A stretch of 64,000 nucleotides of DNA from a virus: the IMG/VR virus record IMGVR_UViG_3300035694_000088; one strand, 5' to 3'. Position 1 is the first letter of the stretch, and each line of letters starts with the position of its first letter. The position numbers were made by a program, and so were the translations under genes. Below are positions 1 through 64,000 of the stretch, piece after piece. The notes under the pieces were generated by a model, which worked only from the letters and a program-made list of their open reading frames with translations, had not been told where the DNA came from and did no database searches.

Positions 1-144
1 CTCCCCGCCGCCGTCGCTACCGAGATCGCACGCGGCTACCGCGAAATCGCCAAAGATCCCCACTTCGGCACCGCCCGCGACCTCGCCATCGCCGCCTACT
101 ACCAGTCCGTCGCCGACCGCAAACGCACCGCCGCGCCCGCCTGA
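1..144 (+). CDS. 3' end of hypothetical protein (partial)
   Basis: Open frame from base 1 (LPAAVATEIARGY...APA*) with high GC3, stop TGA at 142-144. Confidence 0.6.
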   Translation, partial: LPAAVATEIARGYREIAKDPHFGTARDLAIAAYYQSVADRKRTAAPA

Positions 145-180
145 CCACCCGACCGTTCCGGCACCCTGGAGACCCCCGAC

Positions 181-420
181 ATGGCCATGAACATCTACCA
201 CCTCACTCGCCGCGAGCCGATCGGCCGAGAAGAGAACGCCGCCCTCGTGCTCATCGCCGCCAGTGAGACCGCCGCCCGTCGTCGAGCTGCCCTACTGCGC
301 GGCACCGAGGACGAAGACGCTTGGCTCACCCGCGCCCACGTCGACCAGCTCGGCACCGCCACCTATCCGTGGACAGCGCACTCGCTGGACTTCGCTTGCA
401 TCGACTGCCTGGAGGGCTGA
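181..420 (+). CDS. hypothetical phage protein
   Basis: GGAG RBS, high GC3, first of a tightly packed small-gene operon. Confidence 0.7.
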   Translation: MAMNIYHLTRREPIGREENAALVLIAASETAARRRAALLRGTEDEDAWLTRAHVDQLGTATYPWTAHSLDFACIDCLEG

Positions 421-423
421 GCC

Positions 424-648
424 ATGAGCGCCGACGGTGAACTCCTCGCCACCATGATCCGGGCCAGCGACGGCCGAATCCCCCTTGATGTCCCCGACGA
501 CCAGCTCGATCTCATCGCCTACGACATCGCCGACACTCTCGACCGAGGCGAATACGGTCTCGACACCCTCGGCCAAGACGACATCCGGGCGGTCCTGCCC
601 GCGTTCCTCATCGCCTGCCTGGCCAACTCCGACGCCAACGAAATCTAG
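424..648 (+). CDS. acidic hypothetical protein
   Basis: GGAGG upstream, 3 nt after previous stop, high GC3. Confidence 0.7.
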   Translation: MSADGELLATMIRASDGRIPLDVPDDQLDLIAYDIADTLDRGEYGLDTLGQDDIRAVLPAFLIACLANSDANEI

Positions 649-658
649 GGAGGCGACC

Positions 659-970
659 ATGGTCGTAGTGAAAGAATCCCAATACCGGACCGTCGAATGG
701 CACGGTACCCTCACCGGCGCGGAACCCATCGACAAGCAATACAGCAACGGCACCTTCCGGCCCACCACCATCAGCGTCGTCTACGACTGGAAAGACGGTC
801 AATGGGTGGTGCGCCGCGTCGTCCTCGCCGGGCCCCAGGTAAAGAAGGACGGCACCGATAGTCGCTCCATGGCCAGTAGTGACTACTACGGGATCCACGA
901 AAAGTATTACGACGGCCCGGACTGGGCGCGCGACATCGCCCTGGAGCACACCCCAGCGTGCGTGGCGTGA
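659..970 (+). CDS. hypothetical protein
   Basis: GGGAGG RBS then ATG 659 (MVVVKESQY), in frame with track ORF 485..970. Confidence 0.7.
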   Translation: MVVVKESQYRTVEWHGTLTGAEPIDKQYSNGTFRPTTISVVYDWKDGQWVVRRVVLAGPQVKKDGTDSRSMASSDYYGIHEKYYDGPDWARDIALEHTPACVA

Positions 971-1479
971 TGGAATACACCGTCGACAAACACGGGCTCC
1001 CCACCTTCGAGTACTTCGGTGACCTAGCGGCCACCAACCAACTCACCCACGGTGGCATTCACGAAGCCTCCCACGCGCTCCTCGACAACCTCTTCGGTCA
1101 CCCCGTCGGGGACGCCCGGATCTGGCTCGTCGGTGAACACGTCGCCGGGTTCGTCTCCCTGAAAGAACACCCCCGCGACATCGACCCCGAAAGACTCCCC
1201 GGATGGCTCACCGCCTGTGTCGCCGGGCAAGTCGGTGAAGCCCACTGGATGTCCCTCTACAAGGGTGTGGCCTTCGATGAGGCCATGATCGACGTGGAAT
1301 CGCACGCTGGCGGGGACCTGGAGATGTTCCGCAAGTTCGGCGGCAAACGTCCCCCGATCACCCTCGCCCAGGCCCGCTTCCAGGCCCGCGCCCTCCTGCT
1401 GCCCCGCTGGGCGCTGGTCGAACGCCACGCGGCCACGCTCGTGCACAACGGCCGCATGGACGCGAGCAAGATCCAATGA
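970..1479 (+). CDS. stand-alone HExxH zinc metallopeptidase, M41/FtsH-protease-domain-like
   Basis: HEASH motif, GGD motif, C-terminal helix RWALVERHAATLVHNGRM; TGATG overlap with previous gene. Confidence 0.55.
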   Translation: MEYTVDKHGLPTFEYFGDLAATNQLTHGGIHEASHALLDNLFGHPVGDARIWLVGEHVAGFVSLKEHPRDIDPERLPGWLTACVAGQVGEAHWMSLYKGVAFDEAMIDVESHAGGDLEMFRKFGGKRPPITLAQARFQARALLLPRWALVERHAATLVHNGRMDASKIQ

Positions 1480-1550
1480 CCCGCTACCGCGTCGAGGTCG
1501 TCGAGGAGTCCGTCATCGACGCACCCGGCGCCCGCACTGAAATGAGGTGA
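1476..1550 (+). CDS. 24-aa micro-ORF (MTRYRVEVVEESVIDAPGARTEMR)
   Basis: ATGA overlap with upstream stop; below track cutoff. Confidence 0.35.
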   Translation: MTRYRVEVVEESVIDAPGARTEMR

Positions 1551-1555
1551 CAACC

Positions 1556-1687
1556 ATGTTCGGATCCGATGACCACGGAACCTACGAGAGCGGCATGACC
1601 GGCAGCACACAGGGGCTGTTCGACGATGACCAGGGCGCTTACGAGAGCGGTGTGGCTGAGGGCGAGCGGGGACTGTTCGAGGACTAG
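1556..1687 (+). CDS. 43-aa acidic peptide with two internal repeats
   Basis: GAGGTG RBS; MFGSDDHGTYESGMTGSTQGLFDDDQGAYESGVAEGERGLFED. Confidence 0.55.
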   Translation: MFGSDDHGTYESGMTGSTQGLFDDDQGAYESGVAEGERGLFED

Positions 1688-1794
1688 ACCAAGGTCCCCT
1701 CAGCGGGGACTGGTCGGGGGAACGATCGAAGGGAGGAGCCATGCGCCGAGGGGACTGGAACCCCCTCACCGAGCGGGACAGTGTCACTCACGAG

Positions 1795-1829
1795 AAGAAC
1801 CCCCAGCGTGACGCGGGCTGGGGGTTCTT
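1795..1829. terminator. bidirectional hairpin terminator
   Basis: AAGAACCCCCAGC-9nt-GCTGGGGGTTCTT perfect 13-bp stem between convergent units. Confidence 0.7.
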
Positions 1830-1866
1830 CCGTGCCGGAACACCGGGATCTTCAGGAGGGACAGAC

Positions 1867-2127
1867 CTAGAGGCCCATCCGGTTGCGTTTGGCGGGCTTG
1901 CGGGCACGCGGTACGGGGATGCCGACTTTGAGCGTCACCCACGCGCCCAGGCGTAGGCGTTCGGACGCGCCGCCGCAGCGCCAGCAGCGGTGGTAGTTGC
2001 CTTCCCTATCACCGGGTGGTCTGCCTTCGCAGGCGCCGCAGCGGGTCATGGGGTTGGCTTGGATCTTGACGAATCGCCACAGCAGCCACCCGAGTACCAC
2101 CAGGGTGATCAAGGTGCCGCCGCTCAC
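1867..2127 (-). CDS. small membrane-anchored CxxC..CxxC protein downstream of traB
   Basis: N-terminal TM, CGAC and CWRC; GGTGA RBS; this gene type is common next to traB in actinomycete transfer regions. Confidence 0.7.
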   Translation of the reverse strand: MSGGTLITLVVLGWLLWRFVKIQANPMTRCGACEGRPPGDREGNYHRCWRCGGASERLRLGAWVTLKVGIPVPRARKPAKRNRMGL

Positions 2128-2159
2128 GTTCCGTCACCGCCCTCACTGTGTGCTGTCGA

Positions 2160-2302
2160 GCTCTGGTCGCCGCTGTACGGGCCCGTACGCCGCTGGAGAG
2201 TTCTGGCCACCTCCGCGAGTATCCCTAAGGTCAGCGGGCCGCCAGAGGCCCAATTGGAGGGTTCTGGTCGGTTCTGGTGACCAGCGCTGACCAGAACCGA
2301 CC
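2160..2302. repeat. GTTCTGGT-like 8-mer repeats and inverted repeat; candidate clt locus
   Basis: GTTCTGGT at 2261 and 2271, inverted at 2290, variants at 2160 and 2200; 13-bp inverted repeat 2266-2278/2290-2302. Confidence 0.35.
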
Positions 2303-2303
2303 G

Positions 2304-4445
2304 CTACGCTGCGTCGCCACCGGTGGGCAGCCGGTACTGCTCCGGCACCCGCTCCAGCGTCGTCAGCTTGTAGAACTGCGACCCCGTCGCCACCGGCACA
2401 ATCGCCAACGCCTCCTGCGCCTCACGCCGCAGGTTGTGCGCCCACGTGTCCGACCGGTGGCACAAAGTGGCCAGCTTCGACACCCGCACCCCGTTGGATC
2501 CGGCCAACTGGAATGCCTTCCAAAACTCGGCCGTGGCCCGTTCCTTCGACCACTCCTCGTGCTCGGCGTTCCACGCGGCCTGTGCGGCAGCGAAGGTCGC
2601 CGCAGCGTCAGCCGTCCTGGGCCGCACCAAATCCATGATCGACATGCCTTGGTCTTCCGTCGTGTTCGTAGCCGCCATGACCTGCTCCTCTCCGTCATTC
2701 CCCACCGGATTCCCCGATGGAGTCCCCGCCTTATCCCCTACCGATTCCCCACCGGCAGTCCCCGCGCCAGTCCCCTCCGTCACCGGATCGACTCCCCCGT
2801 CGTCGGTCTCCTCAAGCTCGTCCTTCCACGCCTCGAAGTCGTCATCGGAGCGCGGCCGGATGTCATCCGGGGTCCAGATCTTGCGCGCCAAGTACTCCGC
2901 CCGACGGGTCGGCACACCCGCGCTGACCGCGTCCAGTGGGCACTTCCGTGTCCAATACGACTCGACGATCTCGAAGATCCCCGCCCGGTCGACGTTGCGG
3001 ACCCGCAACGGCAGCGCACTCATCGTCCCCATGTCGGACAGGAGGCACCATCCGGCGCCCTTGTCGCCGCCCGGCTTGTCCGGGAACGTCGCGTCGACCT
3101 CCAGGGCGTTGGGCAGGATCACGTGCTGGTGCGCTTTGCGTTCCACCCGGAAACAGAACCTCCGCAGAATGTTGGCCTGCACCTGGCTCGAACCGATCGC
3201 TTCCAGCGTCGGGTACTGGGTCGCGGCGCACAACAGAACACCGACACCGGCACCCATCCGGCCGATTTTCTCCACCATCTCCAGGGCCGCGAAGTTCTCC
3301 AGTTTCATGGCGAAGACCTCAGCGGCCTCATCCACATATAGAATGATCAACGGGTGTTTGCGGGACACCCGCCACACATCCCACCCGCGTTCACCCGCGT
3401 AATTCTCTCGGGCGATCATGACCGCGTTGAGCCATTCCAGCATCGCCGCCGTCTCATCGGCCGCCGCCGCGCCCCGACCGCACACCAGCCACTCGAACAT
3501 CGGCGCCCACGGCCGCAACGCCATACCGCCCTTAGCGTCGATGCCCAAACGCGCCACGTCATTGCAGTCAGCGGTCTCGGCGAGCATCAGGTGATACAGG
3601 CCCGACTTACCCGACCGGGTCGCCCCCGCCGCGAGTGTGTGCGTCCCACCGAAACCTTGCTTGTACCAGAAGACCTCGCACGGCTCCCCATCCTCGAACG
3701 GGCCGACGAGCATCGGGTCACAAATGGAACGCATGGTCGGCTCCGTGAACGGCACCGGCTCTTTCCGGGCAGCCGATTCGGTGTTCTCCGACAATCTGAC
3801 CCTATTGGAGTTGATGTTGTCGTTGCCGTCCTTGACGTCGAGGATCCGCAACTGGCCACGGGGTACGCCAAGCGTGGCTTCGATCTTCGCTTTGAGGCCC
3901 TTGATCTGCTCCGTGGTGTAATCCCCGTCATCCCACCACAAATCCCGGTACCGGCCGGTCGCTGTCCTCGTCCACACGGTGATCCGCGCCAGCGGGATAC
4001 CGATCTTCTTAGCTTTCGCTGGCCACATCTTCAGTTCGTTGTCGAGCTCGATGCGCTTACGCTCACGCTGGTCATTCCAGTAGCCCATGCCGAGCAGCAG
4101 AGTCGCCGACAACCACGCCACCGCGAATCCCAAAACGTGCTCGGCGGCCAGCGGTGTGTGCAGGGCACAAAACCACAGGACGCCCACGAAGATGATCATC
4201 CGGTAGTAGACCCGCTGCCCGTGCTTGAGCAGGCCAGCGGTCCACACGAACACCGCTAAGGCTGCCGCGCCGATAATGGCGACGGTCTCCCACCAAAACG
4301 GGACGAGTAGCGCGTCGAGCACACCGAACACGCCTAACGTCAACCCTACGGCGAAAGGGTTGAGCAGTAGACGGTGATCGTTGTACCAATCCCCCCAGGT
4401 TTGCTCTGAGGTGATTGCGGGGGCGTGCCCGACGCGCTTGCTCAC
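2304..4445 (-). CDS. traB: TraB-like FtsK/SpoIIIE conjugative dsDNA translocase
   Basis: N-terminal TMs, Walker A GATRSGKS, Walker B LYVDEAAE, ATQYP motif, C-terminal wHTH-like tail. Confidence 0.85.
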   Translation of the reverse strand: MSKRVGHAPAITSEQTWGDWYNDHRLLLNPFAVGLTLGVFGVLDALLVPFWWETVAIIGAAALAVFVWTAGLLKHGQRVYYRMIIFVGVLWFCALHTPLAAEHVLGFAVAWLSATLLLGMGYWNDQRERKRIELDNELKMWPAKAKKIGIPLARITVWTRTATGRYRDLWWDDGDYTTEQIKGLKAKIEATLGVPRGQLRILDVKDGNDNINSNRVRLSENTESAARKEPVPFTEPTMRSICDPMLVGPFEDGEPCEVFWYKQGFGGTHTLAAGATRSGKSGLYHLMLAETADCNDVARLGIDAKGGMALRPWAPMFEWLVCGRGAAAADETAAMLEWLNAVMIARENYAGERGWDVWRVSRKHPLIILYVDEAAEVFAMKLENFAALEMVEKIGRMGAGVGVLLCAATQYPTLEAIGSSQVQANILRRFCFRVERKAHQHVILPNALEVDATFPDKPGGDKGAGWCLLSDMGTMSALPLRVRNVDRAGIFEIVESYWTRKCPLDAVSAGVPTRRAEYLARKIWTPDDIRPRSDDDFEAWKDELEETDDGGVDPVTEGTGAGTAGGESVGDKAGTPSGNPVGNDGEEQVMAATNTTEDQGMSIMDLVRPRTADAAATFAAAQAAWNAEHEEWSKERATAEFWKAFQLAGSNGVRVSKLATLCHRSDTWAHNLRREAQEALAIVPVATGSQFYKLTTLERVPEQYRLPTGGDAA

Positions 4446-4457
4446 TAGACTCCTTTC

Positions 4458-5720
4458 TTAGCTTGCGAAGTAGCTGCGCTTCGGGGCGGGGGCGCCGCCC
4501 TGAAGGAACTGCTTCAGGGGCTCGTAGTACTGCTGAATGGCCACGCCGGTGGCGGTGAAGTAGGCCCCGGCTCCGGCGATCTGGTCAGCGGCCCCGTTGA
4601 GTTGCGCCACGCACGAGGGGTGGAAACCGATCGGGTGGCCCTCAGCGTCGGTGCCCATGTTGATCAGGCGGGCCTGAAATTCGCGGACGAACCCACCCAT
4701 GCCGACGCACATGTTGTTCATCGCGGCGAGCATTCCCATCATCTCGCCCTCGGTGTTGGGGATGTCCTGCGACCAGGCGGCCATCGCCTGGAGGACCGCT
4801 GCGGCGTGCTGACTGGACGCGCCACTTCCGGTGGCCGTCCCCGCGCCGTTACTGCTGCTACTGCCTTTACCAAAGGCCACTGGGGGCCTCCCTCCGTTGG
4901 TTGCTGCCGGGGTGCTGCTCGTGCTCGGTTGCGGTGTCGGGGCGGGGGTCGGGGTGACCGGCGCCTGCTGGTAGCGGGGATGGGTGTAGGGGGTGTTGCC
5001 GCAGTCGTGGGTGTCCCATTCGTCGCCGTGGACGGCGATGCCGCACGCCCCGCATTTCGCGCCGTTGCCCGCGAAGACGGAGTCGTAGCGCTGCACGGTG
5101 TCCCAGGCCCGCGCCGGGCGGGTCATGTTCTCCCGGCGCCACGCTTTGCGGTCCCACTTCCACTGTTTGATCGCCTCCCGGTGGTCGATGGGAGGGGCGG
5201 CCAGTTGCGCCGCCGCCGAGCTCGCGGCCGGGGCGGTCGCCGTCGGTCCCCCGTACCCGGCGCGGGCACGCCACTTATCCCGCGCGGCCTCGATGCGTTT
5301 GGTTTCCGCCGCGTCCGTGGGGCAGTGGTGGGTGCGGGCGGCTTCCGTGTTCAGGTTGGCGCCGCACCCGATGCACGCCACGGTGGCTTTGCCACCGCCA
5401 CTGTTGGCTTGCTGGTCGAACTTGCGTTGGGTGCGGCGTTCCCCCCAGGTCGGGTGGGCGCTGTGACGGTGTTCCTTGCGGGCCTGTTTGCGTTCCCGCG
5501 CCCGCTCCGCCTGGGCGAGCCCTTTGCGGTGCAGGCCCCGGACGCCCCGGGTGAGGGCGTACTTGTCGGCCCGCTTGCTGAGGTGGTAGCCGACCCACTC
5601 CAGTGCATTGGTGGGCTTTTTCTGCCCGCCTTTGGCCCACACCGAGCGGGGCGGTTTGCCTTTGGCTTTCGGCGCCGGATCCGGTTTGGGTTTCGGTGAC
5701 GACTTGGTCCGTGTGGCCAT
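4458..5720 (-). CDS. TraA-position protein; basic N-terminus, two CxxC..HxC zinc fingers, helical C-terminal domain
   Basis: CIGC..HHC and CGAC..HDC; coupled between spd-like gene and traB. Confidence 0.6.
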   Translation of the reverse strand: MATRTKSSPKPKPDPAPKAKGKPPRSVWAKGGQKKPTNALEWVGYHLSKRADKYALTRGVRGLHRKGLAQAERARERKQARKEHRHSAHPTWGERRTQRKFDQQANSGGGKATVACIGCGANLNTEAARTHHCPTDAAETKRIEAARDKWRARAGYGGPTATAPAASSAAAQLAAPPIDHREAIKQWKWDRKAWRRENMTRPARAWDTVQRYDSVFAGNGAKCGACGIAVHGDEWDTHDCGNTPYTHPRYQQAPVTPTPAPTPQPSTSSTPAATNGGRPPVAFGKGSSSSNGAGTATGSGASSQHAAAVLQAMAAWSQDIPNTEGEMMGMLAAMNNMCVGMGGFVREFQARLINMGTDAEGHPIGFHPSCVAQLNGAADQIAGAGAYFTATGVAIQQYYEPLKQFLQGGAPAPKRSYFAS

Positions 5721-6592
5721 TACGCCACCCCCCGCTCAGCTCTCAGAACGTGCTCGATGATCTCTGGGAGGAACTTCTTGCAGTAGCCCTTGCTGGCCCC
5801 GATAGCCGCATCAAGCTCGGCAGCGACGGTGGTCGTGATGTCACGCCCCGCGCGGTGCCGGATGACCAGCTCGGTGACCGCAGCGTCCCGCAGGGTCGGT
5901 TTCGCGGCGCGTTTCGCTTCGGGTCGTTTCGGGACGCTGTGCAGGTTCGGTTTGGTCAGCGCCGTGTTGACCAGCTCCACGCTGGCCGCTCGCTGACGTT
6001 CGGCGAGTTCAGTCGCGGCCCGTTGCGCGTTGGCGGTGCGGGTGGCGATGTCGGCGAGTTCCCGCTGGTGCGCCAGGTCGGCCGCCCGCGCGGTCTCTGC
6101 GGCGATTCGAGCGTTTCGGGCCGTCTCGGCCGCTTCAGTGTGGGCGAGACGCGCCGCGTACGCGGCGGCGGTGGCCTGCTCGGCGCGGGCATGCGCCAGG
6201 GAGTAGATGTGCCACAACCAGCCGCCCATGGCCACCGGCAGGGCCCCGATCAACGCCATGGCCTCCCAGGGCACAGCGGTCAGTGTTGCCGGGAGGGAGT
6301 GCTGCACAGCGGCGATGATGACCCCGAGCGTGAGACCCGCCCAGGACAGGATTTTCGCTTGGCGCCGAACATCAGTGTCGACGGCGCGCATGGCGATCCG
6401 ACTACTGGCCAGCATGATCCCCGAGGTGGAGATGGCGGGGATCCACGCGACGTAGAAGGGCACCCCGCAGGCTTTGGCGAGCAGGAACACGCTGGCCGCG
6501 TCCCAACCGAGTAGCGGCACGAGGGCGAGTAGGAGACCGCGCCGGGTCCAGGTGTCGAACAACTCGACCTCTGGGCGCTCGATCGTGGTCAT
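5720..6592 (-). CDS. Spd-like (DUF2637-type) membrane spread protein
   Basis: GGAGG RBS before MTTIERPE; four TMs then Ala-rich coiled coil and C-terminal helical domain. Confidence 0.65.
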   Translation of the reverse strand: MTTIERPEVELFDTWTRRGLLLALVPLLGWDAASVFLLAKACGVPFYVAWIPAISTSGIMLASSRIAMRAVDTDVRRQAKILSWAGLTLGVIIAAVQHSLPATLTAVPWEAMALIGALPVAMGGWLWHIYSLAHARAEQATAAAYAARLAHTEAAETARNARIAAETARAADLAHQRELADIATRTANAQRAATELAERQRAASVELVNTALTKPNLHSVPKRPEAKRAAKPTLRDAAVTELVIRHRAGRDITTTVAAELDAAIGASKGYCKKFLPEIIEHVLRAERGVA

Positions 6593-6684
6593 GTCGCCTC
6601 CGTTGGTAACGCCGGTCGGTCGAGGGGTGGTCACCCGGCCGACCGGCGCAGCTTGTGTTCCGACCACAATACACGCAGGTGTCC

Positions 6685-6718
6685 GGATAGGTGGACAGCC
6701 GGACAGGTCGGGTATGAT
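6685..6718 (+). promoter_or_regulatory. divergent tra/traR control region with candidate GntR operator
   Basis: GGATAGGTGGACA at 6685-6697 (also at 8469), TGTCCGG..CCGGACA inverted repeat, TATGAT at 6713. Confidence 0.45.
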
Positions 6719-6724
6719 GCGGCC

Positions 6725-7543
6725 GTGCCACTGACTGCGGATCACTTTCGGAGCGTCAACCGCTTCGACGCGGACACGCCCCTGCACCGGCAGGTCGCGC
6801 GGGTCATTCGCGACGCCATCGCCGACGGCACTCTGGTCCCTGACGAGAAGTTGCCCAGTGAGCACGACATGGCCGCCATGGCGGAGGTCTCTCGTAACAC
6901 GATGCGTGACGGGATTGACCACCTGGTCGCCGAGGGTTTGATCATCAAGCGGTCGGGTCTCCCGGCGCGAGTTGTGACCCCGCCACAAGTACGGCGCATG
7001 TCTACCGCCCGCTATCAGGAGGCGATGGACGAGCTACGCCGCACCGGGGGACACCACCCGGACTCGTCGGCGTTCACCACCGACCACGGGGTGGCGTGGC
7101 GAGAACACACCGTGCTGGCTTCCTACATCGAGGCCCCAGCGACCCCCGATGAGGCCAGACGCCTCGACCTTGCTCCGGGCGCGCTCGTGTTGCGCCGGGA
7201 GTTGACCAAACAAGTCAAGGGCGTCACGGTGCAGATGCAGGTCTCAGTGATGCCGCTGTCGATCGTGTCGGGCACGCCGGTCGCTGACCCGAACCGGCAA
7301 CCGTGGCCCGGTGGGGTGATCGCGGAGCTGTTCTCCCTGGGCCTGGAGGTGACCCGGGTGCTGGAGGAGGCGGGGGTGCGGCAACCGACGGCGCGGGAGC
7401 GTCAGGTGTTGCGGATGGACGCGGCCGGTCCGGTCGCGGAGATCACTCGCGTGTTCTACGTGCGGGGGCGTCCGGTGGAGTACTCGGTGGCGGTGATCGA
7501 GGCGATGGCCTATCGGCTCAGTTTCGACACGGCCATCCGGTGA
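6725..7543 (+). CDS. GntR/HutC-family repressor (TraR/KorSA-like) with UTRA domain
   Basis: wHTH LHRQVARVIRDAIADGTLVPDEKLPSEHDMAAMAEVSRNTMR; UTRA-like C-terminus; divergent from the tra operon. Confidence 0.9.
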   Translation: MPLTADHFRSVNRFDADTPLHRQVARVIRDAIADGTLVPDEKLPSEHDMAAMAEVSRNTMRDGIDHLVAEGLIIKRSGLPARVVTPPQVRRMSTARYQEAMDELRRTGGHHPDSSAFTTDHGVAWREHTVLASYIEAPATPDEARRLDLAPGALVLRRELTKQVKGVTVQMQVSVMPLSIVSGTPVADPNRQPWPGGVIAELFSLGLEVTRVLEEAGVRQPTARERQVLRMDAAGPVAEITRVFYVRGRPVEYSVAVIEAMAYRLSFDTAIR

Positions 7544-7806
7544 GTCACCCACAGTTGGATCCGGGTTATCTCACGACCCGGGTAGGCCCCGGGGGGCGGA
7601 TCGAGATCTTGCAAGCCGATCCTGTGGTGGAGTGCACGGAGCAGTTCCTGCGTCAGGTGACGCAAACGCCCACGGGGCAGTTGGGTCCACATGACGGCCT
7701 GTCCGTCACGATGGTCACCTTTGTGGGTGCGAATCGGGTGGTGACCTATCGGATCGGGGAGTACGACGCGGAGCGCGAGGTTTACACGCTGCGCTGGCCG
7801 GATTAG
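7540..7806 (+). CDS. hypothetical protein
   Basis: GTGA overlap with GntR stop; in frame with track ORF 7303..7806. Confidence 0.6.
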   Translation: MSHPQLDPGYLTTRVGPGGRIEILQADPVVECTEQFLRQVTQTPTGQLGPHDGLSVTMVTFVGANRVVTYRIGEYDAEREVYTLRWPD

Positions 7807-7815
7807 GCGTCCAGG

Positions 7816-7888
7816 TTCCCCCGTCAGGACTCGAACCTGAATATGCGGAACCAAAATCCGCCGCGTTGCCGGATTACGCCACGGGGGA
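7816..7888 (-). tRNA. trnQ: tRNA-Gln (TTG)
   Basis: TCCCCCG/CGGGGGA acceptor stem, GCGGA-TTTTGGT-TCCGC anticodon arm, TCAGG-TTCGAGT-CCTGA T arm; followed by CCT, not CCA. Confidence 0.9.
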
Positions 7889-7889
7889 G

Positions 7890-7962
7890 CTCCCTCGCTA
7901 GGACTCGAACCTAGACACCCCGGCACCAGACGCCGGTGGGCTACCAATTGCCCCACGAGGGA
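7890..7962 (-). tRNA. trnQ: tRNA-Gln (CTG)
   Basis: TCCCTCG/CGAGGGA acceptor stem, CCGGC-GTCTGGT-GCCGG anticodon arm, CTAGG-TTCGAGT-CCTAG T arm; no CCA. Confidence 0.88.
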
Positions 7963-7969
7963 TCGACGG

Positions 7970-8155
7970 CTAGAAGTCCTGACTGGTGCCTACGGTGCCG
8001 TCGGGACTGATGGTGTGCGTTTGGCCGTTGGTCTCGGGCGGGTTGGGGCAAAAACCGGGGGTGTCACCGCAGGCCAGTGCGGGGGTGGCGGTCGCGAGGG
8101 TAATGCTGATCGCGGCTGCGGCTGTGAGGATCGCGGCGGCGAGGGGTCGCTTCAT
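7970..8155 (-). CDS. small secreted Cys-pair peptide
   Basis: Signal peptide ending PALA, then CGDTPGFCPNPP; AAGGAAAGG RBS. Confidence 0.75.
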   Translation of the reverse strand: MKRPLAAAILTAAAAISITLATATPALACGDTPGFCPNPPETNGQTHTISPDGTVGTSQDF

Positions 8156-8184
8156 GGGGGGTCCTTTCCTTGGTGGTCGTTTGG

Positions 8185-8212
8185 TTATCGCTGGCGCGGG
8201 CGCGGGTGTTAC
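8185..8212 (-). promoter_or_regulatory. candidate ECF promoter GTAAC-N17-CGATAA
   Basis: Read directly on the minus strand, 30 nt upstream of 8155. Confidence 0.5.
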
Positions 8213-8454
8213 AGCCAGGGCAGTAGTCGTTCGCCTGCCCGGGCAGTGTCGCAGGCCGCTGTCTGGATCGCATTGCGCACGATCGCGGCGCTGCGTAGGG
8301 CTTGGAGGCTGCGGCTGTAACTGGGGTTGGTCGCTAGTGCGTTCAGGTGGGCTCGCCAGTTGTCCAGTTCTCGTTGCGCATCGTCGAGCAACGTCAGCGC
8401 GTCGGTCACGTCATCGCAATAGGTGCGGGTGCAGGGTTGGGCCATGCCGCCCAC
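8209..8454 (-). CDS. hypothetical helical protein
   Basis: Protein-like ORF divergent from 8538. Confidence 0.55.
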   Translation of the reverse strand: MGGMAQPCTRTYCDDVTDALTLLDDAQRELDNWRAHLNALATNPSYSRSLQALRSAAIVRNAIQTAACDTARAGERLLPWL

Positions 8455-8475
8455 GGTAGCACCTGTAGGGATAGG

Positions 8476-8527
8476 TGGACACCCACTGATCCTGCTGATA
8501 CCCTGGGCAACGTTCCGACCGACCGAG
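8476..8527 (+). promoter_or_regulatory. housekeeping-sigma-type promoter with conserved +1 element
   Basis: TGGACA-N17-TACCCT-N7-GTTCCGACCGACCGAG. Confidence 0.6.
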
Positions 8528-8537
8528 AGGATTCACT

Positions 8538-8846
8538 GTGGCGACTCTGCCGACCAACGAATCGACCCGAACCGAGGGCGGTCAGTGCATCGTGTGTAAC
8601 GCACCGGTGACCCTGACGATGCGACGCGACGGCGGGATCGTCCTCGTCGACGCCACCGGCTACTCCGGCCTCACTGACGACGGTGACTCATTCGTCTGCC
8701 GTGACCACTACTGCTCCGTCTGCGGTGGTACCCACGCCGACGCCGAGCAGTTCGATGCCTGCGCCCACTACGGCGTCGAAGAAGTCGACATGACCCCACC
8801 GTGCAGCATCGACTTCGCCAACGCCGTCCTGGGGCGTACCGCGTGA
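8538..8846 (+). CDS. Cys-rich zinc-binding protein
   Basis: CIVC, CRDH, CSVC motifs; GAGGA RBS. Confidence 0.7.
   Translation: MATLPTNESTRTEGGQCIVCNAPVTLTMRRDGGIVLVDATGYSGLTDDGDSFVCRDHYCSVCGGTHADAEQFDACAHYGVEEVDMTPPCSIDFANAVLGRTA
8596..8622 (+). promoter_or_regulatory. candidate ECF autoregulatory promoter GTAAC-N16-CGATGC
   Basis: Inside the zinc-finger ORF, about 220 nt upstream of the sigma gene. Confidence 0.35.
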
Positions 8847-9568
8847 CATCGGGCACCATCACCGTCGCCCCCCACGTGCGCGGCCTGGCGCCCCGCGTGC
8901 AACGCGACGACCGCTATCACGTGGAGCGTGGGGACTGCTGGGATCTCGTCGCCGCTGCCCAGCAGGGCGACTCAGCCGCCTACGGGGAGCTCTATCGGCG
9001 CTATCACGGTGTGGTGCTCCGGTACGTGCTGTTCCGGGTGGCCAGTCGGCATGTCGCGGAAGACCTCACCAGCGAAACGTTCCTCCGCGCCCTGAACCGC
9101 ATCGGGTCGGTCAGCTACCAGGGGCGCGACGTCGGCGCGTGGTTTGTCACCATCGCCCGCAACCTCATCCTCGATGACACCAAGTCCAGCCGCTACCGGT
9201 TGGAGGTCCCCACCGGGGAGATGCTCGACGCGGGTGGCGACAAGGCCCGGCCGTTCAGCATGCGTTCCGTCGGGTTCGCTCAGCAGCTACGGCGCACCGC
9301 CCTGGTCGGGCACGAGGATGACACCGACACCGCCGAGGAGGCCACCGACGAGATATTCCGGGCTCAACTGCGCGCCGACCTGGCAGCCTGCCGGGCGGCC
9401 CTGACTGCCCCGCAGCAGCAGGTGCTGACCTACCGGTTCGACCTGGAGTACTCCGTGGCCGAGACCGCCACCGCCATGGGTAAGGACGCGGGCGCAGTCA
9501 AGGCCCTTCAGCATCGGGCGATACGGCGTTTAGCGCAGATACTGCCCGACCGCAATACCGTCCAGTGA
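8843..9568 (+). CDS. bldN: ECF sigma factor, BldN/AdsA-like
   Basis: AEDLTSETFLRAL..I.S..YQGRD.GAW..TIARNL..D..KSSR.RLEV.TGEMLDA and SVAETA..MGK..GA.K.LQ.RA.R.LA match the BldN family as recalled. Confidence 0.85.
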   Translation: MTSGTITVAPHVRGLAPRVQRDDRYHVERGDCWDLVAAAQQGDSAAYGELYRRYHGVVLRYVLFRVASRHVAEDLTSETFLRALNRIGSVSYQGRDVGAWFVTIARNLILDDTKSSRYRLEVPTGEMLDAGGDKARPFSMRSVGFAQQLRRTALVGHEDDTDTAEEATDEIFRAQLRADLAACRAALTAPQQQVLTYRFDLEYSVAETATAMGKDAGAVKALQHRAIRRLAQILPDRNTVQ

Positions 9569-9601
9569 GGGGCGGAAACCGATCGAAAGGGAGTGGTGTG
9601 A

Positions 9602-9919
9602 GTGAGTTGTCACAGCAAGGAGCAGGCCGAGAACCGCGTGAAGGACGCCCAGGCGGACACGCTGGTAGGTATCGCGTCTTTAGTGCAGCAGGCCGATCGG
9701 CTCGACGAGGCCCTGCTGTGGCTTCACGGCGACGACGTCAACACGGTGCGCACGGCGGTGGCCGGGATCCGGGAGCTGATCAGGAAGGCTCGTGACGTCG
9801 AAGCCCACCTCGACATCGCCAACCATCAGCGCCGCGTCCGGGAAGCCCGGCACGGCGAGCTGGAGGCATCGCGCCAGGGCGCGCCAGACTCGCCTGCGGC
9901 GGGTAGCGTGGTTCACTAG
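9602..9919 (+). CDS. hypothetical helical protein
   Basis: AAGGGAG RBS, protein-like sequence. Confidence 0.6.
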   Translation: MSCHSKEQAENRVKDAQADTLVGIASLVQQADRLDEALLWLHGDDVNTVRTAVAGIRELIRKARDVEAHLDIANHQRRVREARHGELEASRQGAPDSPAAGSVVH

Positions 9920-9948
9920 CCGAATGCCCAACGTTATTGCAGATGCAC

Positions 9949-9974
9949 GAGCCCCCGGCTTCGCCCGGGGGCTC
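9949..9974 (+). terminator. GC hairpin terminator
   Basis: GAGCCCCCGG-CTTCGC-CCGGGGGCTC. Confidence 0.6.
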
Positions 9975-10033
9975 TCGCATGTTACGGGCCGTCCGAAGAG
10001 GACTGCATAGATCACGGAAAGGGTGCTTGACCT

Positions 10034-10216
10034 GTGAGTAAACACCGAGCCCGAACCTTGCTCGGCAGTGGGATCTTCCGCTTCACCACTGCGAAGGGCT
10101 CCGTCTACCTACCGCTGAAACCTGAACTGCTGGCCTTGGTTACCGCGCTGAATGAACATGCGCCCGCTCGTGTCCCACGCGGGAAGCATCGGGGCATCGT
10201 GGTCCTGGCCCGGTGA
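10034..10216 (+). CDS. small basic hypothetical protein
   Basis: ORF coupled to next gene by GTGA overlap. Confidence 0.5.
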   Translation: MSKHRARTLLGSGIFRFTTAKGSVYLPLKPELLALVTALNEHAPARVPRGKHRGIVVLAR

Positions 10217-10377
10217 TCGCCGAAATCTTCGCCCTGCTGTGCGGTATCGCGGCGGCAATCATCGCCGCCATGTCTCTATACGCGGTGGCCGGATGGCCCG
10301 GGGTCGGCCTGCTCGTCGCGGCGTTCCTGTTCGGTTTGACCGTGGTTGTCGGTAACAGACCCGACAAACCGCTATGA
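10213..10377 (+). CDS. 54-aa two-TM membrane protein (not in ORF track)
   Basis: VIAEIFALLCGIAAAIIAAMSLYAVAGWPGVGLLVAAFLFGLTVVVGNRPDKPL; such genes often precede portal genes. Confidence 0.65.
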   Translation: MIAEIFALLCGIAAAIIAAMSLYAVAGWPGVGLLVAAFLFGLTVVVGNRPDKPL

Positions 10378-10526
10378 TCGCGGGCGGAGACGGCTCACCA
10401 CCCCGACTCCGTTTGTGGCATCACTCCACCCAACCGACGCGCCGGGCCTGACGGGACCGGCGCGTCGGCGCGTGATGGGGGTGTTCTTCGTGGCACATTG
10501 ACTCCGATCTTGCCCCGGAGGTGTAA

Positions 10527-12296
10527 GTGGCACGTCGCCGTTTTCTCCCGGCCCTACGCCAAGCGCTGGCCGGGGGCTCGTCGGGTCAAGGTGACCTCGA
10601 TGCCCGGATCGTGTCTGGCCCGTCCGGGTACGTCGTCCCTGGACAGCCCTACCCGGTGGACTGGTCGGTGGCCCGCTCCGTTGAGGAGGGCTACTCGTGG
10701 AACCCGTATGTTTTCCGGTGCGTGGAGTTCGTCGCCGCCAATGAACGTGCCCGGCGCATGGTGCTGCGCGCTGATGACCCCGACACCGGGCCGATCATCG
10801 AACCTGATCAGCAGTCCCGGGAGCAACGCCGCATCCTGCGGGTATTGAATCGGCGCGCCAATGAGTGGGAGATCGCCCAAGTGTGGCGTCACCGCCTGAC
10901 CGCCCAGTTCATGCTCAGCTCACGCGGGGTGTTCGTTGAGGCGGTCCGGACCCGCTCTGGTGGTATCCACTCGGCGTATCTGCTGGACCCTGATCGGGTC
11001 CTGCCGGTACCGGGGCGCCGCAAAAAGGACCCCAACGACCCTAATGAGAAGGGCGTCGTCGTCCCCATCGAGTCGTTTCGGGTGACCACCGCTGTGGCCA
11101 ACGGTTCCCCGCACTACGACTGGCGGCCACCGTTTGATCCTGATGCCGACGCCGAGAGCCAACCGTCGGGCATCGTGTGGTTGCGTTCCCCGCACCCGAC
11201 GATGTTCGAGCGGGGCATGTCGCCGGTGGAGGCGGCCGGTCTCTCGGTGGACCTCGATCGGTACGCGCGGTTGTATAACCGCAGGTTCATGATGGAAGAC
11301 GGGCGACCGGGTGGGGTGCTCGCCGTCAAAGGTGACCTCGATCCGCAGTACGAGGAGGTGCTTCAGCAGCGCTTCCGGGGTGGCCCGGATGTCGCCAACT
11401 CCCGCACCACCGTCATCCAGGCCGACGACATGGCCTGGACCGACACGTCGGGCACTCCTCGTGACACTCAGTGGGGCGACACGATGGATCGGACGAAACG
11501 CGAGATCTGTGTCGCGTTCGGCCTGCCCGAATCGGTGGTGTCGGATTCATCGGGGGAAACCTTTGACAATGCTGACGCCGATTACGCCAAAGCGTGGGAA
11601 CACTGCATGCTCCCACTGTTTCGACTACTTGATGGACAATTGGATGTACTTTCTCCAGGCGGATATGATGACGATACATTTCTTAACCACGACGTATCCG
11701 ACGTGTGGGTGCTCGGTCGGCACAAGCGAGCCGAGGAGGATCGGGCCGCCGCCGACCTAGATCGGGGCACTATCACCATCGACGAGTACCGGGAGATCTG
11801 CGGGCGTGACCCGTGGGATGTGCCCGCTACGCGCGTGCTGTGGATTCCCGCCGCCCGACTGGTCGTCGACGACGGGGAGCGCGATCACGATGGGGACGCC
11901 CAGGCGGCCAGTACGGCGCCGATCGGCAATGGGCAGCTCGGTGCGGCCGGGATGTCTGGTGGCGCCCCGGGTGGGGCGGGTATTCCCAACGCGTTGCCTC
12001 CCGGGTTCGGGGTTGATCCTGATGCGGATCTCGACGGCGCGGGGCAGGGCACGGGCAGTGTCCCGATCCCTGGGGCGCCCGGGGTGGCGGTTCCAGGGAT
12101 CGCACCACCACCGCCCATGAAGATGCCCAGGCCGCACGCGGCGATCGGGGCCGGTGGGGCGCCGGGCGCCGGTTTCGGGCCGCCCAGTACCCGCATGGAG
12201 GCCCAAGCGGGTCGCACGGTGCCCGGTGGGGGTTTGACGCAGGTCAAAAGTGCGGAGGATGAGCAGAGCGGGGGGCGACCTCCTCGCAGCCGATGA
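10527..12296 (+). CDS. portal protein (HK97-like) with Gly/Pro-rich C-terminal extension
   Basis: EEGYSWNPYVFRCVEFVA, DGRPGGVLAVKG, D..WGDTMDRTKREICVAFGLP, TITIDEYRE..G.DP. Confidence 0.9.
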   Translation: MARRRFLPALRQALAGGSSGQGDLDARIVSGPSGYVVPGQPYPVDWSVARSVEEGYSWNPYVFRCVEFVAANERARRMVLRADDPDTGPIIEPDQQSREQRRILRVLNRRANEWEIAQVWRHRLTAQFMLSSRGVFVEAVRTRSGGIHSAYLLDPDRVLPVPGRRKKDPNDPNEKGVVVPIESFRVTTAVANGSPHYDWRPPFDPDADAESQPSGIVWLRSPHPTMFERGMSPVEAAGLSVDLDRYARLYNRRFMMEDGRPGGVLAVKGDLDPQYEEVLQQRFRGGPDVANSRTTVIQADDMAWTDTSGTPRDTQWGDTMDRTKREICVAFGLPESVVSDSSGETFDNADADYAKAWEHCMLPLFRLLDGQLDVLSPGGYDDDTFLNHDVSDVWVLGRHKRAEEDRAAADLDRGTITIDEYREICGRDPWDVPATRVLWIPAARLVVDDGERDHDGDAQAASTAPIGNGQLGAAGMSGGAPGGAGIPNALPPGFGVDPDADLDGAGQGTGSVPIPGAPGVAVPGIAPPPPMKMPRPHAAIGAGGAPGAGFGPPSTRMEAQAGRTVPGGGLTQVKSAEDEQSGGRPPRSR

Positions 12297-13632
12297 GCTG
12301 CCCGAGCTGCCCGTAGAGCAGATGATGGTGTTCGAGGCCCCACCGGATCCCCCGGTGGGTTCGGTTCGTGACGCGATGGCCGATGCGGGGTCGGTGCGGG
12401 TGGATCAGGCGATAGCCCTGATGGATGCGGCGATTACCGGCTACAACGAACGCCTCGCGGCGGTGGTGGAGGCCCGGATGCGGAGCCCGAAGACCCGCAA
12501 GGGCACTCGATTCTGGAATCCGTCACCTGATGGGGTGAAGTCTGGATTTATTCGAGGGGTAAGCGACTCTTCTACACATAAGACCCCCGTAGGGGTCGAG
12601 GTAAAAGCCATCGACGCGTCCTACGTGCTCCCCGAGCGCACCGTCGACGAGCTGGGCGACGTGGTCCGCCCCGTGTGCCTAAGGATCGTCGCCGACGCCA
12701 CCAGTAACGTCGCCAGATCCCTCAAGCGCCCCAACACCGGGCTCGCTGCGTTCGACTGGGCCGACATCAACGCCACCGTCGACGACGCCGTGAAGCGCCT
12801 GCTGGACGTCAACGAACGCCACGCTCGCGATGTCCGGGGCGAGATTCTGCGCGCCGATTCCGACGCTGGTTCCCTGTCCGCAGCGATCGACCGGGTCACC
12901 GAGGCCACCCGCAGGGGTGGCCGGTGGTTATTGCTGGCCGGGCGCACGCTGGCGACGGCGCTGACGGGGGATGCGGCACTGGCGGCGGCGAAGGCCTTGG
13001 GGGTCACTCATGTGCAGTGGTTAACCCGTCGGGATGACCGGGTGCGCGAGACTCACCGGGTGGCCGATGGTCAGGTCCGGCCGGTGGGAGCTAAGTTCGC
13101 CGTCGGCGGGTTCGGGCTGCGGTTCCCGGCCGACCCCGAGGTGCTGCCGGAGGGCGGCCCGGAGGTCTACGGGTGCCGCTGTTCACTGCTGTTCGCGCCC
13201 CCGTCCCCGCTGCGCGCTAAGGCGGTCGCGTTGGCGCAGCGGGGCACTGAGGTTTCGGCGCGGAGGCTGGTCGATGTCGCGGACAGAGCTACCGGAGCCG
13301 ATCTGGTGCTCGGTGCGCCAGATCTCGGTGCGGGTATGTCCGTGCCTGCCGTGCCAGTGCCCCGCGATGTTGTTGGCTATCGCGTCCTTGGGGCGCAGGG
13401 CCCGGTCGCGCCGGGTCAGCAGGTCTCGTGGCCGGGGCCGCTCGCGTTAGCGTTGGCGCCCCCGGTGGCGGCGGGGTTGGCGGTGTTGGCGGTGGCGATC
13501 TCAGCGGGAACGGTTGTCGGGGTGGCTAACGGGGCGGTGGTGCTGCCGTCGGGGGTGCCGTTGGCGGTGGCGTCGGTCAGTGGTGGGCAGGTGGTGGCCA
13601 CGCCGGTCGTGTCGCCGGTCGCGGTCGTCTGA
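12259..13632 (+). CDS. MuF/SPP1 gp7-like head morphogenesis protein with degenerate C-terminal domain
   Basis: WLTRRDDRVRETH..ADGQ, FPADP, YGCRC; GGAGG RBS before ATG 12259. Confidence 0.85.
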   Translation: MSRAGGDLLAADELPELPVEQMMVFEAPPDPPVGSVRDAMADAGSVRVDQAIALMDAAITGYNERLAAVVEARMRSPKTRKGTRFWNPSPDGVKSGFIRGVSDSSTHKTPVGVEVKAIDASYVLPERTVDELGDVVRPVCLRIVADATSNVARSLKRPNTGLAAFDWADINATVDDAVKRLLDVNERHARDVRGEILRADSDAGSLSAAIDRVTEATRRGGRWLLLAGRTLATALTGDAALAAAKALGVTHVQWLTRRDDRVRETHRVADGQVRPVGAKFAVGGFGLRFPADPEVLPEGGPEVYGCRCSLLFAPPSPLRAKAVALAQRGTEVSARRLVDVADRATGADLVLGAPDLGAGMSVPAVPVPRDVVGYRVLGAQGPVAPGQQVSWPGPLALALAPPVAAGLAVLAVAISAGTVVGVANGAVVLPSGVPLAVASVSGGQVVATPVVSPVAVV

Positions 13633-13650
13633 TCCGGTTACAGTGCGCGC

Positions 13651-13812
13651 ATGATCGGAATCATCGTTGCGGCTTTGATCTTGTGGGTGATCCTGGGAGT
13701 CATCGGGATCGCAGTGAAGGGCCTGCTGGTGCTGGCCTACGTCGCGCTGGTGCTGTTCGTGTTGACGGCGATCGTTGGCACGGTCACCCACAGCCGCAAG
13801 GGCACCCCGTAA
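13651..13812 (+). CDS. 53-aa membrane protein (not in track), probably leaderless
   Basis: MIGIIVAALILWVILGVIGIAVKGLL...; TACAGT -10 six nt upstream. Confidence 0.7.
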   Translation: MIGIIVAALILWVILGVIGIAVKGLLVLAYVALVLFVLTAIVGTVTHSRKGTP

Positions 13813-13836
13813 CACCTGCCGCTGTCGGGGCGATAC
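13809..13836 (+). promoter_or_regulatory. candidate ECF promoter GTAAC-N17-CGATAC
   Basis: About 40 nt upstream of 13877. Confidence 0.5.
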
Positions 13837-13876
13837 CCCTGACGTAAGCCCGTTCCGGCCCGTCAGGAGTCACGCC

Positions 13877-14236
13877 ATGGTCAAGACCGTTCTCGTCGTC
13901 GCCGCGCTGCTGGCCGGGGGCGCGGATCTCGCGATCGTCAGTTACCGCGCTGGGCACCCCGCCCCGGCAGCGGTCGCGGTCGTCGCGCCGGTGCCCGCGC
14001 CGGTGAAGGGGCGGGGTTTCTATCTCGCCGAGCTGCGCAACCGCATGCCGGTGAGCGTGTCGGGGGATACCGAGACCCTGATCGCCCAGGGGGTGTGTCA
14101 GCAGTTGGCGGCGGGGACGCCGCGCGCGGCCCTGGTCAATGATCTTAACGCGATGACGGCGCCGATGTTCGGGGTCAACGGCTACTACTACGCGGTGGCG
14201 ATGGTGGACACGGCGCGGGAGAACTACTGCGTTTAG
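13877..14236 (+). CDS. secreted/membrane DUF732-like protein
   Basis: AGGAG RBS; FYLAEL...LIAQGVCQQLAAG...AVAMVDTARENYC. Confidence 0.65.
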   Translation: MVKTVLVVAALLAGGADLAIVSYRAGHPAPAAVAVVAPVPAPVKGRGFYLAELRNRMPVSVSGDTETLIAQGVCQQLAAGTPRAALVNDLNAMTAPMFGVNGYYYAVAMVDTARENYCV

Positions 14237-14252
14237 TGGGCATGCTCTAATG

Positions 14253-14304
14253 TTGCGACTTTCCCGCAGACCCACTAAACTCGGGGATGTTCCGACCGAC
14301 CGAG
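14253..14304 (+). promoter_or_regulatory. housekeeping-sigma-type promoter with conserved +1 element
   Basis: TTGCGA-N17-TAAACT-N7-GTTCCGACCGACCGAG. Confidence 0.65.
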
Positions 14305-14312
14305 GGAGACCC

Positions 14313-15260
14313 ATGACCACAGCACTCGCCACCCCACCCACCGCCGTCGAACTAGTCGGCACCGACGTATCCCAATGCGGCACTGCCCGCGCAGCCCTGG
14401 AGGCAGCCGGACTCGCCGGACTCGACGTCGAAAAAGTCGAGATCCAAACCTGCACCCACCACCGGACCGTCCCCGGCCAGTTCGCCCTGGAAACTCACGG
14501 CAAACCACTGCCCGGTATCACCGTCGGCGACGACTACAAAGTCGTCCAATTCGAGGAGAACGCCGACACCCTCGACGCCGTCGCCCGACGCCTCGGCGCC
14601 ACCTACGCCAACGCCGGGGCACTGAGCCTGTCCCAAGCATTCGTGTCCCTCGTCCTGCCCGAACCACTGGTGATCGGCGACGACAAACTCATCGCCACCA
14701 TCAACACCTTCATGAGCCACGGCACCGGCTCCAACGTGTTCGTCCCCGGAGGCTGCCGCGTCCTGTGCGCCAATCAGCAACCCCAGCTCGTCCGCGAAGG
14801 CCGCGACTACAAGGTCACCATCCGGCACACCGTGTCCGCGCCTGAGCGCACCGCGCTAGCCGAGGAAGCCATGATGGCCACCACCGCTGGCATGAAACTG
14901 ATCGTCGCCGAAGGCCTGGACATGTTGCACCAGTCGTGCAGCCTGGATGAGTTCCTGGAGATCGTCGACATCGTCTTCCCGCTCGGCGGGGAATCCAAGA
15001 CCGCCCAAACCCACTACGACAAGCGCGTGGAAGTCCTACGGGGAATCTTCAACGGACCCACCAACGCCAACATCGCCGACACCGCGTGGTGCGCCTACCA
15101 GGCCATCGCCGAATACGTCCAGTGGGCCAAAGGCGTACGCGGAGTGCCCGAGGATGAGCTCAACACCGCTCGCGCTCGCCGCGCCCTGGCCGGTGGTGGA
15201 AACCGGGATCAGGTTCGGGCCTACACAGTGATCCGCGAAATGTTCGGCCTCGCTGGCTGA
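14313..15260 (+). CDS. DUF932 / phage-plasmid-like protein
   Basis: VGDDYKVVQF, NAGAL, SHGTGS, RVLCANQ, IRHT, TAW.AYQAIAEY.QW. Confidence 0.8.
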   Translation: MTTALATPPTAVELVGTDVSQCGTARAALEAAGLAGLDVEKVEIQTCTHHRTVPGQFALETHGKPLPGITVGDDYKVVQFEENADTLDAVARRLGATYANAGALSLSQAFVSLVLPEPLVIGDDKLIATINTFMSHGTGSNVFVPGGCRVLCANQQPQLVREGRDYKVTIRHTVSAPERTALAEEAMMATTAGMKLIVAEGLDMLHQSCSLDEFLEIVDIVFPLGGESKTAQTHYDKRVEVLRGIFNGPTNANIADTAWCAYQAIAEYVQWAKGVRGVPEDELNTARARRALAGGGNRDQVRAYTVIREMFGLAG

Positions 15261-15824
15261 CCCACAGACTCCCAGGGACCTCCCGCATCGAGCTTCTGCA
15301 ACAGGCCGCTCGATGGGGGCGCGGGCCCGATCGCCGGGTGGGAGCCGGTGCAGTGAAGGGGCGGCCACCCTGCCTGGTCTCCGCTTCCGTCAGGCAGGGC
15401 GGTCGTCTCGCCCGTTCCGAGAAGAACCCGGACGACTCGCCCGCACGGAGCACCAAACAGGACTACGGTCAGAGGTGTCCGGCCCGGCCAGGACCCGCTG
15501 GTGACATGTCGAACTACTCGAACAGCACCAGGATGGGAAAGCTGTGGCTTTCATCAATAGTCTCCGCAACAGGATCATGTTCGTTGAAACCGACCGTGCC
15601 GGGCGGTGGCCCATGATCCGTGTGGTGGTCCTGAAACCGCGACCGGGCAGGGGTGTCACCGGCGGCGCCCGGCCTCCACCGCAGACGCACGAACCGGCAC
15701 CCGGCTAGCTGTGGGGCGTTTGCTTGCTGACACCAGGCAACCGAAGGGAACCCAATGACCATCATCCACATCGACGCCACCGCCGCTGACGCGTTCGCCA
15801 CCGCCCTGTCCCAGAGGACACACC

Positions 15825-16193
15825 GTGGCTAAGAAGAAGACGCTGCGCCGGGAACCGCGCGTACAAACAGCCGCCGACCTGCCCGTGTGGCTGGCCGCGA
15901 AGCTCACCACCCAGCGTCAAGCGTGGGCCAGCGGCTTGACCCGCAACTGTGTGCACGACCCCCAGCCGGGGCGCGCGCTGGCGCACATGTGCTCATGGAA
16001 ACCCGAGATCGTCGCCTGCCCCCGATGCACGCACCTGTTCAATATCGCCGCCCACGACCCGGACGCCCACCGGTGCGACTGCTGTGACCGCGACGTCGCC
16101 GACACCATCGGCGGGAAGATGACCATCAGCGGGGTCACGTACTGGTTCGCGGTGTGCGAGGCGTGCCAGCGGGGGAAAATGACCCGGGCCTAG
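15825..16193 (+). CDS. Cys-rich zinc-binding hypothetical protein
   Basis: CVH, CPRC, CDCC, CEAC; GAGGA RBS. Confidence 0.7.
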   Translation: MAKKKTLRREPRVQTAADLPVWLAAKLTTQRQAWASGLTRNCVHDPQPGRALAHMCSWKPEIVACPRCTHLFNIAAHDPDAHRCDCCDRDVADTIGGKMTISGVTYWFAVCEACQRGKMTRA

Positions 16194-16202
16194 AAAACAC
16201 TG

Positions 16203-16245
16203 GACCCCCGCCGGGCTGCCTGTGAGCAGCTAGTCGGCGGGGGTC
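16203..16245 (+). terminator. hairpin terminator
   Basis: GACCCCCGCCG...CGGCGGGGGTC. Confidence 0.55.
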
Positions 16246-16536
16246 GAGCGCTCGCTCCCCGAGCAACACCATCAGAACGGCTCCCATCATGTCACAGACC
16301 CCCGACGGGCAAAACCTTGCCGGGCCTAGAACCGCGAAAGCCCCGCAGATGCGCTACGCGCATGGGGCGGGGCTTCCCGGGTTCCGGCCAGCACCGAGGA
16401 GACGCTGCGGAGGCAATTGCCTGACGGCGGCCTCAACGCGCCAACTGATGTGACAAGGGTGAGTGTAGCAGCCACTTCCGACTGTTTCCAGATCATGCGG
16501 CGTGCCCCGCGAATCGTAGGCGCCCCGGCTGACACC

Positions 16537-16926
16537 ATGCGTCGCGTGCAGCCCGCCGCGCAGTCCCCCACGCAATGTGCGCCGGGGTGCGGCGCTTGCT
16601 GCGACCCGGTCGCCATGCCCGTGCCACCAGATCGCATGAACGGCCCGTCGGGTCCGTTCGCCCGCCAGCACTGGCACGTGATCAGCGTGGTCGAGGACGA
16701 CCGGTCACCCACCGGGCGGGTGTACTCCCTACGCTGCGACCAGTTCGACCCGCACACCCGACGGTGCGGTGCCTACGCGGTCCGGCCGCCGATCTGCGCG
16801 AACTATCCCGCTTACGGGCACCCGCTGTCACCGTGCCACCCGAAGGCCGACGCGATTCCCCTCGTGTGCGCCTTCCAGGCTGACGTGCGCACCGTCCTGC
16901 CCCTGGTGGCGATCAATGGCCGATAA
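16537..16926 (+). CDS. YkgJ/UPF0153-like Cys-cluster (Zn/Fe-S) protein; start uncertain
   Basis: C...CGACC, C..FD..TRRC.AY..RP.IC..YP. Confidence 0.75.
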   Translation: MRRVQPAAQSPTQCAPGCGACCDPVAMPVPPDRMNGPSGPFARQHWHVISVVEDDRSPTGRVYSLRCDQFDPHTRRCGAYAVRPPICANYPAYGHPLSPCHPKADAIPLVCAFQADVRTVLPLVAINGR

Positions 16927-18760
16927 CCCCGATGTTGTCGCCACCCCCGCCACGCCCCCCACCGATGACCCGCAAACCGGGGGGATGCTCGCCCTGATCC
17001 CCGACAACGTCGAGCAGCTCGCCGTCGAGGGTGGCCTGCCCGCCAGTGAGCTCCACCTGACGTTGATCTACCTGGGGGATGACGTCAGCACCTGGGCGCC
17101 GGGACAGGCCGATCACCTCAAGGCGCTCGTGACGGCCAGCGGGCCGGGTTTGGATCCGGTGAACGCCCGGATCATGGGCCACGCCCTGTTCAATCCCGAC
17201 GGCGGTGCTGACGGGGACAAATCCCCGTGCGTGGTCTACCTGGTGTCCGACACGCCCGACCTCGAACCGTTGCACAAATGGGCCACCTGGACGGCGACCA
17301 CGGGACAGGATTACCCGACCCCGCCACCGCAGCACCAGCCGTTCATCCCGCATATCACGGCCGGGCAGGACATCGGACCCGATGAACTGTCCTACACCGG
17401 GCCGGTGCGGTTCTCGACATTGCGGTTGGCGCTGGGTGGCGACGTGACTGATGTGCCGTTGGGCGAGCAGGAGGACACCGTGGCCGGTCCGCAGATCAAG
17501 GGCATCACTTTCACCCCACCGAAAGAGGTTCGCGACGCAGCGTGGGATTTAGACGGCCCAATGGCCTGTGATGTGGTCGAGGGCAAGGCCCTGGACCCGG
17601 ACGGTTTGGTGTGGGTTGCGGCGCACTGCGGTGACGTCGGCCGGGAGTGGGCCCGGGACATGCTCGGTCGGGTCGAGGTCAAGACCGACATGAACATGGG
17701 CCGTGTCGTCGGCGGTGACCGGCCGAAACTGGAGTCTCTGAAAGACCTCGATGACGCGATCGGGGCGCATCACGAGCTGCCCGCCCAGGAGCGCGCGGAG
17801 AACGTCAAACGCCTCAAGGCGTCCGCGCACCGCCTGGGCGCGGATCATCACGTGCACGAGCGGATCGGCAGTCTGGAGACCGCCACGACCGACGGGTCCG
17901 GGCGCAAGGATGACGCTGACGGCGTCGAGTACAAGACGTGGGCGCCGGGCAATTCGACACCGCCGCTGTTGCCGCATCTGGCCGCGCTGGATCAGGCGAT
18001 CGCCGCGCACCACAAGGTGCGTCCGGAGGCGCGGGGTAAGCACAAGCACCATCTGAAGGTTGAGGCGCACCGTTTGGGTGCGTCGGGCAGTGTGCACGCC
18101 CGGATCGACACTCTGGAGCCGCATTCTTTCCATCCGGCACTGAAATCCGGTACTGATGGTGTCGAGTTCAAGGTCACCTCACCGGGGCCGGGCGCGACCC
18201 GCTTGCGGGAGTATTGGGCGCGCAATCCGAAAGGCCGGGCGAAGTGGCGTCCGGGCAGCGGCGGGGATTTCAACCGGCTGCGCCGCCATTTGGCGAAGTA
18301 CGTGCACAACCCGAAGATCCTTAACGGTTTGGCCGCGAACATTCACAAGATGGCCACCGGTGAGTGGCCCGGTAAGAATGCGCACACCATTCGAGCGAAG
18401 CCCGGCAAGCCGCTCACCTACGGGATTAAGTCCGTCGTGGCGTGGGAGTCGGTCGAGCAGAAGGACGCCCTCACCGAGCCGGACATGGCGGAGCTGTTCG
18501 CCGGGGTCGACGACTGGGGGCGTGAGTTCATCAGCGATGAGGCCGACGCCTACCTCGCGGCACTGGCCGAAGCCCAGGGCGAGCTCCCTGACGAGGGGGA
18601 GCCCGGGGACGTTGAGCGGACCGCCGCGCTGGCCGCGTTGGGCGCGAAACTGGTCGCTGACCCTGCCATGGGGGGGTCCGGGGACACCTCGGACGCTGCG
18701 GGAACCGACGCGGGGGACAGTTTGTTCGGCAGTACCGGGGTATCAGGGGTCGGGGAGTGA
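16916..18760 (+). CDS. multidomain head-associated protein: 2H phosphoesterase, two helical repeats, YW..GD..TGEWPG domain
   Basis: HLTL (17054) and HITA (17351) 2H motifs; lies between MuF and protease. Confidence 0.75.
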   Translation: MADNPDVVATPATPPTDDPQTGGMLALIPDNVEQLAVEGGLPASELHLTLIYLGDDVSTWAPGQADHLKALVTASGPGLDPVNARIMGHALFNPDGGADGDKSPCVVYLVSDTPDLEPLHKWATWTATTGQDYPTPPPQHQPFIPHITAGQDIGPDELSYTGPVRFSTLRLALGGDVTDVPLGEQEDTVAGPQIKGITFTPPKEVRDAAWDLDGPMACDVVEGKALDPDGLVWVAAHCGDVGREWARDMLGRVEVKTDMNMGRVVGGDRPKLESLKDLDDAIGAHHELPAQERAENVKRLKASAHRLGADHHVHERIGSLETATTDGSGRKDDADGVEYKTWAPGNSTPPLLPHLAALDQAIAAHHKVRPEARGKHKHHLKVEAHRLGASGSVHARIDTLEPHSFHPALKSGTDGVEFKVTSPGPGATRLREYWARNPKGRAKWRPGSGGDFNRLRRHLAKYVHNPKILNGLAANIHKMATGEWPGKNAHTIRAKPGKPLTYGIKSVVAWESVEQKDALTEPDMAELFAGVDDWGREFISDEADAYLAALAEAQGELPDEGEPGDVERTAALAALGAKLVADPAMGGSGDTSDAAGTDAGDSLFGSTGVSGVGE

Positions 18761-21700
18761 CCGCCACTCTCGGCGATATTGACACCCCGGAGGACATGAG
18801 TCCCCTGGAGTGGAAGTCCCTGCCGGGCGGGGAGATGACCTCCCCACTGACCGGGGTGATCGGTCACGACGACGCCGACGGCACGATCACCGCTTTGGTC
18901 GCGGTGTCTGGGGTGGTCGATGAGGTCGGTGACGTCATCGTGCCCGGCTCCCTGGAGGCGGCGATCAAGCGGCTTAAGCCTAAGGGGGTGATGTCGCACA
19001 ATTGGGGCGAGAAGGTTTCTAAGCTGGTGTGGTCGAAAGAGTTGATGCCGGGCGACCCGATGCTGCCCAAACAAACCCCCGACGGGCAGCCGTGGCCCGC
19101 CAACGCGGGCGGTCTGCTGATCAAGGCCCGGTACAATCTCGATAAGCAATCCGGGCGGGACGCGTACGCGGACGCGAAGTTCTACGGCCCGGAGGAGTGC
19201 TTTTCGATCGGCTATAAGGTTCGCCCCGGTGGCGCCCGGATGCGCAACGGGAAACGGTACCTGCACGATTTCGATCTATACGAATGGTCGCAGGTGCTTC
19301 ACGGGGCGCACCGTCTGGCGACCCTGACGGGGGTGAAATCCCTCGCCGACACCATCGAAGCCCCGTGGTACGATGGCACCCGTTCCGGTGACATCGAGGG
19401 GGATACCGCTCTGCCTGCTGACGTGGAAACCAAGGTTCGTGTTGTCCGCGACGCGGACTTCTGGCACCTGCCCGTCGGCACCCCCATCAAGCCCGGCATG
19501 GTCCCCCACGGACTGAACAGGCCACCCACCGCGCAAGAACTGCACTCCACCACCGCCGAAACCGGTGACGACGCCGGAGTCCACGGCGCCCCCGACGACG
19601 TCGCCACCCCCGGCATGCCCGGTGCCCCCGTTGGCCTGGGCGCCCCACCCATGCCCGACATGGCACTGCCCACCCCCGGGCCGAAAGACGGCGACGTACC
19701 CACCGGTGACCCCGAGGCGGCCGTCGAAGCGCTACGCAAACGCGTCGGAGAGATTCAGAAGCTCAACACTCCGGCCGCCCGCACCGCAGCCGCCGCCCTG
19801 ACCCCATTCCTGGTCCCCGGCGCGCCCGTGCGGGCATCAGCCGACGGGCAGCTCGTCGCCGTGCACACCGGTGACGCCTGGCGCTTCGCCGACACCGCCA
19901 ACGGTGGTGTCATGCAGGCCACCCTGCCCGGCACCCTGCCCCAACCCAACGTTGATGTCGTACTCCACGACCTGTCCCAGGTCGGTATCCCCTGGGATTC
20001 CGTGGAGGCCCGTCGCAAGCGCTGGTCCGATAACCCCGCCCAGCTCCAAGCCGACAAGACCGCTGTAGCGGGCATTTTCGCCAGGGGCGGCCTACCGCCG
20101 ACCACAACACCAGCCGGGGTCGGTGGCGCGGGAATGGGCGCCCCGCCACCCCCCGGCGTCCCCGCGCCACCGCAAGCGCCGAATGCGCCACCCGGTGCAC
20201 CCCCCAACGTCCCCGGTGCACCGCCCAACGCCCCAGGGCTCCCCGTCGGGGCACCGTCGGGTTACGCCCAACCCCCGGCCGTGCCCCCGGTACCGCCGCA
20301 AGCCGCCCCTGCCGTCACCCCCCCTCCGGCAGGGGCACCCCCCGTTTCGCCGAAAACGTTCCCGCGCGGCTCCCTGAAGGGCCACGGGGTGCAGCTCGGT
20401 GACCGGATCCGCGTCCACGGGCACCCCAAAGGCACTCTGGAAGGCACCGTCGAAACCGGCAAGACTGGGCACCATCTTGTGCACGACGACGGCACTAAAA
20501 CGTGGATCGGTGGGGCCGGGTCGCGCCACCACGTGGAGAAGCTCGGCAAGGCCGCCGACCAGCCGCCCAGGCCGCAGCCCGCCCCGGAGCCCGACAAGCC
20601 CGCCGCGCCCGCCGCGCCCGCCGCGCCGGAGCCGTATCAGGCCACCGGCAACATCAACGCCCCGCACAAGCTCACCGACGAACAACTGGCCACCGAATCC
20701 GCCCACGCCGCCGCCCGCTACGCCCGCGCCCGCGCCAACGGGGCACCGAAGACCTCCGTCGAGCATCACGACGCGAAACTGGGTCACACCGTCTTTCAGG
20801 ACGAGATCCGGCGCCGGGCCACCGGCGGGGAACACACCCCCGACGCGCCCCCGACACCGGGGACACCTCCCGCGCCGGATCTGAAACCAGTCTCGGACAT
20901 GACCCTGGAGGAGCTCCGCACCGAACGGCGCGGTCTGCTCAGCAATCACCGCACCCCTGCGGAGACGGCTCGCCTGCGCGAGATCCGCGACGAGATGACC
21001 CGCAAGGAAGACGCCGCCTGGCAAGAGGAGATGGCGACCGGTCGCGCCCATAAGAAGCTCGCTAATGCCGACGGCCCGGAGCTCCTGAAGGCCCTCTCTG
21101 AGGCATCCGACGAAGACCTAGCGAAGACCGCAGCCACTTGGAGCAAGAGCGACTCCAAGCGGGCTCGCCTCGTCAAGGGAGAGATCGCCCGACGGGCGGC
21201 TGCCGGTCAGGCCGCCGCGCCGGACAAGCCCGGAGAGGTCCCCGAGGGCAGTAAGCCCGCCGACACGATCCGAGTGCCCCCCGAGCTCGCTGACGGTGCA
21301 CACAAGGTTCGGGCGGACGCGCTGGGCATCATCGACGGCCCCGACGGGCAAGAGGAACTGACCCCCGAGGTCGCCGACCGGCAAGACCGCGTCCAAGCGC
21401 ACCTGGCGGCCGGGGAAACCGCCCTGGCCGACAAAACCGACGACGAGCTCCCCACGATCCGCAAGGATCTGACCGACGAGCTGGCGCTACAGAACGAACT
21501 GGCCCGGCGTGACATCGAGCGTCGTAAAGAGGTCGCCGCCGCGAAGGCCGGGGCGCCTTCCGAGTCGGCGGCCAACGCCCCGGCCGGGGCGGAAGATACC
21601 GGCCCGAAGCTGCGCCCCGGTGTCGCGGGGGCCGCCGAAGACCTCGGCGACGCCCTGAACGCCAAACCCCGTGACGACGCGACGGTGCACGCCGCCGCCG

Positions 21701-24700
21701 AACGGTTCGCGAAGATGCTGCGCCGTCACGGGGACTCGAAGTCCTTTGACGCGGTCCGGGCCGCTGCCGGTGACGACATCCACGCCGCCATCGCTTCTGG
21801 TGAGCTGCGTGCGGGGATGCTGTTCACCGCCGCCGGGGGTGTGCGTGAGGAGCGGCGCCTGGCCCGCAATGAGGGCGCTAAGAAGCGCCGTCTGGCTAAG
21901 CGCCTGGACCGGGACCGGATCAAGGCCCTCATCGGTGCGGTGGACACCGAGATCAGGTCGCGTAAGGATCGCAAGCGCGGCGCGGTGGAAACCAAACCTT
22001 CGGCGGTTCCGGTTGCGAGCACCACCGCGCCGTCCAAGCCGCGCGCCGCCGCCGAGGCCGCCATCCGTGACGGGGACCGGATCGCCCTGGTCGATGCCCT
22101 GCGGGAGATGGGTGACCCGGGTCCGCGTGAGACCGCGATGCGTCTGCGGGAACTGCCCGAGGATGAGGCGGTCGCCGGGCTCGCTGATGTCGGCAAACCG
22201 GCCAGCGTACCGGAGCCCGCCCCCCACCGAGGGCAGGTTCGCCGCGACGAACGCGACGCCCGTCTCGCCGCCGACGACAACCGCGTCGGCCGCGCCCAGG
22301 AGCACATGCGTCAGGCTCGCGCCGCCGCCGACGACGGCGACTTCGAGGGTGCATTCGCCCACCTTGATAAGGCGCAGGAACTGAACCCGGAGCGTCAAAA
22401 GCTGTGGGATAAGGCACGCGGGATCATCACCGAGCAGCGGGACCGCGCTAAGGGTGCACAATCGCCTGAAACGGAAGGCGGTGACCATGAACGCCCTAGC
22501 GGACCAGATCGAGGCGTGGTACCAGAAGTACCAACCGGAGGTCTACGACGGGATCAAGGACAAACCGGCGTTCTTTCGGGAACTGACCGGCCGGGCGAAC
22601 GAACAGATCGCCCAGTTGACCGACGCGCTGGCGGGACCGGACCAGCCAGGGGAGACCTACGCCCACAAACTGGGGCGCCTGAACATGGCGCAAGCGCAGG
22701 CGACGGAGAAGGTGACACGCGAGTTCGCGATGTGCCCACCGCCCCCCAACTGGAAAGACAGTCCGGCGCCGAGCCCGGAGACACCGGACCCGAGCATCCT
22801 CCCGGACGAGACGCCGGAGGACCGCAAGTTCCGGACGGCGATGGAGGACTTCGCGACAGCGAGCAGCGAACTGGACGACCAGCGCCGGAACACGAGACTG
22901 AAGACACTGCCGGTCCTGCCACCCCGGGGCAAGACACCGGCACCCCCGACCGGGAAGTAACCGCCGAGGACCAGCCCGGCGCGGACGCTTCGCAGGTCGA
23001 TGCGATCCCCGACACCGGGGAGTCGTTTCGCCCCACGGGTGAAGCCCTGGCCCCTGCGGGTAAGAAGGCGAAACTGGCGGCGAACCTCGCCGCCCTGCGG
23101 GTGCTGCGGGAGCTCCAGACCGAGAAGCGCTCCGCCACCCCGGCCGAACAGACCGTGCTGTCCCGGTGGGCCGGGTGGGGTGGCCTGCCTGAGGTGTTCG
23201 ACGATCGGAAAACCGAGTATGCGAAGGAGCGCGAGGAGCTACGTGGACTGCTGTCGCCCGCTGAATGGAACGAGGGCCGCCGCAACACCCTCAACGCTCA
23301 TTACACCGACCCCCGTGTTGTGCAATCAGTGTGGAAGGCGGTGGAGGATCTCGGGTTCGACGGCGGCCGTGTGCTTGAGCCCGGCTCCGGTTCCGGCACG
23401 TTCATCGGATTCGCCCCACCTGGGGCGGACATGGTCGGGGTCGAGCTGGACTCCACGACCGCTGCGATCTCTCGTGCCCTCTACCCGCACGCGACGATCC
23501 GCAATGAGTCTTTCGCCAAAACTCGCCTGCCAGCGGGGTCATTCGACGCGACGGTAGGCAACGTCCCGTTCGGGCAGTTCAGTCTGACCGACCGGGTGCA
23601 CAACCCCGGCCAGAAGATGTCGATCCACAACCATTTCATTGTCAAGTCGCTGGCGATGACCAAGCCCGGTGGTGTGGTCGCCCTGTTGACGTCGCGTTAC
23701 ACGCTGGACGCGCAGTCACCCCGGGACCGCAAGCGCATGGCGGAGATGGGGGATCTGATCGGGGCGGTGCGCCTGCCCACGGGGTCGCACTCGAAGACCT
23801 CCGGTACTGACGTCATCGAAGATGTGTTGATCTTTCGGCGTCGGGAGCCGGGCGCGGCCCCCCTGACCCCACAAGACTGGATCAACTCCAGTGAGCACGA
23901 CATCGACGGTCACCAGATCACCGTCAACGACTACTTCACCGCCCACCCCGACAACGTCCTCGGCGAGCTCCACGCCGAACCCGGCCAGTACGGCACCGGC
24001 AGCCTGATCGTCAAGGGCGACAGGGACATGCCGGGGCTCGCCGCCGCCCTCGACCGCATCACCGAGCAGGCCAAAGCCGACGGGGCCACCGCCACACCCC
24101 GTATGACCGACCTGCACGCCCTGGTCGACGCCGACACCGCCCGCCACGAAGGCCACATCGCCGCCCATGACGACGGCACCTTCACCCAAGCCGCCCAAGG
24201 CACCGCCGTCCCCTTCGACGTGCCCGACAAGCAAGCCGAGGAACTGCGCGGCCTGATCGGCATGCGCGACACCCTGACGTCGCTACTGACCGCTGAAGCC
24301 GCATCAGTGTCCGACTCGCCCCAAATCAAGGCACTGCGCGCCGACCTCAACGACCAGTACGACGCCTACGTCAAACGCTACGGGCCGATCAACCGCTACA
24401 CCCTGACCAAAACCGGGGCCCGCAACGCCCCCGGGCAAGGCGGGTTCCGGCGCGATCCCATGTCGGCGATCGTCCGCGCGTTGGAGGTCTACAACCCCGA
24501 GACCGGCAAGGCCGTCAAGACCGACATCTTCACCAAACGGGCCAGCTCCCCGCGTGAGATCCCCACCCACGCCGACTCACCCGCCGACGCGCTCGCCCTG
24601 TGCCTGGACACCTACGGGGAAGTCAACCTCCTCGAGATCGCCAAAATGCTCGGCGTCGGTGAGACCGCCGCCCGCCATCAGCTCGGCGACCTCGTTTTCG

Positions 24701-27700
24701 AGCAACCGCCCCTGACCGATGCCGAGCACACCGCCGCATGGACCGCCATGCGCGAAGACCACGGCGGCCTGGCCGACGAGAACGTTCCCGCCGACCGCAT
24801 CGACCTGTCCAGCGTTGGCGAATCGGTGCGCGCTGAAGGCGCCCTCGAACCTGCCGCCGCCTACCTGTCCGGCAACGTGCGCCGCAAACTGGCCGCCGCG
24901 AAGGCCGCCGCCGCCCACGATGACCGGTTCGCGCCCAACGTCGCCGCCCTGGAGAAGGTCATCCCCACCGACCTGGGGGTCGATGAGGTCGACGGGCGCC
25001 TGGGTGCGGCGTGGATCCCCGCCGACGACGTCAAGGCGTTCATGGTCGACCTGCTCCATGACGGCAACGACCGCTACAACTCCGTGCAGGTCGCCACCTC
25101 CGGTGGCGGGATCTGGACCGTCAAGGGCGGTGACCACGGGAACAAGGCCACCGAGCAGTGGGGCACCAGCCGCAAATCCGCTGGTGAGCTTATCGCCGCC
25201 ATGCTGGAACAAAAACCGATCCGGGTCACCGACACCATTGACGGGAAGTCCTACCCGAACCTTGAGGAGACCCTGGCAGCGCAGGCGAAAGCCGACGAGC
25301 TACAGGAACGGTTCTCCGAGTGGCTGTTCGAGGACTCCGATCGCACCAAGCGTCTCCTGCGGTCCTACAACGACCAGTTCAATGCGATCCGGTTGCGGTC
25401 CTACGACGACATGCCCCGAGTGTTCCCCGGTATGGCCGACCGGTTCGTACCCAGGGATCATCAGGTTTCGGCCGTCAACCGGATCGTTTCCGAGCCCACC
25501 GCTTTGCTGGCGCACGTCGTCGGGGCGGGCAAGACTGCTGAAATGGCCATGGGCGCCGCCGAGCTCAGACGCCTGGGGATGGCTAAGAAGCCCGCGATCG
25601 TGGTCCCTTCGCACATGCTGGAGCAGTTCACCCGCGAATATCTCCAGATCTATCCCAACGCGAAGATCCTGGCCGCTGGGACCGATGATCTGGGCGGGGA
25701 CAAGCGTCGGGAGTTCGTGGCGCGCGCCGCCACCGGGCAATGGGATTGCGTCATCCTGACAAAAGATGCGATGCAGCTCATTCCCATGTCGCCCGAGGCG
25801 ACAGAGGCATACATTGCTCGCGAAATGGCCACCATGCGCGCCCAACTGGAAGCCGCCCAGGCCGAAGGCGGGGACGCCGCCCAGCAGGCGACAGTAAAGA
25901 AAATGGAGAAGGCCGTCATCAGCGCCGAGGAGGCGCTGCGGGCGAAACTGGAGAAGACGAAAGACGCGGGGGTGTCTTTCGAGCAGACCGGCATCGACTA
26001 CCTGTTCGTCGACGAGGCACACCAGTACTCGAACCTGCGCACCGTGTCCAACATTCAGGGCGCCGGGGCGACCGGGTCGGGTATCGCCACCGACCTGCAC
26101 ATGAAGATCGAGCACCTGCGGGCGAACAACGCATCAGGGCGGGTGGCGACGTTCGCCACCGGCACCCCGATCCGCAACACCGTGACGCAGGCGTACATCA
26201 TGCAACGGTTCCTGCGGCCCGACCTGCTCAAAGAGGCCGGGATCAACTCGTTCGACCAGTGGGCCGCGACGTTCGGGCAGACCGTCGACGAGATGGAACT
26301 GAAGCCCGAGGGCACAGGTTTCCGCCAGACCACCCGGTTCGCGAAGTTCCGCAACGTCCCCGAACTGCTGCGACTGTTTCAGATCTTCGCCGACGTCAAG
26401 ACCGCTGAAGACCTCAACCTGCCCACCCCGAAACTGGAGGGTGGGGAGGTTGACAACGTCGTCGTACCGTCCACTGATGAGCTCAAGGCCACCATGGCGG
26501 AGCTCGCGCAGCGCGCCGACGACTACCGCAACGGCAAGCCGCAGAAGCGAGAAAACGCCGCTGGTACCGGCGAGGTCGAAGACATGATGCTGCTGATCAG
26601 CATGGACGGGCGTAAGGCCGCCATGCGGCAGTCGGACAAGCTGGACATAGCGGCCGACAAAATGTTCGCGATCTGGGAGAAGACCAAAAACAAGCCGGTA
26701 CCTAAAGACCTCGACGATCCCACTGCCGGGGATGACCCGCCACCCGGTGGGCTACAGATCGTGTTCTCCGACATGTTCACCCCCGGTGGCACCGGCGCTG
26801 ACGATTTCAACGCTTATGAGGCGCTGCGGCAGAAGCTGGCCGACCGGGGAATGGACCCGACCACGATCAGGTTCATGCACGACGCGAAAAACGACCGACA
26901 GAAGGCGGAACTGTTCGCCGCCGCCCGCAACGGTCAAGTCTCCGTCCTCATCGGGTCCACAGAGAAAATGGGTGTCGGCACTAACGTGCAACGCCGCGCT
27001 GTGGCCCTGCATCACCTCGACGCCCCGTGGCGCCCGTCGGACCTCGAACAGCGCGACGGCCGGATCATGCGCCAGGGCAACGCCAACGACACCATTTCGA
27101 TCCACCGGTACGTCACCGAAGGCTCATTCGACGCCTACATGTGGCAAACCCTGGAACGCAAAAAGAAGTTCATCGACCAGATCATGCGCGGCACCCTGGA
27201 TCAGCGCGAGATCGAAGACGTCGGCGAGACCGCCCTGTCCTACGCCGAAGTCAAAGCGCTGGCCACCGGCAACCCCCTGCTGTTGCACAAGGCCACCGTC
27301 GACACCACGATCGGCAAACTGTCCCGCCTGGAACGCACCCACAATCGCACCCAAACCAACCTGCGGCGCGACGTCACCAACTACCGGGCCAAAGCCGAAG
27401 CCGACGACGAGCACGCCACCCACCTCACCCGCGCGATCACCAAACGCACCGACACCACCACCGGTGACAACTTCGCGATGACCGTCCACGGCACCACCAC
27501 CCACGATCGGGGTGAGGCCGCCGCGATGCTCAAGGCGAGCATCGAAGACGTGGTTCGCAACAACTACTACAGCAACAAACCCAAGCCGGTCGCCGAGTTC
27601 GGTGGCCACCGGCTGATGGCCGCCGTGGACACCTACTACGACCGTTCCGGGGCCCGGCGTTCCGGGGTGACCCTGACGTGGGATGGGATCCCCGACCACA

Positions 27701-29181
27701 AGGCCGCGACTCTGGGTCACACCCAAATGGCCAGCATCGGTCAAGGCACGCTGGCCACCCTGCACAACTCTCTGCACTCCCTGGAATCCCGCAGGGACCG
27801 GGCCGTCGCCCGCGCCGAGCACCTGCGTGACGAGGCCGCCGTGATGGAACAACGCGTCGGCGTGGAGTTCCCGCACGCGCAAGCCCTCAAGGAAGCACGG
27901 GCGGAGTCCGCGCGCCTGAGTGCCGCCATGACCAAAGCGGGCATGTCGGCCACCGGCGAGTCCGGTGACTCCGAAGCGACCAAAGCGCTCGCCACGGCCC
28001 GGACGAAGGCCGCCACCCAGGCCACGCGCATGGGCCGCTCCGGTGGCACCGCAGCGGCCACCCTGAAACGGTTCGGCAACTCCACCGCATCCCCCGGCGC
28101 GGTCGCCTCACCCAGTGGCGCGATCGGCGCGTTCGGGCGTGACCACGATGCGCACGTGTTCCTCACCGACGACGGCACCGACCTGCGGGATCTGGCCGGG
28201 ATCAGCTCAACGACCATGCCCGGTGTCATCGACAACAATCAGGCCCTGGTCGATGACCTGGACAAGCTGGATCTGCCCCTGGCCGAGGGCGTTCACGCCC
28301 TGTACCGGCGCTGGAACGACTACACCTATGAGGCCCCGGACTACTCGAAGCCCTACGAGGAGCGGGAGCGCATCGCCCAGGCGAAACGGGACAAGGTCAA
28401 GGCCGTGGAGGCGGGGGACAAGGCCGCGATCCGGGCGGTGTTCGCCCGGCACATGGTGGCCGACACGACCCCGGCGAAGACCGGGGTGGAGCTGGCGAAG
28501 GTCAACGCCGCGCGGGCCGCCACGGGCACCCGCATCGGGGATCTGGCCAAGAAGCGGTTGCAGCGGTTCGCGAAGGCCAGCAAACGCATCGAGCACTACT
28601 CATCGGATGACGGCACGATAGCGGCGGTGGCCGACACCAGCGGGAACCTGGAGTACTTCCCGACCGGTAACGGCAGGCCGCTCAACGACCCATCGTTGGA
28701 GCGGCCGATCGCCGACCCGCAGGCCGTGGTCAACGACCTGGCCGCCCTGAACATCCCCCTGGGCGACAACGACGCCCTGCGGGAACGGTGGGGCAAGGGC
28801 GACGGGCAGCAGCAAAAGGACTTAGAGGCGATCAAGGCGGTCTATCGTCGCCACATGGAGCCCGAGGAGAAGGCCCTGATCAGTCCCATGGACCTGCTGA
28901 GGGCGCACCGTATCGGTGTTGAGGTCAAACTGCGCGCCGATACGGGGGCTAAGCCCGCACCGGACGCCGGAGACGCCGGGCTGGAGCCGTTCACCACGAT
29001 CGTCGCTGATGACGTGCGCTACACCATGGACGCGTCCGGGGTGCTTCAGCGGCTCGTCGACTGCCCGGAGTGCGGGGCGCAGATGACCGTCCCGGCCTAC
29101 GGGGGGTCGGTCGCCCCACCGTGCCCCGCGTGCGGTGCGGTGCCCCAGGGTGTCGACTCGCGCCGGGCGCCGGTGGGCTGA
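18757..29181 (+). CDS. prohead protease (HK97/S78) fused to DarB-like N6-methyltransferase and SF2 helicase
   Basis: Protease SHN/FSIGY; MTase VLEPGSGSG and GNVPFG; helicase HVVGAGKT, VDEAH, TGTPIRN, WRPSDLEQRDGRIMRQGN; C-terminal CPEC..CPAC. Confidence 0.85.
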   Translation: MTATLGDIDTPEDMSPLEWKSLPGGEMTSPLTGVIGHDDADGTITALVAVSGVVDEVGDVIVPGSLEAAIKRLKPKGVMSHNWGEKVSKLVWSKELMPGDPMLPKQTPDGQPWPANAGGLLIKARYNLDKQSGRDAYADAKFYGPEECFSIGYKVRPGGARMRNGKRYLHDFDLYEWSQVLHGAHRLATLTGVKSLADTIEAPWYDGTRSGDIEGDTALPADVETKVRVVRDADFWHLPVGTPIKPGMVPHGLNRPPTAQELHSTTAETGDDAGVHGAPDDVATPGMPGAPVGLGAPPMPDMALPTPGPKDGDVPTGDPEAAVEALRKRVGEIQKLNTPAARTAAAALTPFLVPGAPVRASADGQLVAVHTGDAWRFADTANGGVMQATLPGTLPQPNVDVVLHDLSQVGIPWDSVEARRKRWSDNPAQLQADKTAVAGIFARGGLPPTTTPAGVGGAGMGAPPPPGVPAPPQAPNAPPGAPPNVPGAPPNAPGLPVGAPSGYAQPPAVPPVPPQAAPAVTPPPAGAPPVSPKTFPRGSLKGHGVQLGDRIRVHGHPKGTLEGTVETGKTGHHLVHDDGTKTWIGGAGSRHHVEKLGKAADQPPRPQPAPEPDKPAAPAAPAAPEPYQATGNINAPHKLTDEQLATESAHAAARYARARANGAPKTSVEHHDAKLGHTVFQDEIRRRATGGEHTPDAPPTPGTPPAPDLKPVSDMTLEELRTERRGLLSNHRTPAETARLREIRDEMTRKEDAAWQEEMATGRAHKKLANADGPELLKALSEASDEDLAKTAATWSKSDSKRARLVKGEIARRAAAGQAAAPDKPGEVPEGSKPADTIRVPPELADGAHKVRADALGIIDGPDGQEELTPEVADRQDRVQAHLAAGETALADKTDDELPTIRKDLTDELALQNELARRDIERRKEVAAAKAGAPSESAANAPAGAEDTGPKLRPGVAGAAEDLGDALNAKPRDDATVHAAAERFAKMLRRHGDSKSFDAVRAAAGDDIHAAIASGELRAGMLFTAAGGVREERRLARNEGAKKRRLAKRLDRDRIKALIGAVDTEIRSRKDRKRGAVETKPSAVPVASTTAPSKPRAAAEAAIRDGDRIALVDALREMGDPGPRETAMRLRELPEDEAVAGLADVGKPASVPEPAPHRGQVRRDERDARLAADDNRVGRAQEHMRQARAAADDGDFEGAFAHLDKAQELNPERQKLWDKARGIITEQRDRAKGAQSPETEGGDHERPSGPDRGVVPEVPTGGLRRDQGQTGVLSGTDRPGERTDRPVDRRAGGTGPARGDLRPQTGAPEHGASAGDGEGDTRVRDVPTAPQLERQSGAEPGDTGPEHPPGRDAGGPQVPDGDGGLRDSEQRTGRPAPEHETEDTAGPATPGQDTGTPDREVTAEDQPGADASQVDAIPDTGESFRPTGEALAPAGKKAKLAANLAALRVLRELQTEKRSATPAEQTVLSRWAGWGGLPEVFDDRKTEYAKEREELRGLLSPAEWNEGRRNTLNAHYTDPRVVQSVWKAVEDLGFDGGRVLEPGSGSGTFIGFAPPGADMVGVELDSTTAAISRALYPHATIRNESFAKTRLPAGSFDATVGNVPFGQFSLTDRVHNPGQKMSIHNHFIVKSLAMTKPGGVVALLTSRYTLDAQSPRDRKRMAEMGDLIGAVRLPTGSHSKTSGTDVIEDVLIFRRREPGAAPLTPQDWINSSEHDIDGHQITVNDYFTAHPDNVLGELHAEPGQYGTGSLIVKGDRDMPGLAAALDRITEQAKADGATATPRMTDLHALVDADTARHEGHIAAHDDGTFTQAAQGTAVPFDVPDKQAEELRGLIGMRDTLTSLLTAEAASVSDSPQIKALRADLNDQYDAYVKRYGPINRYTLTKTGARNAPGQGGFRRDPMSAIVRALEVYNPETGKAVKTDIFTKRASSPREIPTHADSPADALALCLDTYGEVNLLEIAKMLGVGETAARHQLGDLVFEQPPLTDAEHTAAWTAMREDHGGLADENVPADRIDLSSVGESVRAEGALEPAAAYLSGNVRRKLAAAKAAAAHDDRFAPNVAALEKVIPTDLGVDEVDGRLGAAWIPADDVKAFMVDLLHDGNDRYNSVQVATSGGGIWTVKGGDHGNKATEQWGTSRKSAGELIAAMLEQKPIRVTDTIDGKSYPNLEETLAAQAKADELQERFSEWLFEDSDRTKRLLRSYNDQFNAIRLRSYDDMPRVFPGMADRFVPRDHQVSAVNRIVSEPTALLAHVVGAGKTAEMAMGAAELRRLGMAKKPAIVVPSHMLEQFTREYLQIYPNAKILAAGTDDLGGDKRREFVARAATGQWDCVILTKDAMQLIPMSPEATEAYIAREMATMRAQLEAAQAEGGDAAQQATVKKMEKAVISAEEALRAKLEKTKDAGVSFEQTGIDYLFVDEAHQYSNLRTVSNIQGAGATGSGIATDLHMKIEHLRANNASGRVATFATGTPIRNTVTQAYIMQRFLRPDLLKEAGINSFDQWAATFGQTVDEMELKPEGTGFRQTTRFAKFRNVPELLRLFQIFADVKTAEDLNLPTPKLEGGEVDNVVVPSTDELKATMAELAQRADDYRNGKPQKRENAAGTGEVEDMMLLISMDGRKAAMRQSDKLDIAADKMFAIWEKTKNKPVPKDLDDPTAGDDPPPGGLQIVFSDMFTPGGTGADDFNAYEALRQKLADRGMDPTTIRFMHDAKNDRQKAELFAAARNGQVSVLIGSTEKMGVGTNVQRRAVALHHLDAPWRPSDLEQRDGRIMRQGNANDTISIHRYVTEGSFDAYMWQTLERKKKFIDQIMRGTLDQREIEDVGETALSYAEVKALATGNPLLLHKATVDTTIGKLSRLERTHNRTQTNLRRDVTNYRAKAEADDEHATHLTRAITKRTDTTTGDNFAMTVHGTTTHDRGEAAAMLKASIEDVVRNNYYSNKPKPVAEFGGHRLMAAVDTYYDRSGARRSGVTLTWDGIPDHKAATLGHTQMASIGQGTLATLHNSLHSLESRRDRAVARAEHLRDEAAVMEQRVGVEFPHAQALKEARAESARLSAAMTKAGMSATGESGDSEATKALATARTKAATQATRMGRSGGTAAATLKRFGNSTASPGAVASPSGAIGAFGRDHDAHVFLTDDGTDLRDLAGISSTTMPGVIDNNQALVDDLDKLDLPLAEGVHALYRRWNDYTYEAPDYSKPYEERERIAQAKRDKVKAVEAGDKAAIRAVFARHMVADTTPAKTGVELAKVNAARAATGTRIGDLAKKRLQRFAKASKRIEHYSSDDGTIAAVADTSGNLEYFPTGNGRPLNDPSLERPIADPQAVVNDLAALNIPLGDNDALRERWGKGDGQQQKDLEAIKAVYRRHMEPEEKALISPMDLLRAHRIGVEVKLRADTGAKPAPDAGDAGLEPFTTIVADDVRYTMDASGVLQRLVDCPECGAQMTVPAYGGSVAPPCPACGAVPQGVDSRRAPVG
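22487..22960 (+). CDS. nested TnpV-like ORF in an alternate frame of the giant gene
   Basis: AAGGCGGTG RBS, high GC3 in this frame, FF.EL...IAQL..ALAGPD.PGE.Y..KLGRLN.A...A.E.V motif. Confidence 0.6.
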   Translation: MNALADQIEAWYQKYQPEVYDGIKDKPAFFRELTGRANEQIAQLTDALAGPDQPGETYAHKLGRLNMAQAQATEKVTREFAMCPPPPNWKDSPAPSPETPDPSILPDETPEDRKFRTAMEDFATASSELDDQRRNTRLKTLPVLPPRGKTPAPPTGK

Positions 29182-29189
29182 AATAAGAG

Positions 29190-29226
29190 ACGACCCCTGG
29201 GCGGGGGGTAGTCCCAGGGGCCGTCG
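29190..29226 (+). terminator. hairpin after giant gene
   Basis: GACGACCCCTGGG...CCCAGGGGCCGTC. Confidence 0.5.
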
Positions 29227-29430
29227 GGCCAGGGCTGCGCACCCTGGCGGGGGGGCCTTCACCATATGCGATTCTCCGGCGTGTCGCCACTTCCCTCTGC
29301 GCCACCGGTGATCTACTCCCGGTAACGCGCCTGGTGCTGACCGGTGCGAGACATCCGGGCGTATTCGCCGGGGGCCTCGCGCTGCCCGACGTGACGCCTT
29401 CCCTCACACCGATCACAGAGGAGGGCGGCA

Positions 29431-30780
29431 GTGACCGCACCTACCCTCGACCGCCACGACAAGGATCTGATCAGTCGCGGTCGAGCTGAAGTCAAAACCC
29501 TGAACACCAAACTTGATGAGATCACCAAATCCGGGTGGCTCGATTCCGACGGCAACATGCACGTCGAGCCCGGTGCGCTGGCCGAGTTCAAAGACACCCT
29601 GGCCAAGGCTGAGGAGGCGCACGGTATCGTCGCCGCGCTGGAGCGCAAGGGTGCTCTGGATGCGTGGCTCGATGCCCCCGCAACCGATTCCCCCGCCGCG
29701 CTGGTAGCTGGCGGCGGCAACATGGTCCGCCAGGCCGAGTACAAGTCGCTGGGTCAGCGGTTCGTGGAGTCGACCGAGTTCAAGGGTCACCGTGATTCCG
29801 GGTTCATGGATTCCGCTTTCGTGGTGGAAGACCAGGAGATCACCTACGGGGCGCAGTTCAAGGATGTGCACTCCGGGTCGATCGGGGTTGTGACTCACCC
29901 CGGTTTCGGCACGGTGCAGCGGGCACCGATGGTGCAGGCCCCCATGCTCACGTGGCGGGTCCGGGACTTGTTCCCGCAGATGAACACCAACTCCGTGATG
30001 ATCGAATACATTGAGGAGCTTGGGTTCGTCGACGCGGGCGACAACGCCGCCGCGATGATCCCCGAGCGTGACGGGGTCGCGCCACCTAACGACAACTTCG
30101 GTCTGAAGCCGAAGTCACAGATCCACTTCAACATCAAGACCACGCCGATCCGGACGCTGGCGCACTGGGTTCCGGCATCACGCAACGTGCTTGATGACGA
30201 GCCGCAGTTGCGGGGGATCATCGACACCCGCCTGCTGTACGGCCTGCGTCTGGTCGAGGACCAGCAGTTGCTGCTGGGTGACGGCACGGGACAGAACCTG
30301 CTCGGCATTTTCAACACGCCGGGTATTCAATTGTTCCCCTCCGGCGGGTATCACGCACCCACCAATGAGACCTATGTTGACGCCATTCGCCGTGGCGCCA
30401 CGCGGGTCATGCTCGCCCAGTACGACCCCACCGGCGTTGTCGTGCACCCTTACGACTGGGAGCGCATGGAATTGACCAAGGACACCCAGGGCCGCTATCT
30501 GGTCGCGGGGTCGGTCACTTCCGGTGCGGAGAAGCGGCTGTGGCAGATGCCGGTTGTGGCCACCCCGGCGTGCCCCGAAGGCACCGCGCTGATCGGCGCG
30601 TTCGGTTTGGGCGCGCAGGTCTTCGACCGGATGCAGTCCAATATCCGGACCGCTGACCAGCACGCGGACTTCTTCGTCCGTAACGCGATCGTGGTCCTGG
30701 CTGAGGAGCGGCTCGGTTTGGCCGTCTACCGTCCGGCCGCCATGGTCAAGGTCAACCTGTCCGCCGCGATCACTCCGTAG
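29431..30780 (+). CDS. major capsid protein, HK97 fold, with N-terminal delta domain
   Basis: RTLAHWVPASRNVLDDEPQLRGIIDTRLLYGLRLVEDQQLLLGDGTGQNLLGI; AEERLGLAVYRPAA. Confidence 0.95.
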   Translation: MTAPTLDRHDKDLISRGRAEVKTLNTKLDEITKSGWLDSDGNMHVEPGALAEFKDTLAKAEEAHGIVAALERKGALDAWLDAPATDSPAALVAGGGNMVRQAEYKSLGQRFVESTEFKGHRDSGFMDSAFVVEDQEITYGAQFKDVHSGSIGVVTHPGFGTVQRAPMVQAPMLTWRVRDLFPQMNTNSVMIEYIEELGFVDAGDNAAAMIPERDGVAPPNDNFGLKPKSQIHFNIKTTPIRTLAHWVPASRNVLDDEPQLRGIIDTRLLYGLRLVEDQQLLLGDGTGQNLLGIFNTPGIQLFPSGGYHAPTNETYVDAIRRGATRVMLAQYDPTGVVVHPYDWERMELTKDTQGRYLVAGSVTSGAEKRLWQMPVVATPACPEGTALIGAFGLGAQVFDRMQSNIRTADQHADFFVRNAIVVLAEERLGLAVYRPAAMVKVNLSAAITP

Positions 30781-30813
30781 ATCGCCCCCGGCTAGCGCAA
30801 GAAAGGGAACGCA

Positions 30814-31290
30814 ATGGCTATTCTGGCCGCCGACGGCACTACGGTGTTGAGCAAGTCGGCGCTACAGGCTTTGATGACGACTGTGCCGTCTACGACGTTC
30901 ACGGTGCAGACCGACATTTATGAGACGTTCAACTACGCCCCGTACAAGGCCAATTTCAAGACCTTCGACGGGGAGCGGCGCATTAAGTTCAAGGCCGGGC
31001 AGACAATTCAACAGGCGGATATCGACGCCTGTTTCCCGGCCGCGTCGATCACGGCGATCAGCCCGGCGACGGGCGCCGCCGCTGGTGGCACGGCGGTGAC
31101 CATTACGGGCGTGAACTTCGATGGCGCTTCCGGCGCCGCGCTGGGTGGCGTGGCGTTGACCAGCTTCACGGTGGTCAACAACACGACCATCACGGGTGTG
31201 TCCGGTGCGCACGCCGCTGGTGCGGTGAACGTGACGGTGACCGATGACAGCGGGACGTTGACGCTTACGAATGGGTACACGTATGTGTAG
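30814..31290 (+). CDS. IPT/TIG-domain virion decoration protein
   Basis: ITAISPATG..AGGT.VTITG.NF...V.VTVT...GT.TL..GYTY. Confidence 0.8.
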   Translation: MAILAADGTTVLSKSALQALMTTVPSTTFTVQTDIYETFNYAPYKANFKTFDGERRIKFKAGQTIQQADIDACFPAASITAISPATGAAAGGTAVTITGVNFDGASGAALGGVALTSFTVVNNTTITGVSGAHAAGAVNVTVTDDSGTLTLTNGYTYV

Positions 31291-31302
31291 GTGCTACGTC
31301 TG

Positions 31303-31587
31303 ATGAGCACGCGGGACGGGGCCTGCCTGAGTGTGGGCGGGCCCCGTTTCGTGCGTCTGCGTGCAACATGGGCACTACCAGCGACGTGGCGGCGAGTGCA
31401 CGCCACGCTAACGATCTTCTGGTTCCTAGCGATCATTCCAACAGTACTGTGGTGGCGAGACTCGGTGTTCTGGGTGGCCCTGCTGAGCTGCTACGCGAAC
31501 GCTGCCGGACATTTCGCTGCCTGGCAGGGTTCCCGAGCCGAGGACAACGCGACACCGAGCGACAGTGACGACCCCGGCCCTTCATGA
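31303..31587 (+). CDS. small membrane protein
   Basis: Two TM segments, W..SVFWVALLS.YAN...H.AAWQ..RAE. Confidence 0.6.
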   Translation: MSTRDGACLSVGGPRFVRLRATWALPATWRRVHATLTIFWFLAIIPTVLWWRDSVFWVALLSCYANAAGHFAAWQGSRAEDNATPSDSDDPGPS

Positions 31588-31686
31588 GAGGGCCGGGGTC
31601 CACTGTCACCGATTCGGCGGGGTCCGGGCTTCACCGGGCCACCTGGCCAGATGCCCTCTCACCGTGGCAGGGATCGGGGCGGGTGT

Positions 31687-31995
31687 CTACCCGTCCTGCT
31701 CCGTCCAGTGGTCGGTGCAGTGGTAGCACGGTGCCATGCGCACCACGTGGCAGGCGCACCCCCCGCAGTCGAGGTCAACGGCGCAGCCGTAGGGGCTGGG
31801 CATGGGCCGGTAAGAATCGTCGGGCATCTGGGGGCGTGCGTCCATGGCGGCGGCCGAGCCCGCATCCAACACGGCGGGTGTAGCTGCGAGAGTCGTGGTC
31901 GGTGTTATGTCCCACGGGTTGATCGCATACGACGGGGCGGCGATGAGCCAGTCCAGGTTGACCAGGAGAGCGTCGAGTTCGGGCCGGGCGGTCAC
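31687..31995 (-). CDS. small Cys-rich protein
   Basis: C.C....PC..C tail; GTGA overlap with DUF2786 stop. Confidence 0.6.
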   Translation of the reverse strand: MTARPELDALLVNLDWLIAAPSYAINPWDITPTTTLAATPAVLDAGSAAAMDARPQMPDDSYRPMPSPYGCAVDLDCGGCACHVVRMAPCYHCTDHWTEQDG

Positions 31996-32732
31996 CGGAT
32001 CGCCGCCCGTCCTCCGCTGACGCGGTTCTGCCCGAGGTCGGCGCGACCCCCGGCCGTCTTCCCGGCGTAGTAGGCGTCGGGGTGCAGGCGGGCGCGGTTC
32101 TTCACTTTGGGCAGGTCCCCGAACAGGTCGTTGTAGGCGAGGTCGACGGCGGTCTTGCGGTCGACGAGCACGAGCTCGGTGGATTTGCCGTTCGTACTGG
32201 CGGTTTGCGTGGTTTGTGCGGCGGCCCGGGCTTCGATGCGCTCCAGGCGGGTCCGCACTTCGTGGGCGAACCCGATGAACCACGAGCGCCGGTAGGACGC
32301 GACGCTGACTTCCGGGTCGCCCCAGATGTCGGTGGGGGGCCGCTGGCGGTGGAGCTGCCCGGAGGCTTGCAGTAGCAGCGAGGTGTAGAGCAGTTCGACG
32401 CGGGCGAGGTCGGTGTCGTGGCCGACGACGTCGACGTAGTTGACGACGGAGGATCGGGCGGTACTCCAGCGGACGGTGCGGCATCGGCAGGCCAGTGCGA
32501 TACCGGCGAGCAGTTTAGTTTTCTCGCTGGTGTAGGAGCCGGTCATGTCGATCCGCATGGTCCGGATCGTGTCCTTGATCCGGCCGGTGGCGGCGAGGTG
32601 GGCCTGTTCGATGCCGTAGGTGGCCATGAGTTCGTGCGCTTTGGCGGTGAGCGCTTCGGCTTCGGCCGGGTATTCGGTGGATTCGGCTTTGGCCAGCAGT
32701 GCGCGGACCCGGTTGAGCAGTTTTTCGTCCAT
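31992..32732 (-). CDS. DUF2786-family protein
   Basis: LNRVRALLAKAEST..PAEAEA...KA.ELMA.YGI; SYRRSW..GFA. Confidence 0.85.
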   Translation of the reverse strand: MDEKLLNRVRALLAKAESTEYPAEAEALTAKAHELMATYGIEQAHLAATGRIKDTIRTMRIDMTGSYTSEKTKLLAGIALACRCRTVRWSTARSSVVNYVDVVGHDTDLARVELLYTSLLLQASGQLHRQRPPTDIWGDPEVSVASYRRSWFIGFAHEVRTRLERIEARAAAQTTQTASTNGKSTELVLVDRKTAVDLAYNDLFGDLPKVKNRARLHPDAYYAGKTAGGRADLGQNRVSGGRAAIR

Positions 32733-32753
32733 GCGGTCGGGCTCCCTTGAGGT

Positions 32754-33683
<930 letters not shown>

Positions 33684-33747
33684 TTAACGGGGTGTGACGT
33701 CCGGTTACTTTCCGGACCCGACCGGCTCAACGACGAGGGGACAATCC

Positions 33748-34629
33748 ATGAACACCCGCAAGACACTGGCGGCATTCGCCACCGCGACCGCACTGGCCCT
33801 ACCACTGGTCCTGGCCGGTGCCACGCCCGCTCTCGCGTGCGGCAACGACAACACCTGCAACACCCCCCCGACCAGCACCGGTACCGCGCCCCCGCTGCTC
33901 GACGCCCGCATTCACCTCGGTGTCCGGGGCAGCACCTGTGGTGATGACACTCTGCTGCTCATTCAGGTCGAGGCTAAGGCCGGTGGCGTGCACAAGTCCT
34001 ACCTCGACGCACAGGCCGCCGACAGCACCGCTCAGACCGGGCTGACCAACGCGAAGGCCACCGACCTGAACGCTGAGAACGCCGTGGTCGCCGCGCAGAA
34101 CAAGGTCAACGCCGACAATGCCGCCATCGCAGCGGACAACGACGGCGCGGAGAGTTCCCTCGACACGCAAGACACCGCCGCTGCCAAGGCCACCGCAGCG
34201 TTGTCCGGCGACACGACAGCACTGGGTAAGGCCAACACCGCTGAGGGGCAGGCCGACACCGCGCTGGAAGCCGCCCGCCACAACGCCGACGCCACCCACG
34301 CGGCGCTGGTCAGCGCCCGCAACGCCAACACCGACATCGTCGCGCGGATCCGGCTGCTCACCGACCGGATCAACGGGGAATGCCACACCCCGCCGCCCAC
34401 GACCACCCCGCCGCCCACCACCGTGACGATCCCCCCGACGACCGACACCCCGGCCCCACCGCCAGCGGCGATCGTGCCCCCGTCGAGTAGCAACAACACC
34501 CAGGTGATCGTTCAGGGCCCGCAGCCGGTGATCGTGCCAGGTACCCCCCAGGTCGTCCAGGCCCCGCAGGGGTTCGTCAGTGCCGGTGGTGGCGCTGACG
34601 CTGACGCCGTCGCCGGGTTCAGCTCTTGA
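33748..34629 (+). CDS. secreted coiled-coil/Pro-rich protein, probable sortase substrate
   Basis: Signal peptide, Ala-rich heptads, PT-rich linker, C-terminal PQGFVSAGGG; coupled to sortase. Confidence 0.7.
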   Translation: MNTRKTLAAFATATALALPLVLAGATPALACGNDNTCNTPPTSTGTAPPLLDARIHLGVRGSTCGDDTLLLIQVEAKAGGVHKSYLDAQAADSTAQTGLTNAKATDLNAENAVVAAQNKVNADNAAIAADNDGAESSLDTQDTAAAKATAALSGDTTALGKANTAEGQADTALEAARHNADATHAALVSARNANTDIVARIRLLTDRINGECHTPPPTTTPPPTTVTIPPTTDTPAPPPAAIVPPSSSNNTQVIVQGPQPVIVPGTPQVVQAPQGFVSAGGGADADAVAGFSS

Positions 34630-35315
34630 GCCGAATCCGGGCCGCCCTGTTGGCGGTGCTGGTGTGTGTGATCGCCCTCGTCGCCGGGTGTTCCGGTGGC
34701 GGGGGCGCTCCCGCGCCAGCGGGGCAACCCCCGGTGCACAATCAGGCGGCCCCACCGCCGCTACAGCCGGTGCGCATCGACATCGCGCAGATCAACGCGC
34801 ACTCCACGCTGATCCCCTTGGGTTTGCTCACCAGTGGGCCACGCAAGGGGGCCATCGACGAGCCGGACGTCAAACACCCGCAGCAGGCCGGGTACTTCTG
34901 TTCCACGACGGCCACGGTGGTTCCGCCGCCGTCGTGTGACTCGGGGGTGGCTCCGGGGCAGGTCGGTCCGGCCATCGTCATCGGTCACGTTGACGGGTCG
35001 ATCGCCCCGGGCACGAACACCCACCAACTCGGGGTGTTTTTTCGGCTTCACGAGCTGCGCGGTGGGGACAAGATCGACGTGACCCGCACGGATGGCAGCG
35101 TGGTCACTTTCGCGGTGTATCGCAGTGTCCAGTTGTCGAAGTCGGCGTTTCCGACGCAGCAGGTTTACGGCAACACCGCGACCCCGGAACTGCGGTTGAT
35201 CACGTGCTCTGGGCAGTTCGTGGGTGGGCAACTCGGCTACAATGACAACATCATCGTGTTCGCCCGGCAGGTGGGGGTCACCCCGCCGACGACCGAGCCG
35301 ACGGTGCACCCGTAG
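34626..35315 (+). CDS. class F sortase
   Basis: Lipoprotein-like signal (LVAGC), GHVD, LRLITC, NIIVFA. Confidence 0.9.
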   Translation: MSRIRAALLAVLVCVIALVAGCSGGGGAPAPAGQPPVHNQAAPPPLQPVRIDIAQINAHSTLIPLGLLTSGPRKGAIDEPDVKHPQQAGYFCSTTATVVPPPSCDSGVAPGQVGPAIVIGHVDGSIAPGTNTHQLGVFFRLHELRGGDKIDVTRTDGSVVTFAVYRSVQLSKSAFPTQQVYGNTATPELRLITCSGQFVGGQLGYNDNIIVFARQVGVTPPTTEPTVHP

Positions 35316-35418
35316 ACTTGAGGCGCACGATCCGAGCCGGGTCTTCAGGGTGCCTCTCGACCCCCGCAGGCAACAGATGCGGGGGTCGAGTGCTGGACGG
35401 GGGCGCTACGCTGCGTCG

Positions 35419-35988
35419 ATGACCGGTTCCCGTGGGTTGGTGCTCGCCATTGCTGGCGGTTCGGTCACGTTCGCCACCATGGGTTTGCTCACGGTGTTCG
35501 CTCCGGCGACGGATGCGGCGGCACCGTGCCCGGTGGGGCAGGTGATCGGGGCGCGTCTGGTCTGTGAACCGATTTTCACTCCTGGGGATGGGTTGCCGCC
35601 CGTGGCTGCGGTCACGCCGGTGTGCCAACCGGGCCGGGTGTTGTCTGGGCTGCTGTGCGTCCCGGATCGAAGTGTCGCGCCACCGGTGGCCGCGCCTCCA
35701 CCGGTGGTGGCGACTCCCCCGCGCTCGGCGCCAGTGGTGATCGCTCCGCGCCGGGTCGCGCCGGTGCGCCGTCCGGAGCCGGTGGTGGTTCCGCGTCCGG
35801 CCGCGCCGGTTGTGGCCGCGCCGAGGCCGGAGCCCGCGCCCGCACCGTTGCCTGCTCCGGTGGTTGAGCCGGAGCCTGTGCCGTTGCCGGAGCCGGTGAC
35901 CGAGCCCACGCCGGTGACCGATCCGGACTGCCCGAATCGGCCGATCGGGGTGACGGTCACCGCTGAAGTGGTGATCTCTCCGAGCTGA
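35419..35988 (+). CDS. membrane-anchored Pro-rich protein with Cys pairs
   Basis: N-terminal TM, two C..G......L.C units, P/V/A-rich stalk. Confidence 0.6.
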   Translation: MTGSRGLVLAIAGGSVTFATMGLLTVFAPATDAAAPCPVGQVIGARLVCEPIFTPGDGLPPVAAVTPVCQPGRVLSGLLCVPDRSVAPPVAAPPPVVATPPRSAPVVIAPRRVAPVRRPEPVVVPRPAAPVVAAPRPEPAPAPLPAPVVEPEPVPLPEPVTEPTPVTDPDCPNRPIGVTVTAEVVISPS

Positions 35989-36201
35989 GCACGGGGGCGC
36001 CGGGTGCTAGCCCGTAGTCGGCGCGGATGACGGCGAGTATCTGGTCGGGGGTGAGGTCGGCGTGGACTCGTTGCGGGGGCAGGGTGGTCATTTCGTGCCA
36101 GGCGGTGCGGTAGTCGTCCATGCGTGGTCAGGGTAGTTCACTCACCCCGCAACGGGTCCTTCTGGTAGGGTCGGTGGTGTTCCGGTCCGTAGGAGGCGCC
36201 C

Positions 36202-37212
36202 ATGATGTCACCGAACCACTCCCTGTCCGGGCTGCCCGTCGCCTACGGCGGGTGCCTGCTCTACGAACTGACCACCGGCATCCAGCTCGCCTGGGGCGTC
36301 CCGCACATCGTCGCGGTCATCGTCGCCGGGTGGTGCAACTGGCCCGACTGCGACTCTCTGAAATCCACCGTCACCTCATCACTGGGCATCATCACCCGCG
36401 CTCTACACGAGCTCGTCGTCGTGGCGTGTGCTCTGATCTACTACGCCACCCGCAGTGAGAAGGACGATCCTAAGAAGCCCGTCATCCACCGGGGCGCCAC
36501 CCACACCTGGCCCGGGGCGCTGTTCATGGGCGCCCTGGTCGCCGCGATCTGCCTGATCTGGCCCCACTGGGGCACCGTCGGCGTGCTCGGCATATCCCTG
36601 CACTGGGCTGCGCGGGGCCTGTACTTCCCCACCTCACCCGACAAACAACTCGGCAAAAACGCCCTGAAAGACAAAGGCCTGCTCGCCCGCATCGGGATCG
36701 TCACCTACCACCAGATGGGGGTGGCCCTGAAACGCAACGCCGTCGACGTCCTACGCACCCTGCCCATGCCCGGGAAGTACCTACGGGCCTCCGGCCGCAC
36801 CGGCACCGCCGCGATCTGTTTCGGGGTCGCCTACCTCGCCGTCGACGCCACCCGCGTCATCGCAACCCCGTGGGCAGGGCTGCTCGGTTTGGCCGCGTTC
36901 GTCGGGATCATCACCCACATGGTCGGCGACTCGATCACCGAGTACGGGATCTGCTGGTTTTTCCCGTTCAAGCATCCCCGCACCGGTCGCCGGTGGGAGT
37001 TCGTGCACCTGCCCAAATGGTTGGCTTTCAAGGCCGGGCATGCTTTCGAGTACTGGGTGATGTCACCTCTGTTGATCGCCTCAGCACTGATCCTCATGCC
37101 TGGCGGGTTCGCCCTGTTCTTAGAGGTCACCACCGCGTGGCGAGCCAATCACCCGCACATCACGGCGCTACGGTTCGCGCCATGGCAGAAGACACCCCCG
37201 TTACTGACGTGA
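36202..37212 (+). CDS. YdjM-like membrane-bound metal-dependent hydrolase
   Basis: H.LSG, PD.D, HRGATH, THMVGD motifs; AGGAGG RBS. Confidence 0.85.
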   Translation: MMSPNHSLSGLPVAYGGCLLYELTTGIQLAWGVPHIVAVIVAGWCNWPDCDSLKSTVTSSLGIITRALHELVVVACALIYYATRSEKDDPKKPVIHRGATHTWPGALFMGALVAAICLIWPHWGTVGVLGISLHWAARGLYFPTSPDKQLGKNALKDKGLLARIGIVTYHQMGVALKRNAVDVLRTLPMPGKYLRASGRTGTAAICFGVAYLAVDATRVIATPWAGLLGLAAFVGIITHMVGDSITEYGICWFFPFKHPRTGRRWEFVHLPKWLAFKAGHAFEYWVMSPLLIASALILMPGGFALFLEVTTAWRANHPHITALRFAPWQKTPPLLT

Positions 37213-37655
37213 TCGACGAGGACAAAACCCCGGAGACTGACGCCGCAGCGGCGGTGAAGTCCCGTCGGGTGCGCCGCCCCCAAGCCGTGCTCGACCAGCA
37301 GGACACCGAGCCCGAGCCCGAGGCCAGCTCGCACCCCCTGGAGCTCGCCGCGCACCGCCCCTCAGCGCCGCACACCCTGACCGGATCGTGGGTCGCCGGG
37401 CACGTCAGCTCCGCCGACTACGTCGTCGCTAAGGACCACGCTTATCTCACCTGGTACCCGGAGGGCTGCCAGCAGACCTCGACACGGCTGCTGTGGACCC
37501 GGGGTCAGCACGTGCTGCGGGAGTACTACGACCGTTTCGGTGGCGACGACACCCCCAACGAACCGCACCTGGCGATGCCGGTCAATGAGCCCGGTGGCGG
37601 TCTGTTCGATGAGGGCCGGGGTTTGCAGTCACTGGGTTCGGTCATTCTCGAATGA
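37209..37655 (+). CDS. hypothetical virion-region protein
   Basis: GTGA/ATGA coupling on both sides. Confidence 0.65.
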   Translation: MIDEDKTPETDAAAAVKSRRVRRPQAVLDQQDTEPEPEASSHPLELAAHRPSAPHTLTGSWVAGHVSSADYVVAKDHAYLTWYPEGCQQTSTRLLWTRGQHVLREYYDRFGGDDTPNEPHLAMPVNEPGGGLFDEGRGLQSLGSVILE

Positions 37656-38278
37656 ACCCGGTAGTCACGGTCGATCAGGTCCGTGCCTACCTGTCGAGTC
37701 CACCGTGGTCAGGGGCACAGGAGGCGGCGTGCGCTCTGCTGATCCTTCAGCGCCAGCGTGAGCTTCAGAACTACCTCAACTGCCCGATCGACCCGCAGGC
37801 TCGCACGGAGCTGGTGGCCATTTTGGAGTCCGGCCTGCTGGTGACGACCTGGCCGGTGTTTCAACTGCTGGCGATCGACACGACGACGTTGTCGCCGGGC
37901 GCGTTCTACGGCCAACCCCTGCCCACCCCGTACACGTGGCGTGATGAGGGGTGGGTGACGGCTCCGCCCCTTGCGGCCGGGGGGGCGTTGATGTCGCGCC
38001 CGTACAGTCTGCTCGCCGGGGACACCGCGCCGACGAAGGTGGCGACCACCTATCTGGGTGGGTGGGGGCCGCAGCCCGACCTCACCGGGGCGATCATTCA
38101 GAAGGTGGCGGCGGTAATGCTCAACCGCCACGATGACACGGTCACCGCCCGCGCACTGGACACCAAGGCACCACCGCCGTTGAAAGAGGAGTGGACCCCG
38201 GGCGAGCTGAAGGCCCTGTCTTACCGGCGTCGCCCGCGCGGCGGGATGCACCCGACGCCCCTGGGGAGCGGCTGGTGA
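37652..38278 (+). CDS. head-to-tail adaptor
   Basis: VTVDQVRAYL start, TYLGGW, position after head genes. Confidence 0.7.
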   Translation: MNPVVTVDQVRAYLSSPPWSGAQEAACALLILQRQRELQNYLNCPIDPQARTELVAILESGLLVTTWPVFQLLAIDTTTLSPGAFYGQPLPTPYTWRDEGWVTAPPLAAGGALMSRPYSLLAGDTAPTKVATTYLGGWGPQPDLTGAIIQKVAAVMLNRHDDTVTARALDTKAPPPLKEEWTPGELKALSYRRRPRGGMHPTPLGSGW

Positions 38279-38763
38279 CGATTCGGGTGAGCGTCGAGGG
38301 CTTGACCGGGGTCAAGGAACACTTCGAGGAGATGCGGCAGCGCGCGCAGGACGTGTCCCCGGCGTGGGAGGAGTTCCTGAACTGGTGGGTGGTCACCAAC
38401 GTTGAGCAGTTCACGTCACGCGGGGCCCGCTGGCGCACCCCGTGGAAGCCGCTTGCGCCTTCTACGGTGTCGGAGAAGCGCAGGGCCGGGTATTTGTCCG
38501 AGCCGCTGGTGCGCACGACGCGGTTGCGCAATGCGATGACCAGGCGTCCCCTGGAGGTGGAGCGGGTTTCGGCGACCGACGTGGAGGCGGGGACGGACTT
38601 GTACTACGCGAAGTATCACCAGTCGGGTACCCGGTACATGCCCGCCCGTAAGTTGATCAACGCTGAGGCGATCGCCAGAGAGGGCGCGGCCGGGTCCGCC
38701 GTGCTGTCATGGATCATCGACGGCGTGCCCAACACGGGCGGCATCCAACGACTGGAGCGCTGA
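38275..38763 (+). CDS. virion morphogenesis / neck protein (Mu gpG-like)
   Basis: F...G..W.PLAPST..K, L..T.RL, GT...YA.YHQ.GT..MPAR. Confidence 0.85.
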   Translation: MTIRVSVEGLTGVKEHFEEMRQRAQDVSPAWEEFLNWWVVTNVEQFTSRGARWRTPWKPLAPSTVSEKRRAGYLSEPLVRTTRLRNAMTRRPLEVERVSATDVEAGTDLYYAKYHQSGTRYMPARKLINAEAIAREGAAGSAVLSWIIDGVPNTGGIQRLER

Positions 38764-39147
38764 ATGGACTACCTGGACTGCCCATTCTGTGAACGGGTTC
38801 TCAATGAGGACTACGATCGCAACCGCTCCGATGACTACGGGGTGTGCTTCGAGCCGCTGAACCCGGTGACCCCCGGGCACCTACTGGTGGTCTCGCGCGT
38901 CCACCTTGAAACCCCGGTGTCGTCGCCTTACATCACCGGCAAGCTAATGGACCTCGCCGCGCAGATCACCGCGCGCCTCAACACCGACGCGAACATCATC
39001 ACCTCCAGTGGTCCGGCCGCCACCCAGACGGTGCGGCACTGCCACCTGCACATCGTGCCCCGCCACGCCGGGGACGGCCTGAAGCTGCCGTGGACCGACC
39101 AGCCCAAGACGGTGGCCGTGGACTGGAGAGGTGACGCCGGTGCTTGA
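38764..39147 (+). CDS. HIT-family nucleotide hydrolase
   Basis: CPFC, PVTPGHLLVV, QTVRHCHLHIVPR. Confidence 0.9.
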   Translation: MDYLDCPFCERVLNEDYDRNRSDDYGVCFEPLNPVTPGHLLVVSRVHLETPVSSPYITGKLMDLAAQITARLNTDANIITSSGPAATQTVRHCHLHIVPRHAGDGLKLPWTDQPKTVAVDWRGDAGA

Positions 39148-39436
39148 CTCGATGCACCGTGCCCGCGTCGGCCAGACCATCAAGGTGACCCTCTACGCCC
39201 AGCTCGGCACGTGGCCCGACGACACCGACCCGCTGCTGGGCTTGTTCAATAATCCGCAGCTCGCCCAGACCGCGCAGGATGCCCTCAACGGTGCGACGGC
39301 GCGCGGGGTGCCGTGGATCGCCGTCGGGCGTCTGATCTACCCGATGGTCAACCCGATCATCCCCGGTGAGTTCCTGGGGGTGGCGATCAGTGATGAGGTC
39401 GCCGAGCGGATCGCTAGCGCGGTGTCCGGTGGCTGA
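39131..39436 (+). CDS. hypothetical protein
   Basis: GGAGAGG RBS, overlaps with both neighbours. Confidence 0.6.
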   Translation: MTPVLDSMHRARVGQTIKVTLYAQLGTWPDDTDPLLGLFNNPQLAQTAQDALNGATARGVPWIAVGRLIYPMVNPIIPGEFLGVAISDEVAERIASAVSGG

Positions 39437-40067
39437 GCACGGCGCGAAACCTGTCCGTGATCAGGTCACGGCGCTACTGGCGGCCGACCTGCCAAACCGG
39501 ATCCCCGCTGTCACCAATCTGTGGGCGCTGGACGCGGCGGAACTACCCACCCCCGACATGATCCACTCCGGGGACATCGCCGACGGCGCGCTCGACCATC
39601 GGGGCGAAACATGGATCGAGGTCATCACCCCCCGGCTGATGCCCCGCACCCGCACCATGGGCCTGAACCCCAGTGGCTACATGACCCACCGGTACCGGTA
39701 CTCGGCGCGGATCTACGTGTGGGTGATCTCTCCGGTATGGGATGACGCCGTGGACATCCGGGACCGCACCGCCACCGTCACCCGCGACTCCCTGATGGCC
39801 TACCCGACGCTGGCTGTGCCCCCCGCCAGCGGTGACACCGGCTTCCTGGTGCGCTACGACACGATCTCTGAGGAGTTCGGGGAGCCGTTTCGGGTGGGGC
39901 AGCGCAACGGTGGTTCCCCCCGGGTGCGCGCCGGTGCCCTGCTCAACTATGAGATCGAGCACGAGTACGCGGCCGGTGACCCGCTGACCACCGCCGCGTG
40001 GGGCACGTTTAACACCCTGAACCTGAAGGTGACGCTGGTACCGGTTTTGACCCGCATCGGAGGATGA
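39429..40067 (+). CDS. probable tail terminator/completion protein
   Basis: Position before sheath; beta-rich sequence. Confidence 0.55.
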   Translation: MAEHGAKPVRDQVTALLAADLPNRIPAVTNLWALDAAELPTPDMIHSGDIADGALDHRGETWIEVITPRLMPRTRTMGLNPSGYMTHRYRYSARIYVWVISPVWDDAVDIRDRTATVTRDSLMAYPTLAVPPASGDTGFLVRYDTISEEFGEPFRVGQRNGGSPRVRAGALLNYEIEHEYAAGDPLTTAAWGTFNTLNLKVTLVPVLTRIGG

Positions 40068-40273
40068 CCATGATAACTTTGATCAACACCGGCCGTAGTG
40101 GCGTCGTCTACGACGAGTCAGGTCATTCCGTCGGCGGCGGCGACCGGGTCGAAATCGAGGAAATCAACCCCGTCGCCCAAACCGCCATCGACATCGGGCA
40201 ACTGCGCTGCGAAGACAACACCCAAGACGAACCCGCTGATGCGCCGGAGCCCGGCGCGTCGCAACCGGAGTAG
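40064..40273 (+). CDS. small acidic pre-sheath protein
   Basis: GGAGG RBS, position. Confidence 0.6.
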   Translation: MTMITLINTGRSGVVYDESGHSVGGGDRVEIEEINPVAQTAIDIGQLRCEDNTQDEPADAPEPGASQPE

Positions 40274-40322
40274 CGCCGCGACCCTGCGATGATCCGCCCG
40301 TGCCGATCCACGGGAGGACCGC

Positions 40323-41786
40323 ATGGCTGTAGGTGTCACCGTCACGCGGACCGCATCAGCGGGATCGCTGTACCCGATTCCGGTGCCCTCGGCCCGGTAT
40401 TTCGTGGTCGGCCTATCCGATCGTGGCCCCCTGGCTGACGTGGTCCGCGTGACCAGCATGGCGCAGTTCGAGGCATCATTCGGGGTGCGCCAGTCCTACG
40501 GGAACCTCTACGACGACGTCGCTACGTTCTTTTCCGAGGGCGGCGGGGAGGCCTTCGTCGCTCGCGTGGTCGGCCCGGCCGCCACCCAGGGCTCACTGGC
40601 GACCCCGTTGCAAGACCGCGCCGGTACCCCGGTGAACACCATGCAGGTGACCGCCAAAGGCCCCGGCGCGTGGTCGTCGAACGTCACCATCTCGGTCATC
40701 GCCGGGACGGTGCCCAACACGTTCACTTTGTCGATCGTCTATCTCGGTATCGAGGTGGAGCGTTACGCCAACCTGGTCTCACCGCAGGACGCGGTGACCA
40801 AAACGGCCGGGTCGGCGTGGGTCACGATCACCGACCTCGCCTCGGCGACGGCCGCCCCGAACAACAACCCGGCAGTGTCCGGACCGACGGCACTGTCGGC
40901 CGGTGCTGATGACCGGGCGTCGGTGACGGCCGCGATGATGGTGACGGCCCTGGCCCGTTTCGGCACTCAGTTCGGGGACGGTTGTGTGGCCATCCCAGGT
41001 GGTGGGGACGCCACTCACGCGGGTTTGATCGCTCACGCCACCGCCAATAACCGCACCGCGATCTGCGTGTCGTCCCGGGGGGCGACCTCCACTCAGTTGG
41101 CGACCCTGGCGGCTTCCTACGCCAGTGAGTACGCGGGCCTGTTCGCCCCGTGGATCCAGACCCGGGACGCCTACGGGGGCATTCTGGTCATCCCCCCGGA
41201 CGGGTATGTGGCCGCCGTGCGGGCGCGAGCACACCGCGACGTCGGTCCGTGGCAGGCCCCGGCCGGTGAGCGTGCCCGGTCGTCGGTGGTGGTGGGTGTC
41301 GATCAGATCTTCGATGCGGTCACCGCCAACGGGCTCGACGACGCGAAGGTCAACGCGATCCTGCCGACCACTACGGGGGTCCGGCTTTACGGGTGGCGGT
41401 CACTGTCGGCCGACCCGGCGAACTGGCGCCTGCTCACGGGAATCGACACGATCAACCGGATCGTCATCGCCGCCCAGAATGAGCTGGCCGATCTGGTGTT
41501 CTCCACGATCGACTCCAAGGGGCACCTGCTGGCCCGCGTGGAGGGCGCCCTGATCGGCATCGTGGCGCCCATGGCGGATCAGGGTGGCCTTTATGAGTGG
41601 GTCGACGCCGACCCCAACGGGGGGAACCCGATCTTGCGTGACCCCGGTTACCAGGTCACTACCGACCCGACGCGGGAGGTGGCCTCGGCGAACATGGTCA
41701 AGGCCACGGTCGCGGTGCGGGTCGCCCCGACCGGTGCATTGATCGCATTGACCGTCACCAAAGTCGGCGTGACCCGGCGATTCTGA
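40323..41786 (+). CDS. contractile tail sheath protein
   Basis: GLSDRGP...VTS..QFE..FG, AKGPGAWS, PWI...PP.G.VA...A..HR..GPW.APAG, GVRLYGWR.L. Confidence 0.92.
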   Translation: MAVGVTVTRTASAGSLYPIPVPSARYFVVGLSDRGPLADVVRVTSMAQFEASFGVRQSYGNLYDDVATFFSEGGGEAFVARVVGPAATQGSLATPLQDRAGTPVNTMQVTAKGPGAWSSNVTISVIAGTVPNTFTLSIVYLGIEVERYANLVSPQDAVTKTAGSAWVTITDLASATAAPNNNPAVSGPTALSAGADDRASVTAAMMVTALARFGTQFGDGCVAIPGGGDATHAGLIAHATANNRTAICVSSRGATSTQLATLAASYASEYAGLFAPWIQTRDAYGGILVIPPDGYVAAVRARAHRDVGPWQAPAGERARSSVVVGVDQIFDAVTANGLDDAKVNAILPTTTGVRLYGWRSLSADPANWRLLTGIDTINRIVIAAQNELADLVFSTIDSKGHLLARVEGALIGIVAPMADQGGLYEWVDADPNGGNPILRDPGYQVTTDPTREVASANMVKATVAVRVAPTGALIALTVTKVGVTRRF

Positions 41787-41797
41787 GGGAGTAGAGG

Positions 41798-42211
41798 ATG
41801 AAGGCTGCTGCCAGGCAGTGGTTGGTCACGGTGGCCGCCCTGGGCAATCGGACGTTCGCCGAGAAGTCAGGCGGGGAAAAGAAGTCCGAGACGTCGAAGT
41901 GGCGCGACGGTGGCGCCGTCTACTCCGATGTGATCACCGCGCCACCGGAGATCTCTGACGTGGTGCTCACCAACGCCTATGACCCGGCTCTCGACGCGGC
42001 CATGATCTCCACCCTGATCGAGCAGGTCGGGGTGCTGACCACCACGATCACCCAGATCCCCCTGTATGGGGACATGACCCGCACCCCGGGGGTCAAACCG
42101 CTGGTGTATTCGGGTGCGGTGCTCACGGCGGTGACCCCACCGGAGCCCAACGCCAACTCGGGTGACCCGTCGACGTACAAGCTCACGTTCTCTGTCAACG
42201 CCTTGGACTAG
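41798..42211 (+). CDS. tail tube protein
   Basis: Follows sheath; SGG...SE..K.RDGG, LT.V..PE..A.S..P....L.F.V. Confidence 0.8.
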   Translation: MKAAARQWLVTVAALGNRTFAEKSGGEKKSETSKWRDGGAVYSDVITAPPEISDVVLTNAYDPALDAAMISTLIEQVGVLTTTITQIPLYGDMTRTPGVKPLVYSGAVLTAVTPPEPNANSGDPSTYKLTFSVNALD

Positions 42212-42307
42212 CACCCCCGTCCACGGGTGGTGCGGGCCGACCTCGGATAGCACGCACAGGGGTCGAGGTCGGCCCGGACTGCCCGTGACCCCTGTGAGGA
42301 GACCCCT

Positions 42308-42862
42308 GTGACTACCTACGATCCTGGTTTCACCCATCAGGCCCGCGACGTTGAGGACCCGGCGCCCGGCGTCGGGCAGGCCGACCGCGCCGAACCGCTG
42401 TCGAGTCTCGACGAGCTCCAGATGGCGCTACAGCAGTCCGATGCGGTCGCCGAGTGCGAGTTCGAGGACTACGTGCTCTACGGGCCGGGCAAGGTGATCC
42501 GGTTGACGTGTTCCACGGAGCTGGATCAGGCCGACCTGAAGGCTGACCAACTGGCCGCGATCCCCCGTTCTTATCGGCGCAAGCGCATCCCTGACGCCAC
42601 GAAAATGGATGAGGCTGAGGCGTTCGCGCGGGTCATCGGGCGCCAGACCCGGGAGATCGCCCTGCTGAAGGACGGTACTTACCGGCCGCTGGATGGCACG
42701 TTCGAGGACCCGGCTGTGCTGGCCGCGTTCGGGGCCGCCGAGCCGTATGTGGCGGTGGGTCGCATCTTTGTCAAGGACGCCTATCTGATGCGCGCCGGTG
42801 AGGAGCTGATCGAAGCGTGCGGCTACGGGGAGACCAAACCGGGTGAGGCGGACCCTACTTAG
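42308..42862 (+). CDS. tail assembly chaperone
   Basis: Acidic, between tube and tape measure, ends DPT. Confidence 0.65.
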   Translation: MTTYDPGFTHQARDVEDPAPGVGQADRAEPLSSLDELQMALQQSDAVAECEFEDYVLYGPGKVIRLTCSTELDQADLKADQLAAIPRSYRRKRIPDATKMDEAEAFARVIGRQTREIALLKDGTYRPLDGTFEDPAVLAAFGAAEPYVAVGRIFVKDAYLMRAGEELIEACGYGETKPGEADPT

Positions 42863-43092
42863 TTCCCGGTCCGCGCGAGCGCTACCGGGAGTCGGTGATC
42901 GAGTGGCTGGCGGGGTTGGGTCCGGTGCAGGAGGCCGGGATGGTGGCCCGGTTGTTTCATCAGGACCCGGTGGCGCTGCTCGATGACGGTGGGAACGAGT
43001 GGCCGATGTTGGTGCGGGTCGCCGCTGCCCGCTATGTGGCGCGTGTGGAGGAGCGGGAGGCTAAGCGGGCGCAGGAGCAGGCTAAGGACTGA
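42847..43092 (+). CDS. -1 frame extension of tail chaperone
   Basis: -1 frame open from 42847 across the chaperone stop; no clear RBS for GTG 42895. Confidence 0.55.
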   Translation, partial: GGPYLVPGPRERYRESVIEWLAGLGPVQEAGMVARLFHQDPVALLDDGGNEWPMLVRVAAARYVARVEEREAKRAQEQAKD

Positions 43093-43160
43093 CGGCCGCG
43101 TGTCGCGCCTCCTGGGGGCTGCTGGCGCTGCCACGATCACCGGGACTCGGGAGGTGATCG

Positions 43161-45698
43161 GTGGCTGACGACGAAGTCCATGTGCATGCGTCCATGGACG
43201 GCGACGTGTCCGAGGCGTTGCACCGCACCACTGAGGCGGCCGGGGAGACCGAACACGAGCTGGGCAAGTTGGGGCGCACCGGTGAGCGGGCCGGTGAAGA
43301 ACTTGACCGGGGGATGGAGAAGTCCAAGCGGGGCACCGATCGTGCCCGTGACGCGTTGGGGCGGTTCATTCCGACGGCGAACGCGGCCGGTAATGCCGCC
43401 GCGACGTCGGGGGCGAAGGCTGCGGCGGCCAGTGTCGGTTACACGAAGCTGGCGAGCGCGGTGGGTAAGGCGAACAACGCCAGCGGCACGTCGGGTAAGA
43501 ACGCGAAGGCGAACGCCACGGGGTTGTCGCTGTGGGCGAAGAACGCGGAGAAGGCGGCTAAGGCCACCGGTGGTCTCCACGCCATGATGATGCTGATCAA
43601 GTGGGGGACGATCCTCACCGGTGGTCAAGCCGTCGTCGGCATGCTGGTGTCCCTGGGTTCCGGGGCAATGATGGCCGTCGGTCACATGGGGCCGCTGGTG
43701 GGGGTCGCCGGGGCGTTGGGTCCAGCGTTTTTCCTCGCCGCCGCTGGCATGGCCCTGATGAAGATCAGCGGCAAGGACATCGGGGCGCTGCTGCGTCCGT
43801 TGACCAATGACTTCCGTGCGATGCGCATGGAGATCTCTCAGTCGATGGTGCCCGGCTTTCAGGCGTTCAACCGGGAGATCCACGACCGGCTGATGCCGAC
43901 CCTGCACGCCGGGCTGGTGGGACTGTCCGGTGCTTTCGGTGCGGCGGTCGCCCATGTCGGCGACATGGTCTCCCAAGGCCGACAGGTCAGTCAGATCGGT
44001 GTCATGTTCGCCGGGGTCACCCCTCTGGTGGGGCTGATGGGCAACTCCCTGGGCCACGTGCTGACGACCCTGCTCAACCTGGCTGTCGCCGCGCTGCCCA
44101 TGACGACGTCGATGGCTCAAGGGCTCGACCGGGTCACCACCCGACTGGACGCGTGGTCGAAACGCATGACCGACTCCGGCAAGGCGCAGGCATTCATGAG
44201 TCGGGCGTGGAATCAGCTCAAGACCGATGGGCGGATCCTGGCCGACATCATTGTCGGGCTGTTCCACATTTTCTCTATCGCCGGGGGCGTGGCCCGCGAC
44301 CAGCTCGGTGGCGGCATGGAGCACGCGGCGGCGAAGTTCCGGGACTGGACGTCTTCCGCTGAGGGTGCTAAACGGATCACGAAGTTCTTCATGGACACGG
44401 TGCCCACCCTGCGCGAGACCGGGATGCTGCTGATGGCCATCCTGCGGGGCATCGGCGGTATCGGCGCCAACCCCAACGTCGCCGCTTTGATCAGGCAGAT
44501 CCGCACGGAGCTGCTACCGGCCCTGGGGGCGCTGTTCCACAACCTGTCCGGGGCGAACACCGGTGGGTTCGGGTCGGCGCTGGTCGGCGCGTTCACCCAG
44601 ATCGCCCTGGCCTTGTCGAAGATCCCCCTGGGTGGGCTGACCGACATCATCAAGGCGATCGGGGCGCTGGCGGGGGTGGTGTTGTGGCTGGTGAACAACG
44701 TTCCCGGGCTTGGACCGGCGATCGGTGTCTTCCTGACCCTGTTCACTGTGTTCGGTGCGGGGGCGAAGGTCACCGGGGTGGTGCTGCGAGCATTCGAGAA
44801 GGTCGAGTCGATCGTCAAGTTCGCTAAGGCGACTAGCGCTCTGGGGCTCGTGCTGAAGTGGGTCGCACCGGTGATCGACACGGTCGGCTGGGCAGTCACC
44901 GGGCTAGGTCGGGCGATCGCTTTGGCGTGGGCCACCAGCCCCTTCGGCGTGATCATTTTGGGGCTCACTTTGCTAGTATTGGCTTTCATCTACGCGTGGA
45001 ATCACTTCGCATGGTTCCGCGACGGCGTTAAGGCCATCGGCCGGGCCGTGGTCGACGTGTTCATATGGATCGCCAAAGCCGCCGCAGCCCCGTTCGTGGA
45101 GCTGTGGAACATCATCAAGGGCGCCTACAACCTGATCGCCAAAGGTTGGAATCTCATTCCCTCGATCACCGTGCCAACATGGATCCCCCTGGTGGGTGGC
45201 TCCAATTTCACGCTGCCGAAAATGCCGCTACTCGCCGAGGGCGGGGTGATCCAGTACAGCACGGCGATCGTCGGCGAGCAGGGGCCGGAAGCGCTGGTCA
45301 ACGGGGGCCGGTTCCTGGGCATGGTCGGCATGAACGGTCCGGAGCTGCGCACCGACCTACCCCGGGGCGGCTATGTGGTGCCCAACCTCTCGACCCTGAA
45401 CAAGTTCCCGGTGCTCGCCGACCGGCTACCCGGCTCGGTCGCCGACGCCGTGGCCGGTGCACTACCGGGCTACGGGGCACTACTCGGTCGGAGTAACAGT
45501 GCCCCGTCGGGATCGGGCGTGCACGTCAACGTCGACACAGGCTCGGACGCGGTGGTCGACGCGATCCGCGACCTGACGGTCGCCGTGATGGCCTCCAATC
45601 GTCGGCCACCGGAGCCGGTGGCGACGGTGTCGGCTGGTGGGGAGCGGTTGGCCGCGCTATCGGAACGCTACCGTTACAGCTCACCCAGGAGACCGTGA
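43161..45698 (+). CDS. tape measure protein
   Basis: Long A/G/L-rich helical protein with W/F-spaced repeats and PLLAEGGV motif. Confidence 0.9.
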   Translation: MADDEVHVHASMDGDVSEALHRTTEAAGETEHELGKLGRTGERAGEELDRGMEKSKRGTDRARDALGRFIPTANAAGNAAATSGAKAAAASVGYTKLASAVGKANNASGTSGKNAKANATGLSLWAKNAEKAAKATGGLHAMMMLIKWGTILTGGQAVVGMLVSLGSGAMMAVGHMGPLVGVAGALGPAFFLAAAGMALMKISGKDIGALLRPLTNDFRAMRMEISQSMVPGFQAFNREIHDRLMPTLHAGLVGLSGAFGAAVAHVGDMVSQGRQVSQIGVMFAGVTPLVGLMGNSLGHVLTTLLNLAVAALPMTTSMAQGLDRVTTRLDAWSKRMTDSGKAQAFMSRAWNQLKTDGRILADIIVGLFHIFSIAGGVARDQLGGGMEHAAAKFRDWTSSAEGAKRITKFFMDTVPTLRETGMLLMAILRGIGGIGANPNVAALIRQIRTELLPALGALFHNLSGANTGGFGSALVGAFTQIALALSKIPLGGLTDIIKAIGALAGVVLWLVNNVPGLGPAIGVFLTLFTVFGAGAKVTGVVLRAFEKVESIVKFAKATSALGLVLKWVAPVIDTVGWAVTGLGRAIALAWATSPFGVIILGLTLLVLAFIYAWNHFAWFRDGVKAIGRAVVDVFIWIAKAAAAPFVELWNIIKGAYNLIAKGWNLIPSITVPTWIPLVGGSNFTLPKMPLLAEGGVIQYSTAIVGEQGPEALVNGGRFLGMVGMNGPELRTDLPRGGYVVPNLSTLNKFPVLADRLPGSVADAVAGALPGYGALLGRSNSAPSGSGVHVNVDTGSDAVVDAIRDLTVAVMASNRRPPEPVATVSAGGERLAALSERYRYSSPRRP

Positions 45699-46405
45699 TG
45701 ACACTGGTCGTGATCCGTGACCCGGTGAGCGGGGTGAGCTTCACTGGCGTGCCGGGACGGCGAGCCTATTTAGTAACAGAGGACGGCGCGGAGTCGTTCA
45801 GTTTCGATTTCGCGCCCCCGGTAATCGAGTACGGACTGCTGGAGCAGGACTGGGTTCAGGTTGAGCGGGTGGGTCTGGTGCCGCTGCTGGTACGCAAAGC
45901 CGACAAACTGGAAACGATCAAGTTCTCGGTCAATTTGGGCGGCAAAGGCGGCGACTTCTTCGCCGACCAGGGATTGCACATCGCCGCGCTGCGCCGGGTG
46001 GCGAAATCCCGAGCGCGGGTCATGATGCGCTACTCCAGTCACGAGGCCGGGCTATGGCGGATCACCGCATGCTCGATCTCCTCAGTCCTGCGCGACCCCG
46101 CCACCAGCGAGATCATCCGGGCCACCGCCGAGATCACCATGACCCGCGCCAGCGAGACCGCGTTCGCCACCGGACCGGTGTCAGCCCCCGCCTCACCACA
46201 GCCCCAACCGGCGCCCGCGTCGGCGGCGGCGTCAGTCACACCAGCACGGACCTACACCGTGGTGGCCGGAGACACCCTATGGGGGATCGCCCAACGCTTC
46301 TACAACAACGGGGCACGCTGGCCGGTCATCTTCGACGCCAACCGCGCCAAAGTGGCCAGCCCGTGGACGCTGGCCGTCGGAACACAACTGATCATCCCAC
46401 CATAG
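45695..46405 (+). CDS. tube initiator / baseplate protein with LysM
   Basis: YTVVAGDTLWGIAQRFY..GARWP.IFDAN. Confidence 0.85.
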   Translation: MMTLVVIRDPVSGVSFTGVPGRRAYLVTEDGAESFSFDFAPPVIEYGLLEQDWVQVERVGLVPLLVRKADKLETIKFSVNLGGKGGDFFADQGLHIAALRRVAKSRARVMMRYSSHEAGLWRITACSISSVLRDPATSEIIRATAEITMTRASETAFATGPVSAPASPQPQPAPASAAASVTPARTYTVVAGDTLWGIAQRFYNNGARWPVIFDANRAKVASPWTLAVGTQLIIPP

Positions 46406-46414
46406 GAGGTCGTC

Positions 46415-46597
46415 ATGCCCTGGTACAACGGTTTAGGAATGCTGATCGTCGGCGTTATTCTCTGGGTGATCAGTAGCCTTTTCCCGCCCCCCATCAGCAC
46501 CTTGTGCTACGTGATCGGAATCATCCTGGTCGTGGTCGGTCTGATCCTGCTCGTGCTCGGCCTGATCCGAGGACCAGGACCATTCACCCGGGTGTGA
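46415..46597 (+). CDS. small two-TM membrane protein
   Basis: AGGAGG RBS, two hydrophobic helices. Confidence 0.75.
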   Translation: MPWYNGLGMLIVGVILWVISSLFPPPISTLCYVIGIILVVVGLILLVLGLIRGPGPFTRV

Positions 46598-47119
46598 CCG
46601 GGCCACCACGGTGAACGTCGCGGGCAGTTTGCGGTGGCGACCCGGCTTATTCTCACCATTGACTCTGGCCACCCACGCCGGGGGCAACTCGATAGGTACG
46701 GTCATAGCCACCTTCGACGACGCCCCCCGGCGCAAAGGAAACCGGGGCAGTCGGGCGACCAGCGCACCCAGGCCACCACAAACGTTAATCATCGTGGCCC
46801 CGCTGTCGGGGAATCGTCGCGTAGGCGGGCGGATCAACGGGGGCGTCGAGGCGCCCGTGGTACCCGTAGAACGTTTCGGCCACGACGAGATCGGCCAATT
46901 CTTGGGGCAGGACTGTACGGGGCGTGTCATCACAGGGGTTCATTCTCGAATGTGACCATGCCAAGAGTAACGAGGCAATCACCTACAGGTGCCCCCCTGT
47001 CGCGACGCTGCGTGATCGGTGTGTCGGGGCCAAGAGGGGACTCCGACCGCATAGGGTGGCGCCGTCGATCACCCCGGGCTCTCCGGTGACCCCGCACGGA
47101 TCGGAGGCCCCGCCACCTC

Positions 47120-48985
47120 ATGGCAGCCGGTCAGATCCGCCTCACCGGACCACAGGTCGCCCAACTGGTCGTCGAGGCCAACTTCCCACCGGCCGACCGG
47201 GTCACGATGGTCGCCATCGCCAAAGCCGAGTCCGGGTGGACCGTCGACGCCGTGAATACCGCAAACACCAACGGCACCGTCGATAGAGGGCTTTTCCAAA
47301 TAAACAGTGTGCACTCGCAATACAATGCGCAGCAGCTCCTTTCCGACCCCCGATACAACACTAAAGCCGCGAAAGACATTTACGACGGGCAAGGACTGAA
47401 AGCGTGGTCAACCTATAACGCCGGGGCGCATACCCCCTACATGGCCGAATCCGCCCAAGCGTTGGCCAACGCCGGGGGACTCACCGGCCTGCCCCCCGTG
47501 CCCGGCTCGGACCCCGCGAGCCAAACCGTGGTCTATGGCCCGCTCGGTGGGGAGGAGGTGCGCGCGGGCAAAGCGTTCCCCCTGGAGTTCAACACCCCCA
47601 CCGCCGACGGGTCGATCGGGATCATCCGCATCATGGGCACCCAGATCGCCGACAGCATCGGCCTGAAAATCATCGGGTCGCCCACCTTTCGGGCCGCCAT
47701 GGATCAAGTCCCGCACATCACCTTTAGCGTCATCGACCCCGGCTACACCAACGCCAGCAAAAAACTGTTCACCCCCGGCAACCTGGTGACCTGGCGCGAC
47801 GCGTCCCTGCGCACCGACACCGTGTCTTACGTGCCCGGCGAGCACGGGCAAGGCCAGGCCGACGTCACCGCCGAAGACGACATCGTCCACGCCCTGAAGC
47901 AATTACGCGGACCGCACACCGCCAGCAACATCGACGCCGTGACGTGGCTGTTTCAGGAGATCTCCACGGTCGGGTTCGATCCGACGAAGTTCCTGCTCGG
48001 CGAGTCGGTGCCCACCCAAACCACCATCGCCCGCGACATTTGGGATCCGTCCATGGGGGTGGTCGCCGACACTGAGTTCCCGTCGGCGTGGACGACCATC
48101 GTGCGCCTGGCCCGCGAGCTGGGCAAGTGGGTGTTCGTCTCCGGGCGCCGGATCATTTTCGGTTCCGCGCAGTTCGCGATGGCCTGGGCAGCCGCCACGC
48201 CGGTGCGCATCGGCTGGGACGGCGCCCCGCCGACGGAGTCGTTCATCACCATGCCCACCACGGTGCGCGCCACCATCGCCGACCGGGTGCAAACGTTGCA
48301 GGTCAAGGGGCGAGTGCCGCACGCCCGCGCAGCACTGTTCCGTCCCGGTGTCCCGGTGGACGTCTACGGGATTCTCGGCATCGACAACACCCCGTCGATT
48401 AACAAACCCAACACTTTCGCGGCCCCGATTCGCATGGTCGTCTCCGATCTCGAACACGTGCTGGCCACTGACACCGACGGCGCCGACGTGACCCTGATCG
48501 AGCCGGTCAACCCCATTCCGCAACCCCCCGGGCAGACGAACAACCCCAACGCCCCCGGTGGTCCCGGTGGCGCGGTCGGGGTGACCGGTGGCGGTGCTGA
48601 CGGGCAGGTGGAGACGTTCGTGCGCAACGCCCTGCAAGAGACCGGCAAGACATACGTTTACGGCGCCACCCCGGCCGCGTCGGACCCCAACCCGCGCGCT
48701 TTCGACTGCTCGTCGCTGGTGCAGTGGGCGGCGACGCGGGCCGGGATTCTGGGTTGCCCGCGCACGTCAGAGCAGCAAATCGCCTGGTGTGACCAGATCA
48801 GTGTGCCGACGGCAATCAACACTCGGGGGGCGCTGCTGCACCAGCCTGGGCACATCGCCATCTCGCTCGGCAACGGACGCACGATCGAAGCCAGCCAGGA
48901 CGGGGTTCCGGTGGGGCAGCTCAACGCCACCGGTCGCAAGTGGGACCTGGGCGGCAAGCTCAAAGGTGCGAAGGGCTACCTGTGA
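47120..48985 (+). CDS. baseplate hub with N-terminal lysozyme-like transglycosylase and C-terminal NlpC/P60
   Basis: AIAKAESG...DRGLFQINS; YVYGA...FDCSSLVQWA...RTS..Q...GHIAI. Confidence 0.85.
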   Translation: MAAGQIRLTGPQVAQLVVEANFPPADRVTMVAIAKAESGWTVDAVNTANTNGTVDRGLFQINSVHSQYNAQQLLSDPRYNTKAAKDIYDGQGLKAWSTYNAGAHTPYMAESAQALANAGGLTGLPPVPGSDPASQTVVYGPLGGEEVRAGKAFPLEFNTPTADGSIGIIRIMGTQIADSIGLKIIGSPTFRAAMDQVPHITFSVIDPGYTNASKKLFTPGNLVTWRDASLRTDTVSYVPGEHGQGQADVTAEDDIVHALKQLRGPHTASNIDAVTWLFQEISTVGFDPTKFLLGESVPTQTTIARDIWDPSMGVVADTEFPSAWTTIVRLARELGKWVFVSGRRIIFGSAQFAMAWAAATPVRIGWDGAPPTESFITMPTTVRATIADRVQTLQVKGRVPHARAALFRPGVPVDVYGILGIDNTPSINKPNTFAAPIRMVVSDLEHVLATDTDGADVTLIEPVNPIPQPPGQTNNPNAPGGPGGAVGVTGGGADGQVETFVRNALQETGKTYVYGATPAASDPNPRAFDCSSLVQWAATRAGILGCPRTSEQQIAWCDQISVPTAINTRGALLHQPGHIAISLGNGRTIEASQDGVPVGQLNATGRKWDLGGKLKGAKGYL

Positions 48986-49968
48986 GCATGCAACTGGCCG
49001 ACTTCGGCACCCTGCACCGGGCGATCGTCAACTCGGTCACCGCCAACGGGGTCATCGTGGAGATCCCCACGTTGGCGCCCAACGCCCCGTGGGGGCCGAT
49101 ACCGACCTGCGTACCAAACTTGGCCCCCGGCGAAGCGGTGGTTTGTGCGCAGATCTCCACCTCCCGCGACACTCTGATCATTGTGGGCCGGGTGCCGGGC
49201 CGGGCGCCGACGATCGCCGAGATCGCCACCCTGGCCACCACATTGACGAACATTCAGAACGCGGCGACCGCGCTGACCGGGCGAGTAACCACCACTGAGA
49301 CCAACATCGCGACCAACACCGCCGCGATCACCGCGTTGCAGGGCCGGGCGACCACTGACGAAGCGAACATCACCACCAACACCACGGCGATCGCCGCGCA
49401 CGGCACGCGTTTGACCACCGATGAAACGAATATCACCACCAACACCACGGCGATCGCCGCTGCGAACACCGCCGCGACCGCTCTGGCCGCGCGGGTGACC
49501 ACCCTGGAGGACACCACGCGGATCGGGGCGACCCGGTATGTCTTCCAGGCCGCTGACACGGCGGGGATCACCAACCAAACAACTCCGCAGGCGACGAGTC
49601 TGACGTTGCCGGTACTGGCGGGCGCGACGTACGAGTGGGAGGCGCTGATCATTGTCAACGCCCAGCCCGCCGCCAACTGTAAGATCACTTTCGCGGTGCC
49701 GACGGGCACGGCCGTGCCCCGTGTCGCCCCGTGGTTCTCCGGCGATCCGGCAGGCAACGCCGCGATCTGGCACGACGTATTCGACGGCTCCACCTACGTC
49801 ATGGGCGGCAAGACCGGTGGCGGCATGATGTCGTCACGCCCATGCGGTGGGATCATCATCGGCACCACCGCTGGCAACTTCGCCATCCAGTACAGCCAGA
49901 ACGTCTCCGACCCGTCGAGTGTCGTATTCAACGCCGGGTCGAAACTGAAAATGACCCGGGTCGCTTGA
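48982..49968 (+). CDS. baseplate spike-like protein with coiled-coil repeats
   Basis: N-terminal gpV-like segment; three 21-aa T.E.NI.TNT.AI.A repeats at about 49290-49500. Confidence 0.65.
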   Translation: MSMQLADFGTLHRAIVNSVTANGVIVEIPTLAPNAPWGPIPTCVPNLAPGEAVVCAQISTSRDTLIIVGRVPGRAPTIAEIATLATTLTNIQNAATALTGRVTTTETNIATNTAAITALQGRATTDEANITTNTTAIAAHGTRLTTDETNITTNTTAIAAANTAATALAARVTTLEDTTRIGATRYVFQAADTAGITNQTTPQATSLTLPVLAGATYEWEALIIVNAQPAANCKITFAVPTGTAVPRVAPWFSGDPAGNAAIWHDVFDGSTYVMGGKTGGGMMSSRPCGGIIIGTTAGNFAIQYSQNVSDPSSVVFNAGSKLKMTRVA

Positions 49969-49977
49969 CGGTGCGTT

Positions 49978-50004
49978 GTAACGCTGCGGCGCCCAGCGCG
50001 ATAC
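49978..50004 (+). promoter_or_regulatory. candidate ECF promoter GTAAC-N16-CGATAC
   Basis: Intergenic, 50 nt upstream of 50054. Confidence 0.5.
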
Positions 50005-50053
50005 ACCGAGTGTTCGGCCAGTTCCGGCCAACCCGACCTGAAGGAGAACCACC

Positions 50054-50392
50054 ATGTCCGACGCAACACCATTCGACGCGCCCCTGCCCGCCACGGCCGC
50101 GCCCGTCTACATCACGCCCGCCACGGCGCCCGCCCCATCGAACGGCCTGGGCGTGTCAGCGCTCGTGCTCGGAATCGTGGGTGTCGTACTAGCTTGGGTG
50201 CCGTTCCTGGGTTTCATCCTGGGAGTCCTGGCCACCGTATTCGGCGCCGTCGGACTGTCCTACGCCCGCAAAGGTAAGGCCACCAACAAGGGCATGGCGA
50301 TCGCCGGGCTCGTGCTGGGCATCATCGCCATCGTGTTCTGGCCGCTGGTCTTAGGCACGATCGTCGCCAGCGTGCCGCCCGTGACCCCCTGA
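50054..50392 (+). CDS. DUF4190-like membrane protein (moron)
   Basis: NGLGVSALVLGI...G.V.L....K....GMAIAGLVLG; AAGGAG RBS; has its own promoter and terminator. Confidence 0.8.
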   Translation: MSDATPFDAPLPATAAPVYITPATAPAPSNGLGVSALVLGIVGVVLAWVPFLGFILGVLATVFGAVGLSYARKGKATNKGMAIAGLVLGIIAIVFWPLVLGTIVASVPPVTP

Positions 50393-50399
50393 CCCGCTC

Positions 50400-50439
50400 C
50401 GCAAACGCCCCACCGGCACTTCCAGGTGGGGCGTTTGCG
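50400..50439 (+). terminator. hairpin terminator
   Basis: CGCAAACGCCCCACC-10nt-GGTGGGGCGTTTGCG perfect 15-bp stem. Confidence 0.75.
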
Positions 50440-50483
50440 CGCGCCCGCCCGAAGATCACCGCCAGACATGCCAGGATGCCCGC

Positions 50484-50804
50484 GTGGCGGCTGTGTGGGA
50501 TTTTCCGTTCGGGCTAGGCCCCGGTGGTGCCGTGGCCGTGGTCGACCAGGACTCCGACAAGGACATCGAGAATCAGATAGCCGCAGCCCTGCTCACCAGA
50601 CCCGGTGAACGCATCCAAGCACCCACGTTCGGGATCTCCGACCCGGCGTTCGCCGGATGGGAGGCCCCAGCCCTGGCCCGACACCTGCTCGACTTCGGTC
50701 CGCATGTCGACGTGACCTCAGTGATCGTGGCCCGGCGTGGCGGGGACGCCCGTGGCGACCGCGAAGAGGTCGCAGTGTCCTGGACTCGGCGGGAGACCGT
50801 GTGA
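50484..50804 (+). CDS. baseplate wedge / sheath initiator (gp25/GPW-like)
   Basis: I...LLTRPGERI..PTFG. Confidence 0.8.
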   Translation: MAAVWDFPFGLGPGGAVAVVDQDSDKDIENQIAAALLTRPGERIQAPTFGISDPAFAGWEAPALARHLLDFGPHVDVTSVIVARRGGDARGDREEVAVSWTRRETV

Positions 50805-51961
50805 GCGCGCCTCTAATTAGGCCCCCGGTCGACCTAGGCGCCTACGTCGACCTGCGAGTTTTCGACGTCCCAGACCAAGATCTGATCTCGGCGATGACCG
50901 CCTACTACGGGATCGTCAACCCCGGGTGGGTGCCCCGCGAAGGCAACACCGAAGTGTTGCTGATGGAAGTGATCGCCCTGGCGATCGCCGAGAACGTCGC
51001 CACGATCAACCGACTGCCCGGCGCCGTCGTCGAAGCCGTCCTGCACCTCGCCGGGGTGGATCGGGATTTCGGTGCCCCCGCCGTGGCCACCGCCACGATC
51101 AACCTCGCCGACGGTCTGGGTTACACCATTCCGACCGGCACCCGCTTCTACCTACCCCTGGCCACGGGCACGGTGGTGTTCCTAGCACAGGCCCCCGACA
51201 CTCAGATCGCCCCCGGGGCGACCAGCGCCACGATCAATCTCATTTCTCAGATCAACACCGCCGCCGCCAACGGGGTGCTCGCCGGTACCCGGCTTGTGCT
51301 CGCCGATCAGTTGTCCATGGTGCAGACCGTGGTGTTGGCGTCGACGGTGGCCAGTGGTCGTGACCCGGAGACCGACGCCGCGTGGCGTGATCGTGGCGTG
51401 GCCCGGCTGCAACGCCTTTCCGACGCGCTGGTGGTGCCAACCCAGTTCAATGCGTTCATCGACGAGGACGTGCGCGTGGGCCGGGTCATGACCGTGGACC
51501 TGTGGGACGGGTCGGTGGGCACCCCCGGCGCGGTCGGCTCCAATCCGGGGCACATCACCTCCTGCGTGCTCGATCCCACCGGGCTACCGTTGAGCACCCC
51601 GACGTTGACCGACCTCCAAGCCCAGGCGCAAGCCAAATCGGCCGCCATGCTGGCCGTGCACGTCATCAACGCCACCCTGGACACCATCGCGGTGGTGGCC
51701 AGTATTCGTACCGCAGCGGGCTTCGTGGCCGCGACCGTGGCCGCGTCGGTGACCTCGGTGATCCGCAACTACATCAACCCGCTGACGTGGGCGGCGGGGG
51801 CACCCCTGCGACACAATGAGTTCATCTCGGTCATCGACCAGACCCCCGGTGTCGACTACGTGGTCAGTGTGACCCTCAACGGCGGCACGGGTGACGTCGC
51901 GGCGAGCACCCCCCGGTCACTGCCCCAGGCGGGGACGGTCACTGTCACGGAGGCTCCGTGA
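50801..51961 (+). CDS. baseplate J-like protein
   Basis: GYTIPTGTRF, GRDPETD..WR.R, I..YINPL.W..G..LR. Confidence 0.85.
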   Translation: MSAPLIRPPVDLGAYVDLRVFDVPDQDLISAMTAYYGIVNPGWVPREGNTEVLLMEVIALAIAENVATINRLPGAVVEAVLHLAGVDRDFGAPAVATATINLADGLGYTIPTGTRFYLPLATGTVVFLAQAPDTQIAPGATSATINLISQINTAAANGVLAGTRLVLADQLSMVQTVVLASTVASGRDPETDAAWRDRGVARLQRLSDALVVPTQFNAFIDEDVRVGRVMTVDLWDGSVGTPGAVGSNPGHITSCVLDPTGLPLSTPTLTDLQAQAQAKSAAMLAVHVINATLDTIAVVASIRTAAGFVAATVAASVTSVIRNYINPLTWAAGAPLRHNEFISVIDQTPGVDYVVSVTLNGGTGDVAASTPRSLPQAGTVTVTEAP

Positions 51962-52260
51962 CGGTCGCTGACTTCATTCCCGAGGATGACTGGATCGACA
52001 TCGGCAACGATTGCGCGATCGTGTTCACCACCTGGAATCGGCACATCCACGCGGGACTGATCCACTCCCATCAGCGCCCGGACAATGGACAGCCCTGCGC
52101 GGGCGCGATCATGTTCGACCTGCCCGGGGCGGCGGAAGCGTTCCCCGGGCGCCCATTGTGGACGCTGGTGAGCTTGGACCCGCTGACCTTGTCGCCGTCG
52201 CTGCTGTGCAGTTGCGGGCATCACGGGCACATTCAGGGCGGTAAGTGGGTGCCCTGTTGA
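51958..52260 (+). CDS. DUF6527-like small Cys/His protein
   Basis: DPLTLSPSL.C.CGHHG.I..GKW..C. Confidence 0.65.
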   Translation: MTVADFIPEDDWIDIGNDCAIVFTTWNRHIHAGLIHSHQRPDNGQPCAGAIMFDLPGAAEAFPGRPLWTLVSLDPLTLSPSLLCSCGHHGHIQGGKWVPC

Positions 52261-53456
52261 CCACCGCCATCCCCACCTTGCCCCCGGCGCCGGTCGTCAA
52301 CCACTTCGCGGCGCGGGTCTTCGCCCGACTCCCGCAGGCGTACCAGGTTTTCGACGCCAACTCCGGGTATCCGTTCCTGCTCTACATCGACGCCGTGACC
52401 CGCAAGCTGGGTGACATCGACGTCGTCATTGACCGGATCACCGGGCAGCGTCCGGTGGGTCCGGCGTCGCCGGTGCCGTGGTCCCTGCATCCGTCGGTGG
52501 TGGCCGACTACAACGCTAACCGGGTGTTGCGCTGGTCCGAGCTGGCCGACCCGCTCGCTGCGGACCCGGGGTGGTTGCCGTGGCTGGTGCAGCTCGTGGG
52601 AGGTCACCTCGATCCGGCCGCCTCAGTGGCCGAGCAGCGCGACACGATCCGTTACGCCACCTCGGGGTGGCAGGCCGGTACCGCAGCGAGCATCGAGTAC
52701 GCGGCCCGATCAGCGTTGACCGGTTCGCAGTACGCGCGGTGCATCCCGCACATGATCGAGGGCGGGGCCGCTGGCGGCCCCTGGGATGTTGCGATCATGA
52801 CCCGGTCGTCGGAAACCCCGGACCCGACACTGGTGCTGGGCGCGATCCTGCGCAAGGGCGTCAAACCGGCCGGGGTGATCTTGCATCACGTGCCGTTCGG
52901 GGCGTCGTGGGACAAGCTGGAATCCGTTCGACCCACCTGGGACCTGTGGGAGTCCGACACGTTCGGTGCCGTGTCGTGGGACCGCCTGGCCGACACGGGC
53001 CTGTCCTACGCTGATGTGCCCGGCAACCTCGTGCCCAACGCCTCCTACGAGGCGAACGTCACCGGCTGGACGGCGGGGGCGAACACCACGACAGCGTGGC
53101 TGACCGGGGGCGTCGACGGGCTAGGCCAGTGTCGCCTGACCGCGACCGCCGCTGGACAGATCAAGGTCACCTCGGGGACGTTCCCGGTGACCGCGCTGCT
53201 CGACTACCGCTCGGCGTGCTCGGTGAACCCCTCCAATACGCGCACCGGTCGCCTGATCCGCACGTGGTCGACGGGGGCGACAGTGACCAGCCCCGACTTC
53301 ACCGTCGCGGCCGGGGTGTGGACGCGGGTGCCGCAGTTCATTGCGACCGCACCGACGGGGGCGACCACGGCGAGCGTGTCCCTTCAGGTCGATGGGATGG
53401 GTGCGGGGGAGACCCTGCTGGTGGATGCGTGGGATGCTCGCGCGTATCACGGTTGA
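52245..53456 (+). CDS. baseplate wedge (gpI-like) with C-terminal CBM-like domain
   Basis: LPQAY...D, WLPWL.QLVG, GT...IE.AA; GNLVPNASYE..VTGW. Confidence 0.75.
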   Translation: MGALLTTAIPTLPPAPVVNHFAARVFARLPQAYQVFDANSGYPFLLYIDAVTRKLGDIDVVIDRITGQRPVGPASPVPWSLHPSVVADYNANRVLRWSELADPLAADPGWLPWLVQLVGGHLDPAASVAEQRDTIRYATSGWQAGTAASIEYAARSALTGSQYARCIPHMIEGGAAGGPWDVAIMTRSSETPDPTLVLGAILRKGVKPAGVILHHVPFGASWDKLESVRPTWDLWESDTFGAVSWDRLADTGLSYADVPGNLVPNASYEANVTGWTAGANTTTAWLTGGVDGLGQCRLTATAAGQIKVTSGTFPVTALLDYRSACSVNPSNTRTGRLIRTWSTGATVTSPDFTVAAGVWTRVPQFIATAPTGATTASVSLQVDGMGAGETLLVDAWDARAYHG

Positions 53457-53710
53457 TCGTCGGCACCCCCCGATACACTGCCCGCAATGGTCGCGTGGGG
53501 GTCAAGGTCGGCTCTCACGAAGTAAGTTCGGGCGCTGCTTTTCGGTACCGATTAAGGTTCGTTCGGCCGGGTTCCTGTTGGTGAGAGGCTCCTTACCGGC
53601 TGAAGCACAACCGCCGTTGGCGCGGTGGTTGCCATGAACGTTCCTGCCCCCCGCGACCTTCCCAGCGTGTCACTCCCAGCGCGAGCACACCGGCCTGACA
53701 CGATCACGCG

Positions 53711-55480
53711 GTGACGGTGACCCGGACAACCCGCGTGAGCCTTGAGCAGTGGGGCTCTGGCAGCGACTCCCCGTCGCGCACCGGGTTCAATCAAGACCTC
53801 GCCAACATCGAGGCGAAAGTCGCCATCGACCAGCGCACTCCGGCCGCCGCACTGCCCACCGCCGCCACCGTGCTGCCGGTCGGGGGCACGACACCACTGG
53901 TGTCGGCGGAGCTGTTTCAGCGGACCTTGGACCTCGGTGGCGGCGTCACCGCCTACGGCCTGTACCGCACCGACGCGGGTGGAACCTGGCGCGCGCAGTC
54001 GTGGATACCGGAGCGGCTGCTGGTCCGGCCGCCCGACGCTGTTCCGGCTGTCGGCGCCGAGGCGCTGCGGGTGGAGCACACCGGGGTTGCCAACGGGCCC
54101 GGCCTGTCGGTGTCCTGGGATGGTGGGGCGACGCTGCGCCGCCAGTTGATCCTGGGTGGCACCGCCGACCCGTCTGTTGGTCGACTTTCAGTCGGTGGCT
54201 TGGATTCAATGCCAGCGGCGGTTCGCGCGAGAATCACCCCGACCGGCGCCGAGCGCGGCCTGGAAATCAAGGCCGGGGACGTCAATGTCACCGAGTTGCT
54301 GCGCCTGATCGAGGTCGGCGGGTCCACGGTGCTCACGGTGACCGCCGCTGGCCAGTTGTCCAGCTCGCAGGGCGCGGCGTTCGGTGGCACCCCACCAGCG
54401 ATATCGGCGGCGCTGGCGATCGCCCCCAACGCGGTGGGTGCGATCAACACCGGCCTGTTGGGTTACGGGCAGGAAACGGCGCAGTCGCGGGCGATATGGC
54501 AGGTCAACCGGTATCAGCCGGGCGGCTCGGACACTGCCGCGATCTTGTCGGTGCTGCCGAACTACATCACCATCGGCCGCACGGGGGCGTGGTCGGGTGG
54601 TGCGATCGACTTGGGTGCACCCACGATGCGCGTGTTCACTCCGCGCCTGGCGTGGTTCCCTGATTTCGGGTCGGTCGCCGGGGAGGCGGGGTTTGCACCG
54701 TTCCCGAGCTTCACCGGTTACGGCGGGTTCGACAGTGTCAACGGTTCCTATTCCACGATCGGAACCCAGTTTAATAACTTCGGCAACCCCGCCAATGACG
54801 CCTCGCATTTCGCGTCGTATTCTTCGGCCCCAGCGGTGTGGTCGGGTGACATTCTGCGGGGGTATCAGGCGGAGTTGATCTCCGGGGCACCCGATTTGGC
54901 TTTGGTGACCCGCATCGACCCGCAGGGGCGAATGTCGTCCAACGCGTCGTGGCGGGGCAGTGGCGGGAAGCCCGCCCAGTTGCGGGATGTGCGCCAGGGC
55001 GTGGTGCACACGTCGAAGAAAATATGGGTTGTTCCGGGGGATTACCCGGATGGCCAGTTCATTGGAAGCAACGGATCGTTTACCTACGACTGGCCAACGA
55101 TGACGGTGCGGTCTTCGTCGATCACGCAGCTTGAGGTCGAAATGCGGATGGAGGCCCTGTTCTTTAAGCAAAATTCGGGCGCCAACCCTGACCGGCAAGT
55201 CTTGCAGATCCGTTGGTATTACCAGATCGCCGGGGGTTCGTGGACGCTAGCCGACACTGACTACCAGGAGGCCGCATCTCTGGTCGCGGATTCGCAGTGG
55301 CCGCAGGCGCCGGGGGTGCAGAACACGTGGACGGTGGTCATTCCTGTCACCGCCGCTGCCGGTACGACGTTCCGCATGCGTTTCCAGGCACTGCTCTACG
55401 CCTACGCCAGTGACGCCCGGCTGCGTCGGGCGGACCTGAAAGTCAGGGAATCAATTGTCGAGACCTATACGGCGGCCTGA
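53711..55480 (+). CDS. tail fibre / receptor-binding protein
   Basis: TTRVSLEQW..G.D.PSR..FN fibre-type start; G/S-rich beta sequence; position. Confidence 0.7.
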   Translation: MTVTRTTRVSLEQWGSGSDSPSRTGFNQDLANIEAKVAIDQRTPAAALPTAATVLPVGGTTPLVSAELFQRTLDLGGGVTAYGLYRTDAGGTWRAQSWIPERLLVRPPDAVPAVGAEALRVEHTGVANGPGLSVSWDGGATLRRQLILGGTADPSVGRLSVGGLDSMPAAVRARITPTGAERGLEIKAGDVNVTELLRLIEVGGSTVLTVTAAGQLSSSQGAAFGGTPPAISAALAIAPNAVGAINTGLLGYGQETAQSRAIWQVNRYQPGGSDTAAILSVLPNYITIGRTGAWSGGAIDLGAPTMRVFTPRLAWFPDFGSVAGEAGFAPFPSFTGYGGFDSVNGSYSTIGTQFNNFGNPANDASHFASYSSAPAVWSGDILRGYQAELISGAPDLALVTRIDPQGRMSSNASWRGSGGKPAQLRDVRQGVVHTSKKIWVVPGDYPDGQFIGSNGSFTYDWPTMTVRSSSITQLEVEMRMEALFFKQNSGANPDRQVLQIRWYYQIAGGSWTLADTDYQEAASLVADSQWPQAPGVQNTWTVVIPVTAAAGTTFRMRFQALLYAYASDARLRRADLKVRESIVETYTAA

Positions 55481-55482
55481 TC

Positions 55483-55716
55483 ATGGAATACGAGAATCTG
55501 ACCGGGAAAGACATCAACGCACTGCGGGCTGAGCGGATCACCCTCTTGGAGGGTGAGCATTTTCGGCTCGCGTTGCGCCGTGAGGAGGCTGTGGAGGTCG
55601 CCGAGTTCGAGGCGTTGAGCGCGCAGATGGTGGAGCTGGAGCGGCGCATCGGTCTGCACCGGGGGCAGGGCGCCCCCGTGCTCTCAGAATCCGAGTCGGC
55701 CGATGTCCAAGCCTGA
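55483..55716 (+). CDS. small helical protein (possible fibre chaperone)
   Basis: Directly follows the fibre gene. Confidence 0.6.
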   Translation: MEYENLTGKDINALRAERITLLEGEHFRLALRREEAVEVAEFEALSAQMVELERRIGLHRGQGAPVLSESESADVQA

Positions 55717-56140
55717 CGAAACGTCGGCCCCGGCAGCATCGACTCAGCCGACCGTGAGCCGGGAATGGCCTCCTGGTCCGACGGTGTTCATTACCGCCGT
55801 CCTGTTCGCCTTCGGGCTGGCCCTGGTGTTCCAGGCTAGTCGGTGGGCTCGCACCCCCGCTTATGGGAACCTGCTGAACATCCTGCTCGCGCCCACCTGG
55901 GGGTATGTCTATCTCGCAGTCGCGGCATTGATGGTATTAGCGATGGTCTTTTGGACATACGGCCAGTTGAGCGTAGCAGCGCATACCGCAGCGTTCGCTC
56001 TACTGCTCGTATGGGAGGCGGCTTTTTTCATCCGGTACCGCACTGATTCGGCGACCACCGTCGCCAATGTGCTTTCATGGTTGGCCTATCTTTATATCCT
56101 TCTGCTGTCCGCTAAGCTCAGCAAGCGGCACTCTCAGTGA
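55703..56140 (+). CDS. four-TM membrane protein
   Basis: Hydrophobic segments; start of lysis-associated block. Confidence 0.7.
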   Translation: MSKPDETSAPAASTQPTVSREWPPGPTVFITAVLFAFGLALVFQASRWARTPAYGNLLNILLAPTWGYVYLAVAALMVLAMVFWTYGQLSVAAHTAAFALLLVWEAAFFIRYRTDSATTVANVLSWLAYLYILLLSAKLSKRHSQ

Positions 56141-56514
56141 ATGCCACCGTACTCACCACCGTGATAGGACTCGTCATCACTGCTGTTGCCACGATTGGGT
56201 TCCCCCTTTACCTCAATCGCAGCAGGACTACCACTACCGCAGTCGCGCAGGAGTCGGTCGACAGCCGCGAGGTAGCGAGGATGTTCAAGGGGGAAAGAGA
56301 CCGACTTCAGCTTCGGCTGGACACGATGCAGGCCGACTATGAACGACGGATGGCGGCGTTGCGCGTGGAGAATGCTCAGGCCATGGCCGTAATGAAGGCG
56401 ACCTGGGACAGTCAACATGAGCGGGACCAGACTCAGATCACCGAACTGCGCGCTGAGCTTCAGGGAGTTTACCGCCAGTTGTACCAGCAGAATCCGCCAC
56501 CTCGTTCACCGTGA
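56137..56514 (+). CDS. TM plus coiled-coil protein (holin-associated type)
   Basis: N-terminal TM, heptads, GTGA overlaps. Confidence 0.7.
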   Translation: MNATVLTTVIGLVITAVATIGFPLYLNRSRTTTTAVAQESVDSREVARMFKGERDRLQLRLDTMQADYERRMAALRVENAQAMAVMKATWDSQHERDQTQITELRAELQGVYRQLYQQNPPPRSP

Positions 56515-57338
56515 GTGTCGCGCTGCAAGGAATACTGCTTCTGGCGGTATCTGTGGTCAGCGTCGCGATCTACATGAGTGCCCTGGGGCAACTCCTGACG
56601 TCGAGGCGACGTCCCGGACTCATCCGCACCGGACTGTGTCGCCTGTTCGCCGCCCTACTGTATGTGGGTGTCGGTCTAGCTACTGTGGAATACCATTCGG
56701 GGGGACCGCTGGTCGGTGTCGGAGTAATAACGATTGTCCAATTGATGTGGTGGGTTAATTCTGTCAGCGACGTGCGATTGGCGCGGAGATCGGAGGATGA
56801 CGTAGTGGCAGATTCGGAGCAGGACTCGTTCGGTGTGACGAACCCGGTAGCGAACTACGCCATGCCCCTGGCCGACGCGGTGGTGTCGGCCGAGATAGAT
56901 CGACTATCCGAGCAGGCCAATAAGATGACCCGACGAGTAAGCAAGATAGAAGAGGCCCGCAACGACGATAAAAGGAATGCAAGGTACGTCCGTGCGGCGG
57001 TGGCATTCACGTTCATCATAGCGATTTGCGGCCTACTATTCAGCTTGGTCATATATAATCGCGCGGATCAGACGGCGAAGCTCGTCGAAGAAAACGCCCG
57101 GATTCTTGCCACCGTGCAAGCCACTCAGGCCCGGCTGGATGCCACCACGGCTCGACTAGATGTCAGTGTTCACGAGTCATGCGTGCTCTATGCACTGCTG
57201 CTGTCGCAGTACAACGCGAAGTCCAGGGCGTTGTCCCCTCGGGGTCCTGACGGCTACGACAACGACTTCCGCAAGCTCTACGCCAGCTCGCAACACCAGA
57301 ACTGTGGAATCGGCGAGCCCCCGGACCTGGTTCGCTGA
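56511..57338 (+). CDS. multi-TM/coiled-coil membrane protein with possible internal start at 56805
   Basis: Three TMs, coiled coil, TM, coiled coil with Cys pair. Confidence 0.65.
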   Translation: MSVALQGILLLAVSVVSVAIYMSALGQLLTSRRRPGLIRTGLCRLFAALLYVGVGLATVEYHSGGPLVGVGVITIVQLMWWVNSVSDVRLARRSEDDVVADSEQDSFGVTNPVANYAMPLADAVVSAEIDRLSEQANKMTRRVSKIEEARNDDKRNARYVRAAVAFTFIIAICGLLFSLVIYNRADQTAKLVEENARILATVQATQARLDATTARLDVSVHESCVLYALLLSQYNAKSRALSPRGPDGYDNDFRKLYASSQHQNCGIGEPPDLVR

Positions 57339-57382
57339 CCCGCTACGGCGCGTCGCGCCGGGTCAGCACCGCCCACTCCTCG

Positions 57383-57889
57383 ATGATGGCGGGCGTGACC
57401 GAAGCCCACCTGTTTGACGACGAGGTTCCCGAACACGGCCGTCACGAGGCGGCCCCTTCGGGCTCGTCGATTGTGCGACTGATCCAACGGATTCAGTCCC
57501 AACATCAGATGATTGGAGACCTTGTGGCTACCGAGAGCGAGCAGATTCAGCGCCTGAAGGACGACGTTGGCGGTTACGTCAGCGCCATGCGGACCAAGGT
57601 GACGTCCCTTCAGGACCAGATCGCCTCCCTAGGTGGACAGGTGTCGACCGCGAAGGCCGACCAGATGACGGCTGACGCCGACGAGTTGAGTCAGACTCTC
57701 GACACGCTGGAGCAGGCGTTCGCGCAGGACAACCCGCCTCCGGCCCCCAGCCCGGCTCCCGCTCCGGCGACACCGGGCACCGACCCCACCGGAGGCGGAA
57801 CCCCTCCGGCAACCGACCCCACCGGAGCGCCGATCGCTGCCCCCCCGTCGGTGGACCCTACCGGGGGAACCACCCCCCCAGCTCCGTGA
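57383..57889 (+). CDS. coiled-coil protein with DPTG-repeat Pro-rich tail
   Basis: Three DPTG units at the C-terminus. Confidence 0.6.
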   Translation: MMAGVTEAHLFDDEVPEHGRHEAAPSGSSIVRLIQRIQSQHQMIGDLVATESEQIQRLKDDVGGYVSAMRTKVTSLQDQIASLGGQVSTAKADQMTADADELSQTLDTLEQAFAQDNPPPAPSPAPAPATPGTDPTGGGTPPATDPTGAPIAAPPSVDPTGGTTPPAP

Positions 57890-57975
57890 TCAAGAAGCTG
57901 CTCGAACTGGCGGCGATCAAAAGACTGATCGAGTGGTGGCGCAACCGTCACCAGCCGCGCAACACCGGTAGCTGA
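57886..57975 (+). CDS. 29-aa amphipathic cationic peptide (not in track)
   Basis: VIKKLLELAAIKRLIEWWRNRHQPRNTGS; GTGA overlap. Confidence 0.45.
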   Translation: MIKKLLELAAIKRLIEWWRNRHQPRNTGS

Positions 57976-58033
57976 CCGCCGCGCCGGGGAAGTGGCAGCG
58001 ACTTCCCCGGCTTCGGCACCGACAGGAGGACCT

Positions 58034-58993
58034 GTGCCGCATCCCTACCTCGGGGACGTCTTGTGGTCCGACGTGTCGGAGTTCCAAACCGAGGTCACCG
58101 ACGTCTACCCCTACAACACCCTGTGCATCCGGGCCAACGACGGCACCTACCGTGACCACCACTTCATGGACAACTATGCGTGGGCGTTGCGGAGCCTGGC
58201 CAGTGGGCGACTACGCCTACTGATGATCTACATGGTGTACCGGGAGAACTGGCAGCAAACCCTCGACACCACCAAGTCGATGGTCGGCACTCCGCACCCC
58301 CGCAGTGCCTACATGATCGACGTCGAGTCGTGGTCCGGGCAGATCACCGGCAACCACTCCTCCACCATCAACGCGCTACGCGACGGGCTCACCGCGTGGG
58401 TCGGTGACCCCCGACGGGTTATCGGCTACGGCAACGCCGGTGACCTCAACGCCCTATGGCCGACCAAACCACCCGGCACGCACATCATCGAAGCCGCCTA
58501 CGGGTCCAACCCGGACTACCCGGGCAAGATCGGTCACCAGTTCACCGACGGGCAAACCCGCGACCGGATCAACGTGCCCCCCTTCGGTTACGCCGACGTC
58601 AACTCCGCTGACGGTCTCGACATCGACGCCCTGTGCGCGGCTCTGGGCATCGCATCGGATCACCCCCCACTAGGAGACGGCGACATGCCAGCCAACGAAT
58701 GGAAAACCACCCCGCTGCCCGAGCAGCACTGCGTGTGCTTCCCGATCGGCAAGGTCTCCGGGCTGGTCTCCCAAGGCTGGCTGAGCATCTTCCCCGCGCA
58801 GGACGCGCAACTACACGTCGAGGTCTACGGCGGTGGCGTAAAGCTAACCGAGTTCACCTCGGTCGCCCCCAAGGCGCAGCGCTGGTGGCGGGAACTACCC
58901 GACGGCACCGAGGGCTGCCTAGTGACCATCTCAACCAACACCAACAGCGTCGCGGGCTGGTGTTTGGAACCGAAACCGAGAGTGGGTGCCTGA
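58034..58993 (+). CDS. endolysin, GH25-like muramidase plus C-terminal domain
   Basis: AGGAGG RBS; DVSEFQ, IRANDG, MIDVE, HQFTDG..D.NS. Confidence 0.8.
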   Translation: MPHPYLGDVLWSDVSEFQTEVTDVYPYNTLCIRANDGTYRDHHFMDNYAWALRSLASGRLRLLMIYMVYRENWQQTLDTTKSMVGTPHPRSAYMIDVESWSGQITGNHSSTINALRDGLTAWVGDPRRVIGYGNAGDLNALWPTKPPGTHIIEAAYGSNPDYPGKIGHQFTDGQTRDRINVPPFGYADVNSADGLDIDALCAALGIASDHPPLGDGDMPANEWKTTPLPEQHCVCFPIGKVSGLVSQGWLSIFPAQDAQLHVEVYGGGVKLTEFTSVAPKAQRWWRELPDGTEGCLVTISTNTNSVAGWCLEPKPRVGA

Positions 58994-59553
58994 TGGTGCG
59001 TTGGCTCGGTCGCGAAGCCGCCCAATGGCCGCACCTGATCGGTGCCCTGCTCATTTTGGGCATCCCGTTCCTCAACCTCACCCCGGACCAGACCGGGACG
59101 ATCATGGCTGCCGTCGTCGCCGCGTCCGGCGGCGCCACCGCGCTGACCGTGTCCGGCGAAAAGGCCGCCCCGCTGGCCGCTGGCCTGCTCAAGGCGGTCA
59201 TCGCCCTGGGCTTGGCGTTGCATTTCAGCTTCTCTCCCAGCGCCCAGGCGGGAGTGATGGTGTTCATTGAGGCCGGGGTCGCGTGGTATCTGCGCACTCA
59301 GGTCGTCGCAGCGGTGGCGCCGTTGCCCGCGAAAACCCTGCCGGTGGCGCAGTACCCGGCAACACCAACACCGGTGGTGGTCACCCCCACGCCCGAACCT
59401 CTGCCGGTCGCGGTGGTCGAGAACACCGCGAGCGTGGTCGAGACAGGCGAGCCGGTGCAGATCATTCACGATCAGCCGACCGACGCCAGTTTCCTCGATG
59501 CCCCGGATCCGCTGATGCGCGGCCCGCGCCACGGGGAGTCGCATCTGCCATGA
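58993..59553 (+). CDS. holin
   Basis: LGRE.A start, four TMs, coupled to endolysin. Confidence 0.75.
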   Translation: MVRWLGREAAQWPHLIGALLILGIPFLNLTPDQTGTIMAAVVAASGGATALTVSGEKAAPLAAGLLKAVIALGLALHFSFSPSAQAGVMVFIEAGVAWYLRTQVVAAVAPLPAKTLPVAQYPATPTPVVVTPTPEPLPVAVVENTASVVETGEPVQIIHDQPTDASFLDAPDPLMRGPRHGESHLP

Positions 59554-59906
59554 GGGATCGGATCACGCAGGGCACGTCGCGGGTGGTCAACTCCCGCAAC
59601 ATCGTTGACGCCAACGGGGCGCCACTGGTGGTCACCGGGTGGCAGGTGCGTGCGGTCGCGCGGGCCAACCACGAGGCGGGTGCGCTGCTCACGGAGTGGT
59701 CGGACACTCCCACGGGGAGCCAGGGCAGGGCGACGGCGTTGGGGCGCACGGTGAGCCTGTTCATCACTCCGGCGATGTCGGAGGGCTGGAACTGCGATCG
59801 GGTCGCGATCCAAGCGAAGATCATCAATCCGGGTGATCCGGACAACCAGACCGAACGCATCATCGACGAAGTCTTCGACCTTGACCGAGAGGCCCTCTAC
59901 ACGTGA
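59550..59906 (+). CDS. BppU-N-like Ig-fold structural protein
   Basis: VDANGAPL..TGW.VRA..R...V.L.I. Confidence 0.55.
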   Translation: MRDRITQGTSRVVNSRNIVDANGAPLVVTGWQVRAVARANHEAGALLTEWSDTPTGSQGRATALGRTVSLFITPAMSEGWNCDRVAIQAKIINPGDPDNQTERIIDEVFDLDREALYT

Positions 59907-60205
59907 ACAACCCCGTGACCCTGCACCGCGACTGGGTGTGCGCCGACGGCTGCCCCAGCCATGCGCGCACCTTCGACGACAAGCTGCCACACCACCCGTG
60001 CAGGAACCGGGCCGGGCTAATGGTGGCGCTGATCCCAGCGGGCACGAAGGCGAAAGTGCAGATTCACGACCGAGGCGACTACCTCGGCAGAGACATCCCC
60101 CATCGCGACGCGGACGGCAAGGTCGTCATGTCGAGCACGGTGACCAGGGACGATGGGCAGGACTGCACGGTTTACGTGCCGACAGCGGTAGCGGAAAGGG
60201 AGTAG
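59903..60205 (+). CDS. hypothetical Cys/His protein
   Basis: W.C..GC...H.C motif; GTGA overlap. Confidence 0.65.
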   Translation: MNNPVTLHRDWVCADGCPSHARTFDDKLPHHPCRNRAGLMVALIPAGTKAKVQIHDRGDYLGRDIPHRDADGKVVMSSTVTRDDGQDCTVYVPTAVAERE

Positions 60206-60209
60206 GGAC

Positions 60210-60518
60210 GTGACCGAGCAGGAAGAGCAGACACGGCGCGAGCATGTGGCCGCCGTCGAGGTCCACGAGCGGCAGGTGGCCGCCGCTCAAACCCGAGTCG
60301 ACGTGGTTCACCGCAAGATCGAGCAGTTCGATCGGCTCCGCGAGAACCTCGAAGTGGATCTGAAGGCAGCGCAGGAAAACCTCGCCGCCGAGCAGGAGGA
60401 ACTGCCCAAGGTTCGGGCCCGGGCGGAAGCCGCCCTGGAGCACGGTCCGGTCACGCTCAACGGGGAACATGTCGAGGCTTTGGCGGGCACCGCCAGCGTC
60501 GCAGGGAGCGTGAACTGA
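60210..60518 (+). CDS. coiled-coil hypothetical protein
   Basis: GGAG RBS, heptads. Confidence 0.7.
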   Translation: MTEQEEQTRREHVAAVEVHERQVAAAQTRVDVVHRKIEQFDRLRENLEVDLKAAQENLAAEQEELPKVRARAEAALEHGPVTLNGEHVEALAGTASVAGSVN

Positions 60519-60994
60519 TGGCCTGGTCAGCTAGTCACATCTTCCGCGCTTACCTGGCGGACGTCCTGCACAACACCACTGCTATCGACATCGGGTCGGA
60601 CGTCCTGAAGGCCGCGCTGTTCAACAACTCGGTCACCCCCGACGAGAACGCGACCTCCGCGCTGTCCGCGTACAACGCCGCCACCTCGCAATGGTTGACC
60701 GCCAACGAGGTCTCCCAGGCGGGCCAGTGGGCCGCTGGCGGAGTCGCGATCACCGGCACAGCGGTCAACTCCGGCACGGCAGACGTGGTGTACCTCCCGG
60801 CGTCGAACACCGCCAGCGGGTCGGCGGCGACCCTGGCCAACGCCTACGGGGCGCAGGTCTACGACACCACGGTGGCCACCCCGGTAGCGAATCAAGGTGT
60901 TTGTTTCAACTACTTCGGTGGCCCCAACTCGGTGACTAACGGAACGTTCACCGCCGTATGGAACGCCTCGGGCATCCTGCGCTTCACTCTGTGA
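60518..60994 (+). CDS. probable minor virion structural protein
   Basis: D..LKAALF, NEVS..G..AGGVA, A.GA..YD, FGG...VTNGTFT..WNASGI family pattern. Confidence 0.65.
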   Translation: MAWSASHIFRAYLADVLHNTTAIDIGSDVLKAALFNNSVTPDENATSALSAYNAATSQWLTANEVSQAGQWAAGGVAITGTAVNSGTADVVYLPASNTASGSAATLANAYGAQVYDTTVATPVANQGVCFNYFGGPNSVTNGTFTAVWNASGILRFTL

Positions 60995-61028
60995 CCTGGG
61001 GGGACGCAGCTAAAAATCGGGAGTAGAC

Positions 61029-64000
61029 GTGGGCCTCGCGACCGACCCCACCCATACCCCCGCAAATATCAAGCTGACCGGCACCGGCACGGTCACCAGC
61101 GCCAGCTTCACCCCGCAGGACGGCACGATGGTCGTGCTGCTCATCTCGTCGGGATGGAGCGGTGGCAGTGGCACGGTCAGCTTCACTGTCTCCGACTCCG
61201 GGTCACACACTTGGCAGCGCCCGGTCACCGCCACCGGCACCAGCTCAAACGGTGGCACCGCCGCTGTCGCTTACTGCTATTTCGCCACCTCACCTGGGGC
61301 GATCACCGTTTCGGTCGCCTTCTCCGGGTTCGCTTCCGGTGGCGGTGGCCGGTACGTCGACTTCTACCTGCTCACCGGCGCGAAATCCTCCCAGAGCGGT
61401 GCAGGTACCGGCACCGCGAACAACACCACCAGTCAGACGGCCGCCACGGTCAGCGTCACCACCACCGCCAACGGGTCCTGGGTCCTGGGTGCCTACAGCG
61501 AACCGACCGGCACTCGAACCTGGACCGCGAACGCCAACTCCCAGGTCAGTGACACCTACTCGGACACCACAGATGTGTGTGTCATGGGCAGCTTCGCGGG
61601 CCTGTTCACCACCGGCACACCCGGTGCCACTGTCTTCGGCGGATCGTTCAACACCGCTGCCCAATCCGCTGTCGCCGCATTCGAGGTGCTACCCGCACCG
61701 ACCGCCACCAATGCCCCAGCGGGCAACGCGGCGAGCACCGGGAGCGCCCCGGCGCCCTCGGCGAGCATCAAGCCTGTCCCGGGGGCGGCCACCAGCGCCG
61801 GGAGCGCCCCGACGCCCAGTGTCTCGGTTCGAGCCAACGCCGGGTGCGCCACCGCCACCGCCACCGCGCTGGGCGCGACGGGATCGGTAGCACCCGCCGC
61901 GACCACGGCCACCGGCGCGGGGGTCGCCAACGGGGCCACGGCCACGATCGCCTCCGGCGCGGGAACCGCCACCGGAACGGGCAGCACACCGACCCCGGGC
62001 GGCAACGCCACGGGCGCTGTCGGGGTCGCCACCAGCGCGGGCAGTGCCCCGACCCCCAGTGTCAGCGTGGGGGCACCGGCCGGGGCCGCCGCTAGTGCCG
62101 GTACGGCCCTGGGGGTGACGGGTCAGGTCGCCCCCAGCCCGGCGACAGCGACCGCCACTGCCACCGCCCCGTCCCCCTCGGGTTCGGCGACCACCAGCGC
62201 CGCGTGCGCGACCAGTACCGGTAGCGCACCGGCGCCGAGCATCGCCGTGGGTGCCTCCGCGAGTACCGCTTCGGCTACTGGCCTGGCGGCGGCCCCGCAC
62301 GCTACGGTCGGGGTCGCTGCCCCGGTGGCCACCGGAACGGGCACGGCGTATCCCCTCGGTTCCAACGCCGCCAGTACCCCCACCGCCGCGTCCGGCACCG
62401 GGGCAGCACCAGTCCCCTCGGTCAGTGTCGGCGCCTCGGCTAGCACCGCGACCGCGACCGGGTCCGCCCCGGGCGCTACCGGGGTTGTCGCTGTCACCGC
62501 GCTGGCCGGGTGCGCCACTGTCGCGGGCACCGCGCCCACCCCGTCAACTCTGATCACCGCGCCAGTGGGTGCCGCGACCGGTACGGGCAGCGCACCGGTC
62601 GCGTCGACCGCGATCAACCCCGCCGCGTCGACCGCCACCAGCACGAGCAGCGCCGGAAATCCTGGCGCAACGGCCACGACCGGCGTACCGGCCGCCATAG
62701 CGAACGCTGCCGCCCCCACGCCGAACACCGGGGTAACCACAACCCCCACCACGGCCACCGTCAGTGGCGCGGCGCTGGACGCGACCGTGCTCACCCGGCA
62801 CGACGCCCTCGCCGGGTGCGCCACCGCCAGCGTCACCGCCCCCGCGCCCGGCGCGACCATCACCAGCACCCCGAGCACCGCCACCGCTGCGGGCAGCGCA
62901 CCGACCGCGACCCCCGCCCTCACCAGCAGCCCGGCCACCGCCACCGCTGCGGGCACCGCGCCCGGCGCTACCGGGGTCACCGCCGTCATCGCCCCCGCTG
63001 GTGCCGCCACCGCCACCGGATCGGCCCCCACCCCGGCGACAACGATCCTCACCAATCCGGGTACCGCCACCGGCACCACCAACGCTCCCAACCCCGGTGC
63101 CACTGCTGCAGCCACTGTCCCGGCAGCAACAGCGACGAGCGCCGCCCCCACCCCCTCAACGGCGATCAACGCCCCCGCTGGTGTCGCTCTCGTCAGCGGT
63201 ACCGCACCCAACGCCGCCGCCGCTGTCGGGGCCCTGGCCGGTGTCGCGACAAGCACTGGCACAGCATTGACACCGCTGGTGAGCACATCCAACGTGACAT
63301 TCGTCAACGCTGGGTGCGCCACCGCGACGGGCACCGCACCGTCACCCGGGATCTCAGCTACATCCACTGTCGGGGTCGCCGCCGTCAACGGGGCCGCTCA
63401 AGCGGTCAGCGGCGCGGTCACCACCAGCCCCGCGACGGCAGCGGGCAGCGCGACGGCGCCCTCGGGTAGCGCGAACATCGGCCCGGCCGTCGGAACAGCC
63501 ACCGGTACGGGCAGCGCCCCGACACCGGGCACCGTCGCCAGCTCCTGCGCCCTACCACAACCGGCGACCAGTACCGCCGTCGCGGCGCCAGCCTCAGGCG
63601 CGGTTGTGGCCACACCACAAACCGCGACCGGGGCGGGTGCCGTCACGGGGGCGACGGGCCGGGTCACAACCAACCCCGGTAGTGCCCTGGCCACAGCAGC
63701 ATCCCCCAGCGCGGCGCCCACCGGCATCTCGCACGCCAGCGCCCCCACCGCCAGCGTGACCGCCAGCGCCCCCACCGCGTCGGTCGCGCTACAGGCAGCG
63801 GCGGTGATCGCCAGCGCGGCGGGGGCAGCGACCAACCCAGGCGTCACGGTGTCCGCCAACGCCGGAATGATCGCGGTGCTGGCGCAGGCCCTCAATGCGG
63901 TAGCCAAAATCAGTTTCGCGTGGCCTCCCCGCGCGGACCCGGTCACGATCACCGGGGTGGCCAGCGGGGTCGCTGGTGTGCTCGCCCTGGCCGCAGCTAC
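61029..64000 (+). CDS. long A/T/G/P/S-rich repeat fibre protein (3' incomplete, absent from ORF track)
   Basis: GGGAG RBS and GTG 61029; same frame reads as protein at both ends; no track ORF interrupts this frame; about 19-20-aa repeats A.AG.AT..G.AP.PS.SV from about 61700. Confidence 0.8.
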   Translation, partial: MGLATDPTHTPANIKLTGTGTVTSASFTPQDGTMVVLLISSGWSGGSGTVSFTVSDSGSHTWQRPVTATGTSSNGGTAAVAYCYFATSPGAITVSVAFSGFASGGGGRYVDFYLLTGAKSSQSGAGTGTANNTTSQTAATVSVTTTANGSWVLGAYSEPTGTRTWTANANSQVSDTYSDTTDVCVMGSFAGLFTTGTPGATVFGGSFNTAAQSAVAAFEVLPAPTATNAPAGNAASTGSAPAPSASIKPVPGAATSAGSAPTPSVSVRANAGCATATATALGATGSVAPAATTATGAGVANGATATIASGAGTATGTGSTPTPGGNATGAVGVATSAGSAPTPSVSVGAPAGAAASAGTALGVTGQVAPSPATATATATAPSPSGSATTSAACATSTGSAPAPSIAVGASASTASATGLAAAPHATVGVAAPVATGTGTAYPLGSNAASTPTAASGTGAAPVPSVSVGASASTATATGSAPGATGVVAVTALAGCATVAGTAPTPSTLITAPVGAATGTGSAPVASTAINPAASTATSTSSAGNPGATATTGVPAAIANAAAPTPNTGVTTTPTTATVSGAALDATVLTRHDALAGCATASVTAPAPGATITSTPSTATAAGSAPTATPALTSSPATATAAGTAPGATGVTAVIAPAGAATATGSAPTPATTILTNPGTATGTTNAPNPGATAAATVPAATATSAAPTPSTAINAPAGVALVSGTAPNAAAAVGALAGVATSTGTALTPLVSTSNVTFVNAGCATATGTAPSPGISATSTVGVAAVNGAAQAVSGAVTTSPATAAGSATAPSGSANIGPAVGTATGTGSAPTPGTVASSCALPQPATSTAVAAPASGAVVATPQTATGAGAVTGATGRVTTNPGSALATAASPSAAPTGISHASAPTASVTASAPTASVALQAAAVIASAAGAATNPGVTVSANAGMIAVLAQALNAVAKISFAWPPRADPVTITGVASGVAGVLALAAA

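Follow-up and report, generated by a model that had tools for sequence, protein, structure and literature searches.

A hydrophobic-Glu/Gln-x-Lys motif as a candidate cleavage code of a cargo-fused S78 prohead protease in a large actinobacterial phage

Results

The stretch analyzed here, hereafter the window, comprises 64,000 nucleotides of DNA from a large soil actinobacterial phage (IMG/VR record IMGVR_UViG_3300035694_000088). Its head genes encode a portal, a MuF-like protein and, farther on, a 2H phosphoesterase protein, a giant protein beginning with an S78-type protease, and the major capsid protein (Table 1). This order, which places the protease between portal and capsid, was also found in 8 syntenic relatives. 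Relatives were drawn from a protein collection and from metagenome contigs; a scan of genome contigs with the 2H protein found none. Among cultured phages, the closest capsid is less than 50% identical, and the arrangement of 2H and giant genes occurs in none. The 2H protein probably starts at M50 of its 663-aa open reading frame, giving 614 aa, which is also the length of the homolog P0001.

Table 1. Head genes, modules, and motif sites in the window. A slash within a motif marks the candidate cleavage point.
Feature	Position	Strand	Evidence or remark
Portal gene, 589 aa, Gly/Pro-rich C-terminal tail	10527..12296	+	PF04860 E = 2.6e-35
Portal-tail candidate site TQVK/S (P3 Gln)	12237..12248	+	Cut would remove last 15 residues
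MuF-like head morphogenesis gene	12259..13632	+	PF04233 E = 6.6e-5; phrog_2662, phrog_859
MuF candidate site VEVK/A	12595..12606	+	Variable linker between N-terminal segment and MuF core
2H (LigT-like) phosphoesterase multi-module protein	16916..18760	+	PF13563 E = 9.4e-6; phrog_18402, phrog_2659
VEGK (2H)	17576..17587	+	EGKAL invariant in 15/15 homologs; flanks conserved (0.66); moderately confident AF2 block
Candidate site VEVK/T (2H)	17672..17683	+	x[EQ]xK in 12/15 despite indels; start of low-pLDDT stretch 254-268
Candidate site VEYK/T (2H)	17924..17935	+	Between two ~50-aa helical repeats; low-pLDDT stretch 323-348
Candidate site VEFK/V (2H)	18161..18172	+	Before YW..GDF..TGEWPG domain; E, K invariant 15/15; low-pLDDT 402-424
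Candidate site VEQK/D (2H)	18452..18463	+	Before acidic C-terminal tail; E, K invariant 15/15; low-pLDDT 493-543
Giant gene, 3474 aa	18757..29181	+	phrog_10089 E = 0; ResIII, Helicase_C
Candidate site LEWK/S (giant)	18805..18816	+	End of 20-residue N-terminal propeptide
Peptidase_S78 prohead protease fold, aa 39-194 (giant)	18871..19338	+	PF04586, AF2, Foldseek
Candidate site GVK/S (giant)	19330..19341	+	End of protease fold; second site class, Phi-K/S
Candidate site VETK/V (giant)	19423..19434	+	End of flexible linker after protease
Conserved segment VRVVRDADFWHLPVGTPIKPGM (giant)	19435..19515	+	Directly after VETK site; in all 27 homologs whatever the cargo
VETK/P (giant)	21985..21996	+	Lineage-specific, weak candidate; in 1/19 aligned giants
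Candidate site PEEK/A (giant)	28861..28872	+	Upstream of last site; x-E-x-K/[SAT] in 16/19; flank identity 0.36
Candidate site VEVK/L (giant)	28918..28929	+	Before C-terminal zinc ribbon; x[EQ]xK in 15/19
Zinc ribbon, 83 aa, two Cys pairs (CPEC, CPAC)	28930..29178	+	C-terminal module of giant protein
HK97-fold major capsid gene, N-terminal delta (scaffold) domain	29431..30780	+	PF05065 E = 3.8e-40
Delta-domain internal candidate site AEVK/T	29485..29496	+	x[EQ]xK in 8/9 relatives
Delta-domain internal candidate site AEFK/D	29581..29592	+	8/9 relatives
Delta-domain internal candidate site LERK/G	29638..29649	+	8/9 relatives
AEYK/SLG, predicted delta domain/mature capsid border	29734..29745	+	x[EQ]xK/S(L/I)G in 9/9 relatives
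AQFK/D, possible second N-arm site	29851..29862	+	Phi-[QE]-x-K/D in 9/9
VEAK in nonhead secreted protein	33967..33978	+	Background occurrence
VERK in FtsK-like gene	2304-4445 (gene)	-	Second nonhead VExK

The giant protein, which has 27 homologs of 2201 to 3854 aa, consists of a propeptide, the S78 protease, a linker and helical regions, a DarB-like methylase-helicase, and a C-terminal zinc ribbon. Its sequence matches the architecture of a DarB-like N6-adenine methylase with a SNF2/ResIII helicase: phrog_10089 covers aa 2028 to 3172, and phrog_11801, PF04851, and PF00271 match as well. Considering its fusion to a prohead protease and its position in the head module, this enzyme is putatively packaged and would shield the DNA against restriction. 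The zinc ribbon is kept in 16 of 19 giants, with only faint matches to Pfam zinc ribbons.

In the window copy, PF04586 scores 19.1 bits (E = 0.0016), below the cut-off of 21; it is matched by 10 of 23 aligned homologs (best E = 9.7e-11), and P0129 carries a precomputed PF04586 assignment. H81, S150, and H182 are invariant in all 23 and, from their positions in the motifs SHNW, FSIGY, and LHGAH, form the putative catalytic triad. The AF2 model of the protease is confident over residues 39 to 194 (pLDDT 86 to 95), with flexible flanks. Since PDB sequence searches with the domain or its profile returned nothing useful, a fold search was needed. Foldseek placed T4 gp21 (5jbl) first (probability 1.00, E = 2e-3, TM 0.50 by target), and all of its top 14 matches are either T4 gp21 or herpesvirus proteases (assemblins), a coherent list despite weak E-values. 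Modeled in this way, the N-terminal domain of the giant protein appears to share the assemblin-like fold of these enzymes.

The capsid protein is 38% identical to HK97 gp5. Judged from the alignment, it has the HK97 fold, a scaffold of about 100 aa at its N terminus (105 aa precede K/SLG), and the cross-link triad (K169, N356, and E363 align). The delta domain of HK97 gp5 has 102 residues (PMC4351075, PMC12749128). The AEYK/SLG site aligns with TFNK103/SLG of HK97, which is without Glu at P3, and Cantare reads MEAK/SLG; capsid matches in cultured phages start at aa 103 to 106. AQFK/D lies 32 aa before the RDL motif, versus 30 aa in HK97, and a cut there would give an N-arm of HK97-like length.

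An earlier note, made from the sequence alone, had listed recurrent VExK motifs in these head proteins as a candidate maturation-protease code. Translation reproduced all listed motifs and coordinates in MuF, the 2H protein, the giant protein, the portal tail, the capsid, and the nonhead VEAK, and the giant protein indeed holds no further strict VExK between 21996 and 28918. The list was incomplete in two respects: VEGK in the 2H protein had been missed, as had VERK in the FtsK-like gene, which makes two nonhead occurrences instead of one. The proposed enrichment in head proteins was borne out. Together, portal, MuF, 2H, giant, and capsid proteins (5583 aa) contain 9 VExK against 0.90 expected from composition (Poisson P = 4.7e-7), whereas the other 59 called genes (12862 aa) contain 2 against 1.11 expected, no excess (Fisher test between the two sets, p = 6e-4). 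VExK ranks first among 24,000 three-residue patterns (3 x 8000) in the head set (Bonferroni-corrected P of ~0.01), and control motifs are flat there (VDxK, 0 versus 1.23 expected; VExR, 2 versus 1.65; KxEV, 0). The head proteins of the 8 syntenic relatives contain 45 [VI]ExK against 9.06 expected, versus 1 against 3.5 elsewhere, and 104 homologs of the 2H protein contain 225 against 30.4, with reversed, Asp, and Arg controls at 0.3 to 0.8 times expectation; related genomes are non-independent samples for such counts.

Within the window, the enrichment comes mainly from the 2H protein, in which two sites adjoin an internal duplication. The motif could on this account have arisen by chance, from composition, or as a trace of that duplication, with no shared function: five of the nine strict VExK lie in this one protein with its ~50-aa tandem repeat (5 versus 0.17 expected), and the giant protein on its own is non-significant (3 versus 0.95). 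We regard this as highly improbable given the top rank among the 24,000 patterns and the flat controls. Furthermore, the surrounding sequence, in DNA as in protein, is unrelated from one site to the next, and the motif is conserved in nonhomologous contexts, in five proteins and hundreds of diverged sequences. The motif belongs to the protein level, as the DNA around the sites is not repeated; the unrelated flanking nucleotides also ruled out DNA repeats and recombination junctions as explanations. In Gordonia phage Dexdert, a negative control with the same 2H and YW modules, the motif is without enrichment. The Dexdert protease is seemingly of another type, as judged from its sequence rather than from a Pfam scan.

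Across the 8 syntenic relatives and more than 100 homologs, the Glu and Lys of the motif are retained in linkers that vary and are rich in indels, and sequence alignments and AF2 models locate the motif in the variable flanks of folded modules. The strict Val at P4 of the original motif proved too narrow, as relatives use V, I, L, A, M, or T and Gln may replace Glu. It was ruled out by one relative (L008) that is without any [VI]ExK and yet carries LEIK, MEFK, MEYK, and AQFK/SLG at the same places. The invariant parts of the site are, on these alignments, Lys at P1 and Glu or Gln at P3.

Among the 2H sites, VEYK is present in all seven homologs that bear the extra module. VEGK, which sits within the conserved EGKAL block, was ruled out as a cut site and is probably a structural motif. 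AF2 modeled the 2H protein poorly (mean pLDDT of 49.7), and since even the 2H fold itself scored low, low pLDDT is weak evidence for linkers in this protein. The MuF site reads Phi-E-x-K in 8 of 9 relatives (VELK, VETK, TEVK, LEIK, MEAK). At or near the portal-tail site, x-[EQ]-x-K (QVK, EIK, EAK) was seen by eye in the alignment of most of 9 relatives, a conservation that is confounded by overlap with the MuF start, which is read in a different frame.

In the giant protein, LEWK is matched by Phi-E-x-K in 24 of 27 homologs (flank identity of 0.41), and AF2 pLDDT is below 50 for residues 1 to 38. At the end of the protease fold, K194 is invariant in 27/27; the HK97 gp4 equivalent of this GVK/S is AAMK/S, and MuF has DGVKS. 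The VETK site at 19423 is x[EQD]xK in all 27 homologs and Phi-E-x-K in 25, with pLDDT below 50 for residues 195 to 226; the segment behind it, VRVVRDADFWHLPVGTPIKPGM, is a candidate anchor or targeting element. The bracketing of the protease extends to its clade: of 151 representatives, 116 have the motif immediately ahead of the domain (7.6 expected) and 104 have it immediately behind (20.6 expected). The second VETK, at 21985, was ruled out as a family-level site: it is missing from the 18 aligned relatives, the closest of which read GAAHV-P and GAAAPKP. The suggestion that the methylase-helicase is released whole therefore fails at the family level, where it would stay joined to residues 227 to 1080.

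Two observations qualify the motif as a predictor. Conserved ExK also occurs inside the folded helicase (MELK2516, AEVK2833), so the motif alone defines no cut, and accessibility must matter too. In addition, HK97 gp4 has TEIK at residues 13 to 16, just before the first hairpin, so the N-terminal motif of the giant protein could be in part an ancestral structural element.

Discussion

Our analysis suggests that the first domain of the 3474-aa giant protein, the phage's own prohead protease of the HK97 type (Peptidase_S78), recognizes the Phi-[E/Q]-x-K motif and cuts there. From sequence and by analogy with characterized phages, we give this reading a probability of roughly 70%. The predicted site has a hydrophobic residue at P4 (V, I, L, or A), Glu or sometimes Gln at P3, often V, F, or Y at P2, Lys at P1, and usually A or S at P1'. 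This rule would likely extend what is known of HK97 and T5, whose S78 proteases are reported, in a secondary statement, to cut after Lys (PMC13517437). The cleavage-code reading of the earlier note is upheld in part, by the enrichment, the conservation in linkers, the match to the border between capsid delta domain and shell, and the bracketing of the S78 domain.

We propose the following model for head maturation. The giant, 2H, MuF, and portal proteins would be assembled into the procapsid alongside the capsid protein with its own delta scaffold, and the protease would then cut after the motif lysines. The protease itself would be freed at LEWK20 and VETK226, perhaps also at GVK194; the delta domain would be chopped at residues 22, 54, 73, and 105; the portal tail would be trimmed; and MuF would lose its first 116 residues (119 if its start is at 12250). 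The 2H enzyme would be split from three small modules and the acidic tail, and the C-terminal zinc ribbon would be detached from the ~340-kDa DarB-like body. The freed enzymes would remain in the head and enter the host cell with the DNA, in parallel to the T4 internal proteins and P1 DarB. That every fragment is separate internal cargo, as had been proposed, is unproven; several 2H fragments, the small helical repeats, could just as well serve as scaffold to be discarded, in the manner of the capsid delta domain, or as anchor modules.

Enrichment and conservation show that the motif has a function, not which one. It might instead be a conserved short linear motif with a noncleavage role, either a tag for docking or capsid targeting through contacts with the inner shell, the delta domain, or the portal, or a Lys/Glu pair for covalent attachment through an isopeptide bond. 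The latter variant would be analogous to the K169-N356-E363 cross-link chemistry of HK97, whose residues this capsid retains. We consider such a role unlikely. S78 enzymes are reported to cleave after Lys (PMC13517437), and one instance of the motif falls exactly at the K/SLG maturation site homologous to that of HK97. Four sites inside the disposable delta domain better fit scaffold degradation, and the motif brackets the protease domain in most of the 151 clade members, as self-release predicts.

If the sites are cut, a host protease or another protease could be responsible instead of the fused S78 domain. Staphylococcal phage 80alpha relies on the host protease Prp, bacterial serine proteases commonly have a basic P1 residue, and the S78 active site is tied to the motif by sequence inference. 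This alternative is, in our estimate, very unlikely: the motif covaries with the S78 protease clade, is absent from Dexdert with the same cargo modules on an apparently different protease, and at the capsid aligns with the cut site of HK97 gp4.

With cleavage by the fused S78 protease as the preferred reading, the closest known systems are HK97 gp4/gp5 and T5 pb11/pb8. The phage resembles HK97 in the gene order portal, protease, capsid; in a capsid with its own N-terminal scaffold; in the maturation site, K/SLG aligning with K103/S104; and in the Phi-K/S that ends the protease fold in both. Unlike in HK97, the motif is extended, with Glu or Gln at P3 and a hydrophobic P4 that the TFNK of the HK97 capsid lacks. 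Moreover, the HK97 enzyme is a free 25-kDa protein, whereas here the protease forms the first domain of a cargo protein of 3474 aa, and no fewer than four other head proteins carry the same motif.

In the latter respect, the system is reminiscent of phages that cut after Glu. T4 gp21 cuts internal proteins and Alt by an L/I-x-E rule, and phiKZ and SPN3US head proteins are cut at A/S/G-x-E; processing in these phages takes off propeptides and divides some proteins into several pieces (PMC5694885, PMC10052503, PMC9026906). Here, too, a single short consensus would be read by the prohead protease in the capsid protein, in its own sequence, and in many proteins that are internal or ejected, but the protease is S78 and not an S77-like gp21, and P1 is Lys, not the Glu of T4 and phiKZ. 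No shared N-terminal tag of the T4 type (~10 residues, L/I-x-E) was seen in the head proteins of this phage. The system would work like the T4 capsid-targeting-sequence system but is not a member of it; loading seems to occur by fusion to the protease or by C-terminal and N-terminal modules.

P1 DarB, a methylase-helicase of ~250 kDa, is packaged in the head at ~40 copies per virion and protects incoming DNA (PMC9024508); the giant protein matches the DarB-like phrog_10089. DarB carries a 30-residue N-terminal targeting signal and has the helpers Hdf, DarA, DdrA, DdrB, and Ulx; in P1, capsid cleavage occurs at E120/S121. Here, by contrast, the DarB-like enzyme is part of the same polypeptide as the protease and is flanked by candidate sites that end in Lys.

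The cluster J mycobacteriophages Omega and LittleE (capsid gp15/gp13) are likewise actinobacterial phages with an HK97-type protease and a delta domain. [quoted passage not shown] Unlike here, P1 in Omega is Arg and P4 is Glu, and no multi-protein code has been described for Omega or LittleE.

While head-internal processing is understood in detail in T4 and in giant phages of the phiKZ type, knowledge of the very common HK97/S78 family hardly goes beyond cleavage after Lys at a handful of measured sites; cuts that follow Lys escape ordinary tryptic proteomics. The S78 clade comprises hundreds to thousands of 50%-identity clusters, many fused to cargo of 1 to 3.5 thousand residues that includes DarB-like enzymes and zeta-toxin-like kinases. 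That Phi-E/Q-x-K is a sequence-readable cleavage code for this large clade has, in our view, about even odds. If true, mature head contents and the set of injected enzymes would be predictable from sequence for a whole branch of actinobacterial phages, and cargo would be loaded by a general mechanism, in which it is fused to the protease and the protease later excises itself, unlike the targeting signals of T4 and P1. A P4-P1 rule would then serve to annotate, across thousands of genomes of actinobacterial phages, the boundaries of mature capsid, portal, MuF, and cargo, to discover cargo such as the DarB-like anti-restriction enzyme, the 2H phosphoesterase, and the toxin-like kinases of the relatives, and to provide a handle for loading foreign proteins into phage heads.

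Results

Our analysis showed an enriched, conserved lysine-ending motif, hydrophobic-Glu-x-Lys (Phi-E-x-K), in five head proteins, the portal, MuF, 2H protein, giant protein and capsid, where it lies in flexible stretches flanking the modules. The motif brackets the S78 protease domain of the giant protein and coincides with the capsid maturation site. The window, which has 67% G+C, contains these and other late genes of an actinobacterial phage with a contractile tail (see table), and the gene order of the head module is common to eight metagenomic contigs of 74-121 kb. No close cultured phage was found, the best capsid match being less than 50% identical.

Features of the window
Feature	Coordinates	Remarks
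Portal	10527-12296	
Portal/MuF overlap	12259-12296	38 nt, different frames; kept in relatives
MuF	12259-13632	
DUF732 and DUF932 genes		After MuF, before 2H protein
2H (LigT-like) multi-module protein	16916-18760	
Helical repeats of 2H protein	17690-18160	aa 271-400 of the 614-aa form
Giant protein	18757-29181	3474 aa
Conserved segment of giant protein	19435-19515	aa 227-253
ORF in another frame within giant gene	22385-22960 (+)	~170-190 codons; third-position G+C 0.84; overlaps low-complexity stretch of giant protein's frame
C-terminal module of giant protein	28930-29178	83 residues
HK97-fold capsid	29431-30780	
Sortase, Rpf/LysM transglycosylase, DUF2786, YdjM and HIT-family genes	31992-37212	Between capsid and neck genes; arrangement kept in relatives (loci L003-L005, L010)
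Sheath, tube and tape-measure genes	40323-45698	

The portal and MuF both match a single portal-MuF fusion profile, phrog_2662, which together with the overlap of their genes points to either a fused ancestor or translational coupling.

An earlier note had read VExK sites in the head proteins as a candidate cleavage code of a maturation protease. All of its motifs and coordinates were reproduced, although two sites had been overlooked, a VEGK (17576) and one more VExK outside the head genes. With genes called by a codon-usage model and expected counts derived from composition, the enrichment over other ORFs was borne out, as VExK occurs 9 times in the five head proteins (5583 aa) versus 0.90 expected (P = 4.7e-7) and twice in the other 59 genes of the window (12862 aa) versus 1.11 expected. 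No enrichment was seen for VDxK, VExR or the reversed motif, and VExK ranked first when, as a guard against cherry-picking, every three-residue pattern of the types ab-x-c, a-x-bc or abc (24,000 in total) was scored. Most of the window signal is supplied by the 2H protein (5 versus 0.17 expected); the giant protein by itself is not significant (3 versus 0.95). Across eight related loci, [VI]ExK was counted 45 times in head proteins (9.06 expected) and once elsewhere (3.5 expected), these loci being kin, so that P-values overstate their independence. Among 104 2H homologues, [VILM]ExK reaches 225 versus 30.4 expected, and reversed, Asp and Arg control motifs stay at 0.3-0.8 times expectation. 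As the DNA surrounding the sites is unrelated, the motif is not a nucleotide repeat. An origin by chance or duplication is very unlikely.

Conservation, as read from the alignments, is stronger evidence than these counts. In 15 aligned homologues whose identity to the window's 2H protein is 48-83%, VEFK and VEQK never lose their Glu or Lys, with P4 and P2 variable and indels around them, and the VEVK and VEYK sites are kept as V/I/A-E-x-K wherever the adjoining module is present. Motif sites bound each of two ~50-aa helical repeats in this protein (..AIxAHxxxxPxxRxxxxxxLKxxAxRLGA..H.RI..LE), of which more distant homologues have one copy only. The giant protein was compared with 27 homologues carrying differing cargo: Phi-E-x-K stands 20 residues from the N terminus in 24 and directly after the first domain in all 27 (Asp for Glu in two), and two further sites ahead of the C-terminal zinc ribbon are kept in 15-16 of 19. 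Two Lys-ending sites set off this conserved C-terminal module, which has two Cys pairs (CPEC and CPAC). Eight of 9 relatives retain the MuF motif, which lies in a variable linker. In the capsid, x-E/Q-x-K↓S(L/I)G is present in 9 of 9 (arrows mark cut points, predicted except where a measured one is named), Phi-Q/E-x-K↓D follows 39 residues beyond it, and the delta domain has three conserved internal sites. Pooling 166 distinct site decapeptides gave a consensus of G, D or A at P6/P5; V (33%), A (20%), L (16%) or I (16%) at P4; V, F or Y at P2; A or S at P1'; and L or A at P2'. E (89%) or Q (10%) at P3 and K at P1 were used for selection, making these percentages partly circular.

Some sites do not fit. 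VETK at 21985, put forward earlier as a release site, is missing from all 18 aligned relatives, leaving the family without a conserved site between residues 226 and 3372 of the giant protein. VEGK at 17576 was rejected as a likely cut site; it lies within EGKAL, a block that is invariant and conserved on either side, and is probably structural. The folded helicase also holds conserved ExK motifs (MELK2516 and AEVK2833, flank identity ~0.9), and accessibility must therefore count besides sequence.

The N-terminal ~200 residues of the giant protein reach 19.1 bits, just short of the cut-off of 21, for Peptidase_S78 in Pfam, a family matched by 10 of 23 homologues (lowest E = 9.7e-11), and H81, S150 and H182 are invariant among the homologues. 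In the AlphaFold model, residues 39-194 are folded with high confidence, with T4 gp21 and herpesvirus assemblins as the closest structural matches, and confidence is low for residues 1-38, which contain LEWK17-20, and for residues 195-226, the last four of which are VETK223-226. When 1.8 billion representative proteins were searched with a profile, 7012 relatives came up, including 792 below 1e-30. In 151 proteins, comprising the top hits and six family proteins already in hand, Phi-E-x-K lies immediately upstream of the protease domain in 116 (expected 7.6) and immediately downstream in 104 (expected 20.6); many of them are fusions of 1-3.5 thousand residues. Since HK97 gp4 has TEIK at residues 13-16, beside its first hairpin, the upstream motif may go back in part to the ancestral protease fold. 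The giant-protein homologues P0123-P0131 join the N-terminal protease and its flanking motifs to other cargo; P0126 and P0128 carry zeta-toxin/AAA_33 kinase domains, and several, of 2200-2460 aa, have no recognised domain.

Discussion

The capsid shares 38% identity with HK97 gp5; it reads AEYK105↓SLG where gp5 is cut at TFNK103↓SLG; the HK97 delta domain has 102 residues (PMC4351075, PMC12749128). Cultured-phage capsid matches start at residues 103-106. Brevibacterium phage Cantare, a culturable relative whose protease falls in the same clade, reads MEAK↓SLG in the capsid, and its protease has MEMK and VETK. For the S78 enzymes of both HK97 and T5, cleavage after Lys has been reported (PMC13517437). 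Edman sequencing of the mycobacteriophage LittleE capsid gave the N terminus DLDRNNGTGG (PMC3706429). The equivalent position in Omega, a relative of LittleE, comes after GEEYR, in which P3 is Glu and P1 is basic. A docking or cross-link function of the motif seems unlikely. The capsid does keep the HK97 chain-mail cross-link residues K169, N356 and E363 (Lys in LKPKS, Asn in FVRNA, Glu in AEERL), so the head is probably covalently cross-linked.

Gordonia phage Dexdert shares the 2H and YW modules but has them on a protease that, judged by sequence alone, appears to be of another type, and there the motif is not enriched (2 versus 1.02). Cutting of the sites by another protease would be a very improbable explanation. 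Dexdert gp18 (locus L015, 3753-6590), a head maturation protein, carries a YW..GLAANL..WPG domain and a 2H domain; both modules thus recur as head-associated parts in actinobacterial phages.

In T4 and phiKZ/SPN3US, one protease motif is shared by the capsid protein, the protease and internal proteins (PMC9026906, PMC5694885, PMC10052503), and P1 Lys is likewise known for S78 enzymes. We found no description in the literature of the extended Phi-E/Q-x-K rule, of such a rule shared by MuF, a 2H enzyme and a protease-cargo fusion, or of how widely it extends in this protease clade. Because the proposed cuts come after Lys, tryptic proteomics is blind to them, and their detection takes Edman sequencing or non-tryptic N-terminomics.

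The mechanism that we consider most likely is that the S78 protease cuts at the motif lysines once the procapsid has assembled. It would excise itself at residues 20 and 226, perhaps also cutting after the invariant K194 in GVK↓S, the counterpart of AAMK↓S in HK97 gp4. The segment directly after the predicted cut, VRVVRDADFWHLPVGTPIKPGM (VRVVRD..FWxLPxGTPIxPGM), is conserved in 27/27 homologues whatever their cargo and may serve to anchor or target the protein to the capsid. The protease would further fragment the delta domain, clip the portal tail at TQVK↓S (Gln at P3) and the N-terminal segment of MuF, split the 2H protein so that its enzyme comes free of three small modules and of an acidic tail, and cut the zinc ribbon away from the DarB-like body. 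The small fragments may serve either as cargo or as anchors that are discarded. The freed enzymes would travel with the DNA, much as P1 DarB travels with phage DNA (PMC9024508).

Follow-up and report, generated by a model that had tools for sequence, protein, structure and literature searches.

A single reading frame in the 64,000-nt stretch of viral DNA analysed here (the window) appears to be the capsid-maturation protease gene of the phage itself, enlarged to encode a carrier and its cargo in one 'polyvalent' protein. The cargo is a DarB-like enzyme, and we propose that, fused to the head protease, it is built into heads and injected with the DNA, where it would have an anti-restriction role. 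We consider these two propositions, taken together and judged from sequence, rather more probable than their alternatives combined. The source phage is actinobacterial and uncultured.

A giant frame in the head-gene module

The features discussed below are collected in Table 1. A sequence-only reading of this DNA had described a giant ORF as one continuous frame, and the frame was recovered as such on the plus strand, with 3,474 codons and every named motif at its reported position in the translation. For the protease these are SHN (aa 80, nt 18994) and FSIGY (aa 149, nt 19201), for the methylase VLEPGSGSG (aa 1539, nt 23371) and NVPF (aa 1602, nt 23560), for the helicase GAGKT (aa 2256, nt 25522) and DEAH (aa 2419, nt 26011), and for the C-terminal tail CxxC...CxxC (aa 3436-3460, nt 29062-29136). 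Codon-position GC is coding-like throughout, except over aa 1200-1400. The start codon, a GTG, overlaps the stop of the upstream gene by 4 nt; this overlap is kept in relatives, and the two genes are translationally coupled.

The order portal, MuF-like, 2H-like, giant protease and PF05065 capsid protein recurs on six independent contigs that carry three cargo types, and the protease gene immediately precedes the PF05065 capsid gene in the window, in six relatives and in three cultured phages. No other protease was found among the scanned head-module ORFs within the 64-kb window, which covers part of a contig of roughly 115 kb.

Table 1. Features of the giant ORF and its neighbours; a slash within a site marks the predicted cut.
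Feature	Position (nt)	Strand	Basis
Upstream 663-aa head-module protein, 2H/RNA-ligase-like	16769..18760	+	PHROGs 2659 and 18402
Giant ORF (P0001), protease-carrier and DarB-like cargo	18757..29181	+	Uninterrupted frame, 3,474 codons
N-terminal 20 aa ending LEWK, predicted propeptide, cut at K20/S21	18757..18816	+	E18, K20 invariant
Assemblin/HK97-type prohead serine protease domain, aa 21-200	18817..19356	+	PHROG 80, identity, AF2, fold matches
VETK site, aa 223-226, then post-protease motif, aa 227-252	19423..19512	+	Conservation in giants
Repeat R1, aa 360-443, domain of about 85 aa of no assigned function	19834..20085	+	Repeat comparison
Module 2, aa ~830-1075, Arg-rich, all-helical	21244..21981	+	BLAST map, alignment A3, AF2
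Dual-coding stretch with 157-codon nested ORF, +1 frame	22487..22960	+	Frame plot, conservation, substitution pattern
LPD36-like helical domain (GWGG, aa 1473-1476) and N6-adenine methyltransferase	23044..23856	+	P1 DarB match, PHROGs 11801/10089
SF2/SNF2-type helicase, Helicase_C at aa 2698-2774	25294..27246	+	Pfam ResIII and Helicase_C, P1 DarB matches
Repeats R2 (aa 3135-3235) and R3 (aa 3282-3367)	28159..28857	+	Repeat comparison
VEVK site, aa 3388-3391, before C-terminal domain	28918..28929	+	phi-E-x-K in relatives
Four-Cys zinc-ribbon-like motif, conserved C-terminal tail	29062..29136	+	Cys pairs conserved
HK97-fold major capsid protein	29431..30780	+	PF05065, 138.5 bits
Predicted capsid maturation site AEYK/SLG, K105/S106	29734-29748	+	Alignment of 10 capsid proteins

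The N-terminal domain is of the prohead protease type

An HK97/S78 protease had been proposed for the N-terminal part, an assignment borne out by family match, identity and fold, with the S78 Pfam score itself falling below cut-off. PHROG 80, 'head maturation protease', was matched at E 6.8e-15, and the domain is 46-52% identical to the proteases annotated for capsid maturation in Gordonia phage Hanem and Brevibacterium phage Cantare. Pfam PF04586 (Peptidase_S78) scored 18.5 bits (E 0.0023) against a gathering cut-off of 21; precomputed matches to this family are carried by the relatives P0022-P0027. Three residues, H81 of SHN, S150 of FSIGY and E176, are invariant in 26 sequences, annotated phage proteases included, and are, by analogy, candidate catalytic residues. 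The AF2 model reaches pLDDT >90 over aa 40-195; the best 26 Foldseek matches are all herpesvirus proteases, and 28 herpesvirus assemblin entries occupy the top 28 places in VIA-align (Z 9.7-5.1), the next unrelated chain scoring 3.4. As modelled, the domain has the assemblin fold. Judging by its sequence, it and the capsid maturation protease are orthologues, and they share a slot upstream of the capsid gene.

Both borders of the domain are conserved. E18 and K20 of the predicted propeptide are invariant in 23 giant relatives, in a 'K/SL' context like that of the capsid protein site. Behind the domain, K226, V230, W236, P239 and G241 are invariant and E224 is present in at least 90%. The post-protease motif found here, VRDxxFW.LPxGTPIxxGM.P.G, marks the giant forms; Hanem and Cantare, whose proteases are short, do not have it. 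Library-search alignments of the giants extend to about aa 252, those of most short proteins to about aa 195-225.

The C-terminal half resembles P1 DarB

The N6-methyltransferase and SF2 helicase of DarB type that had been read from the motifs are corroborated by a match of 1307 bits to PHROG 10089, 'DarB-like antirestriction' (PHROG 11801 also matches), and by three collinear BLAST blocks shared with P1 DarB (E 1.5e-23, 1.2e-19 and 5.5e-16). DarB aa 69-274 match aa 1493-1695 of the giant protein, the block with E 1.5e-23, and DarB aa 784-1224 and 1474-1562 match the helicase part. Pfam ResIII (29.9 bits) and Helicase_C (25.7 bits) are both above cut-off. The motifs of the dyad are intact, namely I and IV of the N6A-methyltransferase, I and II of the helicase, Helicase_C and the GxGU of LPD36, the last present as GWGG, read from the translation and judged against the LPD36 definition in PMC5512222. 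On these comparisons, a complete LPD36-methylase-SF2 helicase module, homologous to P1 DarB, makes up the C-terminal half. For this module, no in-frame start preceded by a Shine-Dalgarno sequence was found.

A gene in the +1 frame overlaps the fusion

Over aa 1200-1400, third-position GC of the giant frame drops to about 0.5 and that of the +1 frame is 0.81-0.86. Here lies a nested ORF with its own Shine-Dalgarno sequence (GGAAGG) and an ATG at 22487; the same ~470 nt encode, in the giant frame, a G/D/E/R/P/T-rich linker (aa 1244-1401). The frame plot is inverted over the nested ORF in the window and in four relatives, the nested protein is conserved in all five sequences, and substitutions peak at the wobble position of the nested frame. 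Since both GC and substitutions follow the +1 frame, the DNA of this region is, as far as such patterns tell, shaped by a conserved +1-frame gene, the giant frame being merely kept open. The ordinary linker assumed by the sequence-only reading therefore does not hold for aa 1244-1401, which are dual-coding, but the giant frame does run open through them as it had stated.

The same pattern is what speaks for an artefact, in which a protease-scaffold, the +1-frame gene and DarB would be joined by a chance frame, or by an assembly or indel error, at 22.3-23.0 kb. We regard this as very improbable. No stop interrupts the giant frame across the stretch in the window or in four independently sequenced relatives, and in simulations of random synonymous recoding the frame stays open in only 4-15% of cases per sequence; that it is open in relatives and is rarely left open by recoding indicates, at the level of sequence, that selection keeps it so. 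The same fusion is present in about 20 divergent metagenomic relatives, called as single proteins of 3,000-5,800 aa, which argues against the assembly error that had been named as a possible refutation. Furthermore, P0023 and P0036 fuse protease and DarB with the nested-ORF region altogether missing, and a credible separate start for the DarB module is lacking.

The nested ORF had no match in Pfam, NCBIfam, the phage database or the Atlas, which leaves a 'TnpV-like' label unsupported, and its relatives are only four, all on contigs shorter than 1.5 kb. Among the components of the P1 loading system (Hdf, DarA, DdrA, DdrB and Ulx), Ulx was the sole accessory compared with it and showed no similarity. 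The small +1-frame gene, which immediately precedes the DarB module, is probably co-expressed and may assist that module.

Conserved modules outside the known domains

Module 2 is present in 36 of the 37 giant relatives on the BLAST map, has 29 invariant columns in alignment A3 and is helical in the AF2 model (pLDDT about 90). Its best match to PDB folds was no better than E 0.3. Equivalence to the C-terminal half of short proteases was rejected (hhalign probability 0.2%); a scaffold or capsid-binding part is possible. Module 2 and the post-protease motif are both found repeatedly among the giants, and neither matched a Pfam family or a solved fold.

Repeat R1 resembles R3 at E 2.4e-6, and R2 resembles R1 at E 0.007. 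Together, R1 on one side and R2 and R3 on the other bracket the cargo.

A C-terminal tail is shared by P0001-P0013 and P0015-P0017, with the Cys pairs in most and a terminal '..VG' in 15 of the 16. A zinc ribbon had been claimed for it; the four-Cys motif is indeed conserved, but Pfam zinc-ribbon matches were all sub-threshold.

Relatives carry different cargos

The protease is N-terminal in all 37 giant relatives, whose protease domains are 39-89% identical, and in about 35 further clusters longer than 1,400 aa among the best 150 of 1,620; more than 60 related clusters have this arrangement. In other relatives the same protease is joined to Zeta-toxin kinases or to unknown cargo; a PHROG scan of four giants of the latter kind gave essentially no matches. 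On the protease tree the cargo is exchanged, the DarB label requiring at least three changes. The exact protease-DarB fusion was found in no cultured phage.

Gp52 of Streptomyces phage Gilgamesh, annotated as 'hydrolase', has an N-terminal protease 40% identical to that of the giant protein. Its Pfam S78 score of 38.1 bits passes the cut-off, a NUDIX domain scores 59 bits, and the gene lies directly upstream of the capsid gene; the post-protease motif is absent. With only 641 aa and one cargo domain, gp52 shows the design on a small scale in a cultured phage. Gp48 of this phage (4,624 aa), which adjoins the protease, was considered as a stand-alone DarB and set aside, its C-terminal 3,544 aa being without BLAST similarity to the giant ORF.

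Tentatively, and with less confidence than we attach to the packaging of the DarB-like enzyme itself, these observations can be read jointly as a clade of actinobacterial phages of about 100-135 kb that uses its prohead protease as a general cargo loader. The carrier would be the protease, the post-protease motif and helical module 2, into which a DarB dyad, a Zeta-toxin kinase, a Nudix domain or unknown domains would be swapped, to be freed in the head by cleavage at E-x-K/, a code that the capsid protein would share. Read-through of a small gene, now the conserved overlapping +1-frame gene, would have created the fusion in the DarB lineage; that gene may encode a DarB helper.

The variety of cargo at the same place also indicates that the carrier is not specific to anti-restriction, and the protein may be packaged as proposed with a cargo that does something other than defeat type I restriction. 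It could methylate or remodel the incoming genome to some other end, strip nucleoid proteins, aid DNA ejection, or, like P1 DarA/Hdf, have a role in the inner body, the scaffold or head size. Identity to P1 DarB is just 26-38% in the three blocks, and aa 250-1430 (more than 1,200 residues) and R1-R3 have no known function assigned, leaving room for such roles. The full LPD36-MTase-SF2 architecture with its motifs intact speaks against them, as does the sole tested function of the DarB dyad, anti-restriction (PMC5512222, PMC9024508), and we consider a different role unlikely, at perhaps one chance in a handful.

Candidate cleavage sites

The predicted capsid site AEYK/SLG aligns with NK/SLGS of HK97 gp5, the K103/S104 cleavage site. 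Across 10 related capsid proteins, E103, K105 and S106 are present in at least 90%, and L107 and G108 in all. E-x-K was counted 149 times against 68 expected; it is conserved at both borders of the protease domain and before C-terminal domains. Of the 16 other relatives sharing the tail, 10 have a phi-E-x-K 27-114 aa from the C-terminus, P0029 has an E-x-K just upstream of its Zeta domain, and the upstream 663-aa protein holds five phi-E-x-K motifs where 0.4 would be expected. Its recurrence at the capsid site, the protease ends and the C-terminal domains suggests that E-x-K is a cleavage code. Three of the seven E-x-K sites of the giant protein lie within the helicase fold, where cleavage is improbable. 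VETK at aa 1077 was discarded as a conserved site, occurring in this protein only.

A conserved cleavage-like site right after the protease domain would part protease and cargo. The product might be a late polyprotein that is not encapsidated whole: the protease would free itself at the procapsid or already in the cytoplasm, and the DarB-like enzyme would work in the producing cell, for instance by methylating progeny DNA before or during packaging. HK97-type proteases are, however, generally active only after co-assembly, and in every relative the position of the gene is within the head module, after the portal and before the capsid gene. A cargo of Zeta-toxin type fits delivery to the next host better than release in the producer, and P1 DarB is a virion protein. 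We thus hold this course of events to be improbable, more so than a packaged cargo with another function.

Proposed route into the head

In the packaging model that we prefer, the protease domain would assemble together with the capsid protein and lie inside the procapsid, in the manner of HK97-type proteases, with module 2 perhaps helping, and the polypeptide of about 380 kDa would thereby be pulled in. Once active, the protease would cut after the Lys of E-x-K, in the capsid protein at K105/S106 and in its own chain at K20, K226 and K3391. Small pieces would leave the shell, and the DarB-like fragment (about 345 kDa unless cut further) would be too big and stay in the head, to be ejected with the DNA and to shield it from restriction in the next host, like P1 DarB. 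Tied to the only head protease, the cargo would be loaded independently of accessory proteins and assured in every particle. Since dozens of 380-kDa chains would burden each procapsid heavily, far fewer copies may be built in than of an ordinary protease.

Relation to known systems

Protease-scaffold fusions of head genes are familiar from P2 gpO and lambda C/Nu3. In actinophages, MuF-protease, protease-capsid and protease-scaffold-capsid fusions have been described (PMC7302621). The giant ORF likewise ties a prohead protease covalently to another component of the head interior, with co-assembly and then self-cleavage; the partners in those fusions are structural (scaffold, MuF or capsid), whereas the giant ORF adds a multi-enzyme cargo with ten times the size of the protease.

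P1 DarB, of 250 kDa and present in about 40 copies per head, is a separate protein whose first 30 residues serve as its capsid-targeting sequence and which depends on accessory Dar proteins (PMC9024508). It has the same LPD36-N6A methylase-SF2 helicase dyad, collinear over the three blocks, and its gene adjoins portal and protease genes, as the dyad of the giant ORF lies in the head module. Unlike in P1, the dyad here forms the C-terminal half of the protease polypeptide, internal and with no free N-terminus. The internal proteins of T4, among them the anti-restriction protein IPI*, are loaded into the prohead, trimmed by the prohead protease and injected (PMC9024508); these are small separate proteins with a short removable capsid-targeting peptide, in contrast to a fusion to the protease itself.

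Polyvalent proteins, as defined by Iyer, Burroughs, Anand, de Souza and Aravind (2017, PMC5512222), combine several effector or processing domains, are encoded among head genes and, by prediction, are packaged and delivered. Among their commonest parts is the MTase-helicase-LPD36 module; assemblin-like peptidases are rare components, 'always' C-terminal and predicted to process proteins during assembly. The sequence-only reading knew of no described case of the fusion, which is too strong in light of that work. The giant ORF shares with these proteins the protease, methyltransferase, helicase and more conserved modules in one head-module ORF, and differs in that its protease is N-terminal (aa 21-200 of 3,474) and is the phage's own maturation protease in the canonical slot. 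The general idea is thus published, and an N-terminal protease carrier that takes different cargos extends that picture.

If the model is correct, a very large counter-defence enzyme would be assured in every capsid as part of an enzyme that each prohead must contain, and a multi-protein loading system of the P1 type would be dispensable. E-x-K provides a testable cleavage motif and Gilgamesh gp52, with its protease and Nudix domain, a cultured handle, and the design could be adapted for packing capsids with foreign proteins. The conserved dual-coding stretch, moreover, offers a clean natural example of a gene fusion reading through another gene.

Gene arrangement and reading frame

Translation of the giant ORF yielded a single open frame of 3,474 codons, in which a motif search recovered all motifs listed in the sequence-only reading at the coordinates assigned to them. 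The continuity presumed there was likewise confirmed in the window, and about 20 relatives are called as single proteins; the fusion at the protease-DarB junction also recurs in the metagenomic proteins P0023 and P0036, which are devoid of the nested stretch treated below. Start (GTG) and preceding stop codon overlap by four bases, an arrangement retained in relatives.

The surroundings represent a myovirus-type virion module, comprising portal, MuF-like, DUF932, 2H/RNA-ligase-like, giant ORF, capsid, TIG-domain, sheath and tape measure genes. The capsid protein encoded 3' of the giant ORF is of the HK97 fold (PF05065, 138 bits), and the cultured phages Hanem, Cantare and Gilgamesh also harbor a homologous protease gene directly 5' of the capsid gene. 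No second protease was detected among the head-module ORFs of the 64-kb window (the contig is about 115 kb). The MuF-like gene overlaps the 3' end of the portal gene, and its product contains a single VEVK, starting from aa 116. Two tRNA-Gln genes, with anticodons TTG and CTG, stand side by side at 7814-7962 on the minus strand.

Features of the giant ORF, its neighbors and two relatives (slash, predicted cleavage position)
Feature	Nucleotides	Strand	Residues	Remarks
MuF-like protein	12250-13632	+		Phage_Mu_F 24 bits, under cut-off; PHROG head-morphogenesis matches
2H/RNA-ligase-like protein (PHROG)	16769-18760	+	663 aa	translationally coupled to giant ORF
Giant ORF	18757-29181	+	3,474 aa	
Site LEWK/SL			aa 17-22	E18 and K20 invariant
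Site VETK			aa 223-226	K226 invariant; E224 in at least 90%
Repeat R1	19834-20085		aa 360-443	unit of ~85 aa
Nested ORF	22487-22960	+	157 codons	+1 relative to giant ORF; GGAAGG Shine-Dalgarno 8 nt before ATG
Repeat R2	28159-28461		aa 3135-3235	unit of ~85 aa
Repeat R3	28600-28857		aa 3282-3367	unit of ~85 aa
Site VEVK			aa 3388-3391	before conserved four-Cys tail
Predicted capsid maturation site AEYK/SLG	29734-29748		capsid aa 102-106	K105/S106; match to HK97 gp5
P0029	L004:10001-17761			same protease carrier, C-terminal Zeta-toxin/AAA_33 kinase domain
Gilgamesh gp52 (MN234216)	L003:11947-13872			N-terminal S78 38.1 bits (passes cut-off), NUDIX 59 bits; directly 5' of capsid gene

The protease and its predicted cleavage sites

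A profile search related aa 13-200 to PHROG 80 'head maturation protease' (E 6.8e-15), and the domain shares 46-52% identity with the N-terminal domains of two annotated capsid maturation proteases, from Gordonia phage Hanem (454 aa) and from Brevibacterium phage Cantare (417 aa), and 40% with gp52 of Streptomyces phage Gilgamesh. The Pfam S78 cut-off was not reached by the window's own protease (18.5 versus 21 bits). H81, S150 and E176 are invariant across 26 aligned sequences. An AlphaFold model generated from 23 relatives displays pLDDT values above 90 at aa 40-195. Herpesvirus assemblins take all of the top 26-28 places among its structural matches (Foldseek probability up to 0.99; Z up to 9.7), versus Z 3.4 for the next unrelated chain.

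In ten related capsid proteins, E-x-K followed by S-L-G is nearly invariant; HK97 gp5 reads NK/SLGS at its known K103/S104 maturation site. Alignment of the relatives places sites of the E-x-K kind at both borders of the protease domain, and 10 of the 16 other DarB-lineage members sharing the four-Cys tail have such a site 27-114 aa before the C-terminus. Five Zeta-cargo proteins, not including P0033 and P0038, exhibit I-E-x-K about 250-275 aa before their C-terminal end; in P0029, the only one with the Zeta domain mapped, it lies some 55 aa upstream of that domain. The motif count over all 38 proteins is 149, versus 68 expected. MELK and LERK inside the helicase fold are conserved along with the domain, with cutting there unlikely. 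The 2H/RNA-ligase-like protein contains five phi-E-x-K motifs versus 0.4 expected, and is probably a further packaged and processed protein.

The DarB-like cargo and its exchange

Residues ~1430-3170 match PHROG 10089 'DarB-like antirestriction' with 1307 bits, and in sequence comparison P1 DarB aligned collinearly over the methylase (E 1.5e-23), the helicase N-lobe (E 1.2e-19) and the helicase C-lobe (E 5.5e-16), as three separate blocks. ResIII and Helicase_C pass the Pfam cut-offs, and GWGG at aa 1473-1476 fits the LPD36 domain, described upstream of this type of methylase by Iyer et al. 2017 (PMC5512222). The closest cultured-phage copies of the module are at most 36% identical, none of these matches being from an actinophage, and no Shine-Dalgarno-preceded start for the DarB module alone was found.

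With the protease domain as query and a restriction on protein length, a search recovered 37 proteins of 1,925-5,848 aa, often from contigs of 100-135 kb. About 20 possess DarB domains, the 19 besides the window's own being 41-89% identical to it in the protease domain, and 8 of the 37 Zeta-toxin/AAA_33 cargo (the carrier fusion of P0029 being shared by P0031-P0034, P0037 and P0038); the cargo of the remaining giants was recognized by neither Pfam nor PHROG. On six contigs, representing three cargo types, the giant gene is located between the 2H-like (or syntenic) gene and the capsid gene. An exhaustive search identified 1,620 clusters (50% identity) with the protease domain, and among the best 150 of these about 35 combine an N-terminal protease with more than 1,400 aa.

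The alignment to the giant protease extends to aa ~252 in giants versus aa ~195-225 in most short proteins, the extra 25 residues forming a conserved VRDxxYWGxPxGTPIxxGMKPRG (family consensus) that is absent from the aligned Hanem and Cantare proteases. Module 2 (aa ~830-1075), common to 36 of the 37 giants, is Arg-rich and confidently predicted as all-helical, and a fold search revealed no recognizable relative. P0023 and P0036 show the reverse of the window's order, with the DarB dyad (LPD36-methylase-SF2 helicase) N-terminal to module 2. On the protease-domain tree the DarB label requires at least three changes; thus, cargo has been swapped. Repeats R1-R3 stand on either side of the cargo, and an R-like sequence ends the relative P0014. 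Judging from its domains, Gilgamesh gp52, publicly annotated as 'hydrolase' only, is an unrecognized small-scale, cultured case of protease plus cargo.

A nested gene in the fusion

At giant aa 1200-1400 the third-position GC is 0.47-0.55 in the giant frame versus 0.81-0.86 in the +1 frame, an inversion present also in four relatives, and all five sequences encode a conserved +1-frame protein of ~116-157 aa. Substitutions at giant codon positions 1/2/3 number 34/22/18 in the nested stretch, peaking at the nested wobble position, versus 15/12/75 in the methylase region, peaking at the giant-frame wobble. The GC inversion and this pattern thus indicate that the stretch is molded by the small gene, with the giant frame merely open, and at the level of sequence comparison they show the nested frame to be the one under purifying selection in 22487-22960. 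When the nested gene was recoded at random with synonymous codons in simulations, only 4-15% of trials per sequence left the giant frame without a stop, versus five of five sequences observed, hence the giant frame is kept open by selection. Read-through of a formerly intervening gene is the likeliest origin of the DarB-lineage fusion. The nested protein is a member of an orphan family lacking matches in Pfam, NCBIfam, Atlas and the phage database, its four relatives being confined to tiny contigs, and a TnpV-like identity was not borne out; it was also considered as a homologue of P1 Ulx, and bears no similarity to it.

Relation to published systems and proposed mechanism

The assertion that no such case had been described holds for the exact fusion, as none of 50,697 phage records contained a protease-DarB fusion, and the literature searched yielded no account of a maturation protease at the N-terminus with DarB or other enzymes as cargo. 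It does not hold for the wider idea: Iyer et al. 2017 (PMC5512222) defined polyvalent proteins, in which they find the DarB dyad to be common, and reported assemblin-like peptidases of limited distribution that are 'always' C-terminal. The protease of the giant ORF is in contrast N-terminal, and it is this maturation-protease carrier with enzyme cargo that differs from the published concept. Actinophage fusions on record include MuF-protease, protease-capsid and protease-scaffold-capsid (PMC7302621).

We propose that the protease-carrier enters the procapsid by co-assembly and then turns active, cutting the capsid protein and itself after E-x-K. Small fragments would exit the shell, while the large DarB-like fragment would stay trapped in the head. 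We consider packaging of the giant protein in the head likely; the P1 head, for a similar genome size, holds about 40 copies of the 250-kDa DarB (PMC9024508). Ejected with the DNA, the DarB-like fragment may then counter restriction, an anti-restriction role of the cargo to which we assign even chances.

Follow-up and report, generated by a model that had tools for sequence, protein, structure and literature searches.

The window analyzed here, a stretch of 64,000 nucleotides from the soil phage sequence IMGVR_UViG_3300035694_000088 (G+C, 67%), carries one exceptionally long ORF amid its head-module genes, with the major capsid gene following at 29431-30780. The giant ORF starts at GTG 18757, and its product has, in order, a head maturation protease domain, long linkers, TPR-like helices, a linker read from the shadow frame of a second gene, an LPD36 domain, an N6-adenine methylase, an SF2/SNF2 helicase, and a zinc ribbon. 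The second gene lies wholly within the first, on the same strand and in another frame. The features are as follows.

18757-29181, plus strand: giant ORF (3474 aa), from the ORF call with PHROG and Pfam matches
18862-19362, plus strand: head maturation protease domain of the giant protein (PHROG 80 match, residues 36-202, E 1.5e-14)
22451-22466, plus strand: 16-nt motif AGGGTGCACAATCGCC (core GGTGCACAATC), conserved at the nucleotide level in six phage-group sequences (the window and L002-L006)
22468-23046, plus strand: predicted disordered linker in the giant frame (approximately residues 1238-1430; pLDDT <50 and no secondary structure, model residues 55-247)
22473-22478, plus strand: Shine-Dalgarno sequence GGAAGG of the nested gene, 8 nt 5' of its ATG
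22487-22960, plus strand: nested gene for the 157-aa TnpV-like protein, offset to +1 from the giant frame; ATG at 22487, TAA at 22958-22960
23047-23370, plus strand: LPD36-type helical domain 5' of the methylase (LAPAGKKAKL...; GWGG motif at 23167-23184), as in PMC5512222
23371-23571, plus strand: methylase core motifs (VLEPGSGSG at 23371-23397; NVPF at 23560-23571)
25444-27078, plus strand: SF2/SNF2-type helicase (GAGKT at 25522, DEAH at 26011, Helicase_C)

The distal two thirds of the giant protein belong to the DarB-like methylase-helicase family. PHROG 10089 (DarB-like antirestriction) matches it with E values of 2.3e-12 and 5e-8, ResIII and Helicase_C both pass the Pfam cut-offs, and an Eco57I-type methylase match stays under its Pfam cut-off. 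LPD36 with GWGG, a methylase with NVPF, and a helicase with GAGKT and DEAH are all present, the composition of the LPD36-methylase-SF2 helicase module of polyvalent proteins defined by Iyer et al. in 2017 (PMC5512222). That paper describes LPD36 as four helices with a GxGU motif and mentions neither tnpV nor an overlapping frame. In a structure model of the giant-frame segment, the GWGG motif sits in a stretch between modelled helices. The sequence-only reading had placed the beginning of the methylase about 70 nt after the nested stop; this is right for the conserved N-terminal part of the module, which starts 33 to 87 nt beyond the stop, but the catalytic motifs come only at 23371 and 23560. 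The sole blastn match of the region to phages is short, in the methylase, and to Sinorhizobium phage PBC5; tblastn against cultured phage records gave no match. Directly 5' of the giant gene is a 663-aa ORF (16769-18760), whose end overlaps the giant start by 4 nt and which matches PHROGs common to RNA-ligase/2H-type domain and head-protein fusion families; from these matches, it would therefore be one more enzyme built into the head module.

The nested ORF has the properties expected of a gene in use. The ATG and its ribosome-binding site are present as the sequence-only reading had described them; GTG 22454 was considered as an alternative start and rejected, as it lacks usable Shine-Dalgarno spacing. 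When G+C was followed by codon position along the giant ORF, giant-frame GC3 was ∼0.82 throughout, except at 22357-22956, where it falls to 0.50 to 0.55; over these same bases the first position of the giant frame, which is the third position of the nested one, has a G+C of 0.81 to 0.86. The per-frame comparison thus bears out the earlier observation that G/C-ending codons in the nested frame face A/T-ending codons in the giant frame. A word-based search returned four close homologues, 44 to 79% identical and each predicted as a small gene in its own right on a metagenome contig, and a profile search of 1.8 billion representatives returned a family of 561 cluster representatives at E ≤0.001, mostly of 100 to 200 aa. 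Based on an alignment of 50 sequences, AF2 models the protein as helical with a pLDDT of 89.2 (helices at residues 3-15, 17-22, 26-49, 58-81, and 110-140). Scans of 22200-23200 detected nothing resembling a promoter; a single terminator-like site, at chance level, lies on the minus strand.

Selection differs between the two frames, as a comparison of the window with its relatives reveals. Omega is 0.35 to 0.75 in the nested frame, indicating purifying selection, whereas over the nested codons the giant frame has an omega of 1.3 to 2.4, typical of a shadow frame, which drops to 0.11 to 0.2 downstream of the nested stop. The fall in dS, from 0.54 in the flanks to 0.34 in the nested frame, is only modest. 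The start and stop codons of the nested ORF are kept in all 20 relatives inspected (the start being ATG, with GTG in one locus), and in most of them a GGAAGG, GGAGG, or GAGGAGG site lies roughly 5 to 15 nt 5' of the start; this site is weak or unclear in a few, e.g., L008 and L019. These data bear on the idea that the nested ORF is a fossil, a former tnpV gene now read solely as giant-frame linker. A gene that is no longer used can retain its codon signature for some time, and a giant frame free of amino acid constraint is what a recently recruited linker would display. However, nested omega stays below 1 even against relatives at 44 to 46% identity, the translation signals persist across families of Actinomycetota, and the protein has a confident fold and a family of several hundred clusters, making a fossil very improbable.

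The nested protein itself has no match in Pfam (at E up to 1), PHROG, or NCBIfam, and searches of the PDB by sequence profile and by fold found nothing significant that resembles it. Its relatives are more informative: many match PF14198 with 13.6 to 19.7 bits (E, 0.0008 to 0.07), short of the gathering cut-off of 27 bits, and always over one shared portion of the profile. Among 50 members scanned, 7 had such a match, and PF14198 was the only family matched by more than one of them. In the ESM Atlas, the closest clusters bear the name "TnpV protein" (0.89 and 0.87 by features; TM of 0.53 by fold), which PGAP also gives to the plasmid homologues. Because of these repeated subthreshold matches and the concordant Atlas and PGAP names, we hold that the protein is TnpV-like, as had been proposed, in the sense of a probable distant relative that falls outside Pfam's own membership rule. 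When a tree of the TnpV-like proteins was built, those of the phage group came out as a single clade (support, 100/97) nested among the other family members; the tree has a midpoint root only, and so we claim no direction of transfer. Proteins of the phage group have an added proline-rich stretch (PPPPNW..SPETPDPS; window positions 22730-22960, nested residues ∼82 to 157) and a confident C-terminal helix (residues 110-140), whereas plasmid forms have an acidic tail instead.

In the giant frame, the bases of the nested ORF encode a sequence rich in G, R, P, D, and E. The structure model gives coil with pLDDT of <50 over the nested ORF and the next 30 residues, with well-modelled helices on either side, in agreement with the low-complexity linker noted from the sequence; the shadow frame of the nested gene forms the core of this linker. 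Any stop codon in the giant frame would need a T at a nested third position, and T-ending codons make up only 2 of the 157 nested codons (1.3%), compared to 7.8 to 13.4% in the flanks of the giant gene and in the capsid gene (binomial P of 2e-6 to 3e-4). As an empirical null, the equivalent frame is stop-free in 4.9% of 157-codon stretches from the 25 long genes of the window. Among related loci, the giant frame is stop-free across the entire nested ORF in 21 of 21 (L001-L005, L006-L013, L014-L019, and L020-L022; the sequence of L023 is identical to that of L022), including L020, a contig with 45% G+C. Synonymous shuffles that keep the biased codon set are unremarkable for single sequences (P of 0.13 to 0.78), with P values of 0.016 and 0.034 in two lower-GC contigs. 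The case for selected openness therefore rests on the depletion of T at third positions, the empirical null, and the many lineages; since the lineages are related, joint probabilities across loci are inexact. Both frames thus appear to be open beyond chance, with translation signals for the inner one, and the comparisons show a giant frame selected over the nested ORF for openness alone, not for sequence, as far as sequence evidence goes. On the same evidence the region is dual coding, as had been suggested, with the nested ORF under selection and the giant frame held open.

An arrangement of three genes could be imagined instead: the shadow frame would be open owing only to the high GC and to tnpV's codon usage, the tail of the protease would be meaningless, and the DarB-like protein would be started afresh beyond the tnpV stop, through coupling at a noncanonical codon. 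Single-sequence shuffles, in which P(open) reaches 0.67 to 0.78, speak for it, and so does the frequent splitting of the locus into such units by gene callers and PGAP. Yet the depletion of T is confined to the nested ORF, the null gives 4.9%, and the frame is open at every locus, the 45% GC one among them. The DarB-like module has a conserved beginning, QVDAIPDTGESF at 22993 followed by LAPAGKKAKL at 23047 (..ANLAAL), and no ATG, GTG, or TTG was found between the nested stop and these residues, which are therefore reachable only from upstream. The stops of tnpV also vary among TAA, TAG, and TGA, with GTA, ATA, CTA, or CTG as the overlapping codon of the helicase frame; the internal TTG or GTG starts that PGAP chooses for a "helicase-related protein" remove conserved residues. 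Finally, three distinct upstream parts, a short peptide, a primase, and a head protease, all enter the module in the giant frame, as independent N-terminal fusions. Three separate genes are thus an improbable account of the locus.

The relatives reveal what these upstream parts are. The layout of the window, i.e., protease, nested gene, and DarB-like module, recurs in two IMG/VR viral contigs (L006 and L007), whose giant ORFs begin with the same head maturation protease domain. In Micromonospora (L009-L012 and L015; plasmid and genome), a DnaG-type primase domain, recognized by Pfam DNAG_N and the PHROG DNA primase family, is fused upstream in the same frame, giving proteins of ∼2,500 aa; PGAP annotates a single 2,502-aa "helicase" there, without tnpV. 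In a conjugative element of Solirubrobacteraceae, the module is preceded by a type IV coupling protein and a transglycosylase, and the plasmids inspected come from Arthrobacter, Kocuria, and Nocardia. In these plasmids and the conjugative element, the helicase frame has its own Shine-Dalgarno sequence and a start 82 to 115 nt 5' of the tnpV ATG (82 to 85 nt in four of five loci and 115 nt in L018), and the DarB-like genes open with a conserved 25-residue peptide, MARR....GQLS(L/I/F)..(F/L)(L/W)F, at the following positions.

L008, 9919-10000: 25-residue N-terminal peptide
L014, 8919-9000: 25-residue N-terminal peptide
L016, 7889-7973: 25-residue N-terminal peptide
L018, 7883-7997: 25-residue N-terminal peptide
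L022, 142-223: 25-residue N-terminal peptide

Its QLSLxxLF core resembles beta-clamp-binding motifs, and the peptide could be such a motif or a transfer signal. RefSeq treats the module inconsistently: in L014 (NZ_MH067970.1), L016 (NZ_CP126486.1), L018 (NZ_CP031419.1), and L015 (NZ_CP108881.1), it is annotated either as tnpV plus a helicase shortened at an internal TTG or GTG or as one long helicase without tnpV. Three loci in which no helicase is annotated have lost the intact module: in L013 (9944-10374), it is broken by an insertion-sequence transposase just after the nested stop, and in L017 (7901-8677) and L019 (7952-8743), it has decayed to the first 30 to 60 residues of the DarB-like N terminus. 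We considered these three as helicase-free controls and rejected them on account of the DarB remnants in L017 and L019 and the IS interruption in L013. The comparison also speaks to the generic concern that goes with any single assembly, here that a compensating pair of indels has put a real in-frame domain out of frame. Nothing specific points to such an artefact, and the same two-frame layout with the nested stop recurs in more than 20 independent assemblies, finished plasmids included, which leaves it a negligible probability.

These observations change the history proposed for the overlap. The sequence-only reading had stated that tnpV-like genes precede helicase-methylase genes in integrative conjugative elements and plasmids, and homologues do sit with DarB-like genes there. 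It had gone on to propose that the phage made the dual-coding region by fusing its protease to the enzyme across tnpV. This finds no support, since tnpV is already spanned by the helicase frame in the plasmids and the conjugative element, so that the overlap predates the phage protease fusion. The phage is not the creator of the nesting, because it recurs in all the intact relatives examined, whether on actinobacterial plasmids, in conjugative elements, or in phages. A further clue, that the stop context is one base from a GTGA start/stop overlap, was accurate as to the string (GAAGTAACC is present), but since stops and overlapping codons vary, the GTGA reading has no comparative support; we rejected an ancestral GTGA overlap, as the helicase-frame codon at the tnpV stop is never a conserved start. 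The overlap thus appears to be an old property of the tnpV/DarB-like module, with a peptide, a primase, or a protease in front. In the texts, titles, and abstracts examined of papers that mention tnpV, an abbreviation with many unrelated uses, we found no description of the nesting.

The 16-nt motif AGGGTGCACAATCGCC occurs once in the window, just 5' of the nested ribosome-binding site. The six phage-group sequences keep it despite divergence elsewhere; in the giant frame it reads GAQS, with rare A-ending codons. Plasmid and conjugative-element versions of the locus lack it. An internal promoter, an RNA site, and a protease cleavage site are all conceivable roles. The position of the motif also favors programmed frameshifting, which would join the frames into a protease-TnpV protein (+1 before 22487) or a TnpV-DarB protein (−1 before the stop); ∼100 nt upstream of the ATG are open in both frames, and long phage genes elsewhere use frameshifting. 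Against this, neither end has a conserved slippery heptamer, the motif is missing where plasmids and conjugative elements share the same layout, the strong Shine-Dalgarno sequence and ATG favor separate initiation, and selection holds the entire shadow frame open and not just one end. Frameshifting is therefore very unlikely.

Taken together, the evidence makes it quite probable that the locus is a genuine same-strand gene within a gene, in which the outer frame supplies a disordered tether and the inner frame a TnpV-like protein, an arrangement that the phage shares with the older module. Ribosomes starting at 18757 would read 22487-22960 in frame 0 and produce a tether, ∼190 aa with its flanks, that links the head-protease/TPR part to the LPD36-methylase-helicase (DarB-like) part; it would be disordered because openness, and not sequence, is selected over these bases. 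Other ribosomes would start at the internal Shine-Dalgarno sequence and ATG (22473 and 22487) in the +1 frame and yield a separate helical protein of 157 aa. With the outer frame translated as a tether, the DarB-like enzyme would stay joined to its upstream targeting part. Fusion to the protease may bring the enzyme into the capsid and thereby into the host along with the DNA, in the manner of P1 DarB. For its part, the TnpV-like protein could be an accessory or regulator that works with the DarB-like module, with expression of the two coupled through their shared mRNA. Complex prediction for the TnpV-like protein and the LPD36-methylase region gave a score of 0.00 against a mark of 0.32, which is evidence neither way.

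A bolder reading is that DarB-like methylase-helicases, wherever they are found in phages, plasmids, and conjugative elements of several phyla, have TnpV as their obligate partner or regulator, and that the nesting is a control device, with inner initiation and outer elongation competing on one mRNA and so setting the ratio or timing of the two proteins. We put this forward tentatively and consider it rather doubtful. If true, TnpV, an orphan for 30 years, would act in anti-restriction and not in transposon excision.

The nesting matters in several respects. Annotation pipelines err here in two opposite ways, either dropping tnpV inside a giant "helicase" or shortening the helicase at an internal TTG or GTG, and the tnpV/DarB nesting provides a rule for correcting both. 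It links a mobile-element protein, TnpV, with the anti-restriction module found most widely in phages and conjugative elements, pointing to a joint function that can be tested. It also offers a clean natural case in which one frame encodes a constrained folded protein and the other a linker selected for openness alone, useful for the study of how overlapping genes originate and persist. Within the phage family, the linker joins a head protease to a DarB-like enzyme and so bears on possible capsid loading.

Embedded same-strand gene pairs are known from phage lambda, where Rz1 lies within Rz and both products are needed. The window resembles that pair in that its larger gene wholly encloses a complete smaller one, which is read in the +1 frame from a start of its own. 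In contrast to Rz/Rz1, the large gene here uses the shared bases as an unconstrained linker only, the constrained reading in the small gene seems to be the older of the two, and the pair occurs in plasmids, conjugative elements, and phages alike.

The giant gene resembles P1 DarB and the LPD36-methylase-SF2 module of polyvalent proteins (PMC5512222) in its LPD36 domain, GxGU-type motif (GWGG), NVPF motif, and SF2 helicase. Its place within a block of head genes, with the fusion to a head protease and the capsid gene close behind, is consistent with virion delivery, as in a DarB-like function whereby a packaged protein guards incoming DNA against restriction. It differs from the module described there in being fused in frame to a head maturation protease. 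The nested protein, like the TnpV of mobilisable transposons of the Tn4451/Tn4453 type (PF14198), for which a role like that of lambda Xis has been postulated (PMC3158075), is a small helical protein of mobile elements; on the Arthrobacter plasmid pA40H1, moreover, the tnpV-like gene comes after a recombinase gene, as tnpV comes after tnpX in Tn4451-type elements. Unlike the transposon proteins, those of the phage group have the extra proline-rich stretch and C-terminal helix, and whereas tnpV of Tn4451 is described as a stand-alone gene, that of the window is nested within another.
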